Shown in pieces: positions 1 through 64,000 of a DNA stretch of 64,000 bases. The translations under genes and the position numbers were made by a program. Positions within the stretch are counted from its first letter, which is position 1, and each line of letters opens with the position of its first letter. The notes under the pieces were generated by a model, which was not told where the DNA came from, did not search any database, and worked only from the letters and a program-made list of their open reading frames with translations. Origin of the DNA: an uncultured bacterium (lineage in GTDB: Bacteria > Patescibacteriota > JACMRA01); the NCBI GenBank assembly GCA_963704645.1, contig OY969926.1, positions 160,001 through 224,000 of the forward strand, read 5' to 3'.

Positions 1-364
1 TTGTTGGAGTGTATTTCTTACCTACTTCAATTCCTTTACTATTTAAGATGTACTTTTTAACACCTGATTTTAAATCTGATACTAAACTAATAAAAGCAGT
101 TCTTGTTGGATCGTATTCTACAGTTAAAACTTTAAATCCTTCTGGGAAGTTTCTTTTGAAATCTACTTCTCTTACTAATTTACTTGCTCCACCACCTTGG
201 TGTCTTACAGTAATTTTACCACTAGCATTTCTTCCAGCAGCTCTAGTTTTACGAACTAAAAGTTTTTTGAAGGGTTTATCTGTTGTAAGAAACTCCTTAT
301 AGTTAATTACAGAAGTTTTTCTTCTGGCATTTGTTGTTGGTTTATATAATTTAATGGAAGCCAT
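1..364 (-). CDS. rplB: 50S ribosomal protein L2 (5' part, runs off window start)
   Basis: Manual translation from ATG at 364: MASIKLYKPTTNARRKTSV...AAGRNASGKITVRHQGGG...VEYDPTRTAFISL, the uL2 signature; not in ORF track because truncated. Confidence 0.95.
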   Translation of the reverse strand, partial: MASIKLYKPTTNARRKTSVINYKEFLTTDKPFKKLLVRKTRAAGRNASGKITVRHQGGGASKLVREVDFKRNFPEGFKVLTVEYDPTRTAFISLVSDLKSGVKKYILNSKGIEVGKKYTPT

Positions 365-372
365 ATTAATTC

Positions 373-642
373 TTATTTTGCTTTCTTACCACCATGGCCT
401 TTAAAAATTGTTGTTGGAGAAAATTCACCTAATTTGTGGCCAACCATATCTTCTGTTACAAAAACATCTATAAATTTCTTACCATTGTGCACACCAAAAG
501 TTACACCTACAAAATCAGGTAAAATTGTGCTGGAACGATACCAAGTTTTTAAAGTGGTTTTGTTTCCATCAGCTTTAAGTTTGGTAACTTTGCTTATTAG
601 TTTTAGATCGCAATATGGACCTTTTTTTAATGAACGTGACAT
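373..642 (-). CDS. rpsS: 30S ribosomal protein S19
   Basis: [10 protein letters not shown]...[15 protein letters not shown]...VHNGKKF...[12 protein letters not shown]. Confidence 0.98.
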
Positions 643-645
643 ATT

Positions 646-936
646 CTATATTTCAATTGGTTTATCATTACTTAATGTTTGTCCAAGTTTTAATTTTACT
701 AAATACTTTTTAGGACGAATTTGTTTAACAGTGTTTCCTCTTCTTCCTCTTACTTTTAACTTAGCGTAAGGGTTAACTACACCAATATTAACAACGTCTA
801 ATTGATTCTTTTTTAAGATATTAGATAAAGTAATTTTATTTGGCTTGTACTTTGCATCGTCAAAAGATATTGTAAAAATACCTTGCTGTTGCAAAAGATA
901 GGCTTTTTCAGTTTCGTGAACTATAATTTTTGGCAT
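646..936 (-). CDS. rplW: 50S ribosomal protein L23 (divergent)
   Basis: Follows rplD; TEKA...NK...V..VN...KK..VKL..GQ pattern. Confidence 0.85.
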   Translation of the reverse strand: MPKIIVHETEKAYLLQQQGIFTISFDDAKYKPNKITLSNILKKNQLDVVNIGVVNPYAKLKVRGRRGNTVKQIRPKKYLVKLKLGQTLSNDKPIEI

Positions 937-948
937 ATTTATAATATT

Positions 949-1575
949 CTATATTTGGTTAAGCTTAGATTCTAAAACTTCTCTAGCAGCTTTTGTTAGA
1001 ACCAAGTTTTCCTTGTTAGCTAGTTTAAAGATTTTTAAATTGGTTACATTCATTAAAAATACATCTGTATTTCCAAAGCCTTTTAAAGTGTCTTTTTCTG
1101 CAGTTGTATAAGAAAGTATAGATTTCCTTTCAATTATCCCATTAGTTTCTAATAATTGAATTGCAGACTTTGTTTTTACTAAATCTAGTCCATCTTCTAA
1201 TTGATAAACTTTCTGGTCTACTAATCTGTCTTTAAGAATAGATTTAAGGGCAGCAACTCTGGCAGATTTGTTAATTTTTCTGTTCCAGTTTCTATCTGAT
1301 CTAGGACCAAAGGCTACACCACCACCAACCCAAATAGGTGAACGAGTTGAACCATGTCTAGCTCTTCCTGTTCCTTTTTGTTTCCATGGTTTTCTACCTC
1401 CGCCTCTAACTTCAGCTCTAGTTTTTGTGTGAGCGTTTCCAGCCCTTTGGTTTAACAATTCGCTTCTAATAACTTCAGCTAGCAATTTTGTTCTAACTTC
1501 GTATTCGGAAAGAAATTCAAAAGCAACTTCTTGTTTGGCTTTTTTATCTGATAAGATTGTAATTTGTAGAGACAT
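949..1575 (-). CDS. rplD: 50S ribosomal protein L4
   Basis: HTKTRAEVRGGGRKPWKQKGTGRARHGSTRSPIWVGGGVAFGP. Confidence 0.98.
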   Translation of the reverse strand: MSLQITILSDKKAKQEVAFEFLSEYEVRTKLLAEVIRSELLNQRAGNAHTKTRAEVRGGGRKPWKQKGTGRARHGSTRSPIWVGGGVAFGPRSDRNWNRKINKSARVAALKSILKDRLVDQKVYQLEDGLDLVKTKSAIQLLETNGIIERKSILSYTTAEKDTLKGFGNTDVFLMNVTNLKIFKLANKENLVLTKAAREVLESKLNQI

Positions 1576-1583
1576 GTTTCTAT

Positions 1584-2183
1584 TTATTTCTTAATAACTT
1601 TTAAAATTCCTCCGTTTGGACCAGGTAAAGAACCTTTAATGAATAATAGGTTTTGTTCTAAATCTATTGCTAAAATTTTAGCTTCTCTTATTGTTTGATT
1701 TGCATTTCCGCTGTGACCAGCCATTTTTTTACCAATAACAGTTCTTTGTGGCCATCTCATACCAATAGAACCAGGAGCTCTAACGTGATCATGTCCGTGG
1801 GATGCAGGTTGTCCGTGGAAGCCCCATCTTTTAACAACACCTGTAAAACCTTTTCCAATTGTTAATCCTGTAATATCAATTTTATCGTTTACTACAAAAG
1901 CCTCAATGTTTAAATCGGTTGTTTCAGAGTCAATTTTAACTTTGAACTCTGCTACATGTTGAAAATCTGTTTCATCTTGGTGAAACTTTTGTACATGACC
2001 AGATCTTGCTTTAGTTGTTCTCTTTTTTGGGAAAGAAGCAATTTGAACAGCATCGTAACCATCTTTAACAGATTCTTTTCTTTGTAGAATAAACTGCTTA
2101 TTAAACTCTATAGCAGTTACAGGAAGAGCTCTGCCTTCCACAAAAATTCTTGTCATTCCTAATTTTTTCGCAAAACCGTACAT
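1584..2183 (-). CDS. rplC: 50S ribosomal protein L3
   Basis: KLGMT...DGYDAVQ...GKGFTGVVKRWGF...PGSIG...KMAGHSG...GSLPG. Confidence 0.98.
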   Translation of the reverse strand: MYGFAKKLGMTRIFVEGRALPVTAIEFNKQFILQRKESVKDGYDAVQIASFPKKRTTKARSGHVQKFHQDETDFQHVAEFKVKIDSETTDLNIEAFVVNDKIDITGLTIGKGFTGVVKRWGFHGQPASHGHDHVRAPGSIGMRWPQRTVIGKKMAGHSGNANQTIREAKILAIDLEQNLLFIKGSLPGPNGGILKVIKK

Positions 2184-2214
2184 ATATCTTATATTTTCTT
2201 GTATTTCTTAATAA

Positions 2215-2526
2215 TTAAATTGTTTCAATGTTTATCTCTACACCGGCTGGCAAAGAAAGAGTAGATAAATTATTTACTACTTCACTGCTAACGTCGTTAA
2301 TATCAATTAATCTTTTATGAACTCTAGATTCTAGTTTATCTTTAGATTTTTTGAAAACGAAAGTAGCACGGTTAATAGTGATAATTTTCTTTCTTGTTTT
2401 AAGTGGCACAGGGCCAATAACTTTAGCTCCTGACTTAATAATAACTTGGACTAGCTTTTTTATAGCTTCTTCAAGTACTTTATGGTCAAAAGAATAAACT
2501 CTAACTCTCATTTTGGTTCCAGACAT
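2215..2526 (-). CDS. rpsJ: 30S ribosomal protein S10
   Basis: SFDHKVL...GPVPL...HKRLIDI...LPAGVEI. Confidence 0.95.
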   Translation of the reverse strand: MSGTKMRVRVYSFDHKVLEEAIKKLVQVIIKSGAKVIGPVPLKTRKKIITINRATFVFKKSKDKLESRVHKRLIDINDVSSEVVNNLSTLSLPAGVEINIETI

Positions 2527-2648
2527 ATTGGTTAATAGGTAGCAGTATTAATAAGTAAAAGAGGAAACATAGTTTGTCAAGCACACACAACTTAAAGACA
2601 TTTTAAGGGGAGAATATTTAATTACTTTATATCGTTTTTAATCTATAA

Positions 2649-3512
2649 TTATACTCTAACTATTTTATTTATACTGGCTGGAATATTGGCTTGGATTTTA
2701 GACAAATTAGAAATAAAGTTTCTGCAAATTGTTTCAGGCGTAGCTAAAGAACCTAAGCAAAGCCTATTCATAGCTGTTTGCTCCAAGTTCAACTTTGGAT
2801 AATCTTCCTTAACAATAAATTGGGTTGGGTTATTTATATTCAAGTATTTATAGGCAGAAATAATTGGCCCTATTAAGCTAGAATAATCTAAAACGGTGAA
2901 GCTAATATTTTTTGGTAGTAGACTTTCTAAAATTTTTAAATCTGGGTTCTTAGATTTCAAACTGTAGACTTTTACTTCATCTTTAGTAATGTATATTTCT
3001 AAGGGCCAACCTGTTCTTAACAAACCTTCATGTGACTGATAAATTGATAAGTTCGATGTTTCTGTAAATTCCAAATCATTTATCCTTGTTACTGGAAAAG
3101 AGTTTTTATGAATTAAATAATAATCATCCACCTCTTCAAAATTATTGTCGTCACTAGAAAAAATAGATTTAGGAAAATGCATCCAGCCTAAATTACTATC
3201 TACGTTAAAATGAAACAAATTAGGCCCAGGAGAAAATAATTTAACCAGATTTTTAGCCCATGAAGGCAAGACTGATTCTGTTAAATACTTATCTAAATTA
3301 CTATGAATTTTAATTAATTCTTTAATTTCTGGGAATGTTTTGTTTGAAGATTCATTATCTTCTAAATTTTTAGAAAATGCCAAGCTTTCAGTAATAACAA
3401 CCTGATTGTTTATGCTTTTTTTAGTTTTTGTTTCTTTGAGATCTAGGGTTTTTAAAAATTGCATACTTTTTTGTGATGGCATATAGTAAGCATAAAAAAA
3501 TTCTTTTGACAA
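2649..3512 (-). CDS. Hypothetical protein, possibly degenerate Sua5/TsaC2-like
   Basis: LVKLFSPGP resembles the YrdC FWPGPLT motif and LGSLATPETICRNFISNLSKI resembles the Sua5 C-terminal domain; catalytic motifs not seen; start uncertain. Confidence 0.4.
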   Translation of the reverse strand: MSKEFFYAYYMPSQKSMQFLKTLDLKETKTKKSINNQVVITESLAFSKNLEDNESSNKTFPEIKELIKIHSNLDKYLTESVLPSWAKNLVKLFSPGPNLFHFNVDSNLGWMHFPKSIFSSDDNNFEEVDDYYLIHKNSFPVTRINDLEFTETSNLSIYQSHEGLLRTGWPLEIYITKDEVKVYSLKSKNPDLKILESLLPKNISFTVLDYSSLIGPIISAYKYLNINNPTQFIVKEDYPKLNLEQTAMNRLCLGSLATPETICRNFISNLSKIQANIPASINKIVRV

Positions 3513-3580
3513 GAAGAAATAAAAAGCCCTTGTTACAAACTACAAACTGTAATTGCCGCACTTAAATAGTGTCTTTTGAT

Positions 3581-4432
3581 ATGAATCTACTATTTACCAG
3601 TACACTTATAATTATTTTAGCTATCATGGGGATAGTTTTAATTATAAATTATTTAATAATTTCTTGGGAAAGCCAAAAAGTTGATGCTTTAGCAAGCCAA
3701 ATTAAACATTCAAGCTACGAAGAAAATTCCATTCTATATAAAAGCGATGTTAGTAGAGAATTTACCAGTTTAGATTTAATTAAAGTTAGTAAGGCCGGCA
3801 TAAATAAAGCAACTAACATATATGATAAAACATTGGTTAAAATTACCAGCCAAGAATACCCAAACTGGATTAACAGAGTGGTAGAGGAATTAACTAAACT
3901 TCGCCAAAACTTTATTAAAACTGTCAGAGGCTGGATAAAATACATAGTTTCATTAAGCAAACCAGCTGTTGAAGAAACCAAACACGATAAAGTTAATGCT
4001 TTCAGGGAAAAAATAAAAATGGAGGAAATAGAAGATTTTGTAGATAAAGTTGTTGATAATAATTTATCTCAGGCTAACTCTTTAACAGTTTTAGAAGACC
4101 AAAGCTTATCTAAATTAGATGAAAAAATGGATGTAGCCGATAATTCCACTTTAGAAAATAAAACTGCAACACTAAACCTTGCTTCCAACCCAAACAGAGC
4201 TGCCCAGGCTGGAGAAGGTGCTGGAATTTTTGAAAAACTAGAAAATAGAATTTTGCAGAAAATGAAAGATGTAGGCTTAGGAAATTATGATTTATGGTTA
4301 GAACTAGGACAACTATATTTAAAATACGGAGAGAAAGAAAAAGCAGTTGAGGTTTTTGCATTAGTTTTAAAACACACTCAGGATGAAGGTCAAAAAGATT
4401 TAGCCAGAAACCAATTAATAGGACTTAACTAA
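3581..4432 (+). CDS. Membrane-anchored protein with C-terminal TPR
   Basis: N-terminal TM; WLELGQLYLKYGEKEKAVEVFALVL TPR-like motif; ORF track starts at GTG 3569. Confidence 0.7.
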   Translation: MNLLFTSTLIIILAIMGIVLIINYLIISWESQKVDALASQIKHSSYEENSILYKSDVSREFTSLDLIKVSKAGINKATNIYDKTLVKITSQEYPNWINRVVEELTKLRQNFIKTVRGWIKYIVSLSKPAVEETKHDKVNAFREKIKMEEIEDFVDKVVDNNLSQANSLTVLEDQSLSKLDEKMDVADNSTLENKTATLNLASNPNRAAQAGEGAGIFEKLENRILQKMKDVGLGNYDLWLELGQLYLKYGEKEKAVEVFALVLKHTQDEGQKDLARNQLIGLN

Positions 4433-4433
4433 T

Positions 4434-5012
4434 ATGATAGCTTTTATTTCTGGGAAAGTAATTCACAGGCAAATAGATTCTGTAGTAATTAAAACTACTT
4501 CAGGACTTGGTTATATAGTGCAGGTTTCACCTAATTCAAACATTTTGCTAAACGAAACATTAGAGCTTTATATTTACCATTCAATAAACCGAGAAGGAGA
4601 GCAAAACTTATTTGGATTCGACAGTTTTAGCTTACGTGATTGGATGATAAAGCTATTACAAGTTCCAGGAGTTGGCCCAAAAATGGCAGCCACTATAGTA
4701 TTTAATTTAGGCGAAAGAATTGGCCAAATTTTGCAACTAGGAGATTTAGACCAATTGCAAGAAATTAAAGGTCTAGGAACTAAAACAGCCAAGAAAATTT
4801 TATTAGAATTCCAAGGAAAGAATTTTGATTTGAACAGCGCTTTAAATAACAGCCCATTTGCCCTACAGTTTTCCGACGGTTTAAAAAACTTAGGATACAA
4901 ACAAAACGAAATTGTAACCAGTATTACCCAATTAAAAACCCTAGAAAAATGGGACGAAGAAAATTTAGGCGAAACGTTAAGGTGGGGGTTGAAGTTGTTG
5001 TCTAAGAAGTAG
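4434..5012 (+). CDS. ruvA: Holliday junction branch migration protein RuvA
   Basis: MIAFISG...GLGY...LFGF...VPGVGPKMA...IKGLGTKTAKKILLE...LGY. Confidence 0.95.
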   Translation: MIAFISGKVIHRQIDSVVIKTTSGLGYIVQVSPNSNILLNETLELYIYHSINREGEQNLFGFDSFSLRDWMIKLLQVPGVGPKMAATIVFNLGERIGQILQLGDLDQLQEIKGLGTKTAKKILLEFQGKNFDLNSALNNSPFALQFSDGLKNLGYKQNEIVTSITQLKTLEKWDEENLGETLRWGLKLLSKK

Positions 5013-5015
5013 AAT

Positions 5016-5038
5016 GTAGGGGCGATCCCCGCGTCGCC
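5016..5038 (+). repeat. REP-like GTAG-hairpin element, copy 1
   Basis: GTAGG-GGCGA-TCCCCGCG-TCGCC, 3 nt after the ruvA stop; the first 11 nt are identical to the copy at 42935. Confidence 0.55.
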
Positions 5039-5125
5039 ATTTAGACTTTTGAATTGAAACTATATTGTTACCGTCGAAGCTTGGAATTAATATACAAACA
5101 GTATAAAGTAGAAAATAATTTACAA

Positions 5126-5668
5126 CTAGTTATACTCCTCTAGTTTTTCTAAACTAGATACCCTACCCCTACCATACGGTGCGTAAAATTCAACTTTATT
5201 TCCGTGCTCGTCTTTACTTTCCCAATTAATCCACAAATCTTTTTTGTCATGGTTTAAAGAAAGCCTTTCCATATAATCTTTTAAGCTTATATCATGAGTT
5301 TTTAAATTTTCACTAATACTTTGGATAATTGTTTTTGTTGCCATGTTAACAGCTTGTATTATGGCGTTATACAACTCAGCAGGATTTTCTTGATTGCTTT
5401 GTTCTTTTAAGAAGTCTGGGTCTATTTCTATTTGATGAATTAAAAAGTTGAAATCCATTGCAACTAAGACTTTAACTTTATCTGCAAAACCAAGAATTAC
5501 AGGGCTAGTCTCTTCTAGTAATAATTGTTTAAGTTTTAACTGATTGTCCCACCTACCTTCAGCCTTCAGTTTATCTATTTCTGAGTCTAAAAATAGTAAA
5601 CCAACTACATAGTCTTGATAACGGTTGTTTATAATGTATCTTCCAAAAGATCTAAAAAAAGTTTGCAT
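5126..5668 (-). CDS. Hypothetical protein (paralog of 5728..6255; YbaB/EbfC-like central segment)
   Basis: Shares MD[FY]NF.I.Q and W..WE..DE..NK.EFYAP with its neighbour; IEIDPDFL...LYNAIIQAVNMA resembles YbaB. Confidence 0.6.
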   Translation of the reverse strand: MQTFFRSFGRYIINNRYQDYVVGLLFLDSEIDKLKAEGRWDNQLKLKQLLLEETSPVILGFADKVKVLVAMDFNFLIHQIEIDPDFLKEQSNQENPAELYNAIIQAVNMATKTIIQSISENLKTHDISLKDYMERLSLNHDKKDLWINWESKDEHGNKVEFYAPYGRGRVSSLEKLEEYN

Positions 5669-5727
5669 ATTCCTGAATTTATTATTTTGATTTAATTTTT
5701 TGTACTGAAATGAGTTTATAATTTTAT

Positions 5728-6255
5728 TTAAGCAGCAAGCGTTGTAACTTCAATATTATAATTTGGAGCGTAAAATTCTATTTTATTTTGGTTTTCATCC
5801 AAAGCTTCCCAATACAACCAAGTTTTACTTTTGTCAGTTTTTTTGGCAATTTTATTAATAAATTCTGCCATACTAATTTCGTTCGTTTGCAGCTCTTTCT
5901 GAATAGACAGTATAGTTTGGTTTATTGCAGTTTTAATTGCTAACTTTTGCTCTTCAGTTTCAACAGTCCAACCTCCTGGTTTATAATCTGGTTGAAAATA
6001 TTTACTATCTAACTGTGTTTGGTAAATCATAAAGTTATAATCCATCATAATGGTTATTCTGATTTCCGATAAAAACCTTTTAATGTTTTGATTTGATGCA
6101 GAAACAAATAAGTTATACAAATAACTTTCTCGCTTGGTATAAGCACCGTCGTCTATTTCATTAATTTCTTTATCAAAAATTGCTAAAATAATTGAATACC
6201 GATCTTCTTTTTCATCAACTAGGTGGGTGTTAACATTTCTAAACAGACAGTACAT
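5728..6255 (-). CDS. Hypothetical protein (paralog of 5126..5668)
   Basis: 175-aa ORF, visibly aligned with the downstream gene. Confidence 0.6.
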   Translation of the reverse strand: MYCLFRNVNTHLVDEKEDRYSIILAIFDKEINEIDDGAYTKRESYLYNLFVSASNQNIKRFLSEIRITIMMDYNFMIYQTQLDSKYFQPDYKPGGWTVETEEQKLAIKTAINQTILSIQKELQTNEISMAEFINKIAKKTDKSKTWLYWEALDENQNKIEFYAPNYNIEVTTLAA

Positions 6256-6281
6256 AATCAGTCTTATAAGTTAACTTTTTC

Positions 6282-6295
6282 TTGACATTTGTCAA
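6282..6295. promoter_or_regulatory. Inverted TTGACA pair (-35 boxes on both strands or operator)
   Basis: TTGACATTTGTCAA between the divergent genes 5728..6255 and 6391..6720. Confidence 0.45.
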
Positions 6296-6390
6296 AATAA
6301 AATGCCAATATATATATCATACTATTTTATATGTGTTTAGTTAATTCTAAATTGCATTAAGTTAGTTACTAAAACCGATTTTTGGAGGAA

Positions 6391-6720
6391 ATGACGATGC
6401 CCTGGGATAAATTTTGGAGTAAAGGAGATCATGTTGATTCTAAAGTTGGCATTGATCTGAGCAATGGGGACATGACGACATTAACGAGAGGTGTGGAACA
6501 TCGTGGAAACAAAGATGATTACCCTCACATGAGTTTCACCGTTGATATCCATGGTCAAGTCACCAATGCCCACTATTCAAACTCTAAACATGCTTCTGAT
6601 AGAGTGGGAACTGATTCTCAAGAATGGAGAAAACCAGAATATGATTCTAACCACAATACTGATTATTCTGGACATGAAACAGACTATGGTGCAAGTAAAG
6701 GGTTGGGTGATAAATATTAA
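6391..6720 (+). CDS. Small His/Asp-rich hypothetical protein
   Basis: GGAGG at 6384-6388 before ATGs at 6391/6397; followed by a terminator. Confidence 0.65.
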   Translation: MTMPWDKFWSKGDHVDSKVGIDLSNGDMTTLTRGVEHRGNKDDYPHMSFTVDIHGQVTNAHYSNSKHASDRVGTDSQEWRKPEYDSNHNTDYSGHETDYGASKGLGDKY

Positions 6721-6785
6721 AAGTACATATCACTGAGTCTTTTAGGTTTCCAATATCCAACAAAAGTAGCAAGTCTACAATTTCT

Positions 6786-6813
6786 GCCTAAGCTTTAAGT
6801 TTAGGCTTTTTTT
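6786..6813 (+). terminator. Intrinsic terminator
   Basis: GCCTAAGCT-TTA-AGTTTAGGC followed by T7. Confidence 0.75.
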
Positions 6814-6921
6814 ATTTCACAATTTTAGTTTACGTGCTTTTTATTAAATCTAAAATTCCCCCCCCACAAAAAATCCCCCATAATCTTGACAAAGCAAACC
6901 CTGCTGGCTAATTACTTTAAC

Positions 6922-8895
6922 ATGAAACCAGATAACAACAAAGACAACCTAAACAGAAAAGTTATTATTAATTTAGTCTACCTTTTTTCAATTATTATTT
7001 TAATTGTGGTTACCGTTCTTTTTTCACAAAACCTTGAACAAACATCTAAACCAAAAGCAACTTTTACCGATTTAGTAAGTTTGATTAGAGACAACAAAGT
7101 TAGTGAGATTAAGCTAACTGAGAATAAACAAAGTTTGAATGCCAAAGTTTATAACACTGATAAAAGGGAAAGAAGTGATGTTACTGAAAATGTTTACCCA
7201 AATATTAGCCAAGATAAAAGCAAAACCGTAATAGAAAATTTGCAGGCATCTTTGGGCGATAAAAAACTGGAAGTTGGTAATGGTGAAAATCAAATAATTT
7301 ATTCTGAAGAGCCAAAATCTTGGTACAACCAGTTAGCTGACAGCGGATTATTTCAAAACCTCTTATTTATAGCCATAATTTTGGGAGGTGGAGCTTTTTT
7401 ACTAAAAAGAATTAGTGAAGCAAACAATAAAACAATATCTTTTGGTAATTCTAAAGCCAAACAATACGATGAAGAAAGTGCCAACAAAGTTACCTTTGTG
7501 GATGTAGCTGGAAATGAAGAGGCCAAACAAGAGCTAAATGAAGTGGTGGATTTCTTAAAAAGACCAGAAGAGTATTTAAAAATGGGTGCTAAAATTCCTA
7601 AGGGTGTTTTATTAGTTGGAACACCTGGAAACGGTAAAACTTTAATGGCTAAAGCTATAGCTGGTGAAGCTGGCGTACCTTTCTTATTTGTATCTGGCTC
7701 TGAATTTGTGGAAATGTTTGTAGGTGTAGGAGCAGGAAGAGTTAGAGATTTATTTAAGAAAGCTAAGAAAAAGGCACCTTGTGTAATATTTATTGATGAA
7801 ATTGATGCAGTTGGAAGACAGCGCGGAGCTGGAATGGGAGGAGGAAATGACGAAAGAGAGCAAACTTTAAACCAAATTTTGGTGGAGCTAGACGGGTTTG
7901 AACCAACTTCCGCAGTAATTGTAATTGGAGCAACCAACAGACCAGATGTGTTAGATCCTGCTTTATTAAGACCAGGAAGATTTGATAGGCAAGTTACAGT
8001 TACTTCCCCAGATAGGAAAGAGAGAGAGCAAATTTTAACTCTTCACGCCAGAAATAAAAAGTTGGCCAAAGATGCAGATTTGTCTATTGTAGCTAAAAGA
8101 ACTGCTGGTTTTTCAGGAGCTGATTTATTTAATGTTTTAAACGAAGCAGCTATTCTTACTGTTAGAGAAAAGAAGTCTGAGATTGATAATTTAATTTTAA
8201 GAGAAGCAGTGGAAAAGGTTTTGTTAGGACCTTCATTAAAAAGTAAAGTAATTACTGATGAGCAGAAAAGATTAACTGCTTACCACGAAGGTGGGCACGC
8301 TTTGGTTGCTACAGTTTTACCAAAGTCACGTAAAGTACAAAAAGTTACTATTATTCCAAGAGGAAGAGCCGCAGGTTATACATTTTCTGATGATGGAGAA
8401 ACTGACCCAATTACAAGAAGCAAGTCTCAGTTTATTGCAGATATAGCACATTTATTTGGAGGATATTGCGCTGAAGAAATTGTGTTTGGCGAAACCAGCA
8501 CTGGTGCTTCCAACGATTTAGCTAGAGCTACAGAAATAGCTAGAAATATGGTAACAAGATACGGTATGAGTGACGGAATTGGGCCAATAGTGTTTCAAGA
8601 AGAAAAAGGAAATGGCTTTTTGGGCAAAGATGTTGAGAATAAACTATACAGCCAAGATGCAGCTAGAATAATAGATCAAGAAGTAAGTAAAATTGTATTG
8701 GAAGGATACAGAGTTTGTAGAAGTATATTAATTCAATATCAAGACAAATTAAAACTAATTGCCGATGCTTTAGTTGAAAAAGAAGTTCTAGAATTTGAAG
8801 ACTTTAACGAACTAACAAAAGATGTAATGGACGCTGGTTATAAACTACTTCCTTTACCAGAAAACAAATCTAATACTATTCTTATTAGAAATTAA
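6922..8895 (+). CDS. ftsH: ATP-dependent zinc metalloprotease FtsH
   Basis: Two TMs, Walker A GTPGNGKT, IFIDEID, ATNRPDVLDPALLRPGRFDR, HEGGH; the ORF-track TTG at 6886 is the TTGACA box, so ATG 6922 is preferred. Confidence 0.98.
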   Translation: MKPDNNKDNLNRKVIINLVYLFSIIILIVVTVLFSQNLEQTSKPKATFTDLVSLIRDNKVSEIKLTENKQSLNAKVYNTDKRERSDVTENVYPNISQDKSKTVIENLQASLGDKKLEVGNGENQIIYSEEPKSWYNQLADSGLFQNLLFIAIILGGGAFLLKRISEANNKTISFGNSKAKQYDEESANKVTFVDVAGNEEAKQELNEVVDFLKRPEEYLKMGAKIPKGVLLVGTPGNGKTLMAKAIAGEAGVPFLFVSGSEFVEMFVGVGAGRVRDLFKKAKKKAPCVIFIDEIDAVGRQRGAGMGGGNDEREQTLNQILVELDGFEPTSAVIVIGATNRPDVLDPALLRPGRFDRQVTVTSPDRKEREQILTLHARNKKLAKDADLSIVAKRTAGFSGADLFNVLNEAAILTVREKKSEIDNLILREAVEKVLLGPSLKSKVITDEQKRLTAYHEGGHALVATVLPKSRKVQKVTIIPRGRAAGYTFSDDGETDPITRSKSQFIADIAHLFGGYCAEEIVFGETSTGASNDLARATEIARNMVTRYGMSDGIGPIVFQEEKGNGFLGKDVENKLYSQDAARIIDQEVSKIVLEGYRVCRSILIQYQDKLKLIADALVEKEVLEFEDFNELTKDVMDAGYKLLPLPENKSNTILIRN

Positions 8896-8902
8896 ATAGT
8901 TT

Positions 8903-9499
8903 ATGAAACTGAAAACAATATGGTATTTTCTATCTGTTTTGGCAGTTTTGGCGCTAATTTTTTACGCTGGGTTTTTGTTTGGTAACCGGGAACAAGTAGA
9001 CAAGTCTGCTGATGAAATTAACATTATTGCCCCAAACCAAGCCAAATCTAATCAGCTTTCCGAAATACAAATTAAAGACATTGTAGGCTCTGAAAACTCT
9101 AAAGATATTCGTACTTTTGGTAAACTATACTATATAGTAAACGAAAACACAACAGATTTATTATTCAGAATTGAAGATGCCCCAATTAAAGTTGGTCAGT
9201 TACAAAACAAAGCTCAAATTACTCTACCTAAACAACTAAGTATTTCACTTGCTAGAAAGAATAGTAATGGCCTAGATTACGAATACAAAGAAATAGGAAC
9301 TATTAATTTTAATGAGCCTTTCAAAGACAGACAAAAAGCCGAGTTTTCTAGCTACACAGAAGAGGTTCTGCTTAATTGGGAAAGAATAGTTTTTAGAAGC
9401 ACAGACCCAAACGTTAAAAATTTGTATTTAGACACTGACGCCGACCTTCCCAAAAACATTAGAAACCAGCCAGCTCCTTTTTTTTGGATAGTGCTTTAG
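8903..9499 (+). CDS. Membrane-anchored hypothetical protein
   Basis: 198-aa ORF 7 nt after ftsH, N-terminal TM. Confidence 0.7.
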   Translation: MKLKTIWYFLSVLAVLALIFYAGFLFGNREQVDKSADEINIIAPNQAKSNQLSEIQIKDIVGSENSKDIRTFGKLYYIVNENTTDLLFRIEDAPIKVGQLQNKAQITLPKQLSISLARKNSNGLDYEYKEIGTINFNEPFKDRQKAEFSSYTEEVLLNWERIVFRSTDPNVKNLYLDTDADLPKNIRNQPAPFFWIVL

Positions 9500-9728
9500 G
9501 TTTAGCTCTCTTTAGGATGCTAGTTTTTACATATCCATAGTGGTGTAAACTTTGTGAAATTTTATCTCCCCTCTATAGTTAGATTGTAGACTCTACTGTA
9601 AAATTCGGAAACAAATTATTAAAATTAAGATCTAAATATTCTAAAAATACATAAACCTAATTTACTTTTAGGCCATTTTGGAGTGGACTGTGAATAAATG
9701 ATGTAGAATACTTGATATGTTTAGTATT

Positions 9729-10157
9729 TTACTTTTTTTCTACCTCTTCAAATTTTCCCTTGTTGGATATTTTGTATTTTATATAGTTAAAGTTACTCGT
9801 TTCTTTGTCTTCCTTATATAATTTAATGAAAATGCTACACATGTGGTTTTTACTAATTTCCATTTCTTTTATATTACTAGAAAAGTTAGTATTCATACAT
9901 TGCGGACTAAAAATCATATCAATAACATTTTTATTAACTACTGGATATAGTATATCGTAGTCAAAAACGTAGTCATCAATTGGTTTTTCAATAGTCTTGC
10001 ACTCAACAGAGACAACAACTGTTTGGTATGAAGAGTTTGTACCTTTTAAAAAAAGTAAGTAATTTTCATTACCTATTCTCTGATTCTTTGGTCTTGTTAT
10101 TTCAATATTATAAGAAAAATAGACGAATGAAAGAAAGAAAACAATAACGACTACCAA
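9729..10157 (-). CDS. Putative immunity protein of orphan Rhs cassette (5' end probably frameshifted from ATG 10213)
   Basis: Downstream of the orphan CT; hydrophobic N-terminus extends upstream as LLFIFLVVVIV; the ATG 10213 frame stops at TAG ~10151. Confidence 0.5.
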   Translation of the reverse strand: MVVVIVFFLSFVYFSYNIEITRPKNQRIGNENYLLFLKGTNSSYQTVVVSVECKTIEKPIDDYVFDYDILYPVVNKNVIDMIFSPQCMNTNFSSNIKEMEISKNHMCSIFIKLYKEDKETSNFNYIKYKISNKGKFEEVEKK

Positions 10158-10274
10158 GAAAATAAATAGGAGATTCTATTAAAAATTTGTTTTTTATTTA
10201 AAATTGTATTCATATTAATGCATAAATGTTAAGTTTCTAATTTTGTCTCTGTCTTGTTCTAAAAGAGTTTGTGC

Positions 10275-10670
10275 TTACCCTACATCATTTCTGAAATCTT
10301 TATAATACTTCTGATCTATTTCTTTCCAATTATATGGAGCATTTGGATTATTATGTATAGCAGCAGCCTCAGCCATTTCATCAATAGAATAATCTATCGC
10401 AACACATACACCATTTTTATATGTATTTTTGATATAATCATTTCCATACTTATACCTCATCATTCCATCCAAAGAACGTCTCATTCCTGCAGCAGCAAGA
10501 TAAACACTTGCTTGATCGCTAGTAAGATTTTTAGATGCCCATTTTACCCAATATTCCATATCGGTACCTGAATAATCTTTTGAATAATACTTTACCAGTT
10601 CTTTAGCATGGCTTGGCTTGGTATTTGTCAAACCTTCAGACCATCCAAGACCTCCATCTTTAGTAGGTGT
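10275..10670 (-). pseudogene. Orphan Rhs C-terminal toxin fragment, lysozyme/SLT-like
   Basis: Frame is open upstream of TTG 10631 as TPTKDGGLGWSEGLTNTKPSHA; later NLTSDQASVYLAAAGM...AAAIHN resembles SLT motifs. Confidence 0.5.
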
Positions 10671-10674
10671 AAGC

Positions 10675-10834
10675 GGTAGTTTTTATCACTTTGGCCATTG
10701 GATTTAGTTGTTCCGACAACAGAGTCTAGGGCGTCGTGGAAGTAGAAAGTAGTTTGGCCAGATAGTTTGTCTAAAGAGAACAATATTGACTGGTTTGTGG
10801 AATCTCTAAATATGTCTGTTTCCTGTTTGTTTTG
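10675..10834 (-). repeat. ~160-bp diverged direct repeat of Rhs core DNA (other copy ~13496-13656)
   Basis: QNKQETDIFRDSTNQSILFSLDKLSGQTTFYFHDALDSVVGTTKSNGQSDKNYR is near-identical to the Rhs core; the DNA aligns by eye. Confidence 0.95.
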
Positions 10835-10852
10835 AACCACACTAAAATTATA

Positions 10853-11248
10853 CTATTTTAATACAACTTTGGTTTTTGTTAAAATATCATGAAGCATCTG
10901 CTTGTTTTTGGTTGTGAAATAGGCTATAAATCCAAAAGGAAATAGATATTTTAATAGAGATCTGAGAATTATTTGTATAGTACTAACTTTTCTACCATCT
11001 TGATAGTCAACGACTTTAATTTTAAAAATAAATTTACCCAAAGTTCTGCTAAAAATTAATTCTAATATTGTAGAATATAAAACTGCAATGTATAAATTGG
11101 TAATGCTAAAAAATACTATATATTGATTTATGTCGGCAGGTTTCCAAAAACTTAAAACTAGCTGGGAGACGCCAGTTATTGCTATAGTAAGGATAACCAA
11201 ATCTATAATGAGAGCACAAAATCTTTTTAAGAAAATTAAATTTGTCAT
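10853..11248 (-). CDS. RDD family membrane protein
   Basis: KRFCALIID...RTLGKFIFKIKVV...R...QMLHDILTKTKVV. Confidence 0.9.
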   Translation of the reverse strand: MTNLIFLKRFCALIIDLVILTIAITGVSQLVLSFWKPADINQYIVFFSITNLYIAVLYSTILELIFSRTLGKFIFKIKVVDYQDGRKVSTIQIILRSLLKYLFPFGFIAYFTTKNKQMLHDILTKTKVVLK

Positions 11249-11253
11249 AACTT

Positions 11254-11829
11254 CTAGATAATTTTGTTTATTTTGTTTTTTCTGTAAATTAAATTGTAAT
11301 ATAGGGTTAGACCAACTGTTACGATAAATATAATTGTAATTGTAATTAATAGCTGATTGTAGTTTTGTAAAATATTCTCAAGTTTGTTTTCACTAGTTTT
11401 AAAATGATATGCGGGATCCATTTTTTTAAATAAATCAGTGTTTTTGATTAGTAATTTTTGATTTTCTTTGGTATATCTTATACCTACTGGGTACTTAGTT
11501 AAATTTAAATCTTTTTTAGACAAATCTAATTGAATTATAACCACAAAATTATTATCTTCGGATTTAATAGAATAAATGCTGTATTTGAATTCGGTTACAT
11601 TATCTATTTGACTATTAAATAAGTCCTTATACTCTTGTTGTGCTTCATAAATAAATAAATCCTTAATAGTTGTCTTATCATTTGCTCGGATATAATTTGC
11701 TAGTTGTTCTACTGCAATTTTAATCTCTTTTTCAGAGCTTGGGTCAACATCTACTTCTGCATTTACCACGATTGGATTTAACAAAACTAGTAGAAATAGC
11801 GTTACAATTGTATTGATTATTTTTGGCAT
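11254..11829 (-). CDS. Exported protein with signal peptide and C-terminal TM
   Basis: VNA-E cleavage-like site, C-terminal TM followed by a basic tail. Confidence 0.7.
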   Translation of the reverse strand: MPKIINTIVTLFLLVLLNPIVVNAEVDVDPSSEKEIKIAVEQLANYIRANDKTTIKDLFIYEAQQEYKDLFNSQIDNVTEFKYSIYSIKSEDNNFVVIIQLDLSKKDLNLTKYPVGIRYTKENQKLLIKNTDLFKKMDPAYHFKTSENKLENILQNYNQLLITITIIFIVTVGLTLYYNLIYRKNKINKII

Positions 11830-11891
11830 AAATGTTTTAGCTTACATTCCTATGAATAGTCTGGAGTTACGTTAGACACAAAGGGTTAAGG

Positions 11892-12521
11892 CTATCTCTT
11901 ATATTCTTCTGGAAACCAAGGTAGATAGCCATCCTTCACTAACTGAGCATACCATTCATCTAAAGACTTAAATTCAATTTTTTCAATATCTGAATTATCT
12001 AAAAAAGTATTAAATTCTGATTCTGATTCGTAATTCTGAATTTCTTTAGTGTCGGATTTTATCACTTTCCAAAAGGGCATATTTTCACCAGCTTTGACCG
12101 GCAAGCTAGTTTCTGTATCTCTTTCATACCTATCACTTATTTGAAAAAGAATAATATATTCCTTGTTATAGGCCATGCTTTCATATCCAAAACCAATTTG
12201 CTCTTCTTTATTATAAGTAATCCAATCACCATTCAAATTTATCATATAATAAGGGTCGGCAAGCGGTATTCTACTAAAATCATAACCAGACCAAATTGTA
12301 TAAAAATCCTCACCTTCATAAACCTGATTCAATGGAGCAAACAACACTGTTAATTCTCTATTTACCTTTTCTCCAAATTTATCTGAAAAAGGCAAGGCAA
12401 TATTTTTAAAGAAAAAGAAGCCCAGTGTTAGAATTACTAAGCTTATAGTTGTAAATATTGCCAGAATAGAAGCTAAAGCTATGAGGATCTTTTTTTTATT
12501 ATTTTTTATTAAATTAAACAT
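11892..12521 (-). CDS. Putative cognate immunity protein of the Rhs toxin (membrane-anchored)
   Basis: ATG 7 nt after the Rhs stop; N-terminal TM, soluble domain with RIPLADPY. Confidence 0.65.
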   Translation of the reverse strand: MFNLIKNNKKKILIALASILAIFTTISLVILTLGFFFFKNIALPFSDKFGEKVNRELTVLFAPLNQVYEGEDFYTIWSGYDFSRIPLADPYYMINLNGDWITYNKEEQIGFGYESMAYNKEYIILFQISDRYERDTETSLPVKAGENMPFWKVIKSDTKEIQNYESESEFNTFLDNSDIEKIEFKSLDEWYAQLVKDGYLPWFPEEYKR

Positions 12522-12528
12522 ATGATTT

Positions 12529-15500
12529 TTAATTAATTTTTGTAGTCCAGCTAGCATTGATCGTCATATTTTCATTTCCACCAATAACGTCGTGATACCA
12601 ATACCCCATCACACCTGTGATTTGATTATAATACTTGGATCTACCTTCAGCAGGTCTAAGGTCTAATAAATCACTAAAACTGTAATTTATTGATATGCAG
12701 CCTTCTTTAGTAACATTTACATTGGCATATACAGTTGTATTTCTTATTAACCAAGTTAACTCATTAAAACCTACATTCCATGTTTCAGCATGCCTTAAAG
12801 GGTTGTTATTGTTCAATGAATACCAGTTTTCGTTAATAGAACTCCATCTGTCTCCACCTAATCCTATCCGCTTACCATATAAAACATTACCATCTACAAT
12901 TTCATAATAATCAAATTCAAAACTATTATTACCATAGTTAGTATTTGCTTTAGCAATAGAAATTAATTCTTGTTCATAAGCTATCATAGCTGGATCATTC
13001 TTAACATTTTCAAGGACACTACCTTTTAGATAAATAGAATCTTTATTCATAATTGACAAAGTTGTAGCCTCAAGAACATTTTCATATGGTAAACCACCAG
13101 GGCTATTATTAACTTCATCGTCAAAGTAGGAGCCCACACCTTCTCTAAATCCATCATATGTGTTCTTTATGGCTGCACCTACTTGAGAAGTATTACTTAC
13201 TGTTCCCTCCACAATCCAATTGACTTGGTCTTCCCCCCAATAGTACCCATAATAATCCCTATAGGTCATCGGACTGTTTTTTACATACCCATATCTATGT
13301 AAACTTTGTGGTGATTTTATTTGCCCTCTATAACTATCTTGTTGCAGCCAGGTTCCTGTAGTTGGATCGTAGGCTCTACTGTATAATTCATATACGTTTA
13401 AATTATCATCGTATTCTTGATTGGTGTAGGTAAAGTTGTTGTGAGGAGAGGTGAAATTACCATTTTGTGGTTCTATTCCTCCAAAGTCTCCGTATCTGTA
13501 ATTTTTATCGCTTTGTCCATTGGATTTAGTTGTTCCGACAACAGAGTCTAGAGCATCGTGGAAGTAGAAACTGGTTTGGCCAGATGGCTTGTCTAAAGAG
13601 AACAATATTGACTGGTTTGTTGGATCACTAAATATGTCTGTTTCCTGTTTGTTTTGCATGTTTTTAAACATGATTGGGTCTAGATTGTCGTAGGCATATT
13701 GCGTGGCTTTTACTCCACCATTCCCTACTTTTGGATCGTAGGTTTTAACTAATCTTCTACCTATTCCATCATAAGCCATGGTAGTCTGAGATCGTTGATT
13801 AAAGCTAGCAGAAGTTGTTGGGTTAGTTTTAGCGTTTCCTTGGTAAGCCTGACTACTTGTTAATCTATTTTCATAGTCATAGGTGTAAGACTCTCCCTGC
13901 ACTGCTGGACCACTTGGACCTGGGAATCTTTTATCGATACGGTTCCCATTTTTATTATAGGTAAAGTTTACTGATTTAAGGTTTTTATCGGCATTTTTGA
14001 TATTGCCTTTACTATCTACAGATAGATAATCTAAAGCTTTATCAAGTTTTACCTGCAGACTATTGGTGATACCGTCAGAATCAATTTGACCGCCAGATCT
14101 CGCAGTAGATATAGCTTGTTTTAGAGCTTGTATCTTAGATGTAGCTTCGTCAGTATTTAAACTACCAGTTTCCAAATCAACAATTAAACTAGAAGTTTGA
14201 GAAATCAGATCTTGTGCAGTAGCAGATGTAATATGCTTACCATTTTGAGCTGAAAGTTCGCTAAGAAGTGCATAGATTGCTTGATTTACTGACTCAGTTA
14301 TTACAGATTTTGTATTTCCTGTTGAGCCACCTGAACCATTTCCCTGATTTGAAGTTTGTGAAGATGAAGAATTTGAAGTTGAGTTAGAATTATTTCCGTT
14401 TCCTTTGTTACCAGAATTGCCATTAGCATTACTGTTTGCCATTAGCATAGAGCTACTTTGCTGAACAGTTTGTAGCCCTGCTACACTTGAATTTGGACTT
14501 TTGTTGTTACCTTTAGCATACTTTGTTTCCTCTAAAACATTTAGCATTCTGTTGGTGTTGCTATAGCTATAGGTTTGGGTTAGTTCATCAAAAGGTTGAT
14601 TGGTGGAGTTGTTGTTGGTAATTGGTTGACTCTGCTGATCATTTGTAACGTATTTCAAACGGTTTCCAACTGCATCGTAACTATATGTACTATAAATATT
14701 TTCAGAATCAGCAGATTTTGTAAGTCTACGAAGTGGATCATACTCATATTTTGTAGTAACCTCACTTGGCTTCCTCCATGCATATGTGGCTGACTGACTA
14801 ACACGCTGACTAACTTTGTCATATTCATATTTAAATGAAGAATTGTCCTTGCCACCTGTTTCCAAATTTTGTATGGAAAGTACTCGATTTACTTTGTCGT
14901 AAGCACTTTGTGTATAAGTCCCATTAGCAAAAGCAACTTTGGTAGTATTTCCAACTTTATCTCTTGAGTATACTGTATTTCCCGTATCTGAAGCACTAAC
15001 ACCCGCTAACCAGTTATTTTTCTGGTAGGTATAGCTTACTTTTTTACCATCTGGATAAGTAAGGCTAGTTTTATTACCAACTTTATCATAACTATAATTT
15101 ATATTTCTACCAAAATCATCTACAACTTTAGTAATTCTATTTAGTTTATCCAAAGTCCAAGATGTCTGACCCAAATTGTCTTTCATGTTTGTCCTGTTGT
15201 TGTTAGGATCATAATTGAAAGTAATTGCAAACCCATTAGTTTTGGCTTTATCCAAGACCCCAGATGGGTTAAATATTGCAGTAGACGAACTTGGTTTTTG
15301 GTATTTGATATCTTTAAGTTGATTATCTGGATAGTAACTATAGTTTGTAATTTGATTTTCAGCATCAACTCTGCTGATACGATTTCCAACCTTATCATAT
15401 TTATATTGCCAAGTATTATCATCGGCGTCTTTTTCAGTAATTATTCTATTTAAAGAGTCAAAAATAAAGTTAGAGTCATTATTGTTAGCATCGGTGATTT

Positions 15501-18500
15501 TAACTAAATTACTATTAGGATCATAACTATAGATAGTTTTAACATTGGTTTGGTTGTCGCTAGTAGCCCCATTTTTAGAATTCTCAACAACTTCAATAAG
15601 TCTATATATTTTATCAAAGTTGTATTTTGTTACCACGCCATCAGCTTCAGTTTTTGTAGTTTGACTGTATTCTTTATCATAACCAAAACTTGTAACTTGG
15701 TTTTCAGCATCGGTGATTTTTACATTCCTATCTAAAGAATCGTACTCATAAACTGTTGGATTGCCATTACCATCTGTTACCTTGCTAATGTTACCATTGC
15801 TATCGTACTCATACTTAGTAGAGTTTCCTTCAGCATCAATTTGTTCTATGGTACGGCTAAGATTGTCTACAGTGTATCTTGAAGTATTACCGTTGGCATC
15901 TGTTTGAGAAATTATATTGCCTATTTGATCATAGGTATAAGTTTCTACACCATTATCAGCATCAACTTTCTGAACTAAACGATCTAATTTATCAAAACTA
16001 TAACTAACTGGATTACCATTTCTATCAATTATTTTAATTAGATTAGAATTTGCGTCATAAGTATTTGTTTGTGAAAAGCCTTCAGCGTCAGTCTGCTTAA
16101 TCTGGCGATAAATTTTATCGAATGCAGTAGTAGTTGCGTTACCGTTGGCATCTATATATTTAATCTGATTACCCACTAAATCATATACATTTGTCTGAAC
16201 TCCGCCTAAAGCATCTTTTTTATAGACAGGTCTATTTAGACCATCAAAAGTATAAATAGTTACCCCTCCCTTAGGGTCAATATTTTGGGTAAGATTGCCT
16301 ACTTTGTCGTAACTAAACTGAGATTTTAGATTTTCAGCATTAATGGAGACTACTAAACGATTTAAACTATCGTATTGGTTAGTTGTTGGGTTACCATTTC
16401 TGTCGGTTACTTTAATTAAATTGTTGACTTTGTCATACACAAATTTAGTAGTGTTACCTTCTGAATCAATAATAGCCGTATTTCTGTTAGCTAGGTCATA
16501 TTCAAAACTAGTTTTAAATCCTCTTGGGTTGGTAACTGAAAGTAGATTTCCAACTAAATCGTAGGTAAACTCAGTTTTTAAATTAACATTTGAACTAGAC
16601 TGCGAATTAGATACATAATTATCAGTTTTTTGTACTAACCTATCCAAATCATCATAAACTAATTTAGTAACTGCACCTTTTTCACTCTTCATTTCAAGCA
16701 TATTGTCATTAGGGTCGTACACAAAATCTTGAGCTTGCCCTAAACTATCAGTTTGTTTAACTAGTCTATGTAAAGGATCGTACTGGTACTTTGTAGTATT
16801 TCCGTTAGGGTTAGTAGTCTCAAGCAGATTACCATATTTATCATAACTAAATTTAGTTATATTTCCTTCAGCATCTGTTTGTTTAGTAACTCTATCTAAA
16901 ATATCTCTTTCTAGTGTAGTAGCATTACCATTTGGATCAATCACTTTCAAAACTTGTCCTAGAGGAGAGTATTCCATCTTTGTTTGGGCTTTTAGACCTT
17001 GGGAATCTTGAATTTGGCTTGTAATTCTGTATAACGGATCATACTCAAAAGCTTCTACCCTGCCTTCACCGTCAATAATTTTTGTTGGTAAATATTTAGC
17101 GTTGTAACTAATTTGTTTTGTGCTAGACTCTGGAGCAGTACTTGCTACTTGTTGGGATTTAATATAAAACGAGGGATTGTTAGTAAAAGTTGTAACCCTG
17201 CTCTCAGCGTCAACTTGTCTCAAGGGTTCATTCATTTTGCCATACTCAAAAGTAGTTTCAAAACCTAATTCATTAATAACTTTTGCGATCATTTCAGAAT
17301 TATCAAAGACTGTTTGGACAGCTCCACCATTACTATTTATCTGCTTTATAGGTCTATCATTTTTATCATATTCAAAACCAATCTGATATCCTAATGGACC
17401 ATTTACTGATACCAAATTGTCATTTAAATCATAAGTGAATTTTAGACTATTACCTTTTTTATTTACAAAAGTAGTTTTTCTACCAAGTCCGTCATATTCA
17501 TAAATAGTAGATTGCCCTAGTGCATCTATTTCTTTAACTAAATCACCATAAGAATTATATTCATATTTGGTTGAGTTGCCGTTTACATCAATAACTTCAA
17601 TCAATTGGCTAAAGTCATTATACTTTCTAATCTCAGCCCCACCATTTGGATCTGTTATTTTTGTAAGATTACCCTTGGAGTCATGCTCCCACGTTGTTTT
17701 TCTTTCAGGTAAAATTTTGATTTCAGAAACTGGTTTGTTAATTTCCAAATTGAATGTGCGAGTAGTTTTTTGGCCAAGAGGATTAATAACTTCGGTCTGA
17801 TTGTTATTTTCGTCGTACTCAAATTGATATGTGTTTCCAGCTTCATCAATTTCTTTAGTTACTTGTTTTTTTGCATTATACTCAAATTTGGTAACAATTC
17901 CAGATTGGTCTGTATTAGATACCATCAACCCGTTTTGATCATAATTGTAAGTTTGAATATTTCCATAGTGATCAGATACTTTTGTTGATGTAGGAACATC
18001 TTCGTTTGAACCAGCTGGCTGGCTATAACTATAATTTTGAATGAAATTTGCTCCAGCTAACTGCGAGGTTGCTCTACCAGCATTATCGTAAGTATTTTGG
18101 TAGAAACTATGACCTTCTGGACTAATCTTTTTCAAAATTCTATGATTTTCATCATATTCAAATCTGGTTTCCCCACCCTTAGCATTTATTATACTAGTTA
18201 AATCTTTTGCTCCACTATATAAAAAGCTAATAGACTGAGCTTCTGGTGCAAGCATCTTTGTTACCAACCCCTCAGCGCCGTATTCAAATTGAACTTGCCT
18301 ACCACCATCGGCTGTAATTTTGGTTAGTTTAGATAAATTTACAAATTTGTTTTGATCTATATATTCAAAATTTAGTCCATTTCCCTGTAAATCTTCCATT
18401 CTTTTAAGATCGCCAAAACTGTCAAAAAATAATTTAGACTTATCTTTTTTATTAAGAACATAGCCGTCCCCATCTTTCTCAAGCTTATCATAATTACCTA

Positions 18501-19896
18501 CATCTGGAGTCAGATTATCACCAGTATACACTGTCACGTTTCCAGTTGGATCAGTGATAAAAGCACCTTTAAAATCAGCATTATCCATTTCTAGCAAATG
18601 ATAATTGTACTGATGAGTCCAACTTTCTCCAAAAATTGTAGGTTGTCCACCTAAACCATTGTACTGCAAACTAAGGTTGATATTTGGTCTTCCAGTAATA
18701 TTTATAAGTTCAACCTGCTCCATTAGATTGCCATTTTGAGTATTTATTGGATCTCCAATACATCCACTACATGGATCTTGAACAGCTGAGGCTGAAGGTA
18801 AAAATCCATTGGAAATACGTTTGTAATCAATAAACCAAGCTTCTTTAGGTACCCCAATATTTTTACCAGGACCTCGAGTAACGTAGCCAAATGTAGGATT
18901 CCAAATAGATTCATTTCCAGCTTTATCATAAGCTATAATATAATAATCTAGCTTCGCACCATAATTATATGGAGTAATTGCCGAGTATTTACCATTTCCA
19001 TTGTCATTCAATTCTACTAGTTCACCATTTAAGGAGAAGTAAACCTTGCCTACACCACTTCCTTCGTCAGTTACTTTCACCTCAATAAAGACTTTGCCAT
19101 TTACAGCAGTAACTTTAGCATCTTCAATTTTAGGTGGTAATAAATCAAGATTTGGCATGTCACATTCACCAAAACAAACAGCATCAGCTATAGTGTACTC
19201 AACACCTGTTCCTGGACCTGTACTAATATAGGATGCAACCCAAGATGTATCATTGCCATCAAAATTGAATTTTCCTAAAGAAACTTTTTGCCCAGCCTTT
19301 TCGTATTGATTGATAGGTACTAATTCTGCGCCATCAGCATTGCGAACAAAATAAGTAATAATGGTTGGTTCTGTAGCAGTAGCCAAACTTGGATCAGCTG
19401 ATTGCACTGGTGGAATGGTGGCAAATAGCTCTACCTCTCCATCTAACTTTGTATAGTCAGGATTCCAAAATGCTAGAGCACCGCGATCAAGTGAAAATAT
19501 TGAGGTTTGGTTGTAACCAACTAATTGTGGAGTCCAAACTCCAAGCGTAGTAAAACAATTAGTTTTGTCTATTTCTGGATTACTAAGTGCAGGATCAGAA
19601 TCATCAACCACCACTCCACAATCTTCATACGGGTTGGAAACTACAGTACAGGCTGGGTCATTAGGGTCACAGCTGGTGGAGCTACTATTTGGTTCGCTAG
19701 ATGTTGTAACATAGTTAGTAAAGTGATTTGTCAAGGCTTTCACAGTACCATTTTGAACACTGCTAACCACTGATTCCCACTTAGCATTTACTTCGTTAAA
19801 AAAGTAAGTTTTCAAGTTTTGAGGGTTTTTATCTGCTGTAAATCTAGTTTCAATTGTAATATCTTTATTAAATTTAGTAACTTCTTTGTAGTTCAA
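12529..19896 (-). CDS. Rhs/YD-repeat polymorphic toxin, main body (frame open up to 20163)
   Basis: GDPINTQNGN (DUF6531-like), dozens of YD repeats, core YTNQEYD...SRAYDPTTGTWLQQD...YGYVKNSPMTYRDYYG, then a ~238-aa CT. Confidence 0.95.
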   Translation of the reverse strand: MNYKEVTKFNKDITIETRFTADKNPQNLKTYFFNEVNAKWESVVSSVQNGTVKALTNHFTNYVTTSSEPNSSSTSCDPNDPACTVVSNPYEDCGVVVDDSDPALSNPEIDKTNCFTTLGVWTPQLVGYNQTSIFSLDRGALAFWNPDYTKLDGEVELFATIPPVQSADPSLATATEPTIITYFVRNADGAELVPINQYEKAGQKVSLGKFNFDGNDTSWVASYISTGPGTGVEYTIADAVCFGECDMPNLDLLPPKIEDAKVTAVNGKVFIEVKVTDEGSGVGKVYFSLNGELVELNDNGNGKYSAITPYNYGAKLDYYIIAYDKAGNESIWNPTFGYVTRGPGKNIGVPKEAWFIDYKRISNGFLPSASAVQDPCSGCIGDPINTQNGNLMEQVELINITGRPNINLSLQYNGLGGQPTIFGESWTHQYNYHLLEMDNADFKGAFITDPTGNVTVYTGDNLTPDVGNYDKLEKDGDGYVLNKKDKSKLFFDSFGDLKRMEDLQGNGLNFEYIDQNKFVNLSKLTKITADGGRQVQFEYGAEGLVTKMLAPEAQSISFLYSGAKDLTSIINAKGGETRFEYDENHRILKKISPEGHSFYQNTYDNAGRATSQLAGANFIQNYSYSQPAGSNEDVPTSTKVSDHYGNIQTYNYDQNGLMVSNTDQSGIVTKFEYNAKKQVTKEIDEAGNTYQFEYDENNNQTEVINPLGQKTTRTFNLEINKPVSEIKILPERKTTWEHDSKGNLTKITDPNGGAEIRKYNDFSQLIEVIDVNGNSTKYEYNSYGDLVKEIDALGQSTIYEYDGLGRKTTFVNKKGNSLKFTYDLNDNLVSVNGPLGYQIGFEYDKNDRPIKQINSNGGAVQTVFDNSEMIAKVINELGFETTFEYGKMNEPLRQVDAESRVTTFTNNPSFYIKSQQVASTAPESSTKQISYNAKYLPTKIIDGEGRVEAFEYDPLYRITSQIQDSQGLKAQTKMEYSPLGQVLKVIDPNGNATTLERDILDRVTKQTDAEGNITKFSYDKYGNLLETTNPNGNTTKYQYDPLHRLVKQTDSLGQAQDFVYDPNDNMLEMKSEKGAVTKLVYDDLDRLVQKTDNYVSNSQSSSNVNLKTEFTYDLVGNLLSVTNPRGFKTSFEYDLANRNTAIIDSEGNTTKFVYDKVNNLIKVTDRNGNPTTNQYDSLNRLVVSINAENLKSQFSYDKVGNLTQNIDPKGGVTIYTFDGLNRPVYKKDALGGVQTNVYDLVGNQIKYIDANGNATTTAFDKIYRQIKQTDAEGFSQTNTYDANSNLIKIIDRNGNPVSYSFDKLDRLVQKVDADNGVETYTYDQIGNIISQTDANGNTSRYTVDNLSRTIEQIDAEGNSTKYEYDSNGNISKVTDGNGNPTVYEYDSLDRNVKITDAENQVTSFGYDKEYSQTTKTEADGVVTKYNFDKIYRLIEVVENSKNGATSDNQTNVKTIYSYDPNSNLVKITDANNNDSNFIFDSLNRIITEKDADDNTWQYKYDKVGNRISRVDAENQITNYSYYPDNQLKDIKYQKPSSSTAIFNPSGVLDKAKTNGFAITFNYDPNNNRTNMKDNLGQTSWTLDKLNRITKVVDDFGRNINYSYDKVGNKTSLTYPDGKKVSYTYQKNNWLAGVSASDTGNTVYSRDKVGNTTKVAFANGTYTQSAYDKVNRVLSIQNLETGGKDNSSFKYEYDKVSQRVSQSATYAWRKPSEVTTKYEYDPLRRLTKSADSENIYSTYSYDAVGNRLKYVTNDQQSQPITNNNSTNQPFDELTQTYSYSNTNRMLNVLEETKYAKGNNKSPNSSVAGLQTVQQSSSMLMANSNANGNSGNKGNGNNSNSTSNSSSSQTSNQGNGSGGSTGNTKSVITESVNQAIYALLSELSAQNGKHITSATAQDLISQTSSLIVDLETGSLNTDEATSKIQALKQAISTARSGGQIDSDGITNSLQVKLDKALDYLSVDSKGNIKNADKNLKSVNFTYNKNGNRIDKRFPGPSGPAVQGESYTYDYENRLTSSQAYQGNAKTNPTTSASFNQRSQTTMAYDGIGRRLVKTYDPKVGNGGVKATQYAYDNLDPIMFKNMQNKQETDIFSDPTNQSILFSLDKPSGQTSFYFHDALDSVVGTTKSNGQSDKNYRYGDFGGIEPQNGNFTSPHNNFTYTNQEYDDNLNVYELYSRAYDPTTGTWLQQDSYRGQIKSPQSLHRYGYVKNSPMTYRDYYGYYWGEDQVNWIVEGTVSNTSQVGAAIKNTYDGFREGVGSYFDDEVNNSPGGLPYENVLEATTLSIMNKDSIYLKGSVLENVKNDPAMIAYEQELISIAKANTNYGNNSFEFDYYEIVDGNVLYGKRIGLGGDRWSSINENWYSLNNNNPLRHAETWNVGFNELTWLIRNTTVYANVNVTKEGCISINYSFSDLLDLRPAEGRSKYYNQITGVMGYWYHDVIGGNENMTINASWTTKIN

Positions 19897-20153
19897 GTCT
19901 TGAGCAGTTAACTCGTACGTTGTGTCTATTGAAGGAGACTTGGCAGGGTCTAGGTTTTGAGCATCCTTTAGACGGCCAGTATTTTTATAGGTTACAATTA
20001 CGGGAGATTGTACAGCACCAGCAGGAAAAATTACACTTGTGTCGCCTACTACAAGACTCCCTCCGTTTTCTGGAGTAATATAGGCTTGAGCAAAACTTGA
20101 GTTGTACCTACCCTTATCTTGATTATCTTTAATTAAATTAGCAGTTTTATCTT

Positions 20154-20474
20154 CTAAGGTTTTTTATCGTATTTAGATTCTGCGCTTTCACTAGCTACTA
20201 ATTTAACATAATTTTTTGCTTCTTGATCACTAATTTTATCTCCTTCAGTTATACTTGCTATATAGTCTGGATTTTCAGTTTTTCTTAGTGAATCTCGCAT
20301 CTCATTTGCAGACACAGATCTGGCAAGATTGTTTGAAGAAATGGTTGAGTTTTTGGACTGGAAAAAGAGTGATATAGCTATTATTCCAGCCAAAACTGCA
20401 AAAGAAATAACTCCGAATACTAACAACTTTCTAAATTTATTTGAACCAGTAAAATTACTATAAGAATTAAACAT
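20154..20474 (-). CDS. N-terminal TM segment of the Rhs gene, split from the body by a 1-nt frameshift in an A6 tract
   Basis: TM followed by ...YDKKP*; adding one A at 20160-20165 gives DKKTLEDK... continuous into the Rhs ORF. Confidence 0.85.
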   Translation of the reverse strand: MFNSYSNFTGSNKFRKLLVFGVISFAVLAGIIAISLFFQSKNSTISSNNLARSVSANEMRDSLRKTENPDYIASITEGDKISDQEAKNYVKLVASESAESKYDKKP

Positions 20475-20553
20475 ATATATATATAAGCATCAAAGTACGT
20501 GCAGACTATATACATTGTCAATTAGATAATAATAATTATAATAATAATTTACC

Positions 20554-21162
20554 TTAAATCAAATCCAACAAATTTTGTTTGGTGTTTATATTTCCAATAG
20601 TTTTATTAAACTTAGCCCTCCAGTTTTGTATGTCTTTACTTGACAGTGATCTCCAGTTGGCAATTAACCAAGTTTTAACTTTACTGCCAGAATATTCTTT
20701 TACTACTCTGTTCCACCAATTTAAATGACTGTTGCCCCAAATTGTATTAACTTTCCAGTTAGGTAAATCGGTGAAGCCTATGGACCAAATAATCTTTTCA
20801 TTGAATACACCTTTAATTTGCCCTTGCACAACTTTATATGAAAAACCTCTGGTTAAAACTGACTCTAGGAAATATTTAATTTTAGATGGAACTTGGCCTA
20901 AACTTATTGGATATATAAAAATAATCAGATCAGCTCTTTGAAACCTAATTTGGTACTCAATAATTGTGCTGTCTTTGGGCGTAGTAGCTTGAAAAAAGCT
21001 ATCGGAAACATCTTCATCTAAATTTAATAAATCTACATTAAATTCGTTTAACTGAAAGTCTTCTAAAATATCTTTTACAAGGTCGGTCATCTCTTCCTCA
21101 CGGGAATTAGAAGCAGTGTTTAAATTCACTGTAACTATAAAAACCTTACCCACTTTGTTCAT
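20554..21162 (-). CDS. Flavodoxin-like fold NAD(P)H dehydrogenase (quinone) family protein
   Basis: EYQIRFQRADLIIFIYPI...VPSKIKYFLESVLTRGFSY. Confidence 0.8.
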   Translation of the reverse strand: MNKVGKVFIVTVNLNTASNSREEEMTDLVKDILEDFQLNEFNVDLLNLDEDVSDSFFQATTPKDSTIIEYQIRFQRADLIIFIYPISLGQVPSKIKYFLESVLTRGFSYKVVQGQIKGVFNEKIIWSIGFTDLPNWKVNTIWGNSHLNWWNRVVKEYSGSKVKTWLIANWRSLSSKDIQNWRAKFNKTIGNINTKQNLLDLI

Positions 21163-21201
21163 GCTTAAAAATTAACATAAAAATTGAATTTAGCAAGTAT
21201 T

Positions 21202-21230
21202 TTGACATTCAACATGTTATGCAATACAAT
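21202..21230 (+). promoter_or_regulatory. Sigma70 promoter
   Basis: TTGACA-17 nt-TACAAT. Confidence 0.7.
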
Positions 21231-21269
21231 TATATAATCTTAACAGAGCACAAAACACAAATAAATATT

Positions 21270-21440
21270 ATGGCTATTATTAAACAAAAATACGACAACT
21301 CTAAAGTAAGATTTAATCATGTTCTCACTTTAATAAAAGAATTAGAATTGTGTTACTGTCTGCACGATGACTTAATTCCAGCTCACAACAGAGCTATCAA
21401 AGAAGAATTAGCAAGGATGTCCGATTTCATTTACGTTTAG
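21270..21440 (+). CDS. Small hypothetical protein (56 aa)
   Basis: ATG downstream of a near-consensus promoter; MAIIKQKYDNSK... Confidence 0.55.
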   Translation: MAIIKQKYDNSKVRFNHVLTLIKELELCYCLHDDLIPAHNRAIKEELARMSDFIYV

Positions 21441-21621
21441 AAATTGGAGTTTCAGATTAAATTTGAAAATTACTTGCCTGCTCGGCACTGTAATTAATTT
21501 ATGACATCTCTAATAATTAACATAATTGAGACAGCCTGATTTTTAATAGTTGAGCAGTACTTTAAATCAGTTTAGATCTAATTTATATATAGAAAACGGA
21601 TATAAGATTTTAAATATTATT

Positions 21622-22191
21622 CTAATAAAACTCTGTAATATTTAAAACTGCTAACCAGCTGGCTGCAATTTCTCTTATAACTTGGCTACAAATTATTGGA
21701 GAGCAAGAATCTTCAGCTTCAACAGGAATTACTTCCAAACCAAAGTTTTTACATAAAACAGAAGCCCTTGCCAAATGATAAGCCTGACTTACAAGATACA
21801 AAGACTTAAAATTATATTCTTCAGACGCTCTTTTACAAGAATTAAAAGTTCTTATCCCCCCAGCATCTTCCAAAATAATATTAGCTGGCACACCATTTTT
21901 TACAAGATAGTTTTTCATTGCTAAAGGTTCATTGTAATAAACATCTCTATTATCACCAGACACCAAAATACGATTAATATTTTTTTCTCTATAAATTTGA
22001 ATGGTTTTATCTAAACGCAATTGCAAGATTTTACTTGGCTGGCCATTTAATATTCCAGCACCCAAAACCATGACCGAATTTGGAGAGTTTAAATCTGTAC
22101 CTTTTAAAACAAAAGTTTCCACAGTGAAAGCCCAAAATGGAAGAAAAATTACTACTAAAATTACTATCAATGCTTTAACCAAATATTTCAT
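21622..22191 (-). CDS. SanA/YdcF (DUF218) family protein
   Basis: VLGAG...LQLRLD...ILVSGDN...YNEPLAMKNYL...EDAGGIRTFNS...SQAYHLARA...IRE. Confidence 0.9.
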   Translation of the reverse strand: MKYLVKALIVILVVIFLPFWAFTVETFVLKGTDLNSPNSVMVLGAGILNGQPSKILQLRLDKTIQIYREKNINRILVSGDNRDVYYNEPLAMKNYLVKNGVPANIILEDAGGIRTFNSCKRASEEYNFKSLYLVSQAYHLARASVLCKNFGLEVIPVEAEDSCSPIICSQVIREIAASWLAVLNITEFY

Positions 22192-22198
22192 TAATTTT

Positions 22199-22274
22199 AG
22201 AATAGTGATCAATGTACAGCATGTCAAAAAACACCTAAAATTAAATTGACAAAGGAAATTGGTTTAGGCAAAGT
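22199..22274. promoter_or_regulatory. Divergent sigma70 promoters for the SanA-like gene and dnaE (both probably leaderless)
   Basis: Minus strand: TTGACA(22227)-17-TATTCT, ATG 7 nt later; plus strand: TTGACA(22246)-17-CAAAGT, ATG 6 nt later. Confidence 0.6.
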
Positions 22275-22280
22275 TAGGGT

Positions 22281-25130
22281 ATGTTTCTGGCTAGATCATT
22301 TTCCCACCACTCACTTCTTTCCAGCATTCCACAAGTTCCAGCTTTAATTAAAAATGCCAAGGAAAAGGGCTATACCAGCATTGCCCTAACCGATGAAGAT
22401 ACTGGCTCTGGGTTGATTGAATTTTATGATATCTGCAAAAAGGAAGGTATAAAACCAGTTTTGGGTGCAACCCTTAGAATTCCAAATTTCGGCCAAGAAA
22501 AAAACGTATTTGGTAGAAACGCCAGTTTCAGTAAAATTGCTATTCTGGCTAAAAACGAAAACGGCTACAGAGCTTTGCTGGAATTAATTTCTACTGCCAG
22601 AACAATTCAAGAACAACCAACTTACCACATAACTTTTGATAATTTAGAAAAATTTGTTCAACCAAACGAGGCGGAGATAAGTTTAGAAAATAAAATAAAT
22701 TTAGACTTTTTTATTTTTCTTGGTGGAAATGATCACGAAATTATTCAACTGGTCAGAGCAAACAAAATTCAGCAAGCAAAAGTAGTTTTAGAAAAATATT
22801 GGCAGAAGTTTGGATCTGCAAATATATTACTAGGGCTAGCTTTTCCGCTAATTGATGAAAGTGAAGATGAGGTTAAGAAAATAAATTTGGAATTAAATCA
22901 ACTATGTAAAGCTTTACAAATTAAAGTACTAGCTAGTCCTGATCCCAGGTATTTGGAAGAGGATGACGAAGAAGCTTTTAAAGTAGTTCTTGCCATTAGG
23001 GAACAAAAAAAATTGTCAGAAATTAATTTAACCCGACACTTTAGCTTACCCAGTGTAGAAAAACTGAAGGCTAATTTCGGCTATCTTCCTGAAGCTGTAG
23101 AAACAAATTTGATTGAAGAGCAAATTAACATTGAAATTCCAACCAGCTTCGATAAAAATGCTGATGGAGCCTACTTCCCAATTTACATTCTACCCGAAAA
23201 CGAAAACCCAGCAGACAAACTTGCTTGGGAAAGTTACATAGGCTTGCTGGACCGATTCGCACCCGAAAAACTTGGCAGGCAAGAATGGGCAGAAAAATTT
23301 CCTTACGAAAAGCTAGTCGAACTAAAAAGTTTTGTTACCAATTTAACCCCAAATTCTAAAGATTTGCCTGGTTACCCTGAAGAATATTGGGGGAATAGAG
23401 AACAAATGCATATTTACATTGAACGCACAGAAACCGAGTTGGAAGTTATTGTTACAAAAGGTTACGCTGATTACTTTTTGGTGTTCGCTGATATCATGCA
23501 ATTTTGCAGAAATAATGGAATTGTTATTAATACTCGTGGTTCTGCAGCTGGTTGCTTGGTTGGTTTTTTAACAGGAATAAATATTTTAGATCCTCTTCTT
23601 TATAATTTACCTTTTGAAAGATTTTTAAATCCATTTAGACCTTCACCTCCAGATATTGACGGAGATTTTGCAGACGATAGGCGTGGAGAAGTAATTGATT
23701 ATATTACAAAGAAATATGGTAACCATAAAGTATGCCAAATTGTAACTTTTGGAACCATGTTGCCCAAAGCTGCGGTACGAGATGTAGGTAGAGTTTTAGG
23801 AATTTCTTATGGAAAATGTGATAGATTATCTAAGCTTATTCCAACAGCACCTCAGGGTAGAAAAACTAACTTTAAATGGGCCTTTGAAACCAGCGAAGAA
23901 TTAACACAAGCTTATGAAAAAGATGAAGAAGTTAGAAGAATGATTGATATTGCTAAAAAGGTTGAAGGGAACTATAGGCACGCTTCTGTTCACGCCGCAG
24001 GTGTTATTATTGCACCCGACAAATTAACCAAATTTGCACCTTTACAGTGGGACTCTGAACACCAAATGATTATTTGCCAATACGATATGCGTGTTGCTGA
24101 AAAAGCAGGTTTGGTAAAAATGGATATTCTAGGAATTACGAACCTTTCTATTTTAGGAAATGCAGTGCAACTAGCCCAAGAAAGACACAACATTCATATT
24201 GATCTACAAAAAATTGATACCACCAATAAACAGTCTTTTGAACTGTTAGCCAAAGGTAGAACCATGGGAACTTTTCAGCTTTCAGGACCAACCATGACTA
24301 GATATTTGGTAGATTTAGAGCCAACCAAGGTTCAAGATTTAATGGCTATGGTAGCATTATATCGTCCTGGGCCTATGGGCAGTATTCCTGAATATATTCG
24401 CCGTAAAAAAAATCCTAAGCTAGTAAAATATATTGTTCCGCAAATGGAAAAATGGATGGCTCCAAGCTTTGGTATTTTTGTTTATCAAGAAGATTTACTT
24501 TTTACAGCTATTGAACTAGCAGGATACGACTGGGGTAAAGTAGATGTTTTAAGAAAGGGAATGGGTAAAAAAATTCAATCAGTTATAGATGAACAAAAAC
24601 CTATATTTATTGAAGGTGCTATCCAAAAATCTGGTTTAAGCCGGGAGAAAGCAACAGAAATTTGGGAACTTATGGTGCCCTTTGGTGCATATGGTTTTAA
24701 CAAAGCTCACTCTTCTAATTATGGCATGGTGGCATATTGGACGGCATACATGAAGGCAAATTATTCTGTAGAATTTATGACAGCTTTAATGACCAGCGAA
24801 GCCAGTGATTTAGACAAAATTGCCACTGCAATTAAAGAGTGTAAAGAGCTTGGACTAACTGTACTTCCCCCAGATGTAAATTTATCTTATAATTCTTTCA
24901 CTATAGAAAATAACAAAACTATAAGATACGGCCTTGCCAGTGTTAAAAATTTAGGGAAAGACGTAATTGCCTTTCTAACTAATGAGCGAAAAACTAATGG
25001 AAACTTTATTAGTTTAGAAGATTTTGTTCAGAGGTTAAGTGCCAACAAAGGTTTCAGTAAAAGATCTTTGGAAGCTCTAATTTGGTCTGGTGCGTTAGAC
25101 TCACTAGGCGCTAAAAAATTGAGGACTTAG
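22281..25130 (+). CDS. dnaE: DNA polymerase III alpha subunit, C-terminally truncated
   Basis: PHP-like N-terminus, RGSAAG, FERFLNP, PDIDGDF, HAAGVII, KMDILG, LYRPGP, YGFNKAH, ends after the HhH region SGALDSL. Confidence 0.95.
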   Translation: MFLARSFSHHSLLSSIPQVPALIKNAKEKGYTSIALTDEDTGSGLIEFYDICKKEGIKPVLGATLRIPNFGQEKNVFGRNASFSKIAILAKNENGYRALLELISTARTIQEQPTYHITFDNLEKFVQPNEAEISLENKINLDFFIFLGGNDHEIIQLVRANKIQQAKVVLEKYWQKFGSANILLGLAFPLIDESEDEVKKINLELNQLCKALQIKVLASPDPRYLEEDDEEAFKVVLAIREQKKLSEINLTRHFSLPSVEKLKANFGYLPEAVETNLIEEQINIEIPTSFDKNADGAYFPIYILPENENPADKLAWESYIGLLDRFAPEKLGRQEWAEKFPYEKLVELKSFVTNLTPNSKDLPGYPEEYWGNREQMHIYIERTETELEVIVTKGYADYFLVFADIMQFCRNNGIVINTRGSAAGCLVGFLTGINILDPLLYNLPFERFLNPFRPSPPDIDGDFADDRRGEVIDYITKKYGNHKVCQIVTFGTMLPKAAVRDVGRVLGISYGKCDRLSKLIPTAPQGRKTNFKWAFETSEELTQAYEKDEEVRRMIDIAKKVEGNYRHASVHAAGVIIAPDKLTKFAPLQWDSEHQMIICQYDMRVAEKAGLVKMDILGITNLSILGNAVQLAQERHNIHIDLQKIDTTNKQSFELLAKGRTMGTFQLSGPTMTRYLVDLEPTKVQDLMAMVALYRPGPMGSIPEYIRRKKNPKLVKYIVPQMEKWMAPSFGIFVYQEDLLFTAIELAGYDWGKVDVLRKGMGKKIQSVIDEQKPIFIEGAIQKSGLSREKATEIWELMVPFGAYGFNKAHSSNYGMVAYWTAYMKANYSVEFMTALMTSEASDLDKIATAIKECKELGLTVLPPDVNLSYNSFTIENNKTIRYGLASVKNLGKDVIAFLTNERKTNGNFISLEDFVQRLSANKGFSKRSLEALIWSGALDSLGAKKLRT

Positions 25131-25158
25131 AAATTGGTTACTTGAAACTTATAGCCCA

Positions 25159-25881
25159 TTACTTAGATTCTAAAGCCGGAAAAGGAGATACAATTTCAGC
25201 CAGTGTGTTTGCACTGGTATATTTCTTAGTCTCCACAACTGGCTCAGCTTGCACTTTCTGTACAGGTTTGACCTCTTCCTCTTTTGCCTTGCTGTCTGAC
25301 ACCTGAATCTCGTCTGATTTTGGATTGCTCTCTTCAACTGGTTTTTCCTTCGCAGCTATTTCTCTTCTACCAAAAGTCTGAGCTACGAAAATAGTTGGAA
25401 AATCGTTTAAAGTTCCATATTCCACAGCAAGACCAGTCTCTACAAAACCACTATTTAAAATGTTGTCTCTGTGGGTTGGAGAATTCATCCAAGCCTCTAC
25501 CATACTTTCTACACTGTCATAACCATTAGCTAAGTTTTCCCCAGCCTCAACATATACATATCCTGCCTCTTTAATAAAGTTAGACCACTTTCTTCCATCT
25601 ACAGGTGACACATGTGAAAAGTATTTTTTATCTGACATGTCTTTAGCCTTGTTTCCTGCCGCCACCATTAACTGATCATTAACAATTAAAGGCTTCAGAT
25701 TGTTTTTAATTCTTTCCTGATTTACAGCTACAATAATTTGATTAGCACTATAGCCTTCTGCCTTGGCAATTTTGGTAGTTTTACTGCTTTCAAATAACAA
25801 GAAACTAAACACAGTTAAAGCTAACAGGCAGGATATTGCTGTTAGCCATATAAGCCATTTTGTGTTTGTTTTGTTGGTCAT
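25159..25881 (-). CDS. CAP (SCP) domain protein, membrane-anchored
   Basis: VNQERIKNNL...YFSH...AGENLA...AWMNSPTHRDNIL. Confidence 0.92.
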   Translation of the reverse strand: MTNKTNTKWLIWLTAISCLLALTVFSFLLFESSKTTKIAKAEGYSANQIIVAVNQERIKNNLKPLIVNDQLMVAAGNKAKDMSDKKYFSHVSPVDGRKWSNFIKEAGYVYVEAGENLANGYDSVESMVEAWMNSPTHRDNILNSGFVETGLAVEYGTLNDFPTIFVAQTFGRREIAAKEKPVEESNPKSDEIQVSDSKAKEEEVKPVQKVQAEPVVETKKYTSANTLAEIVSPFPALESK

Positions 25882-26528
25882 TACTTTTTAAATAAAATGT
25901 TTTCAATTTCTTCTGCCGAATCTACCAAATAGAATAAACTCATAATATCTGCAGCAACTGTTTTTCTACTTTTCAATAAAATGTTTTGTATCCATTCAAT
26001 GTAACCTACCCAGAAACTACTTTCAAACAAGAAAATTGGTTTACTTGGGTATTTGTTAGTTTTAATCAGGGTTAATAATTCCATTAATTCATCCAAGGTG
26101 CCAATTCCACCAGGACAAAATATAAATGCGTCGCTTTGCCTAAGCATATATTTTCTTACCGAAAATTGAGTAAATATAATAGAAGTATCGGCATCTTCCA
26201 TAGCCAATGGTTCATCTGGAATATCTATACAAAAAGCCACAGCCTTTCCACCAGCCAACCTAGAACCAAGCAATGCCGCTTTCATAATTCCAGGCCCGCC
26301 GCCAGAAACAACACTCCAACCTTTGGAAGCAACCATTTTTGCTATTTGTTGAACGTTTTCAAAAGTGCTTTCCTCCGACTTAATTAAGGAGCCACCATAA
26401 AAGGTTACAGTCTTGCTGGCCAGAGTGTTTAAAGCCAACATTCCCAACTTATATTCATCATTAATTTTGTGTAAAAGATAAAACTGATCCTCGCTTAAAG
26501 TCTCGTTTTGTAGGTTTATCTGATTCAT
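25881..26528 (-). CDS. LOG family protein (TIGR00730-like)
   Basis: SGGGPGIMKAA...FSVRK...PGGIGTLDELME. Confidence 0.92.
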   Translation of the reverse strand: MNQINLQNETLSEDQFYLLHKINDEYKLGMLALNTLASKTVTFYGGSLIKSEESTFENVQQIAKMVASKGWSVVSGGGPGIMKAALLGSRLAGGKAVAFCIDIPDEPLAMEDADTSIIFTQFSVRKYMLRQSDAFIFCPGGIGTLDELMELLTLIKTNKYPSKPIFLFESSFWVGYIEWIQNILLKSRKTVAADIMSLFYLVDSAEEIENILFKK

Positions 26529-26534
26529 AATTTA

Positions 26535-26563
26535 ATTATACCATAGATGTAGTAGCTGGGCAA
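26535..26563 (-). promoter_or_regulatory. Sigma70 promoter with extended -10, leaderless LOG gene
   Basis: TTGCCC-17-TATAAT (TG at -15/-14), ATG 6 nt downstream. Confidence 0.65.
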
Positions 26564-26629
26564 TAAAAACCTGTAGATTAGGGAAACATATCTTGACAAA
26601 CCAACTTTAAAATACAAAATTACATTTAT

Positions 26630-27157
26630 ATGCACCCACACAATTTATATTTTCTACCTTCTGGGGAAGTAAACAAATTTAATGTGATAATTGAAATTCC
26701 TTACGGAAGTCAGAACAAATACGAATTAGACCCAGAAACAGGAGCTCTATTTTTAGACAGAGTTTTATACTCTTCTGAATTTTACCCTTTTAACTATGGC
26801 TTTATTCCTTCAACCAAAGCTCCAGACGGCGATGCTTTAGATGTTGCTGTTTTACTTACAAATCCGGTCCCTCCAAACACTGTTGTTGTATCTAGAGCTA
26901 TTGGAATTTTAAAGAAAATTGATTCCGGCGACCAAGACGATATGATTTTAGCTGTACCAGTTAACGACCCAAGATTTAAAGATATTACAGATTACACTCA
27001 GTTGCCAGCACATAAACTTTTGGAAATTGAAGATTTCTTTGCGAACTACAAAAGACTACAGAATAAGAAGTGTGAAATTGTGGGATTTGCAGGAAAAATA
27101 GAGGCTGAACAAGAAATTGCTAGACATTTAAATAATTACCCTTCATTTAAAAAATAA
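26630..27157 (+). CDS. ppa: Inorganic pyrophosphatase (family I)
   Basis: IEIPYGSQNKYE...LDRVL...YPFNYGFIPST...DGDALD. Confidence 0.96.
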   Translation: MHPHNLYFLPSGEVNKFNVIIEIPYGSQNKYELDPETGALFLDRVLYSSEFYPFNYGFIPSTKAPDGDALDVAVLLTNPVPPNTVVVSRAIGILKKIDSGDQDDMILAVPVNDPRFKDITDYTQLPAHKLLEIEDFFANYKRLQNKKCEIVGFAGKIEAEQEIARHLNNYPSFKK

Positions 27158-27161
27158 CATT

Positions 27162-27386
27162 ATGAACACACAAGATATACTACTTTGGGGCCAAGGAATT
27201 ACATTAGTACTTTCTATTGTCCTAATTTTAATGCAAAACCGCGGAGCCAGTTTAGACAGTGCTTTCGGCGGAAGAAACGAAATCTATTTAACCCGAAGAG
27301 GTATTGAAAAAAGCGTTGTAAATCTTACAACTATAGCTGTTGTATCCTTCGTAGTTTTAAGAATTTTAAGTCTTTATATAGTTTAA
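27162..27386 (+). CDS. secG: Preprotein translocase subunit SecG
   Basis: Two TMs, ILMQNRGASLDSAFGG...RRGIEK. Confidence 0.9.
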   Translation: MNTQDILLWGQGITLVLSIVLILMQNRGASLDSAFGGRNEIYLTRRGIEKSVVNLTTIAVVSFVVLRILSLYIV

Positions 27387-27719
27387 GTTAGCTAGAAATA
27401 GTATATTGTGATGAAGTCTGTGACTCGATCGCATAATTTGGTGTTTGTGTAAACAATGGTATTTAGTTGCGAGCAAAGCTCAAGAACAACTCACCACTAT
27501 TTCAGTTTGCATAGTGTAATAAATATAAACTTTTTCATACGATGTATAGAGTCTAGCGTAAATTGAGTTTATAGAATTAGAGATGTTTCCATTTCTAAAG
27601 CTTTTAAAAAGAGTATATATTTTTTTGAAACTTAATACAACAATTTTGCATAGTCATAATTGCAAAAGTAATCTTCTTGACAAGATAATTACTGAATACC
27701 ATGTTTAGAGAACAAGTAT

Positions 27720-28898
27720 ATGTCCGAAACAAGCCAAAAACAACCTACAATGGCAGATTTGCTGCTTCATGTAGAAAAAGCCCTATCTGTATCTATTGGT
27801 GAAACCGTAAAAGGTAAAGTATTTTTTATTTCTAAAAGCCAAGTTCTAATTGATTTAGAAAACTTTGGAATTGGAGTAGTAAGAGGAAGAGAATTATATA
27901 ACGAAGAATATCTTTCCAGATTAAAATTGGAAGAAGAAATTGAAGCTGTTGTTGTAGATTTAGACAACGAAATGGGAATGGTAGAATTAAGTTTCCGCGC
28001 TATTGGACACGACAAAGTTTGGTCTGAAATTAAAGAAAATTACGAAGGAGAAAAAATTATTGATGCAAAAATTAAAGACGCCAACAGAGGAGGTTTCCTT
28101 GTAAAAGTTAACGGTGTAGACGGTTTCTTACCTGCTTCATTGCTTTCCCCTACCCACGCTGTTAAGCAAAACAGCGTTGAAGATAAAAGTATTTTGAACC
28201 AAATGAAAAAATATGTTGGTCAAATTTTTAAAGTTAAAATTATTAGTATTAACCCTGATGCCGACACTTTCATTGTTTCAGAAAAAGCTGTAAGCGACGA
28301 AATGGCTCAAGCCAAATTATCTAAGTACAATGTTGGAGATGTTATTGAAGGTACAGTTGTTGGCTCTGTAGACTTTGGTGTTTTTGTAAGATTCGATAAA
28401 GATTTAGAAGGTTTAGTTCATATTTCAGAAATTGCTTGGAAGAAAATTGAAGATCCTAAAACTGAATTTAAAATTGGCGACCCAGTTAAGGCTAAAATTG
28501 TTGAAATTGATAAAGAAAATAGAATTAACTTATCTGTTAAACAGCTTCTTCCTAACCCTTGGGTAGAATTTGCTAAAACTGTTAAACCAGGAGACAAATT
28601 TGCTGGAACTGTAAGCAAAATTGTTACTTACGGAGCAATAATTGTTAACGACGAAGATATTCAAGCTTTGTGCCATATTTCTCAACTAAGCAAAACACCT
28701 CTAGAAAGCCCAGCTAAAATTCACGAAGTTCTTAGAATTGGAGAAAAGAAAGACTTTACAGTTTTATCTATTGATTCAGACGAAAAGCTATATCTTACAT
28801 TATTAGACTTAGCAGAAGCCAAAGCCATTCAAGATGATATAACTGCTAAACAAAAAGAAAGACAAGATAATTCTGAAAACTTCAACGAAGAAAGCTAA
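27720..28898 (+). CDS. rpsA: 30S ribosomal protein S1 (four S1 domains)
   Basis: NRGGFLV...GFLPAS; DFGVFV...EGLVHISEIAW; repeated S1 motifs. Confidence 0.9.
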   Translation: MSETSQKQPTMADLLLHVEKALSVSIGETVKGKVFFISKSQVLIDLENFGIGVVRGRELYNEEYLSRLKLEEEIEAVVVDLDNEMGMVELSFRAIGHDKVWSEIKENYEGEKIIDAKIKDANRGGFLVKVNGVDGFLPASLLSPTHAVKQNSVEDKSILNQMKKYVGQIFKVKIISINPDADTFIVSEKAVSDEMAQAKLSKYNVGDVIEGTVVGSVDFGVFVRFDKDLEGLVHISEIAWKKIEDPKTEFKIGDPVKAKIVEIDKENRINLSVKQLLPNPWVEFAKTVKPGDKFAGTVSKIVTYGAIIVNDEDIQALCHISQLSKTPLESPAKIHEVLRIGEKKDFTVLSIDSDEKLYLTLLDLAEAKAIQDDITAKQKERQDNSENFNEES

Positions 28899-28900
28899 TT

Positions 28901-30418
28901 ATGAGTAAACACTCTCCTATTTCTAAACTAACCCACCTTAAATTAGGGCAGGGTAATTCTGAACCAAGAAACTTTGGCAATAAAACACCATTACAGGCCA
29001 GGCCAGAAGTGGCAATCTCTCAAGAAGAGATAACTGGCTTAAATCAGTCTAAACACGAAATGAAAAACATGGAGAGTGTTGAAAAAGTTGATGTTGAAAT
29101 GAACAAAGCAGACGAATGGTCTTTCCCAACTAGTAATCATTCTCAGTTTACAAAAAAGTTTGCCGAAGAAGAAACTATACCTACAACTAATAAAGTTCGT
29201 TTGCCTAAGTTTTTAGAGCAAAACAAAATAATTCAAAGTGTTACAAACAACATTGATAGTGATGTAAAAATGCTTCCTTTTAGCGGAAATAATGAAAACC
29301 CAAACTCTTTCAGCTCTATTTTTAGTAAAGATCACGAGGAAATAACTGGAATTAGAAGAGTTTTTAGGAAGTCGTTAATATTTTTAGTTTTGCATATTCT
29401 TTCATTGCTATTGCTTGCTTGGACAGGTTTAACTTTGTTTACAGTCAACCCAATTATTAGCTTAGTAAGTTTTGTTGTTTTTGCAGCAGTTACTAATCTT
29501 TTTTATATAATTGTTGCTGACAGAAGTTATGTTAGTTTAAGCCTTGTAGGCTCTGCTGTAGGGCTACTTTTAATATATAGTTTCTTAGGTCAAGCTTTTA
29601 ACCCTGTAAGTTTAGCTGGCGTAGCAATTGTGAGTTTGCTTTTTTATATTGCATACAGCGAAATAGAGAAAGTGCAGCTTAGTAGCAGACTATTTACTAT
29701 ATCAAATATAGTTGGCTCTGGGACAAGAATTCTAATGAGTGCTGGTATATTGGTTCTAGCCCTAACCATGTTTAACCAAATGCTGTCAGAAAAAAGTGCT
29801 AACTTTATTAACAGAACAATATTAAACAATGAATTAATAATATCTAAATTAATTGTTGGAGAAGGCTCACCTGTTTCTTTAAATAGGCTTACAATGAACG
29901 GCGCCGCTTTTTATTCTACTTTAGAAACAAATGCAACTAAAACTACATTTAAAGATTTTCTTGCAACAAATTATAGAAGAGGTGAAGATGTAGTAAGCAA
30001 AAATGAAGAGCCTGAAATAATTATTTCTTGTGAAAACCAAAAAGGGTCTGGGAAATGTGGAAATGCAGTTGTAGAAGCTAGAAATGAAAGACTGGAAAAG
30101 TTCAGATCGGAAAACTATGCTGGTTTACCTTATAACCTTGACACATCTTTGAACACAGACAATTTCAGAGAAATAAGTAAGCAATATTATTTAAACATAA
30201 TTAATGAATTTGATAGTGGAAGCAATATTATTATTCCAAGAGTTTATCTACTTCCAGGAATCTTTGCCCTATTAATTTACATTTTGCTAAGTCTTATTTC
30301 TCCAATACTTTCTATTATAATTCAATTTCTTACATGGTCAGGTTGGCAAATTATGAAAGTTACTGGATTTGCTAAAATTGAAGTAGAGACAGTAGAATCT
30401 GAAGTTGTTAGTATTTAA
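28901..30418 (+). CDS. Multi-pass membrane protein with disordered N-terminus and extracellular loop
   Basis: About 6 hydrophobic segments; 2 nt after rpsA. Confidence 0.7.
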   Translation: MSKHSPISKLTHLKLGQGNSEPRNFGNKTPLQARPEVAISQEEITGLNQSKHEMKNMESVEKVDVEMNKADEWSFPTSNHSQFTKKFAEEETIPTTNKVRLPKFLEQNKIIQSVTNNIDSDVKMLPFSGNNENPNSFSSIFSKDHEEITGIRRVFRKSLIFLVLHILSLLLLAWTGLTLFTVNPIISLVSFVVFAAVTNLFYIIVADRSYVSLSLVGSAVGLLLIYSFLGQAFNPVSLAGVAIVSLLFYIAYSEIEKVQLSSRLFTISNIVGSGTRILMSAGILVLALTMFNQMLSEKSANFINRTILNNELIISKLIVGEGSPVSLNRLTMNGAAFYSTLETNATKTTFKDFLATNYRRGEDVVSKNEEPEIIISCENQKGSGKCGNAVVEARNERLEKFRSENYAGLPYNLDTSLNTDNFREISKQYYLNIINEFDSGSNIIIPRVYLLPGIFALLIYILLSLISPILSIIIQFLTWSGWQIMKVTGFAKIEVETVESEVVSI

Positions 30419-30437
30419 TAATTGTTTAAACTACAGG

Positions 30438-33400
30438 TTATTTAATCATTTTCTCACCACTAATTTGATGATAGTATTCCACCATTTGGTTATTCTGATT
30501 TACAAAGCTTACTTTGACAGAATATTTCTTTAGCGGGTTTAAAGTTGGCTCTTTTATTGTAATAGAATTGTCTGTGGAGGCTTGGAATTTGTACTGTCTA
30601 TCCCCGTCAAAAACTATGGCTTCAGGCTGACCGAGTGTAGAAGCCAAAACCTGTATTGTGCAGCCTAAATCGCTGTTACACCACAAAACATCATCTTTAT
30701 TGCTTGTTACAAGGTATGTGAACTCTTTTAAAATAAAGTTTCCATCTAATAATTGAATTGTGTAGTTACCAACCGCACCACCAACTTCTACATAACAAAC
30801 ATCACCTTGCCAATGAGTAAGAAGAATTTTTGTATCTGCCCTATCTGATAACTGTCTTACATTGCAGCTATTAGATTTAAAACTAAATGTTTCAAAACTA
30901 CCTTCTGACAAAATGTTACTTCCATCTAATAAAGTAATGTTTTCTGGAATATTAGAAATATCATACTTGCCCAAGAATGTTGAGATTACATTGGTTCTGC
31001 TAACTGATATTGGGCTAGATTTAGCTTCTATTGCCAGTTCTAAAATTTGACCTCCTAAAACAGATCTAAGATCGTTAGTATCTAGCTTGTTGGCTGACAG
31101 AGATAGGTTAGACAAACCTTCAGTAATTTCAACATCAGAAATTTTACCGTTATAAGATAATCTTAATTTACCACTTTTAATTGGTAAACCAAACTTATCT
31201 AAGATAGGACTAGTTAATATTTGATAATCTAATTCTTGATTATTCCCAATTCTTGTGCTTGCACCCATAGCAAAAATATTTCCAGCTTCACCACTCGTTA
31301 AATTAACTATTGAATTAAATGTTTTAGTTCCTGCAGTAATTTTAACAAGAGCTTGCTTTGTGTTTCTATATTGAGTTAAATCCCAATCTAAATTGCACTT
31401 TTTGTTAGCATTATCGTAAGGCATGGAAGTACTGGCAACTTCAGTTTCAGATTTCACCCATTCAAAATTACAATTGGCAATTTCTTCCTCAAAACCACCC
31501 ATACTAATTTTTAGCTTGCTATCACCATTTAATTCTTTAGGTATATTTGGTAATATTAACTTATCGTCTTCTACAACTGTAAAAGATTGACTCATTAACA
31601 AATTTCCGTCTGCTGCAAAAGCTTGAATTTGTAAATTATCTTGACTGAACAAACTAGATGGTAAAACTATTTTAGCAAAACCATTAATAATATCTACAGG
31701 CTGAGTTGTTTGCACAAGTTCAGAGGATCTGGTTACTTCAATTTTAACTCCAAACTGGTTGGTTAAGTTTCCAAAACTATCTGTAACAGGACCAATAATT
31801 AAAGTATTGGCAAAATTTCTATGCGCTGGTTCATACTCTAATTTCAAACCGCCAAAACTAGTAGCTCCATTTGCGAATACATTAAATTGCTTGCTTTGAC
31901 TGTATTCTGGGAAGCTAATTAAAGCAGGGCCACTTTGCACCAATTGATTATTCTGTGTTACCACTTTACACACACCATCCTGCAAATTTCCCTTAAGTTC
32001 TATACCTTGGCTGTTTAACGATGTAGCATATAAAACTGCAGAACAATCTCCGTTGGCTACAATAGAGCCGCTTCTGTTTGCAATATTACTAACTGAAAAT
32101 TCAGTAGAAGTACCAGCTTTAACAGCATTACCATTTTGAATATTTACTCCAGTAGAAACAATTCCAATTTCCGTGTCGTTAAAGTTTATTCCAACGAAAT
32201 CTGAATTCTGACCATTTTCTAAACGAATATAGATATTGTAAAACCCACCCTGTGAAAATAGATTAGAAGGTATTGTTGCATTAAATACTCCATTCTCAAC
32301 CTTTAAAGCCTGCCCATCAATTGTTGGATATTCTTTGTAGGTAGCACTTAATGGCTGATAAATACCTAGAATAACGGGAATATTGTTCAATGGAACATTC
32401 AAAGCATCTACTAAACCTTCAGATTTAACTAGTACTGGCTGACCAGTTTTAGGTAGAACTGTTTGATTTTCAAAAGGAATTAAATTACTGGACTTGTTTA
32501 AGAAAGAAACGTCTTGTGCTTGTGATGTACCTAATAAGCTAACTTTATAAATTCCTTCACCTGCGCTAAGCTCAGAAGTTAAAATTTGAGTATAGCAACT
32601 TCTGTCAGATCTAACTTGAGCTTTTACATCTGTGTTTACACCAGTACTGCTTTGTACTCTAAATGTACACTCATCAGACTCTTTTATAGAATCGTTCAAG
32701 CTTACTACACGCTTTGCCAAAACAGGAACTGTACCATTTATAGATATTGAACCAAAAGGAAAATCTAAAGTAGATAATCCGCTAGGTACAAATTCAGCCT
32801 GATTGCCTTGTACAGTTAAACTTGCAATGTTGCTGTAAATTTCTTCACTTTTATCTACAAACAACAAGGAATAACTACCTGAAGATAGATTGTTAAAGCT
32901 TCCAGTACAAACATTGTTGTTAATTTCACAATCGAAACTTGCAACAACATTCTGTGAGTTTCTATCTGACATATAAACTTTTCCAGTTAATGCTTTAGGG
33001 TTTACAGTTCCCTCAGGCCATTTTAAACTGAAATCAGCTGAATTGCCTTTATTAATGGTGTCGGAGCCTAAAGATAATTCTAAAGATCTACCAACTTTAG
33101 CTCCAGAATTTTTTAGCTTGGTAAAGACTCTATTTGTACTAGATTCTTGTAATCCATTTTTGTTTAGAAATCTAATTTTACCTAAAATGGTTAAGTACTC
33201 TGTGTCGGCTTTATCAATTTTTCCACTTGCAATATATTCTACCCTTTCCCCAGAAGACAAAACTGGTAACTTAAAACTATTCTTTTGATTATTTAATGTT
33301 AGGTCTGCACTTCTAATATTACCACCTACAATACTACTCCAAGCAACACCAGAATTGGTAGAAAACAAATCTAGAGCAACGCTGTTAATTGCTTCTGAAA

Positions 33401-33686
33401 CACTAGTGTTTTGCAAGGTAATGTTTAAAGAAATATTATCACCAACTGCGTATTCTTTATCTTCAGTTAAACGTATAGATCCAGTAATTGTTGCTGTTTC
33501 GCTAGCTTGAGCGCTTTCATCGTTAGTATTCCATAAAGAATAACCAATTAAACCACCAACTATAAAATACACAGCTAAAACTGAAATGATTAATTGTCTT
33601 CGTCTTCCAAATCTAGACAAGGATAAACCCCACTTAGACTTTTTTCTTGAGACAGCTTTTACAGATGATAAACTTGAGGAGGCCAT
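30438..33686 (-). CDS. Large membrane-anchored beta-rich (Ig-like) surface protein
   Basis: Basic N-terminus, TM, AQA; repeated beta-strand modules with paired Cys; ATG 33686 lies downstream of the promoter. Confidence 0.75.
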   Translation of the reverse strand: MASSSLSSVKAVSRKKSKWGLSLSRFGRRRQLIISVLAVYFIVGGLIGYSLWNTNDESAQASETATITGSIRLTEDKEYAVGDNISLNITLQNTSVSEAINSVALDLFSTNSGVAWSSIVGGNIRSADLTLNNQKNSFKLPVLSSGERVEYIASGKIDKADTEYLTILGKIRFLNKNGLQESSTNRVFTKLKNSGAKVGRSLELSLGSDTINKGNSADFSLKWPEGTVNPKALTGKVYMSDRNSQNVVASFDCEINNNVCTGSFNNLSSGSYSLLFVDKSEEIYSNIASLTVQGNQAEFVPSGLSTLDFPFGSISINGTVPVLAKRVVSLNDSIKESDECTFRVQSSTGVNTDVKAQVRSDRSCYTQILTSELSAGEGIYKVSLLGTSQAQDVSFLNKSSNLIPFENQTVLPKTGQPVLVKSEGLVDALNVPLNNIPVILGIYQPLSATYKEYPTIDGQALKVENGVFNATIPSNLFSQGGFYNIYIRLENGQNSDFVGINFNDTEIGIVSTGVNIQNGNAVKAGTSTEFSVSNIANRSGSIVANGDCSAVLYATSLNSQGIELKGNLQDGVCKVVTQNNQLVQSGPALISFPEYSQSKQFNVFANGATSFGGLKLEYEPAHRNFANTLIIGPVTDSFGNLTNQFGVKIEVTRSSELVQTTQPVDIINGFAKIVLPSSLFSQDNLQIQAFAADGNLLMSQSFTVVEDDKLILPNIPKELNGDSKLKISMGGFEEEIANCNFEWVKSETEVASTSMPYDNANKKCNLDWDLTQYRNTKQALVKITAGTKTFNSIVNLTSGEAGNIFAMGASTRIGNNQELDYQILTSPILDKFGLPIKSGKLRLSYNGKISDVEITEGLSNLSLSANKLDTNDLRSVLGGQILELAIEAKSSPISVSRTNVISTFLGKYDISNIPENITLLDGSNILSEGSFETFSFKSNSCNVRQLSDRADTKILLTHWQGDVCYVEVGGAVGNYTIQLLDGNFILKEFTYLVTSNKDDVLWCNSDLGCTIQVLASTLGQPEAIVFDGDRQYKFQASTDNSITIKEPTLNPLKKYSVKVSFVNQNNQMVEYYHQISGEKMIK

Positions 33687-33708
33687 ATTTTGTTTTTGTT
33701 TTGCTCTA

Positions 33709-33737
33709 ATTATATTACATGAATTGAATCTTGGCAA
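33709..33737 (-). promoter_or_regulatory. Sigma70 promoter
   Basis: TTGCCA-17-TATAAT. Confidence 0.7.
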
Positions 33738-33969
33738 AATCTAATTACAAAGTTCTATCAAAAGAGTTGTAAACCTAATATACTAAACTTATTTAATAGA
33801 ACATCTAAGGCAGATTTCTTTTTTTAAAAATTCTCAATTGAAGGAGATGCATAATACTTATTTAAAATATCGGTTCAAATATTTTGCCAGTGAAGAATGT
33901 TTCTACTTCCTTGCAGACAACCTATGTTAATTGACAAAAGCAAGGTAAAATAGCCAATATTTTACAAAT

Positions 33970-34045
33970 GCCGGTGTGGCTTAGCTGGTATAGCGGCGGT
34001 ATCGTAAACCGCAGGTCGCAGGTTCGAACCCTGTCACCGGCTCCA
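33970..34045 (+). tRNA. tRNA-Thr(CGT)
   Basis: Cloverleaf GCCGGTG...CACCGGC-T-CCA, anticodon loop ATCGTAA, TTCGAAC T-loop. Confidence 0.95.
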
Positions 34046-34088
34046 AAACATTTTACACCGACTAATTACAAACTAAAATAAAATAATT

Positions 34089-35654
34089 ATGGATATAAAT
34101 ATACTACTTTCTGCACTATTATTGCTAATTTTCCTTCAATTTGGAGTTGGATTTTGGTTATTCAGAAAACTAACTCAAAGACAAAATTTCCCCAAAAATA
34201 ATGATACTCAAAACAATGCCCAACCTCATTTAGATGAATATAAAAAATGGCAGGAAGAAGAAAAAATTACCAGACAAAGGTTGTTAGATTTGCAAGAAAA
34301 CATTGATAAGAAAGAAACTTCATTAAATGATAAATTAGAAAAGATTGCTGAAGAAAAGGATAAAATTGAAGAGTTAAAAAATAATTTAAGAGAAATAAAA
34401 GCTAATTTAGTTGAAAAGACAGAGCAGCTAAAAATAACAGAGAATAATTTAATTGAAAACTATCAAAACGAGCTTTCTAAAATATCTAAACTTTCTACTA
34501 CTGATGCTAAAACCCTAATTTTAAAACAGGCCAAGCTTGAAGTTGGTTCAGATTTACTAGAATGGCAAAGAAAGTTTATTGAAACTAAACGTGAGGAATC
34601 TAATTTGGAAGCCCGAGAAATTGTAGCTTTGGCGGTTCAAAGGTGTAGCAGTGAAGTAGCTAACGAATATACTTTAACCACCATTAAACTTCAAAGCGAA
34701 GAAGATAAGGGTAAATTAATTGGAAAAGGTGGGCGAAATATTCAGTGGATTGAAAAAACTTTAGGTGTAGAACTTGTTATTGATGACACTCCAGAAGTAA
34801 TTACTATTTCAGGCTTTTCTTCCATTAGAAGACATATTGCTAAGCGCACATTAGAAAGACTATTAGAAGATGGTAGAATTCACCCTGCATCAATTGAAGA
34901 TAACTATGAGAAAGCTAGAGGGGAAATTGCTCAGGAAATTGCTGCAAGTGGTGAATACGCAGTTAACCAATTAGGAATTATAGATTTTCCAGCAAAATTA
35001 ATTAGACTAATTGGAAGATTAAAATTTAGAACCAGCTATGGGCAAAATCAACTTGGTCACAGTTTAGAAATGGCCAAATTAGCAGCATTGTTAGCAGAAG
35101 AATTTAATGCCAGATTCCCTCACCGTGAAAAACCTGTAGATGTTCAAATATGTATTAAAGGTGCTTTATTACACGACATTGGCAAAGCCATAGACGAAGA
35201 GCAAACGCCTAAAGGGAACCACATTGAAATTGGTGAAAAAATTTGTGATACTTTTGGGTTGGATTGGAGAATTAAAAAATGTATTTCCAGTCACCATGAC
35301 GAGAGCTATTGGCACCCTGAGCACGGTTTTTGCATAGAGGCTGCTATTGTGGATGCCTGTGATAATATTAGTGGTTCAAGGTTGGGTGCAAGAAAAGAAA
35401 CTGCACAAGCTTACTACGAACGGATGGAGAGTTTGGAGAACATTGCTACTACAACAACTGGTGTAAACAAAGCTTGGATTATGAAAGGAAGCAGAGAGTT
35501 ATGGGTATTTTTTGATACAGAAAAAGTTACTTCCTCAGAAATGTACGATATAACAAGAAGTATTGCCGAAAAAATTGAGACACAAGTAAATTATGCTGGC
35601 GAAATTAAAGTAATTGGTATTTGGGAGAACAAAATAATTGAATATGCCAGATAG
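34089..35654 (+). CDS. rny: Ribonuclease Y
   Basis: TM, coiled coil, KH (KGKLIGKGGRNI), HD (LLHDIGKA), RTSYGQN. Confidence 0.96.
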   Translation: MDINILLSALLLLIFLQFGVGFWLFRKLTQRQNFPKNNDTQNNAQPHLDEYKKWQEEEKITRQRLLDLQENIDKKETSLNDKLEKIAEEKDKIEELKNNLREIKANLVEKTEQLKITENNLIENYQNELSKISKLSTTDAKTLILKQAKLEVGSDLLEWQRKFIETKREESNLEAREIVALAVQRCSSEVANEYTLTTIKLQSEEDKGKLIGKGGRNIQWIEKTLGVELVIDDTPEVITISGFSSIRRHIAKRTLERLLEDGRIHPASIEDNYEKARGEIAQEIAASGEYAVNQLGIIDFPAKLIRLIGRLKFRTSYGQNQLGHSLEMAKLAALLAEEFNARFPHREKPVDVQICIKGALLHDIGKAIDEEQTPKGNHIEIGEKICDTFGLDWRIKKCISSHHDESYWHPEHGFCIEAAIVDACDNISGSRLGARKETAQAYYERMESLENIATTTTGVNKAWIMKGSRELWVFFDTEKVTSSEMYDITRSIAEKIETQVNYAGEIKVIGIWENKIIEYAR

Positions 35655-36270
35655 GCTTAAGAAGGTTAAAGCGAAAGATAAAACACTTAACTTTTTCCTT
35701 ACTGGATACGTTATAGTATCAGGAATAGTGGCTATTTTCTTTTTATCTGTAGTGGGGATGTTTGCTTATGAAACATTTAAACTAATTGATAGTATTGGTT
35801 TATACAACAAGCCTGATCAAATTTCGCCTGCAACATTGTCTAAACTAAACGAAGTAGAAAAGCAAATAATTCCACTTATTAAGAAAAACAAAGTGAACTC
35901 GTACAAATACGTCTGGTTAGAGTCTTGTGAGTCAATACAAATTGATGAGATATTCTACACTTCCGAAAGCGAAGGATGTCCAGTATCTGATGAGAATATT
36001 TACAAGAATGATTTAGCTAAGAGCAACTTTAATACAATCAAAAGTTTTGATATTTTAGAAATTCGGAGCTATCACAATAGAATAAAAAATCAAGAAGGAA
36101 AGTATGTAGATGGGGAATTATCAGTAGTAGATTTTACTTTTAGCTACGGATTTAAGCAGGATACTCTGGTTTACGCTTTAGCACCTGATTATGTTGAGAA
36201 GCAAAACAGACAGGCAGATAAAGAAGAATATAAACTAAAACAAGTTCAAGGCAATTGGTACAAACAATAA
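35638..36270 (+). CDS. Membrane-anchored hypothetical protein
   Basis: Overlaps the rny end; N-terminal TM; ends GNWYKQ. Confidence 0.65.
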   Translation: MNMPDRLKKVKAKDKTLNFFLTGYVIVSGIVAIFFLSVVGMFAYETFKLIDSIGLYNKPDQISPATLSKLNEVEKQIIPLIKKNKVNSYKYVWLESCESIQIDEIFYTSESEGCPVSDENIYKNDLAKSNFNTIKSFDILEIRSYHNRIKNQEGKYVDGELSVVDFTFSYGFKQDTLVYALAPDYVEKQNRQADKEEYKLKQVQGNWYKQ

Positions 36271-36287
36271 AACCCCCGAAGGGGTTT
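36269..36287. terminator. Bidirectional intrinsic terminator
   Basis: AAAACCCC-CGAA-GGGGTTT between convergent genes. Confidence 0.75.
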
Positions 36288-36311
36288 ACTTTTATTAATA
36301 AGTTTATTGGC

Positions 36312-38660
36312 TTACTTTAAAGTCATACTTGCATCATCTTGGGAAGACCTACTTGGCACTTTACCAAGTTTTGGTTGATGGTTTTTCTTCCAGTAGTAAT
36401 AGCCACCTCCAATTGCTAATAAAGCTAACAATGTACCAAATATCTCAAAACCACCTGATCTTGGGGTATTGGTTACAACAATTAAGTTAACTGGGAAATC
36501 AACTTGAACTCTTTGATCTGGAGTTCTGTCAGCAGTAATAATAGCAATGTTAGTTATAATGTCACCATTTCTAGCAGCTGAGGTAATTGTTGCATCAAAA
36601 GTTAAAGCCACGGTTTGACCAGCGTTAACTGTTCCAACATTCCAAGTTATTGTTCCAGCTGTTGCATCTACAGTTCCAGATGGATTTAGATTAGTAATAT
36701 TGGAAAGTCTTACTTTGTCGTATGTGTCTACAACTTTTACATTTGTAGCGTTTACACTTCCAGTATTTCTGACATTAATTGTATATGTAACTACATCATT
36801 TGGAACCAAAGCTGCAGAGCTACAGGCAGTTGTTGTTCCTTTTTCAACACAAGTTTTGTTTGAAGTAGAAAGGTTTGGAGCCTTTACAGGGAACTGAGCT
36901 TGAACAGTCATTCCAGGGAATCCAGTTGCTGTAATTAAAGCAGTGTTCAAAATAATGTCACCATCTCTAATTGCTGTAGTAATTGTAGCATCAAAGCTTA
37001 CTGCAGAGCTTGCACCAGCATTAATTGTTCCAACATTCCAAACAATAGTTCCAGCGTTGGCATCAATAGTTCCAGCTGGATTAGTATTTCTAGCATTATT
37101 TAGTCTTACTTTGTCGTAAGTATCTGTTACTACAACATTATTTGCTGCACCCTGACCAGTGTTTCTAACAGTAATTGTGTAACTTACATTATCACCTGCT
37201 ACTAAATTAGCTTGATCGCAAGGAGTAACTGTTCCAGTTTTAACACAAGTTTTAGTTGAAGTTAAAAGGTTAGGACCATTTGGATCAATAATATTAACAA
37301 TAAAGGTTCCTGGTGTTCCAACTAAACCTTTAGAATCTGTAGGAGTAACTGTGAAAGTAGTTCTTACAGGAGTTGTAGCGTTGCTAACACAATTTACAAT
37401 TCTAGTAGCTGCATCATAGGTACAGAAACTTGGCAGATTATTTACTGTATAAGTTAAAGGATAGTCACCATCTGGATCGGTTCCAATAATTACGTTGAAG
37501 CTTCCACTATCTCCACGTACAATTGTAATTTCTTGACCTGGTACAATTGGAGGATTGTTTTGATCTATAACGTTAACAATAAAGGTTCCTGGTGTTCCAA
37601 CTAAACCTTTAGAATCTGTAGGTGTAATAGGGAAACTAGTTCTTACTGGAGTTGTAGGATTTGTTGAACAAGTAATAATTCTTGTTGCTGTAGCGTAAGT
37701 ACAGAAACTTGGTAAATTAGCTAAGTTATAAGTTAGTGGGTAATCTTGTTCAGGATCGGTTCCATTTAAAGGAACGAAGCTTCCAGTTTGTCCACGAATA
37801 ATTGTAATTTCTTGACCTGGCAAAATAGGAGGTGTGTTATTAACAGGAGCAGCTACTGCTTGTAGTTGTCCTAAAATGTATCCATATCCTAAGAATCCAG
37901 CTTCTAAACCAGCAGGTTTAACATTGAATCCAGCAGTAGAAGCTAAAGTTTTTCCTGTAAAAGATGTGTAAACAGGGTTAGAAGTAGTTGCCCCAACACT
38001 ATTATCTGCAACATTTACACGAGTATCTGTAACAGTATCCCAAGGTGCAGAATTGTAAGGATCTACTCTAGAACCTTGAGCGGTTTCAACAACATACTTT
38101 CTTTCAGTTGCATCTGGGAAGTGTCTAGTATTATTACCAACAATTTCCAAAACGGTTCCTGAAGGAACATTTACAATTAAGTCTCCACCTTTTCCTGCAG
38201 AATTAACTTGTGTTGCATTGCCTCCAGCAAGCGTGCCAGAAACTCTGTATTGAGTATCGCTGATTTTAGTTACTTGTACACCAGCTGTAGGGTTAGTAAT
38301 AGCTGCATTTCCGCCATTATTATAGTATAAGTGCCAAGTTATTGTTTGACCTGCAATAATTGTTTTAGTTCTAGGATTGTTAGCCGCAGTATCTATTGGG
38401 AAGAAACTCATTAAAGGCATGTCCTGACAATTTCCGTCAGTTACATTTGGGTTAGGCAAATTAGTAACAATAGGATGAGGGTTCCAAGTTGGCGAAGAAG
38501 CTGAGGTAGAACAAGAAGATTCTCTAGGAACTACAGACTGAGCCTGTGCTGTTTCACTTGTGTTGTTAAGGAAGGCGTAACTTCCAGAAATTAATAAACC
38601 AACTACTGCTAGAGAAGCTAGAATACCAAATAGATTTTTTTTAATAAATTTAGATAACAT
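36312..38660 (-). CDS. Surface protein with two Ig-like repeats, two DUF11-like repeats and a TPRSGG-TM C-terminus
   Basis: Signal ...TAQAQ; PP..PGQEITI.RG...GTPGTFIVN x2; YTI.VRNTG...A.NV.V.DTYDK x2; C-terminal TM and YYYWKKNH. Confidence 0.85.
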   Translation of the reverse strand: MLSKFIKKNLFGILASLAVVGLLISGSYAFLNNTSETAQAQSVVPRESSCSTSASSPTWNPHPIVTNLPNPNVTDGNCQDMPLMSFFPIDTAANNPRTKTIIAGQTITWHLYYNNGGNAAITNPTAGVQVTKISDTQYRVSGTLAGGNATQVNSAGKGGDLIVNVPSGTVLEIVGNNTRHFPDATERKYVVETAQGSRVDPYNSAPWDTVTDTRVNVADNSVGATTSNPVYTSFTGKTLASTAGFNVKPAGLEAGFLGYGYILGQLQAVAAPVNNTPPILPGQEITIIRGQTGSFVPLNGTDPEQDYPLTYNLANLPSFCTYATATRIITCSTNPTTPVRTSFPITPTDSKGLVGTPGTFIVNVIDQNNPPIVPGQEITIVRGDSGSFNVIIGTDPDGDYPLTYTVNNLPSFCTYDAATRIVNCVSNATTPVRTTFTVTPTDSKGLVGTPGTFIVNIIDPNGPNLLTSTKTCVKTGTVTPCDQANLVAGDNVSYTITVRNTGQGAANNVVVTDTYDKVRLNNARNTNPAGTIDANAGTIVWNVGTINAGASSAVSFDATITTAIRDGDIILNTALITATGFPGMTVQAQFPVKAPNLSTSNKTCVEKGTTTACSSAALVPNDVVTYTINVRNTGSVNATNVKVVDTYDKVRLSNITNLNPSGTVDATAGTITWNVGTVNAGQTVALTFDATITSAARNGDIITNIAIITADRTPDQRVQVDFPVNLIVVTNTPRSGGFEIFGTLLALLAIGGGYYYWKKNHQPKLGKVPSRSSQDDASMTLK
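37292..37840 (-). repeat. Intragenic ~280-bp tandem duplication (Ig-like module)
   Basis: Identical block aacaataaaggttcctggtgttccaactaaacctttagaatctgtagg in both units. Confidence 0.85.
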
Positions 38661-39031
38661 ATTGTATGACTTTATATTGGTAAAATATCACATTTTTACC
38701 CTATAGTCAACATGTTATCCTATGTTTTATTAATTGGCAACAATATTCATTGAATAGCAGATTGTCTTGTTATAATAAGGAAAGGTGCTGTCCAAAAAAT
38801 TTCAAGCTTCAAAAATAGCTAAACCTAAAATAGCGAATATTGTAATATTCTTTCAATAATTCTTAATTTAAAATGTAAATTGTGCCCTATAAATTAACAA
38901 ATCATTTTATAATTTAGAGGTTTAAAAATTACACAATAAATTTAAATGTGTTGTGTTTGAAGCTGAAGCATAAATACCAAATATGGACAAAAAATTGATT
39001 AATCGTATAGATAGTAGTAAATATTATTTTT

Positions 39032-39712
39032 ATGAGTAAACTAAGGCTTGAGGCCATCACCGACGGAATTTTTGCTATTGTAATGACATTGCTTGTTATT
39101 GAAATTAGAGTTCCAGAAATACATTCATCATTTAGTAATGGCAAATTAATTTCAGAACTAGAACACTTAATACCACTTTTCCTTAGCTTTTTCCTAAGTT
39201 TTGCAGTACTTGTAAATTATTGGATTAGTCACAATTTTTTAATTACAATAATGGCCAAAAATGTTAGCCGTAATTTAAGTTACATAAATTTTGTGTTTTT
39301 AAGTTTTGTAAGTTTAATACCTTTTTCAAGTCATTTGCTAGGAGCTTATCCAGAGTCTGGTGTGGCAGTTTCTTTTTACAGTTTAAATGTTCTAATTATA
39401 GCTATTTTAATATATTTAATTAGAGAATACATTATTAAATCTCCAAGAATTGAAAACCCTGAAACCCTGAATTTAAAACTAGACGCTCATGGTAGTTATA
39501 ACAATAAAGATGCATTTTATGGAACAGCCAGAATTGCTATTTCTGTAGGATGCTCCGTTATAGCTTTACTTTTAAGCTTTGTTAACACTTACTTTTCTAT
39601 ATTCTTACTCCTAATACCAGTATTAATTGGTGCAGTTCCAGGATCTCTTGCTTTTATTTTAAAAGTTACAGGCTTAGAGAAACTAGCCAGACAAGAAGAC
39701 GCTAAGTTGTAA
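39032..39712 (+). CDS. TMEM175 family potassium channel
   Basis: RLEAITDGIFAIVMTLLV...YWISH...LIPFSS. Confidence 0.9.
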   Translation: MSKLRLEAITDGIFAIVMTLLVIEIRVPEIHSSFSNGKLISELEHLIPLFLSFFLSFAVLVNYWISHNFLITIMAKNVSRNLSYINFVFLSFVSLIPFSSHLLGAYPESGVAVSFYSLNVLIIAILIYLIREYIIKSPRIENPETLNLKLDAHGSYNNKDAFYGTARIAISVGCSVIALLLSFVNTYFSIFLLLIPVLIGAVPGSLAFILKVTGLEKLARQEDAKL

Positions 39713-40130
39713 ACTTTCAACAAGCTAAAAATACATGAAGGGTAAAACCTCCTATTTTTTGTTTTCATTAATTACTTTGCGATATTCTGCAGGATAAAAT
39801 AAGAACGACTGTAACAAGTAACTTAATTGTACACACTTATAGAATAGTCTGCTTATTAAGTTTATAGCATGACTGAATATTTGCATAATTAAATAATACT
39901 GAAACAGAAATGACTAATTGAGACTGATAAGCTAAAATTACTACTAGTGGGATTCATCAATTTGACACACCTTCTACCAATACAATTGATTTAGGTAAAA
40001 AGCGGTGAAGTTTTCGCTCGTCAAATCTGATAAAAAAGTTTTACCAATCGAGATACAGCTCTTCATTACGTTGTTAAAAAATTCTTAACTGAACCTGGTT
40101 AAATTACTATCGATCAAATTTTTAGAAAAC

Positions 40131-40151
40131 AAAAAACCCCTTTCGGGGATT
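40131..40151 (-). terminator. dnaK intrinsic terminator
   Basis: Minus strand: CCCC-GAAA-GGGG followed by T6. Confidence 0.75.
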
Positions 40152-40179
40152 ACAAGTTGTAGTAATTAACAAATCTAAT

Positions 40180-42096
40180 TTACTTAGTCTTTGCGTCTAC
40201 GTCTTGAGCTGGTTCTTCATTAGAAGCTTCTGAAGAGGTTTCACTAGATTCTGCAGTTTCACTAGCTGGGGCTTCTGTGTTAGTTGTAGAATAAATTTTT
40301 TCACCAATTTTCATCAGCTCTTCTTGCAAAACTTTGCTAGATTCTCTAATTTCAGTTTCGCTTACTTCGTCTTTCTTTAAAGTAACTTCAAGCTCTTCTT
40401 TTAATTTAGTAATTTTTTCTTTATCTTCAGAAGCAATTTTATCACCCATATCTTTAACTAATTTTTCAGTTTGGAATATTGTATTTTCGGCTTCATTCTT
40501 GGCTTCAATTTTAGCTTTTTTGGCCAAATCTGCGTCTCTCTGTCTTTCGGCTTCGTCAATAGCAGCTTGCTTTTCTTGATCAGAAAGAGTTGAAGAGCCC
40601 GTAATAGTAATATTAGCCTTTTTGCTGGAACCTTTGTCCATAGCTGTTACTGTTAAAATACCGTTAGCGTCTAAATCGAAAGTTACTTCAATTTGTGGAA
40701 CGCCACGTGGTGCTGGTGGAATGCCAGATAATGTAAACTTACCTAAAGATTTGTTGTCTGCTGCCAATGGCCTTTCACCTTGCACAACGTGAACATCTAC
40801 TGCAGACTGGTTATCTGAATAAGTAGAGAAAATTTGAGCTTTAGAAGTTGGAATAGTTGTATTCCTTGGAATCATTGGAGTGGCAATATTTCCAGCAGTT
40901 TCAATAGCTAAAGTTAATGGGGTAACATCCAACAATAAAATGTCCTTTACATCTCCTTTCAAAACGGCTCCTTGAATAGCAGCTCCCATGGCAACAACTT
41001 CATCTGGGTTAACGGAATAATTAGGTTTTTTGCCAAAATATTCTTCTACAGAATTTTGCACTAAGGGCATTCTGGTCATACCTCCAACCATAATAATTTC
41101 ATCAATTTGATTCTTATCTAAGTTAGCATCAGCCAAAGCTTTTTTAACTGGCTCCATGCTTTCTTCTACTAAATCACGAACTAATTCTTCTAATTTAACT
41201 CTGCTTAATGTCATCATCAAATGTGCTGGCTGACCGTCTGCACCCTGGGTAATGAATGGTAAATTAATTTGGTGTTCACTTTGAGTGGAAAGATCTTGCT
41301 TAGCTTTTTCTGAAGCTTCCTTAACACGTTGTTTTGCACTTTTATCTAAGTTTAAATCTATTCCTGTTTCCTTTTTGTATTCAGCAATTATGTATTCAAT
41401 AATTCTCTTATCAAAATCGGCTCCACCTAAATGTGTATTTCCGTTAGTGGCTAATACTTCAATTGTTTCGTTAGAAATATCTAGAACTGTAACATCAAAA
41501 GTACCTCCTCCTAAATCGTATACTAAAACTTTTTCTTCCTTACCTTTTTCAAAACCATAAGCTAAAGCGGCGGCAGTTGGCTCGTTAATAATTCTTAGAA
41601 CTTTCAAACCAGCAATTTCACCAGCATCTTTAGTTGCTTGTCTTTGCGCATCATTAAAGTAAGCAGGAACTGTAATAACAGCTTCATTAATGCTTTGACC
41701 TAGTTTGGCTTCAGCATCATTCTTCAATTTTCTTAGAACTGCAGCTGAAATTTCTTCAGGAGAATATTCTTTGTCTTGTTTGGTAACAACCTTAACTTTG
41801 CTATTCTTTTCAATAACTTTATATGGCATTAACTTAATATCGCCTTGCACTTCAGAGTCAGAGAAAGAACGACCAATAAACCTTTTGGCTTCATAAAAAG
41901 TATCTTCTGGGTTTAAAACACTGTTTCTTTTGGCAATTTCACCAATAACAACAGAAGAGTCTTTAGAGTTGTAATAAAAAACGGAAGGAGTTGTTCTAGC
42001 ACCTTCAGCGTTTTCAATAATTGTTGCTTTTCCTGCAACTACATAGGCCATTGCCGAGTTAGTAGTTCCAAGATCAATTCCTAATACGATTGACAT
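40180..42096 (-). CDS. dnaK: Chaperone DnaK
   Basis: GIDLGTTNS, TVPAYFND, DLGGGTFD, VGGMTRMP, GVPQIEVTFD. Confidence 0.99.
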   Translation of the reverse strand: MSIVLGIDLGTTNSAMAYVVAGKATIIENAEGARTTPSVFYYNSKDSSVVIGEIAKRNSVLNPEDTFYEAKRFIGRSFSDSEVQGDIKLMPYKVIEKNSKVKVVTKQDKEYSPEEISAAVLRKLKNDAEAKLGQSINEAVITVPAYFNDAQRQATKDAGEIAGLKVLRIINEPTAAALAYGFEKGKEEKVLVYDLGGGTFDVTVLDISNETIEVLATNGNTHLGGADFDKRIIEYIIAEYKKETGIDLNLDKSAKQRVKEASEKAKQDLSTQSEHQINLPFITQGADGQPAHLMMTLSRVKLEELVRDLVEESMEPVKKALADANLDKNQIDEIIMVGGMTRMPLVQNSVEEYFGKKPNYSVNPDEVVAMGAAIQGAVLKGDVKDILLLDVTPLTLAIETAGNIATPMIPRNTTIPTSKAQIFSTYSDNQSAVDVHVVQGERPLAADNKSLGKFTLSGIPPAPRGVPQIEVTFDLDANGILTVTAMDKGSSKKANITITGSSTLSDQEKQAAIDEAERQRDADLAKKAKIEAKNEAENTIFQTEKLVKDMGDKIASEDKEKITKLKEELEVTLKKDEVSETEIRESSKVLQEELMKIGEKIYSTTNTEAPASETAESSETSSEASNEEPAQDVDAKTK

Positions 42097-42175
42097 AGAT
42101 AAATAATTTTTGGGTCAGTTTTGGCTTGTTTTCAAGAAGCTTGATAATTTGCCTAACTTTAAAATTAATCTAACA

Positions 42176-42202
42176 TTAGCAACCAAGGTTGTCAAGTGCT
42201 AA
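42176..42202 (-). promoter_or_regulatory. CIRCE element (HrcA operator) overlapping the dnaK -35
   Basis: Minus strand: TTAGCACTT-GACAACCTT-GGTTGCTAA versus consensus TTAGCACTC-N9-GAGTGCTAA; contains TTGACA. Confidence 0.85.
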
Positions 42203-42300
42203 TATAAAGTTAAATGTTGGGCTAAGAAAATTTATTAAGTTGTTGTTTTTATTGGAATATTACCTTTGACATTCAGCAAATTTCATATTTGGCTTACAAC

Positions 42301-42930
42301 ATGTTGCCCGTTCAAATAGAAGAAGTAAGTAGAGAATTTAGAAAATTGCCTGGTGTTGGCAGCCGTGGCAGTCAAAAAATTGCTTTAGATATTTTACAGC
42401 TAAGCAGTCAAGATTTTGCTGGTCTTATTTTACATTTAGATAATATGAAGAAAAATGTAATGTTTTGTAGCAATTGTGGGTTTTTTGCCGAAAATAATGG
42501 TTCAAAAGTTTTATGTAATATTTGCCAAGACAGAAGCAGAATTCAACACCAAATTTGTTTGGTAGAAAAAACAACCGATATTATTTCCCTAGAAAAAAGC
42601 CAGAGCTACCGTGGCTTATACCATGTTCTAGAAAAGCTTATTTCCCCTCTAGATAACGTTTTCCCGCAAGATACAAAATTAAACGATTTACTTGAAAGAA
42701 GGTTAATAGAAAACACTGGAAATATTGAGCTTATAATATTCTTCAAACAGGGTTTTTCCGCCGATGCGACGGTAGCTTATTTGCTTGAAAGACTGAAACA
42801 AACAGGACTAGATAAACGAGTTAAAATTACTAAACTAGCTCAAGGTTTACCAATGTATTTCAACACCGATTCCCTAGACAACGAAACCCTATCCAGAGCC
42901 GTGCAAGACAGAAAAGAAGTAAGCTTATAA
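42301..42930 (+). CDS. recR: Recombination mediator RecR
   Basis: LPGVG, C4 zinc finger (CSNC...CNIC), ICLVE, YRGLYHVL, KLAQGLP. Confidence 0.93.
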   Translation: MLPVQIEEVSREFRKLPGVGSRGSQKIALDILQLSSQDFAGLILHLDNMKKNVMFCSNCGFFAENNGSKVLCNICQDRSRIQHQICLVEKTTDIISLEKSQSYRGLYHVLEKLISPLDNVFPQDTKLNDLLERRLIENTGNIELIIFFKQGFSADATVAYLLERLKQTGLDKRVKITKLAQGLPMYFNTDSLDNETLSRAVQDRKEVSL

Positions 42931-42934
42931 TTTC

Positions 42935-42956
42935 GTAGGGGCGATGCCCCATCGCC
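42935..42956 (+). repeat. REP-like GTAG-hairpin element, copy 2
   Basis: GTAGG-GGCGATG-CCC-CATCGCC, 4 nt after the recR stop. Confidence 0.55.
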
Positions 42957-42992
42957 TGCACTGCTGAACCAAGATAATCTTTTCACCCAAAG

Positions 42993-43022
42993 AAAAATTG
43001 CCCTTCATTACGAAACGGGCAA
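42993..43022 (-). terminator. Intrinsic terminator
   Basis: TTGCCC...GGGCAA stem followed by a T-run on the minus strand. Confidence 0.6.
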
Positions 43023-43028
43023 CCTTGA

Positions 43029-43508
43029 TTAAGAATTGAACCACAGCAAATATGGTTTAGAAAATTTTTCCCGTATATTGTCTAAAATTTCATTAATCTC
43101 CCACTCTTCTTCTAATTTACGGAACTTTTCAGGATCAGTTATCTCCAGAATTTTTCTTAAGTAGGTGGGGTTATCATCACAACCTCTTAAAAGGATAACT
43201 TTGCAAACCAAGTTGTAATTTTTATTAAAATAAGCTTTTAATATAATTTCCTTGTGGTAAAATACCCATGATATTGATTTTCCAACTACAAAATTGCTTT
43301 TGGTAAGCTTCCAGGGATTGAGCTTAAAGCAAGATATAAATTTTGTTGAAAATTCTTTCTCACGTTCAAAGTTTAAAAGCACTGTAAAAATTGAGCATCT
43401 TGAACTTCCAAAAAAGTCTGTCTTAAAGAAATAGTCTAAGAATAATTTAAACTGATTTTCATTTAAAGTTTTGGCTATGTACCTTGGTTTTTTAACTTTT
43501 TTTCTCAA
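43029..43508 (-). CDS. Hypothetical protein (ORFan, SD-led)
   Basis: GGAGGT 6 nt before TTG; own terminator. Confidence 0.6.
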   Translation of the reverse strand: MRKKVKKPRYIAKTLNENQFKLFLDYFFKTDFFGSSRCSIFTVLLNFEREKEFSTKFISCFKLNPWKLTKSNFVVGKSISWVFYHKEIILKAYFNKNYNLVCKVILLRGCDDNPTYLRKILEITDPEKFRKLEEEWEINEILDNIREKFSKPYLLWFNS

Positions 43509-43570
43509 AATATTACCTCCACAAAAATATACATCACCTTATATAAAAAGCACATAATTCACCTTTGGTC

Positions 43571-43600
43571 AAAAAGAAAAAACTCCCAAGCGTGGGAGTT
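43571..43600 (-). terminator. Intrinsic terminator
   Basis: AACTCCCA-4 nt loop-TGGGAGTT followed by a T-run on the minus strand. Confidence 0.7.
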
Positions 43601-43619
43601 AAATGTCGTATAGATTTGT

Positions 43620-44195
43620 TTATGCAAGAAGCAGAACTCTTCTGTCTTTATCTCTGAATTCAGAAGTTTCTGGATAATCTAAATTTACTTGCTCCATTGT
43701 ACTTATGAAAGGTGGTGAATAATTTGGCCTCCAAATAAAGTTGTACTCCCTCCAAAAGCTTGCACCCCTTGGTAAATTTGGATCAATGTTTGGATTGTCC
43801 CAATATGCAGTTATAATTGAGAAAAATCTACCACATTGGCTAAGCTGCATGACAACTTTTAACAGACTACTAGCTACTTCTATGAAATCCTGGCCGAATA
43901 CAACCTTACTTGGTGCAATTCTACCTGGTCTAAAAGAAAAGTAGGCTTCATCTGTGATGTTAATTCTATCAGCTGGAACAACATTACTTGTGCCAATATA
44001 GCCGTGTCTAATTAGATTAACTCTAGCAACAAGAATGTCCCTGCTTTTGATGCATCTGGTGTCAATGGATGTTCCAGCAAGTAGTAAAGCATTAGCATCA
44101 ATACCACTTATATGATCTTCCAGGTGAGGTCTTCTATCATTAAGAAGGACCAGATTTTTCCCACACCTTAGGCTTCCAATAACCTCGTCTCCCAA
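43620..44195 (-). CDS. Hypothetical protein (SD-led)
   Basis: GGAGG 5 nt before TTG; motifs PH..., RPGR..PS, ITAY, SFW. Confidence 0.65.
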   Translation of the reverse strand: MGDEVIGSLRCGKNLVLLNDRRPHLEDHISGIDANALLLAGTSIDTRCIKSRDILVARVNLIRHGYIGTSNVVPADRINITDEAYFSFRPGRIAPSKVVFGQDFIEVASSLLKVVMQLSQCGRFFSIITAYWDNPNIDPNLPRGASFWREYNFIWRPNYSPPFISTMEQVNLDYPETSEFRDKDRRVLLLA

Positions 44196-44345
44196 TTCTC
44201 CCTCCAGAAAAACTTAGTTAGAAAAGTAAAAAATATTTTATAATATTCTACTAATCTAAGTAATTTAAATTTTTATTAATCAGTCAAAGTTTATGAATTG
44301 ACTAAACATTTTGGGCGTGTAAACTTAAATTAAATTCAGCCAATT

Positions 44346-44807
44346 ATGCAAGAAAATTTAACTGTCAGTAAACCCATAAAAGACATTAAAAATAGTTATT
44401 TAGCCGCCATCCAAAATTCTGTAGGCTCAAGGCTTTGGCAAAATTTTTACGTGGTTGCAGGTGACGGCAAAGTTGATGTAATGAAATCTGGCGGTTTAAG
44501 TTGTGCTTTTTATGTCTCCACAATTCTAAGTATGTTTGGCTTAATTAATAGTGTGCATGCCACGGTTAAAAGTACAATTGAGGATTTAAAAGAAAATGGA
44601 TATATAGAAACACAAACTCCAATCAAAGGTGATATAATTATTTGGGAAGCGCAAAACTTTGAAGGTGAGACTCACTCTCACATTGGTTTTTGGTGGAATG
44701 AAACCACAGCGGTTTCTAATTCAGATTTAAACGGCTTTCCAATTTTTCACAGTATTAATTTTTTTGGAAGTAGGAAGATTGAGGGTGTTTATAGTAAAAA
44801 AGCTTAA
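44346..44807 (+). CDS. Putative NlpC/P60/CHAP-like papain-fold protein
   Basis: LSCAFYVS...GDIIIWE...HSHIGF, a Cys-His arrangement. Confidence 0.6.
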   Translation: MQENLTVSKPIKDIKNSYLAAIQNSVGSRLWQNFYVVAGDGKVDVMKSGGLSCAFYVSTILSMFGLINSVHATVKSTIEDLKENGYIETQTPIKGDIIIWEAQNFEGETHSHIGFWWNETTAVSNSDLNGFPIFHSINFFGSRKIEGVYSKKA

Positions 44808-44982
44808 ACTAACAATTAAGATTTAACCAATGACTTATAAAATCTGTTTGTTTAAAAGCTTGATGAGTATTATAAATTTAAGACGACTACAATAAAAATC
44901 TGATCGCAGAATGTAATCAGTTGATAAATAGTTAGGAGATAGCAATTGACCTTTGTAAATTTTTATGCTTGTTTATAAATAC

Positions 44983-46218
44983 ATGAAAAATGTTAATACA
45001 ATGTTAAGTGCACTTTTATTAGTTGCCGCATTAATCTCACCAAATTCTTCAACTGTTACAGCTAACGCCACTGCAGCAAATTCTTGTACCTACGTCGGCC
45101 CATGGCAAGCCAATTCAGCTACTGTTAACTCTCCAGCTTCTTTTACAGAACTTATTAATACAACTAACAACTCTGCAAAATTAATGCAGGCAATTAGAGG
45201 CACAGATAATAGAATTTATACAAGAACTGTTTCTCAAGTTCCTCTTTCAGAAGACGTTTGGTCTACTTGGCAAGAAGGGAACGGAATTACAGTTAAATCT
45301 GAACCAGACTTAATTGCATATCAGGCTACAAATACACCTGGATCAGGAGTTTTCTTCATGACTGCTTATGGAACAGATAACGGTATTTACACTAGAAGTT
45401 CTAACAATGGAACAACTTGGACTGCTTGGACAAGAGGTGGTGACATTACTTTAAAAGCTAAACCAACCACTAGCGTTTGGGGTATGCTTAACGCAAGCTT
45501 AGGTTATTACGATGCTTGGAAGTTAGTTCAAACAGGTTACGGTTCTGATAACGGTTTATACACAAGAACATCTTTAAACGGTACAACTTGGACTGCTTGG
45601 GCAAGGGGTGGAGCAATTACTTTAGCTTCTTCTGTAGAACAAGTAGATTATGCAGGAAAACTAGCTCAATTCGCCAGAGGAACTGATAACGGCTTATACA
45701 GTAGATACACAACCGATGGAAGTGTTTGGACAGCTTGGACTAGAAATAGTGGTGGCATTACTGTTTTAGACGAAACTACAACAACTGTAGGATTGTTTGG
45801 AAGCACAGGAAAGTTACTTCAAGTGGTTAGAGGAACAGATAAAGGCCTTTATTTCCGCAGTTCAACTAACAATACATCTTGGACCGATTGGGCAAGACTA
45901 GGCAATTTAACTGCTGCAGATAAACCGACCATTACAACTTCTAGAAATAGTGGTTGTGGAACAGAAAATGTAATGAGACTATACTCCAGAGGAACCGACA
46001 ACAGATTGTACGGCGTAGAAAATGGTGGAATTGATTCTGCAGATTTTGGTTTTAGCCAAGGTTTAAACTGGAGCTCTGACACAGGAATTACTTTAAACAA
46101 TAACATTTCTGTAGTAGAATTTACACCTACCTTTGACGCTTTTGGAAGTATTCAATCTGCTAGAGGAACTGATAACAGATTATACACAAGAACAATTACA
46201 TCTGGACTTGCAGGTTAG
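44983..46218 (+). CDS. Secreted beta-propeller, PLL-lectin-like repeats
   Basis: Signal peptide; 7 repeats of [AY].G[TS]DN.[LI]Y.R...WT.W. Confidence 0.75.
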   Translation: MKNVNTMLSALLLVAALISPNSSTVTANATAANSCTYVGPWQANSATVNSPASFTELINTTNNSAKLMQAIRGTDNRIYTRTVSQVPLSEDVWSTWQEGNGITVKSEPDLIAYQATNTPGSGVFFMTAYGTDNGIYTRSSNNGTTWTAWTRGGDITLKAKPTTSVWGMLNASLGYYDAWKLVQTGYGSDNGLYTRTSLNGTTWTAWARGGAITLASSVEQVDYAGKLAQFARGTDNGLYSRYTTDGSVWTAWTRNSGGITVLDETTTTVGLFGSTGKLLQVVRGTDKGLYFRSSTNNTSWTDWARLGNLTAADKPTITTSRNSGCGTENVMRLYSRGTDNRLYGVENGGIDSADFGFSQGLNWSSDTGITLNNNISVVEFTPTFDAFGSIQSARGTDNRLYTRTITSGLAG

Positions 46219-46357
46219 TTTTAAACTAAACAAACACAAGGCAAAATTTGAAATAAAATAAATTGCCACCAGAGCCCTACTAATAACAAGTAGGGTTAAG
46301 TTTTTAGGTGGAAAAGATTGTGAGCCTGATCTAAATTGAAAATTCAATTATATTTTA

Positions 46358-46786
46358 TCTCAAACTAAACTTAATTGTTCTTTTAATAATTCAAGCTTGT
46401 TATTCCAAACACGATATTTTCCTGCATGTGGTTCTAGTCCATACTTGGCTTCTAATGGCATTCTAGTATTGTAAAAATAATTGATTTATACAGTTCCAAA
46501 TACTCATTTATAGATTTCTTAGAAAACAAGTCAGGGTTTTTCAAACATTCTTTCAAAGCATCAGTGGATAGTTGCAAGTCTTTAATTCTAAAATGATCAC
46601 TAAGACTGTTTAATACAGCTAAGTTTGATTTTGCTCAGCTTTTAAATAGGACCTTAGAGATTCTCTGTTATGACGTTTTATACTTTTATGTTTGTAATAA
46701 TAAGCTAATGTAGCAACAAAACCAAGCACAAAACCAACTATTGTTTCAAACACTCGATCAAATTAGTGAAAGAACATCTGGAACAT
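46358..46786 (-). pseudogene. Decayed TM-anchored helical protein gene next to the tRNA-Gln 3' end
   Basis: Pieces FDRVFETIVGFVLGFVATLAYYYK...LRSYLKAE / NLAVLNSL...STDALKECLKNPDLF...LELYKSII / YNTR...; one in-frame stop and two frameshifts. Confidence 0.45.
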
Positions 46787-46833
46787 ACTGAAGTTAATTT
46801 TAAGATTTTTAATTATAGTGTTATATTTTTATT

Positions 46834-46907
46834 TGGTTCGGGAATAGGGATTCGAACCCCAATAGTTGGTACCAGAAACCAAAGTCCTACCATTAGACGA
46901 TTCCCGA
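46834..46907 (-). tRNA. tRNA-Gln(CTG)
   Basis: Minus strand: TCGGGAA...TTGGT-TTCTGGT-ACCAA...GGTTCGAATCC...TTCCCGA-A-CCA. Confidence 0.95.
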
Positions 46908-46962
46908 ATAATTTATTGTTTTTGTTTTTTATATTGCTACTTTTAGCCTGGTTTTTGTCAAA

Positions 46963-47679
46963 CTACAGTTTCAACATTTGCTGCAAAGCAGGGTATATTT
47001 CTTCAACACTGTTCACAATTTTGGTTGGCTTGGACTTAGCAATTTTTTGTGCAGTATTATAACCATAAGTAACAGCCAGAACTGGAATTTTTAAAGGTCT
47101 GGCGTCTTTAATATCACTGGCCATATCTGTAACAAAAACTACATTTTCCAGTTTTACATTATGCGACTTAATTATTTCATCCAAAGCTTGTGTTTTCACC
47201 ATAGTTTTTTCAAATCCGTGAACCTGTGTGAAATATTTTGCCAAGTTGGATTTTGCTAAAAACAAATTAATTCCACTGGCTTGATTGTTGCTTAAAATAA
47301 CCATTTCACTTCTTGTATAAAGTTCTTGTAGCAACGCTGGAATACCCTTAAAATAATCTGCTTGTAATAAAATTGGGCCAAAATATTTTACAATGCCATG
47401 TTTAAACTTTTTTGTGTTGAATAACTGATGTACAATTCCCTTAGCTCCAGCTATAAATCCATGTTTTCTAAATCTATTCAACACTAGCTTTGGAGCAGTT
47501 TGCGTTGTAACGTTTAAGTCATTGTAAAATTCTTCCTTAGATGAAAATGGAGTAAAGCCATATTCTTTAGAAGCCAAAATAGAAGCTTCATATGCTTGTT
47601 TAAACGTATCGGCTATTACACCATCAAAATCGAAGATAATAAGTTTTTTTGAATTTTTTAAGTTGTTTTGTAAAGACAT
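46963..47679 (-). CDS. HAD family hydrolase (phosphoglycolate phosphatase-like)
   Basis: IIFDFDGVIADT...LSNN...K...FVTDMASD...AVTYGY. Confidence 0.9.
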   Translation of the reverse strand: MSLQNNLKNSKKLIIFDFDGVIADTFKQAYEASILASKEYGFTPFSSKEEFYNDLNVTTQTAPKLVLNRFRKHGFIAGAKGIVHQLFNTKKFKHGIVKYFGPILLQADYFKGIPALLQELYTRSEMVILSNNQASGINLFLAKSNLAKYFTQVHGFEKTMVKTQALDEIIKSHNVKLENVVFVTDMASDIKDARPLKIPVLAVTYGYNTAQKIAKSKPTKIVNSVEEIYPALQQMLKL

Positions 47680-47767
47680 TTGTTTGCAAATTGTAGAGAA
47701 TATTAATACGTTTCTATGATTATTTAAAACTGTACACTTTTTTTAGGTCAAGCAAGAAGTTGGGAAT

Positions 47768-47796
47768 AAAAAATCACCTAGTTTCTAGTTAGGTGA
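47768..47796 (-). terminator. Intrinsic terminator
   Basis: TCACCTA...TAGGTGA stem followed by T6 on the minus strand. Confidence 0.65.
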
Positions 47797-47824
47797 ACAG
47801 TAAATTTTTTAATTAATAGCAAAT

Positions 47825-48103
47825 TTATGAAATTAGGGTGAAATTTAGTCCTTCCAGTTTTGAAACCAATAAATCAATTTCCTCATCAACATTTGTATCA
47901 AAGAATGAAACAGCAAGTAAACAATCTTCTCCTAATGCCATCTCTTCAGGACTCATTGTGTCTAAACTACGATGGAGAATAATATCTGGCTTTGGAGATC
48001 CAGCATTTAATGCCAGTCGATTAATTAATCCTCGAATCATAATGCTATTCTTGGGCTGAAAATAAAATTTTTTGCCTAGTCGATAGTAATCTTTTTTATT
48101 CAT
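47825..48103 (-). CDS. Small hypothetical protein
   Basis: 92-aa ORF with its own terminator. Confidence 0.55.
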   Translation of the reverse strand: MNKKDYYRLGKKFYFQPKNSIMIRGLINRLALNAGSPKPDIILHRSLDTMSPEEMALGEDCLLAVSFFDTNVDEEIDLLVSKLEGLNFTLIS

Positions 48104-48196
48104 TATTTGTTTACACTATAGTATCATCCACTATTCCTTATTTCCAAATTTAACAAGTTATGTAAAGTTGGCATTTCCTTTTGAAAAAGTTAGAAT

Positions 48197-48220
48197 AAAA
48201 AAACTCCAAATAGAAGGAGT
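48197..48220 (-). terminator. Intrinsic terminator
   Basis: ACTCC...GGAGT stem followed by a T-run on the minus strand. Confidence 0.55.
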
Positions 48221-48242
48221 CTTAAATTGTTAGGAAAATAAG

Positions 48243-48539
48243 TTACGACTTTAATTCGCATTCACCAAGAATAAACAAACTTTCATGTGGACATTTTTCA
48301 TAAGAAAATTTATAACTGCCAAATTCAAGTAAGTTTGAAGTGTTTTCATCTCCTATTATTGAAATGAACTCACCCCCATGATAAACTGTTACTTTTACTC
48401 TTATTCCACCTAACTTATCAATATAGCAATACAATATCGATCCAACTGCTTTATAGGCTCTGACTAAGTTTAAAATTAATACAACATCAGTTTCCGCAAA
48501 AACTTTATTCGTCTGTAACCTAATTTCATCCACATTCAT
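48243..48539 (-). CDS. Small hypothetical protein (SD-led)
   Basis: GAGGG 7 nt before ATG 48539; own terminator. Confidence 0.55.
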   Translation of the reverse strand: MNVDEIRLQTNKVFAETDVVLILNLVRAYKAVGSILYCYIDKLGGIRVKVTVYHGGEFISIIGDENTSNLLEFGSYKFSYEKCPHESLFILGECELKS

Positions 48540-48591
48540 AAATTTTCCCTCAACAATAGACAATTTGTTAAATACATTTCAGATTTAGGCA

Positions 48592-48999
48592 ATGGCTGTA
48601 ATTATTTTGAACCGTAAGGCTAAATTTGACTATGAAATTTTAGAGACTTTCCAAGCTGGAATGGCCTTAGATGGGCGTATGGTAAAATTGGTTAGGGCAA
48701 GAAAAGTAGCTTTGAACAGTGTGTTTATAATTTTTCAGAACAACCGTTTAGAGATGATTAATTTTGGAAATGAGGAAAAAAACGAAAACGTTCCCCTACT
48801 TTTAAAACCAAAAGAGGTGAAAGAAATTATGGGAAGTATTGGTGAAAAAGGTATAAGCTGTATTCCAATTAATATTAAAACTGTAGGTAGGTGGTTAAAA
48901 GCCGATATTGCTTTAGTTAGAGGAAAGAAGAACTTTGATAAAAGACAAACTATTAAAAAACGTGATTTAGATAGAGAAGAGGCTCGGGGTAAAATATAG
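48592..48999 (+). CDS. smpB: SsrA-binding protein SmpB (shortened)
   Basis: NRKAKFDYEILETFQAG...VK...LLL...GKKNFDKRQTIKKRD. Confidence 0.9.
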   Translation: MAVIILNRKAKFDYEILETFQAGMALDGRMVKLVRARKVALNSVFIIFQNNRLEMINFGNEEKNENVPLLLKPKEVKEIMGSIGEKGISCIPINIKTVGRWLKADIALVRGKKNFDKRQTIKKRDLDREEARGKI

Positions 49000-49133
49000 C
49001 ATTAAAATTAATGTTTCAGTGAGATTGAGCATTTATTTATTAGGTGAAATAGTTCTAACTAATCAAATTAACCTTTGAAAGAATAGGAAAAATAAGACTT
49101 TCCAAAACCCGAAAAGTGATGTATACTACAATT

Positions 49134-49829
49134 ATGAACTCTAAATTTCGTTTAGCAATATCGGTTGCTTCATTCTTTTTGTTTTTTGGTGGAACATTGT
49201 TTGCTTTAAATAGTACTAATATTACTACACCTTCGCAATACGCAAAAGCTCAAAATGCAGACAACCCAACAAACCCTAACAACCCTGGTATAAAACTGCC
49301 TGGATCTGCAACTACTACAACTGGTTCAACCACTTCTGGAAGTACAACCACTACAGGAACTACAAGTGGAGCTACTACAGGAACTACAAGTGGAGCTACT
49401 ACTACAACTGGTTCAACTACTACTGGAGCTACAACTACTGGAGGTATTACTTCTACCACAGGAAGCACCACTACTACAACTGGGACAACTACAGGTTCTA
49501 CAACTTCTTCTGGTAACACTGGACCAATTATTACACCTCCTCCTACGCCAAACATTGGCAACGCTGGTTTACTAGATGGGGTTATTGAATCTACAGGCGG
49601 TACTACAAGTGGAAACACTACAACATCAGGAGCTACCGCAACAACTGCTAATTCAGATATAGCTGCTAACACTACTAACACTGTAAGAACTGGAGGTATT
49701 GCAACAACAGGTTTACTATTACTGGTTGCCTCTGGGGTTGGAATTTATTACTATCAGAAAAACCACAGCACAAGTAAATTTGCATTAAAAATGTCGGAAA
49801 AGAAGATTTCTACAAAATCGAAAAAATAA
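49134..49829 (+). CDS. Thr/Gly-rich mucin-like surface protein with TVRTGG-TM C-terminus
   Basis: Signal ...YAKAQ; TTTG/TTSG repeats; C-terminal TM and YYYQKNH. Confidence 0.8.
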   Translation: MNSKFRLAISVASFFLFFGGTLFALNSTNITTPSQYAKAQNADNPTNPNNPGIKLPGSATTTTGSTTSGSTTTTGTTSGATTGTTSGATTTTGSTTTGATTTGGITSTTGSTTTTTGTTTGSTTSSGNTGPIITPPPTPNIGNAGLLDGVIESTGGTTSGNTTTSGATATTANSDIAANTTNTVRTGGIATTGLLLLVASGVGIYYYQKNHSTSKFALKMSEKKISTKSKK

Positions 49830-49867
49830 GGATTATTTTAAATTACACACACTGGATCTGGCAATAC

Positions 49868-50326
49868 CTAGTTTTGGCGCATTGGTGAAAAAACGTTTAT
49901 TAGCTTATCTACAGTTTGATTAAAACTATGTATTTCCTGGTCTTCTAAACTGGCACTTGGAGCAGAGAAGATATCTTCAATGACTTTAACTGCTTCATTA
50001 ACAGCCAATTCTCCTAGTGTTGTTAAATGTAAAATTCTTTCTCTTCTGTTTGTTTTATTGGTTTCGGCTTTTAAAAACTTACGTTGTTTCAAAAAATCTA
50101 CCTGCCTGCTAATAGCAGCGTCGCTTATAGAAATTATTTTGCTTAGTTGCCTCTGGTTAACTTGGTCATTCTTAGCAATGCTACTTAAAACCAAATATTG
50201 AGAATATGTAATTGGAGAGCCATGCTCTGTTAGCTTTTGTCCGGTAATGGAATCTAATAAATAAATTAATCTGTGTAAATCAAAATCTATACTAGATTTA
50301 AGCAAAGTCTTGTCAGAGATATTCAT
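49868..50326 (-). CDS. MarR family transcriptional regulator
   Basis: ITYSQYLVL...NQRQLS...DAAISRQV...NRRERILHLTTLG. Confidence 0.9.
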   Translation of the reverse strand: MNISDKTLLKSSIDFDLHRLIYLLDSITGQKLTEHGSPITYSQYLVLSSIAKNDQVNQRQLSKIISISDAAISRQVDFLKQRKFLKAETNKTNRRERILHLTTLGELAVNEAVKVIEDIFSAPSASLEDQEIHSFNQTVDKLINVFSPMRQN

Positions 50327-50404
50327 ATTGGTTCCAAATAATAAGTTAGAAATCAGAAACCAATAAGACAACAATTTGTCAATATTTATTGCAAAAACAA
50401 ATAG

Positions 50405-53400
50405 CTAGACTAACCTAACACACTCTATTTTAGCTAATTCTTTAATTTCAATTAGCTTAATTTCTTTTTCAGTAGGAAGCACATCTAGCCATCTAATTTC
50501 CACACATAATTTTGACCAATCAATTTGCTTTAGAACTTTTTGGAATATTTTGTCTTCTTTAACTTCTTTAATTTTCCAGCCAAAGGTTACTAATTCACCT
50601 GCCACCATGCCTTGTTGCTTTCTAAATTCTTGCACCGCTCTTTCAAAATCTCGGGAGAAGCCCATTACTGCCAATTCCTCATCTACCACCATATCAATTC
50701 TTAAAGCACCAATAGAACTTTGATGAGTAAAAATTTCTCCTTCAGTTTTAGATAAATCTTTACTAATTAAATTACATTCTTGAACAAACAATTCCTGTAA
50801 TAAATTATCTTCTAGGTTGAACTGGCTAAAATCGGCGTACAAAGTTTGGCGCAGTCTTATATCATTAGTTTTTCTTGCAGAGTGAACTACACTAACCAAT
50901 TCTCTAAGTTCTTGCATTTTAGTTAACAATCCAGTTTGCTTCCCTGTTAAATCTGGCACCGAAGTAATGGTAGTTAGATGCACAGATTCGGGGTCTGAAT
51001 TTAGTTTAACTACACTCCACAACTTTTCCGTGTTAAACGGTTGTAGTGATGCAGTATAAATGCTAAACAACCTTGTGGTTTGCCTAATGCATTCGGCAGT
51101 TTCAGTGGCATATTCTGTAGACAACAAATCTTTGCTTCTTCTAATGTACCAAGTAGACCAATTATCTATGTACGGAAGAATTAATCTAGCAGCTTCAATT
51201 ATGTTAAAGTTTTCCAAATAGGCATCAACTTTTTTAATATATTCTTGGGTGTAAGCTTGCCACCATTTATTTAAGGGATGATGGAAAGTTTTAGTATCTA
51301 GAGAAGGATAGGCTTGTAAAACATGATGAATATATTTAGAAATATTGCTAATCATTAAGGAAGAACCTCTAAAATACGATTGCATTTCTTTTTCAGTTAA
51401 AGTTAAAGACTCACCCTCAAAGAATGGACTAGATAAAAACATTAATCTAATTGCATCAGAACCGAATTTACTAAAGTATTCTTCAATTGGTAAATAATTT
51501 TTCTTGCTCTTACTCATTTTTTTGCCGTCTGTACCCAATACAGTACCATGAACATGAACATTTTTAAAAGCAGGTTTACCAAAAATAGCTGTAGATAATA
51601 CATGCAAAGCGTGGAACCAACCTCTTACTTGGCCTTCATATTCTACAATGTAATCTGCCGGCATAGATTTTTCTACAACTTCCTTATTTTCAAAAGGGTA
51701 ATGGAAACTGGCCCAAGGCATAGAACCACTATCTACCCAGCCGTCCATAACTTCAGGAATACGTGTGTAAACACTACCCAATTCATCTTTTAATAAAATT
51801 TCATCAATGTGCGGACGATGCATGTCTAGCATGGAAATAGGGCCAACCGGAACATATCCGTCTATATCTTCCTTAACTTTTTTGTAGAAATAGAAAATTT
51901 TGGTAGTTTTCTTGCTTGCTGCACCTAAACTTAGCAACCAAGTTGTCCACATTCTTTGTTCGTCTGGATGTAATTGTAGTTGAACAGTTTCGTATTTTTC
52001 AAATAAGTCCAGCGCTTCGTCTAAAATTTTCTGAGCAAACTCGGAGAATCTTCCAATTTCTAAATCTTTACCTTTGCGTAATTCACTTAAGTTTTTAGAC
52101 CTAAATTGGGTAGCTGATATTCCAAGAGGAAGTTTAGATTGGGCGTCAGTTAAAACTACAGACTTACCTTCTTCGTAAAATTCTGGATGCAAATCTGAGG
52201 TATTTAATAACCGGTAAACTGGATTGATCGAAAGCTGTCTTAATTTTTCCAGACTATCTACAAAAATTGTTTTGCTGGCGTCTTTAGTTTGCCAAATTGG
52301 AATTGGGGTTCCCCAAAAACGAGAACGAGAAATACACCAGTTAGGGGCAGTTTCTAAACCTAAAGCAAATCTTCCCTCTTTTAAATGCTCAGGATACCAA
52401 TTTATTTCTTGGTTCAATTCCAAACTTTTATCTAAAAATCTGGTTTCCCCAATGTACCAGTTTTCTTTGGCGTTATAATAAACAGGTTGGTTATTACGGT
52501 TATAAATTGGATATTTATGAGCAATTCTAACAACCCCAAACAGGCTATTTTTCTGGGTTAGAATTTGAACGATGGTTGGGTTGGCGGTTGTGAATAATTT
52601 TCCAAAAACAGGTTTTAATTCATTAGAAAGTTGATCGCTAATTTCACCAAAATCGTTTAAAGAACTTACAAAAGGTAAACTAAATTCTTTACCTAATTTA
52701 AAATCGTCAGGGCCATAAGTTGGAGCAATATGTACAATTCCTGTTCCATCTTCACTACTTACAAACTCTGCTGGGTAAACTTTGTAAATGGAAGATCTTT
52801 CTTCGTAGGAATCTATTTTAAAACTATTGTTAAACAAAGGTGTATATTCTAAACCTATTAAATCTTGCCCTTTTAGGGAGACCAGTTTTACAACATCTAC
52901 ACCCAATTTTTGGAAGTATTGGCTGCTGTCAGTAATGTTTTCTAATTGTTTAGCTAAACTTGGAGAATTCAAAATATAGTCTTTAAAATGAAGAGACAAG
53001 ATTGGAATAACTCTGTCCTCAGCTAAAATTACCAGTTCTGAAGTATTTGGTAAAAAGTAAACAGAATAATCTATATCAGGGCCTACAGCTAAAGCTACAT
53101 TGGCAGGCAAACTCCAAGGTGTGGTTGTCCAAGCAAGCAAGTTTAAAGTGTAGTCTTTTTCTAAAATTAATTTTATTTTATCTAGGGTATCAACGTTTTG
53201 AAAAATAATTTCCAACTGTTCTTTTAAATGATCTAATTCAGTCTGAGTTTCTAAATTGTTTTCAGAGTTAGTCCAATCTAGACCAAGTAATTCTGGCCTG
53301 CCACTTTTCAACAATTCTTGCAGTGAAATTTTTCTAGTTTTTTCATCTAGCTTTTCCAAAATTTGAATTCTTTTTTCAACATCAACTTTATATCGAAGTT

Positions 53401-54082
53401 GTTCCGAATAACTAAAAATAATTTCCTCAGAAACTTTGGTGTACAATTTTTTAGCCTGTGCAGCCAAAACACCAAATCTTACTACCGGCGTGTCTATTGT
53501 TTCTTCTACATATTTAATGTCGTCATTAATTTCAAACTGAGACAAGGTTGTACCCATGGAAGGAACATACATGCTAGAACGATAATCTTTGTATAGCAAA
53601 TTCTTATTCCACAATTGACCCAAACCCCACCAAACAGATTCCATATAGTCGTTATCCATCGTTCTGTATTGATCATCCATGTCTACCCATCTACCACTTC
53701 TGGTTACGCCAAAGCGCCATTCGTCATCTTTTTTACTAACGCTTTCTTTACAGTATTTATTAAAAATTTCAATACCAACTTCATGTTCAATCTTTCTTCT
53801 GTCTAAAATATCTAATTCTTTTTGAACAAAGTTTTCTACTGGCAAACCATGGCAATCCCAACCCCATCTTCGGGCTACATATTTGCCTTTCTGAGTCCAG
53901 TACCTTGGCACAGTATCTTTAGGGTAGGCAGTGGAAACATGCCCAAGATGAATATCGCCACTTGGGAAAGGAGGGCCGTCTAAAAAAGTAAATTTATCTT
54001 TGCCAAATCTGGCGTCTAAACTTTTCTGAAAAGTTTTATTATTTTGCCAAAAATCTAGCACTTCTAATTCTGTGGATAGCAT
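50405..54082 (-). CDS. ileS: Isoleucine--tRNA ligase (type 2) with large insertions
   Basis: DGPPF, HLGH, GWDCHGLPVE, WTTTPWSLP, GTGIVHIAP, WCISRSRFWGTPIP, QVRGWF, KMSKS. Confidence 0.96.
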   Translation of the reverse strand: MLSTELEVLDFWQNNKTFQKSLDARFGKDKFTFLDGPPFPSGDIHLGHVSTAYPKDTVPRYWTQKGKYVARRWGWDCHGLPVENFVQKELDILDRRKIEHEVGIEIFNKYCKESVSKKDDEWRFGVTRSGRWVDMDDQYRTMDNDYMESVWWGLGQLWNKNLLYKDYRSSMYVPSMGTTLSQFEINDDIKYVEETIDTPVVRFGVLAAQAKKLYTKVSEEIIFSYSEQLRYKVDVEKRIQILEKLDEKTRKISLQELLKSGRPELLGLDWTNSENNLETQTELDHLKEQLEIIFQNVDTLDKIKLILEKDYTLNLLAWTTTPWSLPANVALAVGPDIDYSVYFLPNTSELVILAEDRVIPILSLHFKDYILNSPSLAKQLENITDSSQYFQKLGVDVVKLVSLKGQDLIGLEYTPLFNNSFKIDSYEERSSIYKVYPAEFVSSEDGTGIVHIAPTYGPDDFKLGKEFSLPFVSSLNDFGEISDQLSNELKPVFGKLFTTANPTIVQILTQKNSLFGVVRIAHKYPIYNRNNQPVYYNAKENWYIGETRFLDKSLELNQEINWYPEHLKEGRFALGLETAPNWCISRSRFWGTPIPIWQTKDASKTIFVDSLEKLRQLSINPVYRLLNTSDLHPEFYEEGKSVVLTDAQSKLPLGISATQFRSKNLSELRKGKDLEIGRFSEFAQKILDEALDLFEKYETVQLQLHPDEQRMWTTWLLSLGAASKKTTKIFYFYKKVKEDIDGYVPVGPISMLDMHRPHIDEILLKDELGSVYTRIPEVMDGWVDSGSMPWASFHYPFENKEVVEKSMPADYIVEYEGQVRGWFHALHVLSTAIFGKPAFKNVHVHGTVLGTDGKKMSKSKKNYLPIEEYFSKFGSDAIRLMFLSSPFFEGESLTLTEKEMQSYFRGSSLMISNISKYIHHVLQAYPSLDTKTFHHPLNKWWQAYTQEYIKKVDAYLENFNIIEAARLILPYIDNWSTWYIRRSKDLLSTEYATETAECIRQTTRLFSIYTASLQPFNTEKLWSVVKLNSDPESVHLTTITSVPDLTGKQTGLLTKMQELRELVSVVHSARKTNDIRLRQTLYADFSQFNLEDNLLQELFVQECNLISKDLSKTEGEIFTHQSSIGALRIDMVVDEELAVMGFSRDFERAVQEFRKQQGMVAGELVTFGWKIKEVKEDKIFQKVLKQIDWSKLCVEIRWLDVLPTEKEIKLIEIKELAKIECVRLV

Positions 54083-54466
54083 ATTATATTATAAACTTAA
54101 GTATATGGAAAAACAACTGTCAATGTTGAAATTGTGTTGGTTTTATGAAATGTATATTAAGACATTCTGAGTCGTTTCTATGAACTAATGAGAATTGTTA
54201 TATCTATCAAACTAGGAGGTATGCTACATTGAATTTGTTTCATTGTCTAAGCAGAGAGTAAAACCAAAATGAAGATCTGCTTCACACACCTTTACAAAAG
54301 TCTCGGTATTTAAACTGCAAAAATAAGGGGCAAGTGAAATACAACTATTTCAAAGAAGCTTACTAAAATTAAATTGGGACTAATTATTGACTAATAAAAC
54401 TTTTCTTTTCAAGCGAAATAATCCACTTATTTTTATTAACTGGAGTGTAATGACTTCCTAAATATC

Positions 54467-55096
54467 TTATTTTATTGCTGGAACCACCTCTTCTTCAAAC
54501 TCTTCCTCTAACCCACCCTTCAACATTATTGATACAGGTAAAACAAATATAGCTGTAAAGATACCTAAAAATGGATTAACTAACAGAATTACTAACTCTA
54601 AAATAGTTAGACTGATTCTGAATTTTACGAATGCCGTGCTTTTGTCCCAGGTTTGTCTATCTGCTAACAATGATGCTACTGTGGACATTAAAATAATAAT
54701 TAAAGCTATGAACGATGGTGTATCTACTTGGTTTTTTTCAGATCTGGAAACAAATTCAGTGAAAAAAATACCTATTAGTAAGTTACAAAGAAATAAGCCA
54801 ACCAAACTTATATAGAATAAATTTTCAGGTTTTTCATCTTTGTCATTTAGCAAAAAAACAAGACCTATTCTTAAGCTGTTTAATGCCCCCCAAATAAAGA
54901 AAAATAAAGCAATTAAAGTATTTTGTACTTCATTAGAAATTAAAAAAGAACTACAGGAGCTTGCCTTACATAAAGATAGATAGAAAAACCAGAATAAGGC
55001 TACAAAAAAACTAATAGTAAAAACAACTTCCGCCCACTTCAAAATCTCCTGCCAAAAAAGCGCTTGTTGATATGTTTTACTTGTTTTAATTAACAC
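54467..55096 (-). CDS. Hypothetical multi-pass membrane protein
   Basis: Five to six hydrophobic segments; downstream of khpA. Confidence 0.7.
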   Translation of the reverse strand: MLIKTSKTYQQALFWQEILKWAEVVFTISFFVALFWFFYLSLCKASSCSSFLISNEVQNTLIALFFFIWGALNSLRIGLVFLLNDKDEKPENLFYISLVGLFLCNLLIGIFFTEFVSRSEKNQVDTPSFIALIIILMSTVASLLADRQTWDKSTAFVKFRISLTILELVILLVNPFLGIFTAIFVLPVSIMLKGGLEEEFEEEVVPAIK

Positions 55097-55127
55097 ATTG
55101 CGGTTTTAAGAACTGGATATAATTTAT

Positions 55128-55493
55128 CTAGTTAATCACGAATTCATCTAAATCTGTATCCAATGTTGTAGATTCATCAGATACTTCCTTTTTAGTTTCT
55201 TCATTATTTTTTGTATGGGAATATTTCAAAGATCCATCAGGTTCTAAAAATTCAACTCTAATGTTCATGTCATTGGCTTTGCCAATAGCTCTTAAAATTG
55301 TTTTTATAGAATTAGCCATAATTCCGTTTCTTCCAATTACAATACCCATATCTTTAGGGTCTACTTTAACTGAAAGTAAAACTCCTTGCTCGTCTAAATG
55401 TCTAGTTACATGAATATCTTCAGGTTGGGTAACAAGTTTTTTCAAAAGGTCGGTTAATGTTTGAATATCAACAGTTTGATTTTCATTTGGCAT
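55128..55493 (-). CDS. khpA: KH-domain RNA-binding protein KhpA
   Basis: DMGIVIGRNGIMANSIKTILRAIG; follows rpsP as usual. Confidence 0.88.
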   Translation of the reverse strand: MPNENQTVDIQTLTDLLKKLVTQPEDIHVTRHLDEQGVLLSVKVDPKDMGIVIGRNGIMANSIKTILRAIGKANDMNIRVEFLEPDGSLKYSHTKNNEETKKEVSDESTTLDTDLDEFVIN

Positions 55494-55496
55494 AGT

Positions 55497-55730
55497 TTAA
55501 ACTAGGTTTTGCTTTTTAAAAAGACTTTGTACAGATTCTGAAGTTTCAGTATTCAAAGCAACATAGTGCTTTACTCTGTCTTCTTGTAATTTAACTTCTT
55601 TAGTAATTGGATTGTACCATCCTAAAATTTCTAAAAACTTCTTACTAACAAATCTGTGCTTTTCAGCTACAACTACGCGGTAAAATTTTCTGTGTTTGCG
55701 TCCAATTGGTTGGAATCTAATAGTTAACAT
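55497..55730 (-). CDS. rpsP: 30S ribosomal protein S16
   Basis: MLTIRFQPIGRKHRKFYRVVVAE...LEILGWYNP. Confidence 0.95.
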   Translation of the reverse strand: MLTIRFQPIGRKHRKFYRVVVAEKHRFVSKKFLEILGWYNPITKEVKLQEDRVKHYVALNTETSESVQSLFKKQNLV

Positions 55731-55746
55731 ATAAATATAAATTGAA

Positions 55747-56379
55747 TTATCCTACTTTTCTTGAATAATATTCAACAACAGGAGCTATTTTGAAGTCTTG
55801 AGGAAGATCGGTTTCTAATGGCAAATTGACCACTCTAATTTGCATAGACTTAGTACTGTCTAACCAAGCAGGAGATTCATTAGGAACTTCAAGCTTAAAG
55901 TTAGTCCAGAAAGCGGACTTGGCTTTTTTAGGGCTTACAGTAATGACATCAGCTGCAGTAACCATGAAAGAAGGAATATCAACTTTTTGACCGTTAACTA
56001 AAAACTGACCATGGTTAACCATTTGCCTAGCTTGACCTCTGGAATTGGCTAAACCACCACGATAGATTACATTATCTAGTCTTCTTTCAAGAAAAGTTAA
56101 AACAGTTTTTCCAGTATCAGAAGATGTTTTTGAAGCTTTTTTAAACAAGTTAGTTAATTGCTTTTCTAAAATACCATAAGTAAATTTAATAGCTTGTTTT
56201 TCTAAAAGTTGTTTTCCGAACTCTGAAACTTTACTGAATTTACCTTTGCCGTGTTCTCCAGCTGGGTAAGGTCTTTTAGCGTAATCATCTTTTGGAGAAA
56301 AGCTTCTAGCACCCTTTAAAAATAGGTTTCTTCCAATTCTTTTGGATAATTTAGTCTTGCCTGCGGTATATCTAGCCAT
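55747..56379 (-). CDS. rpsD: 30S ribosomal protein S4
   Basis: MARYT...QLLEKQ...YGILEKQ...LERRLDNVIYR...ARQMVNHG. Confidence 0.98.
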   Translation of the reverse strand: MARYTAGKTKLSKRIGRNLFLKGARSFSPKDDYAKRPYPAGEHGKGKFSKVSEFGKQLLEKQAIKFTYGILEKQLTNLFKKASKTSSDTGKTVLTFLERRLDNVIYRGGLANSRGQARQMVNHGQFLVNGQKVDIPSFMVTAADVITVSPKKAKSAFWTNFKLEVPNESPAWLDSTKSMQIRVVNLPLETDLPQDFKIAPVVEYYSRKVG

Positions 56380-56391
56380 ATATAATTAATT

Positions 56392-56793
56392 TTAAACTCT
56401 TCGTCTTTTACTTGGTTTTGTTCCTCCAAATGGAAATCCTGTTGCGTCTTTGATGGAATCTAATTGTAGGTCTGTCGCTTGAATTGCTCTTAGAAATGCA
56501 TCTCTAGCCATTCCTGCACCTTTAATAACAATTTGTGCATTCGTAGCTTCAAGCTGCTTTACTCTTTCTAAAATAGTTTCTGTTGCTTTTTGAGCAGCAA
56601 AAGGTGTTTTCTTCTTCGCACCTTTAAAATTGCTACTGCCACTACTTGCCCATGCTAAAACCTTACCTTCTAAATCGGTTAAAGTGATGATAGAGTTATT
56701 AAATTGTGCACGCATGCAAATTCTTACAATAGGTAATTTCTGCTTGATCTTAGTTTTTCTAACGTTTAGTTTTGGATTCGCCTTTTTGGCCAT
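56392..56793 (-). CDS. rpsK: 30S ribosomal protein S11
   Basis: FNNSIITLTD...WASSG...KKTPFAA...KRRRV. Confidence 0.96.
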   Translation of the reverse strand: MAKKANPKLNVRKTKIKQKLPIVRICMRAQFNNSIITLTDLEGKVLAWASSGSSNFKGAKKKTPFAAQKATETILERVKQLEATNAQIVIKGAGMARDAFLRAIQATDLQLDSIKDATGFPFGGTKPSKRRRV

Positions 56794-56837
56794 ATTAATA
56801 TAATCTTAATTTTCTTAGTATTGATGGTTGTCAAGTA

Positions 56838-57224
56838 TTAGGTTTTTTGAGCCTTAACTTTTCCACTTCCTGCAGTATTTCTTGTATTGCCTCTTGCAGT
56901 TCTGGAATTGGTCTTTGTTCTTTGGCCTCTTACAGGTAGGTGAACTTTATGTCTTTTGCCTCTCCAAGTACCAATATCAATTAATCTTTTAATATTTGTA
57001 AGATTCTGCCTTCTTAAATCAGCTTCAATAATTAAATTGTTTTCAATGTAACTTCTAATTGTAGCTACTTCAGTTTCGCTTAATGAATCTAGCTTAATTG
57101 TTGGATCTAACTTTAATTCAGCTAAAATATTTTTAACGTTAGATTTACCCACACCTTTAATAATTGGAAGTGCGAATCTAATTTGTTTTTGGCCGTCAAC
57201 GGTGACGCCGGCTATTCTAATCAT
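56838..57224 (-). CDS. rpsM: 30S ribosomal protein S13
   Basis: RIAGV...IKGVG...WRGKRH...LPVRGQRTKTNSRT. Confidence 0.98.
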   Translation of the reverse strand: MIRIAGVTVDGQKQIRFALPIIKGVGKSNVKNILAELKLDPTIKLDSLSETEVATIRSYIENNLIIEADLRRQNLTNIKRLIDIGTWRGKRHKVHLPVRGQRTKTNSRTARGNTRNTAGSGKVKAQKT

Positions 57225-57230
57225 AATAAT

Positions 57231-57419
57231 TTAGTATTTTAATCTTTTCTTTTTCTTCAAAGGAATTGGCTGTCTAGCATTAATACGATTACCTAATGAT
57301 GACTCATCAAAAGCGTAGAAACGTAAAATTCCTTGTCTACGTGTAAAGTAACCTTGGGCCATTCTACCACGTCTAGTTAATTTTTTACCTCTTCCGGTAA
57401 GGGATACAACAACTTTCAT
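57231..57419 (-). CDS. rpmJ: 50S ribosomal protein L36, atypical Cys-free extended form
   Basis: Between infA and rpsM; MKV..SL...RR.G...N..NARQ skeleton. Confidence 0.7.
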   Translation of the reverse strand: MKVVVSLTGRGKKLTRRGRMAQGYFTRRQGILRFYAFDESSLGNRINARQPIPLKKKKRLKY

Positions 57420-57422
57420 ATA

Positions 57423-57716
57423 TTAGTCTCTAGAAATAATTACGCCTTTCGTCAAATCTTCCATAGGATCAACCTCTACAGTAACGCTGTCACCTTTCAA
57501 AATTTTAATTCTTCTTACCTTAAAAAGTGTCTTGGTTTGGCAGTCTATAATTAAAGGATCTAACCCTTTATCACGTTCTACTCTTACCTTAAATTTAACA
57601 CCTGGTAGTGCTTCAATAATTACACCTTTAAAGTAAATTCTGTCCTCTCTTTGTTCGGAATTATTATGATTCGATCTTCTCCTTTTGGATCTACTTGGAC
57701 TTGATTTAGGTTTCAC
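57423..57716 (-). CDS. infA: Translation initiation factor IF-1 with basic N-terminal extension
   Basis: GVIIEALPGVKFKV...IKILKGDSVTVEV.P..DLTKG.I..R. Confidence 0.9.
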   Translation of the reverse strand: MKPKSSPSRSKRRRSNHNNSEQREDRIYFKGVIIEALPGVKFKVRVERDKGLDPLIIDCQTKTLFKVRRIKILKGDSVTVEVDPMEDLTKGVIISRD

Positions 57717-57764
57717 TGAATTTATAATTAATTTATATAATAATTAAAGAACAGCTGCACAATT

Positions 57765-58475
57765 ATGTCAAATAATGGCAATAAGATTGACAAAAAACCC
57801 TTACTTCAAGACTTTCATAATGAATATATGATTGCAAATATACATTTTAACCCTACTGCCCAGCAGAGCGAATCTATTAGAATGGACTACTTTAAACAAA
57901 ACATTATTAAAGAAATTCAAACCAATACAAGCAACGAAAACAATTTTAAATTATTAGACATTGGTTGTTCGCAAGACGATTTTGAAACTGATATTAAGAA
58001 CTTGGAATCCTTCGGTTTGGATATTGAAGATTCCAACTATTACGACCCAAACCATTTCCAAAAAGTTGATCTAAACAACGGTAAATTACCCTACCTAGAC
58101 AATACATTTAACTTTGTAATTGCAGGCGAAGTTTTAGAACATATTAAAAGGCCTTTTGAAATTATTGAGGAAATGGGTAGAGTTTTAAAACCTAATGGCG
58201 TTTTGTACATATCTACACCAACTCCACACTGTTTAACAGAAATTGCTAAGGAGATAATTGGATCTAAAAAAGTTGATGTTCCTAACCAACATTTAAACCT
58301 ATTTGGAAGAACTCATTTAATAGCCTACGCAGAGCAACAAGGCATGACTTTAGAGAAGTACTATCATTACAAATTCTACCTTCCTTTACCTGGCAACAAC
58401 CATATTATTGTAACTAGCCTGTTTACCCCTCCACTTTTTGGATATCAAATTATTTACAAATTTAGGAAGAATTAG
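57765..58475 (+). CDS. Class I SAM-dependent methyltransferase
   Basis: LLDIGC...GLDI...LPYLDNTFN...EVLEHI...RVLKPNG...STP; the start may be ATG 57828. Confidence 0.9.
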   Translation: MSNNGNKIDKKPLLQDFHNEYMIANIHFNPTAQQSESIRMDYFKQNIIKEIQTNTSNENNFKLLDIGCSQDDFETDIKNLESFGLDIEDSNYYDPNHFQKVDLNNGKLPYLDNTFNFVIAGEVLEHIKRPFEIIEEMGRVLKPNGVLYISTPTPHCLTEIAKEIIGSKKVDVPNQHLNLFGRTHLIAYAEQQGMTLEKYYHYKFYLPLPGNNHIIVTSLFTPPLFGYQIIYKFRKN

Positions 58476-58795
58476 TTTTAGGAAAATAGACTAAATGCAC
58501 TTATAAAAGTGTTAAATTAACTGACACTCCTAAAAATTCATTTTTGATTACATGATGAACCGCTATGATTTGAATAATCAAAACGATTACTTGAGTTTAT
58601 AGAGTCATTATTTGCTTAATATTTTCCAGGAATAAAGAATTTGATTTATTAAGAAAATTTATATTCCTAAGAAAACAGCCCGTTAAATTCTGTAAATTTA
58701 CCACCTCCCTCCAGAAGGGAATTTTTAGTTTCACAAGAACTTCTTCATTGTTTAAACAAAAAGATTTAATTTCATATTGCCTTTCTCTGCCAGAT

Positions 58796-61237
58796 CTACT
58801 TCCTATAGGAATTAATTACAAAAACTACCAGAGCCACAAAAATTGTGTAGAAACCATACGTTCCAATAAAATCTACAGTATTTAAGTTTATTAACCTTTC
58901 TAAGATTGGATTAGAAATTGTTATTTTGGTTACCGCCAAGTGAAGAATAAACATTGTAATAATTGCACCAAAGCCAGCAAAAATTAAGAATTTAGAGTAA
59001 TTTTTATATTTGAAAGATAGTATTAGAAGACCTAAAACAAAAGATATTCTTAAACCAAAAATAAGATAAGAAATTAATATAAACAAAACTAATATAAGTG
59101 CAAACCAGTAATTATTATTAACATACTTTTCAGCATATTTAGAATAAATTACTATGCATTTGTTAAAATATTGGTTAATTAATTTTAAAATTTTAGAAGT
59201 TGTTGAGTTTTTAAAATTATTCAAATATTCTTCAATTTTAGCTTTGTTTCTTAACCAAAAATATTTCGATAAAGTATATATTAGGATAATTAAAAAGCCA
59301 ATTAATATAGCCATTTTTTGAGCTAAAATATTGTAATGAGTTATACTAAAATTGGAGTCTGTACAACTAGAAGCACAACTTACTACCCAAACTTTATTTT
59401 GATAAGTATCTCGATATTCAAAAATAGTATCTAAAGTGTTAGAGGAATTTAGACTTACAAAAACCAATGGCTGGAAACTTGAGCTGACTACAAATCTATC
59501 TGAATTTTGATAATTACTATTGGATAATCCTACTTTGAATTGAGACTGAAATGTTGTTTCTTTTGCTTCATTCAAAGCCAGCGGATTATTTTGGCTGGCA
59601 GAGTTTTCTTTGGTGAAAAAATAGTTCTGCAAATCTTTAGGTAAACTTTGAGATAACCATAATTGCTTAATTTCAAAGCCAACATCTTCAGGCTTATTAA
59701 TTTCCAAATACGTCCCCGATACTTTAATATTTGCCGGATCTAAAACTGCATTAAATTTGTTCGAACCAATTTTAGATTTGGTGGTAAAATTAACTGTGTT
59801 GGAGCTAGCAAAATTAACTGCCAAATTTATAATATTTTCTTTCTTACCACCTTCGGAATTGTATACAGTATTTTGAGTGTTGTATTCAAGTTCTAAATTA
59901 TACAAAAAATTAGCATTCGGAACGAAATCTGCACTTAAAGCTAAACAGAAAGTTTGGTTTTCTAACAAAGCAAAATCTAAATCTTTAAAATTTAACCAAT
60001 TATAATTTAAGGAATTTTCATTATTTTTAAGTAGTTTAGTAAGGTCGCAACTGTTTAAAAAAGCGTTTTGATAGCTTAATCTGTAATTCTTAAAATATTC
60101 ATCATTATTAAGAATCTCTGCCTTGCCTGACGGTAATTCAGCCTTTGTATCTATTTCTAATGTTAAATTATCATTGTATTTCGGCAATATTTCGGCAATA
60201 TTTTCAAATTTTAATTTAGTAAGTTTTAAATTATTAACTTGAATATTTAAGCTTTGCCAGTCTTCAATAGAATTTATAGAGAATTGGAAATACTCCATAC
60301 CACCATTTTTTACACTAATTAATTGGCTGTATTCTGTTGGGGTATTTTTTATTAAGGCTGTTTTACCAATACTTTGAACCTGTTCGGAATTTTCTAAATT
60401 TAGCTTTTCTTCGTTGTCAGATAACTTAAAATTATATGCGGAATAAGCCAAATTATTGCTATTCAAATTAAAACTGGCTAAATATATTCCATTTTGTTGA
60501 AAGCTTTCAGGATAGTTTTTTGAAAAACAAGTTCTTGGGTTTTTAGTTCCAGCTTTTTCCTTTAAATTTAGATTGCAACTTAATGGGCTGGCAATGTAAT
60601 TTGAGGAAGAATTTTGATTTATAGAATAAACTAGTATTTTGTTATTTTGAAGTTCTCCAAAACTAATAAATTTACCATCTGTATAAGTTTCTAATTGTAT
60701 TCCTTCGTAATCTGATAGATACAAATATTTGCCAGAAGAAATATTGTCTATACTGGCCACAACTGTTTCTGGGACATAGTTTGTTTTATCTTGAACTTTA
60801 AAACTAAACTTGGGCAGTACAAAAGTTATCTGCCGCAAAACATTGTTGTATTTAATTTCTAAAATACTATTGGAATTTAATTTGTAGTTAAGACCAAAAT
60901 TTTGCTTATCCGGAAAAGGATTATAAATTGACCAATTCTTATTTAAAAAATCTTGACTTGGAACTGTGCTAATATTTTTTGCAACTTGGGATAGATAATT
61001 TAGCTCATCTTTACTGGCAATATCTGTTTTATCTGGATAAATAAGCACAGTATTGTTTTTAGGCTTAGCCTTGGAAGGATCTTGGGCAACTAATAAACTA
61101 TCAATTTGTCCACTAACTCTTATAGAGTTTAAGGGTGAATTCGACCAGGATGAATAGCTTACAAAACTACAAACTAGAAGAATTAAGCCTATAATAAAAG
61201 ACTCTAGGTAGTTTAAGCTTGGTTTGGTAAAAGACAT
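58796..61237 (-). CDS. Large membrane protein with big extracellular domain (surface-glycosylation cluster)
   Basis: N-terminal TM, long Asn/Ser-rich beta region, several C-terminal TMs; start uncertain (61237/61264/61309). Confidence 0.65.
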   Translation of the reverse strand: MSFTKPSLNYLESFIIGLILLVCSFVSYSSWSNSPLNSIRVSGQIDSLLVAQDPSKAKPKNNTVLIYPDKTDIASKDELNYLSQVAKNISTVPSQDFLNKNWSIYNPFPDKQNFGLNYKLNSNSILEIKYNNVLRQITFVLPKFSFKVQDKTNYVPETVVASIDNISSGKYLYLSDYEGIQLETYTDGKFISFGELQNNKILVYSINQNSSSNYIASPLSCNLNLKEKAGTKNPRTCFSKNYPESFQQNGIYLASFNLNSNNLAYSAYNFKLSDNEEKLNLENSEQVQSIGKTALIKNTPTEYSQLISVKNGGMEYFQFSINSIEDWQSLNIQVNNLKLTKLKFENIAEILPKYNDNLTLEIDTKAELPSGKAEILNNDEYFKNYRLSYQNAFLNSCDLTKLLKNNENSLNYNWLNFKDLDFALLENQTFCLALSADFVPNANFLYNLELEYNTQNTVYNSEGGKKENIINLAVNFASSNTVNFTTKSKIGSNKFNAVLDPANIKVSGTYLEINKPEDVGFEIKQLWLSQSLPKDLQNYFFTKENSASQNNPLALNEAKETTFQSQFKVGLSNSNYQNSDRFVVSSSFQPLVFVSLNSSNTLDTIFEYRDTYQNKVWVVSCASSCTDSNFSITHYNILAQKMAILIGFLIILIYTLSKYFWLRNKAKIEEYLNNFKNSTTSKILKLINQYFNKCIVIYSKYAEKYVNNNYWFALILVLFILISYLIFGLRISFVLGLLILSFKYKNYSKFLIFAGFGAIITMFILHLAVTKITISNPILERLINLNTVDFIGTYGFYTIFVALVVFVINSYRK

Positions 61238-61247
61238 TGAGTTGTGC

Positions 61248-63566
61248 TTATTTATTATGTCCATAAAATTTATTTTTCCATTTGTAAATAACAAAAGACA
61301 ACAAAACAATAGCGTAAATTGCCATAATTTCTTCGAAAACTACTTGTGGTTTATACCACAATTCTAAACTTAAATTGTAAGTACCGTCTTCATTTTTTTG
61401 GCAGTAATTTAGCGAACAATTTTGCTCCAATTCTGAAAAATTAATATCCCAAGTATTGTTAAATCCTCTTCCTTTATAGTGATTAAATATACTATCTGAA
61501 AGTAAATATTTCTGATTAGGCTCTGTTAAATTCCAGCTACCAAAACTATATTGAAATTCTAATGTAGCGTTTTTACTTATATTGTTAACCTGTAAATTAT
61601 AGTGAGTTGGATTAATTTTATTTATATTAAGACTTCCACTGGAAACATAAAAACTTCTAGCCTGCTTAAATTTATAAACTGTGAAATAGCTATTTTCAAA
61701 AATTTTGTTATCTTTGTAATTGTCATCAATTTTTTGTATTAAACTATTTTTTTCCTCTTCAGAAGTAATTCTGTACCAACTATAATTTGGAATGAATTGT
61801 TTATCTACAAGTATTGTATCTATGCTTAAACTTTCAATTCTTTCCTGGAACTGGCTTGGGTTTGTAGCCATTAAATCGTACAATTTAATAATACTATTTT
61901 CGTCTTCAGATGGAAGAGTTCTTATAGACAAAACGGAATGACTGCAATTTTGATTAAAAATATCGTTACTTAGAACCTGCTTATTGGAAATGTTCGTAAA
62001 ATGAAGGAAATCGTAGCTGTAAGGAAATTTAATTGTTCTAAAGGAATTGTTTTTTAAGAAATCGCAGGTCTGGGAATATTCTGGCGCAAGTTCAACCTGA
62101 CCGTATGGGGAGACAAAATATTGAGTTGAGAAAAAGCCCAAATAGAAAATGTTGATAACCAGTAGGAATATATTTACCGCAAGCTTAAGTTTTTCGGTTT
62201 TTATTAAAGTATAAGCTGAAGATATAGCAAGCAAAATTAGTAAAATAAAAATAATTCCAAACTTAGCATCTAAATAGCGATAAAGTAAAAATACTGACGG
62301 CACTATTTTATAAATTAAACCAAAGAACTGTAACAAAGGTCCTTGAAACATACCCATGGTAGCAACCCCGAACATTGCAGCCAAAGAAGTTATAGCGTAT
62401 AGCTTTACTTTGCTATTGTCTTGGGTTTCAGGAATATTGCTCTCTAAACCTTCTTTTTTTAGCTCTACTACTTCAATTTTTTGATTAAGATTTTTGTGAC
62501 TTCTAAATTTTGCTATCCAATTTTTAATCTGAGTTGTGTGCAATTTTTGGAATAGTGGCAATAATATAATTACGAAAAGACCTAAATTAAAATAACTTAA
62601 CCAGGCGTAAACGCCAAAAACATTGTTAATTTTTGCGTTAGCCAGTCTTAATAGGCTTTCTTGACTGTAAGAGTCGGTTCTAATTTGGGATTCCAAAAAA
62701 TAATCTAATTTTAAAATATTATTTAAATTGAATCTAGCCTTACCAAGTTCATACCAAGACAATATAAAATCTCCACCAAATGCGTTGCTAGAATTATAAA
62801 TATAACTAGAAACTTCTCTGTTTATTAACAGTATTTGAAGTAAAATTGGTATAAAAACTACAATGTTAATTGCAACCACTTTTGAAATTTTTGCTAAATT
62901 AAACCTTGTATAAACTAAACTTAAAAGCAGGGTTAAAGAAATTACTAAGGCGTAATTAATAATGGAAGTTGGGTGAGCAAAACTTACTTGGAGGAAGAAT
63001 AAAGTTGAAGCCAAAGCCAATTGCCATTTTAAGCCATTTTCTTTTACTACTTTTAAAGTAAAGTAACAAGCCAAGGGTAGGAACCCCCATAAAAAATTCT
63101 GCCCCAAAATTGTTCTGTATACATTCATTTGGGCTTCAATAGAAATAATATAAATTAAAGCAAGCAAATAAATATTAAAATTTGAAGTGTTTTTAGTTAC
63201 TTCTTTTAAAAACAAAAAGGCCCCCCAAAATGCAGCCTGGACCAAAGCTATCATCATTACATCCACTCCTCTTTCTGGCCCAAAAATGAAACTAAAAATT
63301 GAATAGACAATATAATTTAAGTAATAGCCGTAGACCCCAAACCCAAACCTTTCTTGGAAGAAATAGAAGGAGGAATTAAAAATATTTTTATCTTGAAGCA
63401 AAATTGTTTGATCCCAGTAAAATGTAAAAACATTATCGAAGGGGTTATACAAATAAAAAGCTATGGCAACTGGTATTAAAGCTGCTAATATTTTAAGACG
63501 ATTTGGGTTTAATGCAATAGGCTGAAGAGCTGCAAAAAACTTCTTAAATTCTATATTAAAATTCAT
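61248..63566 (-). CDS. GT-C-like polytopic membrane glycosyltransferase (AftD/YfhO-like)
   Basis: About 11-12 N-terminal TMs, FLLYRYLDAKF, extracellular KINPTHY...GFNNTW...YKPQ, final TM. Confidence 0.6.
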   Translation of the reverse strand: MNFNIEFKKFFAALQPIALNPNRLKILAALIPVAIAFYLYNPFDNVFTFYWDQTILLQDKNIFNSSFYFFQERFGFGVYGYYLNYIVYSIFSFIFGPERGVDVMMIALVQAAFWGAFLFLKEVTKNTSNFNIYLLALIYIISIEAQMNVYRTILGQNFLWGFLPLACYFTLKVVKENGLKWQLALASTLFFLQVSFAHPTSIINYALVISLTLLLSLVYTRFNLAKISKVVAINIVVFIPILLQILLINREVSSYIYNSSNAFGGDFILSWYELGKARFNLNNILKLDYFLESQIRTDSYSQESLLRLANAKINNVFGVYAWLSYFNLGLFVIILLPLFQKLHTTQIKNWIAKFRSHKNLNQKIEVVELKKEGLESNIPETQDNSKVKLYAITSLAAMFGVATMGMFQGPLLQFFGLIYKIVPSVFLLYRYLDAKFGIIFILLILLAISSAYTLIKTEKLKLAVNIFLLVINIFYLGFFSTQYFVSPYGQVELAPEYSQTCDFLKNNSFRTIKFPYSYDFLHFTNISNKQVLSNDIFNQNCSHSVLSIRTLPSEDENSIIKLYDLMATNPSQFQERIESLSIDTILVDKQFIPNYSWYRITSEEEKNSLIQKIDDNYKDNKIFENSYFTVYKFKQARSFYVSSGSLNINKINPTHYNLQVNNISKNATLEFQYSFGSWNLTEPNQKYLLSDSIFNHYKGRGFNNTWDINFSELEQNCSLNYCQKNEDGTYNLSLELWYKPQVVFEEIMAIYAIVLLSFVIYKWKNKFYGHNK

Positions 63567-63681
63567 ATTGATTCTTAAAAGACTGATAAATCTAACATGC
63601 CAGCAATTCCTGGGTTGGTCAAATAACTAAGTTTACTGTCCTTATTTTGACCATACTATTTTTTTCTAACACATTCATTTT

Positions 63682-64000
63682 ATGCATAAAAAAGAAATTG
63701 CCGAATTAATTGGAGAAACTAAAAATATAATTAATTCATCTAATTTTGAACAATTAAAAAGTACATTACAGGACTTGCAAAACCAAATGCAAGACCCTGA
63801 AATTTGGGCTAATGACAGAAATATAAATGGCAGTGGAAACGAACTTTCCAAAAAAGCCAAAAGCTTGGAAGTCAAAATAAAATTGCTGGAAAATTTAAAT
63901 TCAGCAGTTACAGACATTGAGGCTGCGGAAGATTTAGGCGAAGAGGAACTTTTAAATACAGCCATAAGTAACCTACAGAAAGTGAGGGCTAATTATCAAC
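63682..64000 (+). CDS. prfB: Peptide chain release factor 2, 5' part (runs off window end)
   Basis: Manual translation MHKKEIAEL...LQNQMQDPEIWAND...; RF2-type M..P..W.D motif; continuous frame with no CTT-TGA shift site. Confidence 0.7.
   Translation, partial: MHKKEIAELIGETKNIINSSNFEQLKSTLQDLQNQMQDPEIWANDRNINGSGNELSKKAKSLEVKIKLLENLNSAVTDIEAAEDLGEEELLNTAISNLQKVRANYQ

Follow-up and report, generated by a model that had tools for sequence, protein, structure and literature searches.

UGA is a rare yet working stop codon in a small patescibacterial genome

The window, by which we mean the whole 64,000-nt stretch of DNA analysed here, belongs to an AT-rich genome of 1.27 Mb (G000) and carries several long genes that are intact under bacterial code 11, as the initial annotation had noted, together with two tRNAs, neither of which reads UGA, and the 5' part of prfB, the gene for release factor 2 (RF2) (Table 1). 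A mechanical call of greedy, non-overlapping ORFs of at least 60 aa lying wholly inside the window gave 38 TAA, 20 TAG and 1 TGA (n = 59), in agreement with the 38 TAA, 20 TAG and 0 TGA previously counted over 58 genes, apart from one added 70-aa fragment. That TGA-ending ORF has no Pfam match and a low coding score (0.069), adjoins a 118-aa ORF, and is probably a fragment or a spurious frame. A second fragment annotated as ending in TGA, at ~46358, corresponds to a 41-aa stop-to-stop frame with nothing marking it as a gene. At the genome's own rate of TGA use (19/804), finding 0/58 has a probability of 0.25, which makes the window representative of the genome rather than a special region.

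Table 1. Features of the window and TGA-related sites elsewhere in the genome; coordinates are window positions unless marked as genome positions.
Feature	Coordinates	Strand	Remarks
118-aa ORF	10275-10631		adjoins the 70-aa ORF
TGA-ending 70-aa ORF	10628-10840	-	no other ORF of 60 aa or more in the window ends in TGA
RHS-repeat protein	12529-19896	-	2455 aa; intact in code 11; TAA stop
DnaE (DNA polymerase III alpha)	22281-25130	+	949 aa; intact; TAG stop
tRNA-Thr(CGT)	33970-34045	+	one of two tRNAs in the window
41-aa stop-to-stop frame	46360-46485	-	TGA end; in the spacer ahead of tRNA-Gln
tRNA-Gln(CTG)	46834-46907	-	other tRNA of the window
Class I aminoacyl-tRNA synthetase (IleRS-like)	50405-54082	-	1225 aa; intact; TAG stop
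prfB (RF2), 5' part	63682-64000	+	runs to genome 224773, 773 bases beyond the window end; TAA stop
Gene with TGA stop	79932-80315 (genome)		end matches homologues' ends
TGA codon near mnmA	148803 (genome)		upstream of the real mnmA start
DegT-like aminotransferase	402888-404168 (genome)		TGA stop
TatD	665825-666748 (genome)		TGA stop
RAYT-like gene	1003298-1003945 (genome)		TGA stop; end matches homologues' ends

Genome-wide, ORFs of at least 150 aa end in 469 TAA, 316 TAG and 19 TGA (n = 804), and homology-validated genes, defined by a homologue in the sampled relatives covering at least 70%, end in 229 TAA, 166 TAG and 5 TGA (n = 400). With other minimum lengths, TGA closes 56/1186 ORFs (at least 60 aa), 36/1035 (at least 100 aa) or 8/411 (at least 300 aa), and one of these last eight is a frameshift artefact in rpoD. 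TGA therefore holds about 1-2.4% of stops, TAG ~39% and TAA ~58%. What the window alone had suggested, that UGA appears unused, does not extend to the genome: a vacant codon would be absent from coding sequences and stop sites, and TGA is rare, not absent. UGA is nonetheless close to vacant, since ~1.3-2.4% of stops is well under the sampled relatives and below the 5-15% that the initial annotation took as a normal genome-wide share. TAG at 39% is about twice the bacterial average of ~20% stated in PMC8789281. The ORFs that do end in TGA are shorter than the others and have a lower coding score (0.100 vs 0.153, p = 3e-5); across coding-score quintiles the TGA share falls (8.2, 3.9, 2.9, 0 and 2.4%) while that of TAG stays steady at 35-44%. 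An in-frame back-up stop within 3 codons downstream follows 21/56 TGA-ending ORFs vs 242/1130 others (Fisher p = 0.008, the TGA set containing spurious ORFs and at least one frameshift artefact, in rpoD), an excess that hints at leaky UGA termination. The available part of a published survey (PMC6764699) reports no general selection for fail-safe stops in bacteria.

Several conserved genes show where UGA acts as a stop. TatD ends within 0-6 residues of its homologues in G001, G019, G034 and G018, with a Pfam match reaching profile position 253 of 253, and the DegT-like aminotransferase ends within 1 residue of its orthologue in the congener G001; the homologues of both stop at TAA or TAG. Two further TGA-ending genes match the ends of their homologues (Table 1). 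When TGA is read as sense, ORF coverage rises only slightly (0.853 to 0.859) and mean ORF length stays at 349.2 aa, which upholds the earlier statement that TGA does not code for an amino acid. When proteins of relatives were aligned to the genome by tblastn, 49 stops fell inside the alignments (29 TAA, 13 TAG, 7 TGA). Each of the 7 TGA belongs to a degraded repeat, a weak alignment (24.6-39.2% identity) or a 5' leader, and none in these alignments is a credible sense codon, conserved Trp and Gly positions included. The sole TGA within an otherwise intact alignment precedes the real mnmA start. ARAGORN found 41 tRNAs and one tmRNA in the whole genome, and a tRNA with a UCA anticodon, which the initial annotation had proposed to look for, is not among them; the only Trp tRNA has CCA, and the Gly tRNAs have TCC, GCC and CCC. 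UGA still terminates conserved genes, and the code is unchanged: the organism uses the standard one for bacteria (table 11), in which UGA works as a stop.

The release factor that reads this stop is in place. prfB forms one open frame of about 363-367 aa without an internal stop and reads AAT TTT GAA (N-F-E, residues 21-23) at the place expected for a CTT TGA C slip site, as first described; the in-frame TGA after CTT near codon 26 that marks the programmed +1 frameshift is absent from the gene. The missing frameshift says nothing special here, since RF2 lies in one continuous frame in 41/41 genomes searched, including 15 from other classes with normal TGA use. The remainder of prfB, flagged earlier for inspection, encodes both the codon-recognition motif SPF (residues 197-199) and the catalytic motif GGQ (243-245), and its product scores 236.6 bits to solved RF2 chains vs 163.4 to RF1; RF1 itself carries PAT and GGQ. 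The protein is indeed divergent (361.9 bits against TIGR00020, cut-off 370), but not in a way specific to RF2, since RF1 also scores under its cut-off (374.5 against 423.25). Its end branch is not unusually long (0.35, median 0.52), and it shares 61.6% identity with the RF2 of G001, beside a median of 68.1% over 159 orthologues (quartiles 56.7-78.5%). To judge from motifs and branch length, the RF2 of the genus appears to be without sign of decay. Across the class (JACMRA01), which holds only 27 species, prfB is found at E <= 1e-70 in 24/27 genomes, the three without it being 64-79% complete.

TGA is depleted where genes end, not throughout the DNA. Between genes the trinucleotides number 13254 TAA, 5115 TAG and 4487 TGA (58/22/20%), against 58/39/2.4% at stops, and the TGA/TAG ratio is 0.88 in intergenic DNA vs 0.06 at stop sites, a gap of ~15-fold. 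The TAA share at stops equals the neutral expectation, and TAG takes the share that TGA has lost; the TAG/TAA ratio of 0.67 is higher than the synonymous G/A ratio in 12 codon pairs (0.09-0.40). AT pressure is not the cause: TAG has the same composition yet is enriched, and between genes TGA and TAG occur at similar frequencies. Counted by the same method, TGA ends 19/804 ORFs in G000, 2/159 in G001, 77/1003 in the family pool and 95/606 in other classes, the relatives' figures coming from 20-230 kb sampled per genome with crude ORF calls (G000 vs family pool, Fisher p = 2.5e-7, kin not being independent). TGA use is thus graded, from ~16% in other classes of the phylum through ~8% in the family to ~1-2% in the genus. 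Equally low use in most related AT-rich CPR genomes with ordinary RF2, which would have refuted the initial reading, is not seen among the sampled relatives. Within the family it ranges over 0-25% among close relatives with near-identical RF2, some of the counts being very small (G008 2/15, G011 5/20, G015 1/15). Members with very similar RF2 have 6-25% TGA, so RF2 sequence is not an obvious explanation of the genus-level drop. Where G001 has TAA, the G000 orthologues stop at 64 TAA, 42 TAG and 2 TGA, and the 3 TGA stops of G001 are all TAA in G000; TGA stops come and go between the two genomes, which looks like a steady low equilibrium and not a one-way purge.

In our view UGA is likely a stop that works, and has an intact RF2 to read it, yet is strongly avoided through selection against a disfavoured stop. 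In such a mutation-selection balance, TAA-to-TGA changes would keep arising, and TGA stops would persist mostly in short, atypical or mobile genes and be purged from ordinary ones, with TAG fully tolerated; the genus would then be the low end of the graded trend. The cost of UGA would most likely be slow or leaky termination, perhaps because RF2 is scarce or less efficient, because tRNA-Trp(CCA) reads UGA as a near-cognate codon, or both. Ho and Hurst hold that release factor levels follow stop usage and are not its driver (PMC8789281). RF2 may be kept for the ~20-50 genes that it still ends and because, as has been shown in E. coli, some of its roles cannot be taken over by RF1. The initial description of termination as RF1-centred captures part of this: the TAG excess (39%) fits leaning on RF1, but RF2 is intact and UGA is still read.

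It was also proposed that the genome is a codon-capture intermediate, in which UGA is being vacated, the UGA function of RF2 grows dispensable and the lineage is poised for reassignment. TGA is down to 1.3-2.4% of stops and low in the congener as well, and the repeated reassignment of UGA within the phylum makes low-TGA lineages on code 11 plausible starting points: UGA is Gly in the class JAEDAM01 and Trp in the Minisyncoccia family JAKLIH01 and the genus GCA-2747955 (PMC13695967, PMC13092985). The near-vacancy stands. AT pressure, a special prfB, decay of RF2 and a one-way purge find no support here. Codon capture calls for a directional base-composition pressure that explains the loss, and such pressure cannot drive it here with TAG enriched to 39% of stops. 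RF2 appears intact and not fast-evolving by its motifs and ordinary branch length, TGA stops continue to arise and to serve conserved genes, the genome has no UCA tRNA, and no reassigned member was seen among the class genomes searched, RF2 being present in 24/27. The proposal is moreover a claim about the future, beyond what a single genome can show, and we regard it as unlikely. A neutral origin, with lineage-specific, context-dependent mutation bias or drift lowering TGA without selection on termination, seems to us rather improbable. Bulk TGA/TAG in G000 (36580/44763 = 0.82) does lie below most relatives (0.73-1.67), and small-genome symbionts have small effective populations, but the ~15-fold gap between intergenic DNA and stops is not attainable from bulk composition, genes of typical codon usage are the most depleted, and GC-matched family members (31-35%) still have 6-13% TGA.

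Two further alternatives place the cause in the decoding machinery. The RF2 of the genus might have shifted its preference through substitutions close to the decoding site, reading UAA well and UGA poorly, so that UGA was then selected out. One example would be residue 134, in the GGIDAEDF motif of helix alpha-5, where Glu stands instead of the Gln typical of RF2: G000, G001, G007, G021 and G010 have E, all other family sequences seen have Q or M, and solved RF2 chains carry Q at the aligned position. By hand sums, TGA ends 11/326 ORFs in the E genomes G001, G007 and G010 vs 66/677 in 14 Q/M family genomes, and poor UGA reading by the RF2 of low-TGA genomes has been hypothesised in print, in the accessible part of PMC11903333. 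E occurs, however, in three genera only, so at most three independent events are involved; G010 (E) has 5/60, yet G020 (Q) has 0/44 and G018 (Q) 1/26; our literature search gave no structural or mutational evidence for residue 134, and the residues named in the same part of PMC11903333 are S205, E167, E170 and F207, not 134. We hold this explanation to be doubtful. Another possibility, proposed for several bacterial orders, is that UGA is avoided because it is read by a tRNA-Trp(CCA) whose anticodon stem is weakened or only 4 bp long; in 13/19 orders, reduced UGA stop use was reported for genomes whose sole tRNA-Trp(CCA) has the 4-bp stem (PMC13092985). In G000 the top stem pair is a U27-G43 wobble, the loop has A36-A37-A38 and a MiaA homologue is present, but the stem has 5 pairs, U27-G43 plus four Watson-Crick, and is not a 4-bp stem. 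In G001, where TGA is scarcer still, the top pair is a Watson-Crick A27-U43, several relatives that use 8-25% TGA (G010, G009, G011, G003) share a G-U or U-G pair at this place, the one true mismatch (U-C in G008) goes with 2/15 TGA, and MiaA, found in 40/41 genomes, does not discriminate. For the genus, the tRNA-Trp explanation is already largely refuted and very improbable.

A rare but working UGA stop has partial parallels elsewhere. In the available portion of PMC12421855, the Mycoplasmatota that keep prfB are described as lacking the frameshift motif and using little TGA, and the code-11 Acholeplasmataceae, including phytoplasmas, resemble our organism in their small low-GC genomes, low TGA, prfB without frameshift and relatives in their own phylum that reassigned UGA. 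They belong to another phylum, and with TAG at ~39% the pattern here is not TAA-dominated; the RF2 decay speculated for them has no sign in the RF2 sequence here. Flavobacterium johnsoniae, in the same portion of that source, also combines the standard code, a working RF2 and few TGA stops (7% RF2-specific stops, termed 'unusually low'), but it keeps the prfB frameshift and has a TGA share ~3-5 times that of this organism. The UGA-reassigned Patescibacteriota (JAEDAM01, table 25; JAKLIH01 and GCA-2747955, table 4) share the phylum, the small AT-rich genomes and few or no TGA stops (PMC13695967, PMC13092985); they are without prfB, mostly have tRNA(UCA) and use TGA in frame in conserved Gly or Trp columns; all three traits are missing here. 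The engineered 'Ochre' E. coli, as far as the accessible part of PMC11903333 describes it, likewise lives with no or almost no UGA stops and still needs RF2, whose deletion proved impossible in a TGA-free E. coli with RF1; this would account for the retention of RF2 here. Ochre is synthetic, and its UGA recognition was attenuated by S205P (SPF to PPF) and E170K, whereas the RF2 here keeps SPF.

Seen in a single genome, this is a known bias taken to a quantitative extreme rather than a new mechanism. The translation table is settled: code 11 is the one to use in annotating this genome, with some suspicion towards calls that end in TGA. It also offers a clear natural case of the two one-G stops being treated oppositely, TAG at ~2x its usual bacterial share and TGA ~15-fold below TAG, and this in a phylum with at least three reassignments of UGA. 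We find it tempting, though a long shot, to speculate that this is a stable 'UGA-minimal' genus whose release system is tilted to RF1, with an RF2 good at UAA and poor at UGA, perhaps via the helix alpha-5 Gln-to-Glu change common to the low-TGA genera g1 and g7. If true, nature would here have its own version of the engineered UAA-biased RF2, and this would be the type of lineage in which the repeated patescibacterial UGA reassignments start. The family, with its 0-25% TGA, lends itself as a natural series to the question of whether stop usage is driven by the properties of release factors or shapes them; even within one genus, TGA differs between 0/44 in G020 and 5/44 in G005.

We find a real, near-complete, genus-level avoidance of a working UGA stop codon, together with an unusual tolerance of UAG, under the standard code. 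When the longest open reading frames (ORFs) of at least 60 aa lying wholly inside the window are taken greedily and without overlap, the resulting 59 end in 38 TAA, 20 TAG and 1 TGA. The initial annotation had counted 38 TAA, 20 TAG and no TGA in 58 genes; that count was correct, and the mechanical call adds one TGA-ending ORF that had been set aside. This 70-aa ORF abuts a 118-aa ORF ending in TAA, the two overlapping by four bases (10628-10631) within 10275-10840 on the minus strand; a search for Pfam matches to either gave none, and the pair may represent one gene that has been split or two small ones. The whole genome is a single contig of 1,272,640 bp with 33.4% G+C, the window being its bases 160001-224000, and with minimum ORF lengths of 60, 100, 150 and 300 aa the same method finds TGA at the end of 56 of 1186, 36 of 1035, 19 of 804 and 8 of 411 ORFs, respectively, with a TAG share of 36-42% across these cut-offs. 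All gene calls are ORF-based, and in the 400 ORFs backed by a homologue with coverage of 70% or more in sampled relatives the stops are 229 TAA, 166 TAG and 5 TGA. Calling UGA "unused" was therefore too strong, as TGA ends about 1-2% of genes genome-wide (19/804; 5/400). At the genome rate of 19/804, the probability of 58 genes without TGA is 0.25, and the window is typical of its own genome for TGA use.

Release factor genes and TGA-ending frames, in window or genome (G000) coordinates
Feature	Location	Strand	Details
prfB (RF2)	starts window 63682, extends past window end		363 aa, one frame, SPF 197-199, GGQ 243-245, TAA stop
prfA (RF1)	G000 617874-618950	-	PAT and GGQ
rpoD N-terminal part, 385-aa ORF	G000 1111590-1112747		TGA soon after one-base insertion
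70-aa ORF, lone TGA case of at least 60 aa in window	window 10628-10840	-	ORF call; no Pfam match
41-aa frame, second TGA fragment of the initial annotation	window 46360-46485	-	stop-to-stop frame ending in TGA

For the relatives, stops were counted in ORFs of 150 aa or more from 28 genomes, each represented by a sample of 20-230 kb, which for some is thin; 13 of the 41 relatives (G004, G012, G016, G021-G024, G029, G035, G036, G038, G040 and G041) lie outside these counts. TGA makes up 2 of 159 stops in the congener G001, 77 of 1003 (7.7%) in the family pool of 17 sampled genomes, with a range from 0/44 (G020) to 5/20 (G011), 5 of 47 in G025, from the order's one other family, and 95 of 606 (15.7%) in G025 and ten genomes of other classes combined. 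Fisher tests give p = 2.5e-7 for the genome under study against the family pool and p = 1.5e-10 when the genus is set against the other family members, values that are overstated because kin are non-independent and samples small. G+C content is not the explanation, since family members with 31-35% G+C have 6-13% TGA. The genome-wide TGA share is not normal and most relatives are not equally low, though low TGA is not unique to the genus, being found also in G007 (4/107), G018 (1/26) and G020 (0/44). A literature search on stop codon usage and TGA in Patescibacteria found no papers.

TatD (665825-666748, TGA stop) matches its Pfam profile to the final position (253/253), and its end falls 0-6 residues from those of homologues in G001, G019, G034 and G018 that stop at TAA or TAG; a DegT-like aminotransferase (402888-404168, TGA stop) ends at most one residue from the end of its congener orthologue. 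Full-length domains are likewise followed by TGA in a class I/II aminotransferase, a GT2 glycosyltransferase, an HD_4 protein, an RNase H, a serine recombinase and a RAYT-like transposase. The earlier statement that TGA is not a sense codon holds: reading it as sense moves ORF coverage from 0.853 to 0.859 and makes ORFs no longer, and the gain is larger when TAG or TAA is read as sense. Under table 11 the long ORFs are open, as had been reported: the RHS-repeat protein has 2455 aa, DnaE 949 aa and the class I tRNA synthetase 1225 aa. Alignments of relatives' proteins to the genome by tblastn contain 49 internal stops (29 TAA, 13 TAG, 7 TGA), and the seven TGA fall within decayed repeats, within poor alignments (24.6-39.2% identity) or 5' of the true mnmA start. 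Two candidates for read-through, at 389972-390457 and 1003298-1003945, were rejected because the in-frame coding downstream belongs to neighboring genes, patatin-like and LeuRS. ARAGORN lists 41 tRNAs plus tmRNA, among which no UCA anticodon was found; Trp is served by CCA only and Gly by TCC, GCC and CCC. This is a standard-code genome with UGA as a working stop. The same list contains tRNA-Arg(GCG) and no ACG, and a tRNA-Ile with a UAU anticodon (1155868-1155945) alongside only two CAU tRNAs, so that AUA is probably read by the UAU tRNA and not by a lysidine-modified CAU tRNA.

Some TGA "stops" in the genome are artefacts. TGA-ending ORFs score lower for coding than others (0.100 vs 0.153, p = 3e-5) and are shorter, and TGA share is 8.2% in the lowest coding-score quintile and 0-2.9% in the upper three. 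The TGA end of the 385-aa rpoD ORF is one such artefact: a one-base insertion shifts the frame, which soon runs into TGA. These three observations place the TGA share in ordinary native genes nearer 1% than 2.4%. TGA-ending genes are not significantly grouped in islands (7 neighbor pairs vs 5.7 expected, P = 0.33). Three 75-aa ORFs (375010-375237, 393638-393865 and 1243122-1243349) have identical coding scores and stop context (TGTATATGAAACTGA), each with a TGA stop and a second TGA shortly after, and look like copies of one repeated element. A cluster at 1179656-1184498 holds decayed copies of a single small gene family whose homologue in the congener is L037:1450-1767, with several in-frame TAA, TAG and TGA. 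At 73645-75231 (locus L137), a 528-aa serine recombinase ORF with a TGA stop overlaps the 3' part of a tRNA-Ala on the opposite strand (75167-75242), which is what integration of an element at a tRNA would produce.

TGA and TAG have identical base composition, and each is one transition away from TAA. Intergenic trinucleotides number 13254 TAA, 5115 TAG and 4487 TGA (58/22/20%), and the corresponding shares at stop sites are 58/39/2.4%, so TAA matches the neutral expectation, TGA falls about eight-fold short of it, and the difference has gone to TAG. The TAG/TAA ratio at stops, 0.67, is above the G/A ratios found in 12 pairs of synonymous codons (0.09-0.40). The share of 39% is about double the roughly 20% of stops that, according to PMC8789281, TAG occupies in bacteria on average, independent of G+C. 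REP elements were considered as a source of the TAG excess and rejected: GTAGGGG[G/T] occurs at 18 of 392 TAG stops and GTAG at 125 of 392, which is too few. Where the congener has TAA, the genome has 64 TAA, 42 TAG and 2 TGA; where it has TAG, 27 TAA, 21 TAG and 0 TGA; and where it has TGA, 3, 0 and 0. Stop identity is thus nearly randomised between the two (median identity 68%), and the low TGA share is a maintained equilibrium in which TGA stops arise and are lost. The initial annotation had interpreted UGA as nearly vacant, the intermediate state of codon capture. That UGA is rare, and rarer than in relatives, stands; the vacant-codon reading fails both on absence, as TGA is used, and on driver, which is not AT pressure.

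Does the avoidance reside in the release factor? RF2 residues 15-349 align to solved RF2 chains at 236.6 bits vs 163.4 bits to RF1. The protein had been called divergent, and it does fall below its NCBIfam cut-off (361.9 against 370), but this is not special to RF2, as RF1 lies further below its own (374.5 against 423.25). In a tree of 31 RF2 sequences the stem leading to the class is long (0.53) and the branch of this genome (0.35) is below the median (0.52); RF2 identity to the congener is 61.6%, with a median of 68.1% (quartiles 56.7-78.5) over 159 orthologues. As far as sequence can tell, we see no sign of RF2 decay. The frameshift is indeed lacking from prfB, which has a single open frame, but in every one of the 41 genomes searched (24 further members of the family, the order's one other family and 15 genomes of other classes) RF2 matches cross the frameshift site in one frame, so its absence is uninformative. 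On these counts 20-50 or so ORFs still end in TGA, and RF2 would be kept for these and for roles beyond UGA, as in TGA-free E. coli, where deletion of RF2 failed even in the presence of RF1, which the authors put down to other roles of RF2 (PMC11903333). In G019 (L031 1468-2559) and G026 (L099 16955-17962) the stop codon of prfB is itself TGA, so that RF2 ends its own translation there. RF2 of G009 (L023) and G030 (L010) carries SPY, not SPF, as its codon-recognition tripeptide, both genomes having about 9% TGA stops.

Next to SPF, RF2 has RETSF instead of RHTSF, but this His-to-Glu change is class-wide and occurs in TGA-rich genomes (G028 among them), with H, Q and E all found in the phylum, and we reject it as the cause. 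In the helix alpha-5 motif, this genome, G001, G007, G021 and G010 carry Glu at a position that is Gln or Met in the other family members and Gln in solved RF2s. By hand sums, TGA ends 11 of 326 ORFs in the Glu genomes other than the one under study vs 66 of 677 in Gln/Met family genomes; the variant is confined to three genera, and its carrier G010 still has 5/60 TGA. A link between this Glu and low TGA may exist, and we treat it as a lead, not a result. That RF2 is biased against UGA and the lineage pre-adapted for reassignment we think quite improbable. A 4-bp anticodon stem of tRNA-Trp(CCA) has been tied to reduced UGA stop use (PMC13092985), but here the stem has five pairs, the top one U27-G43 (A27-U43 in the congener), and across 22 genomes the type of the 27-43 pair does not track TGA use. 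PMC11903333 states that tRNA-Trp of E. coli misreads UGA only with MiaA, but MiaA does not discriminate among these genomes, being found in 40 of 41. The sole genome without a MiaA (IPPT) match, the 93% complete family member G011, also tops the family sample in TGA share (5/20); this single data point lies in the direction that would follow if misreading of UGA is helped by i6A37 on tRNA-Trp. Another stop in frame lies within three codons downstream of 21 of 56 TGA-ending ORFs vs 242 of 1130 others (p = 0.008), an excess that fits a leaky UGA, although doubtful ORFs contaminate the TGA set.

The nearest described case is that of code-11 Mycoplasmatota, which keep prfB without the frameshift and use little TGA, followed by F. 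johnsoniae, at 7% described as unusually low (both from PMC12421855); our genome differs from these in its lower TGA and its TAG excess. It falls outside the UGA-reassigned Patescibacteriota, as described in PMC13695967 and PMC13092985, all three of whose hallmarks were tested and found absent. Quantitatively, its TGA use is an extreme case of a bias that is already known.

The rpoD lesion lies outside the window. The insertion, CTT-A-GCC at L143:1114-1120 (1112703-1112709 of the genome), falls between "SIRRAL" and "ADQSRPVRLPVH", where relatives read RRALADQS in one frame within single open rpoD frames of 723-748 aa. This is the only primary sigma factor gene present, the other two Sigma70_r2 matches being in open frames of 197 and 200 aa. 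The insertion may reflect a misassembly, a genuine lesion or a +1 slip site, and its heptamer resembles the yeast Ty1 site CUU-AGG-C. Among public sequencing runs none spans it in this strain, the best DNA run sharing 0.14 of sampled words and the contigs examined there stemming from relatives, and no RNA run with the strain is listed. Beyond the insertion, frame +1 (about 1112709-1113760) encodes sigma regions 3 and 4 and then a fused TsaE domain, the t6A biosynthesis ATPase, and the 723-748-aa frames in G001, G006, G007, G009 and G019 suggest that this RpoD-TsaE fusion is family-wide.
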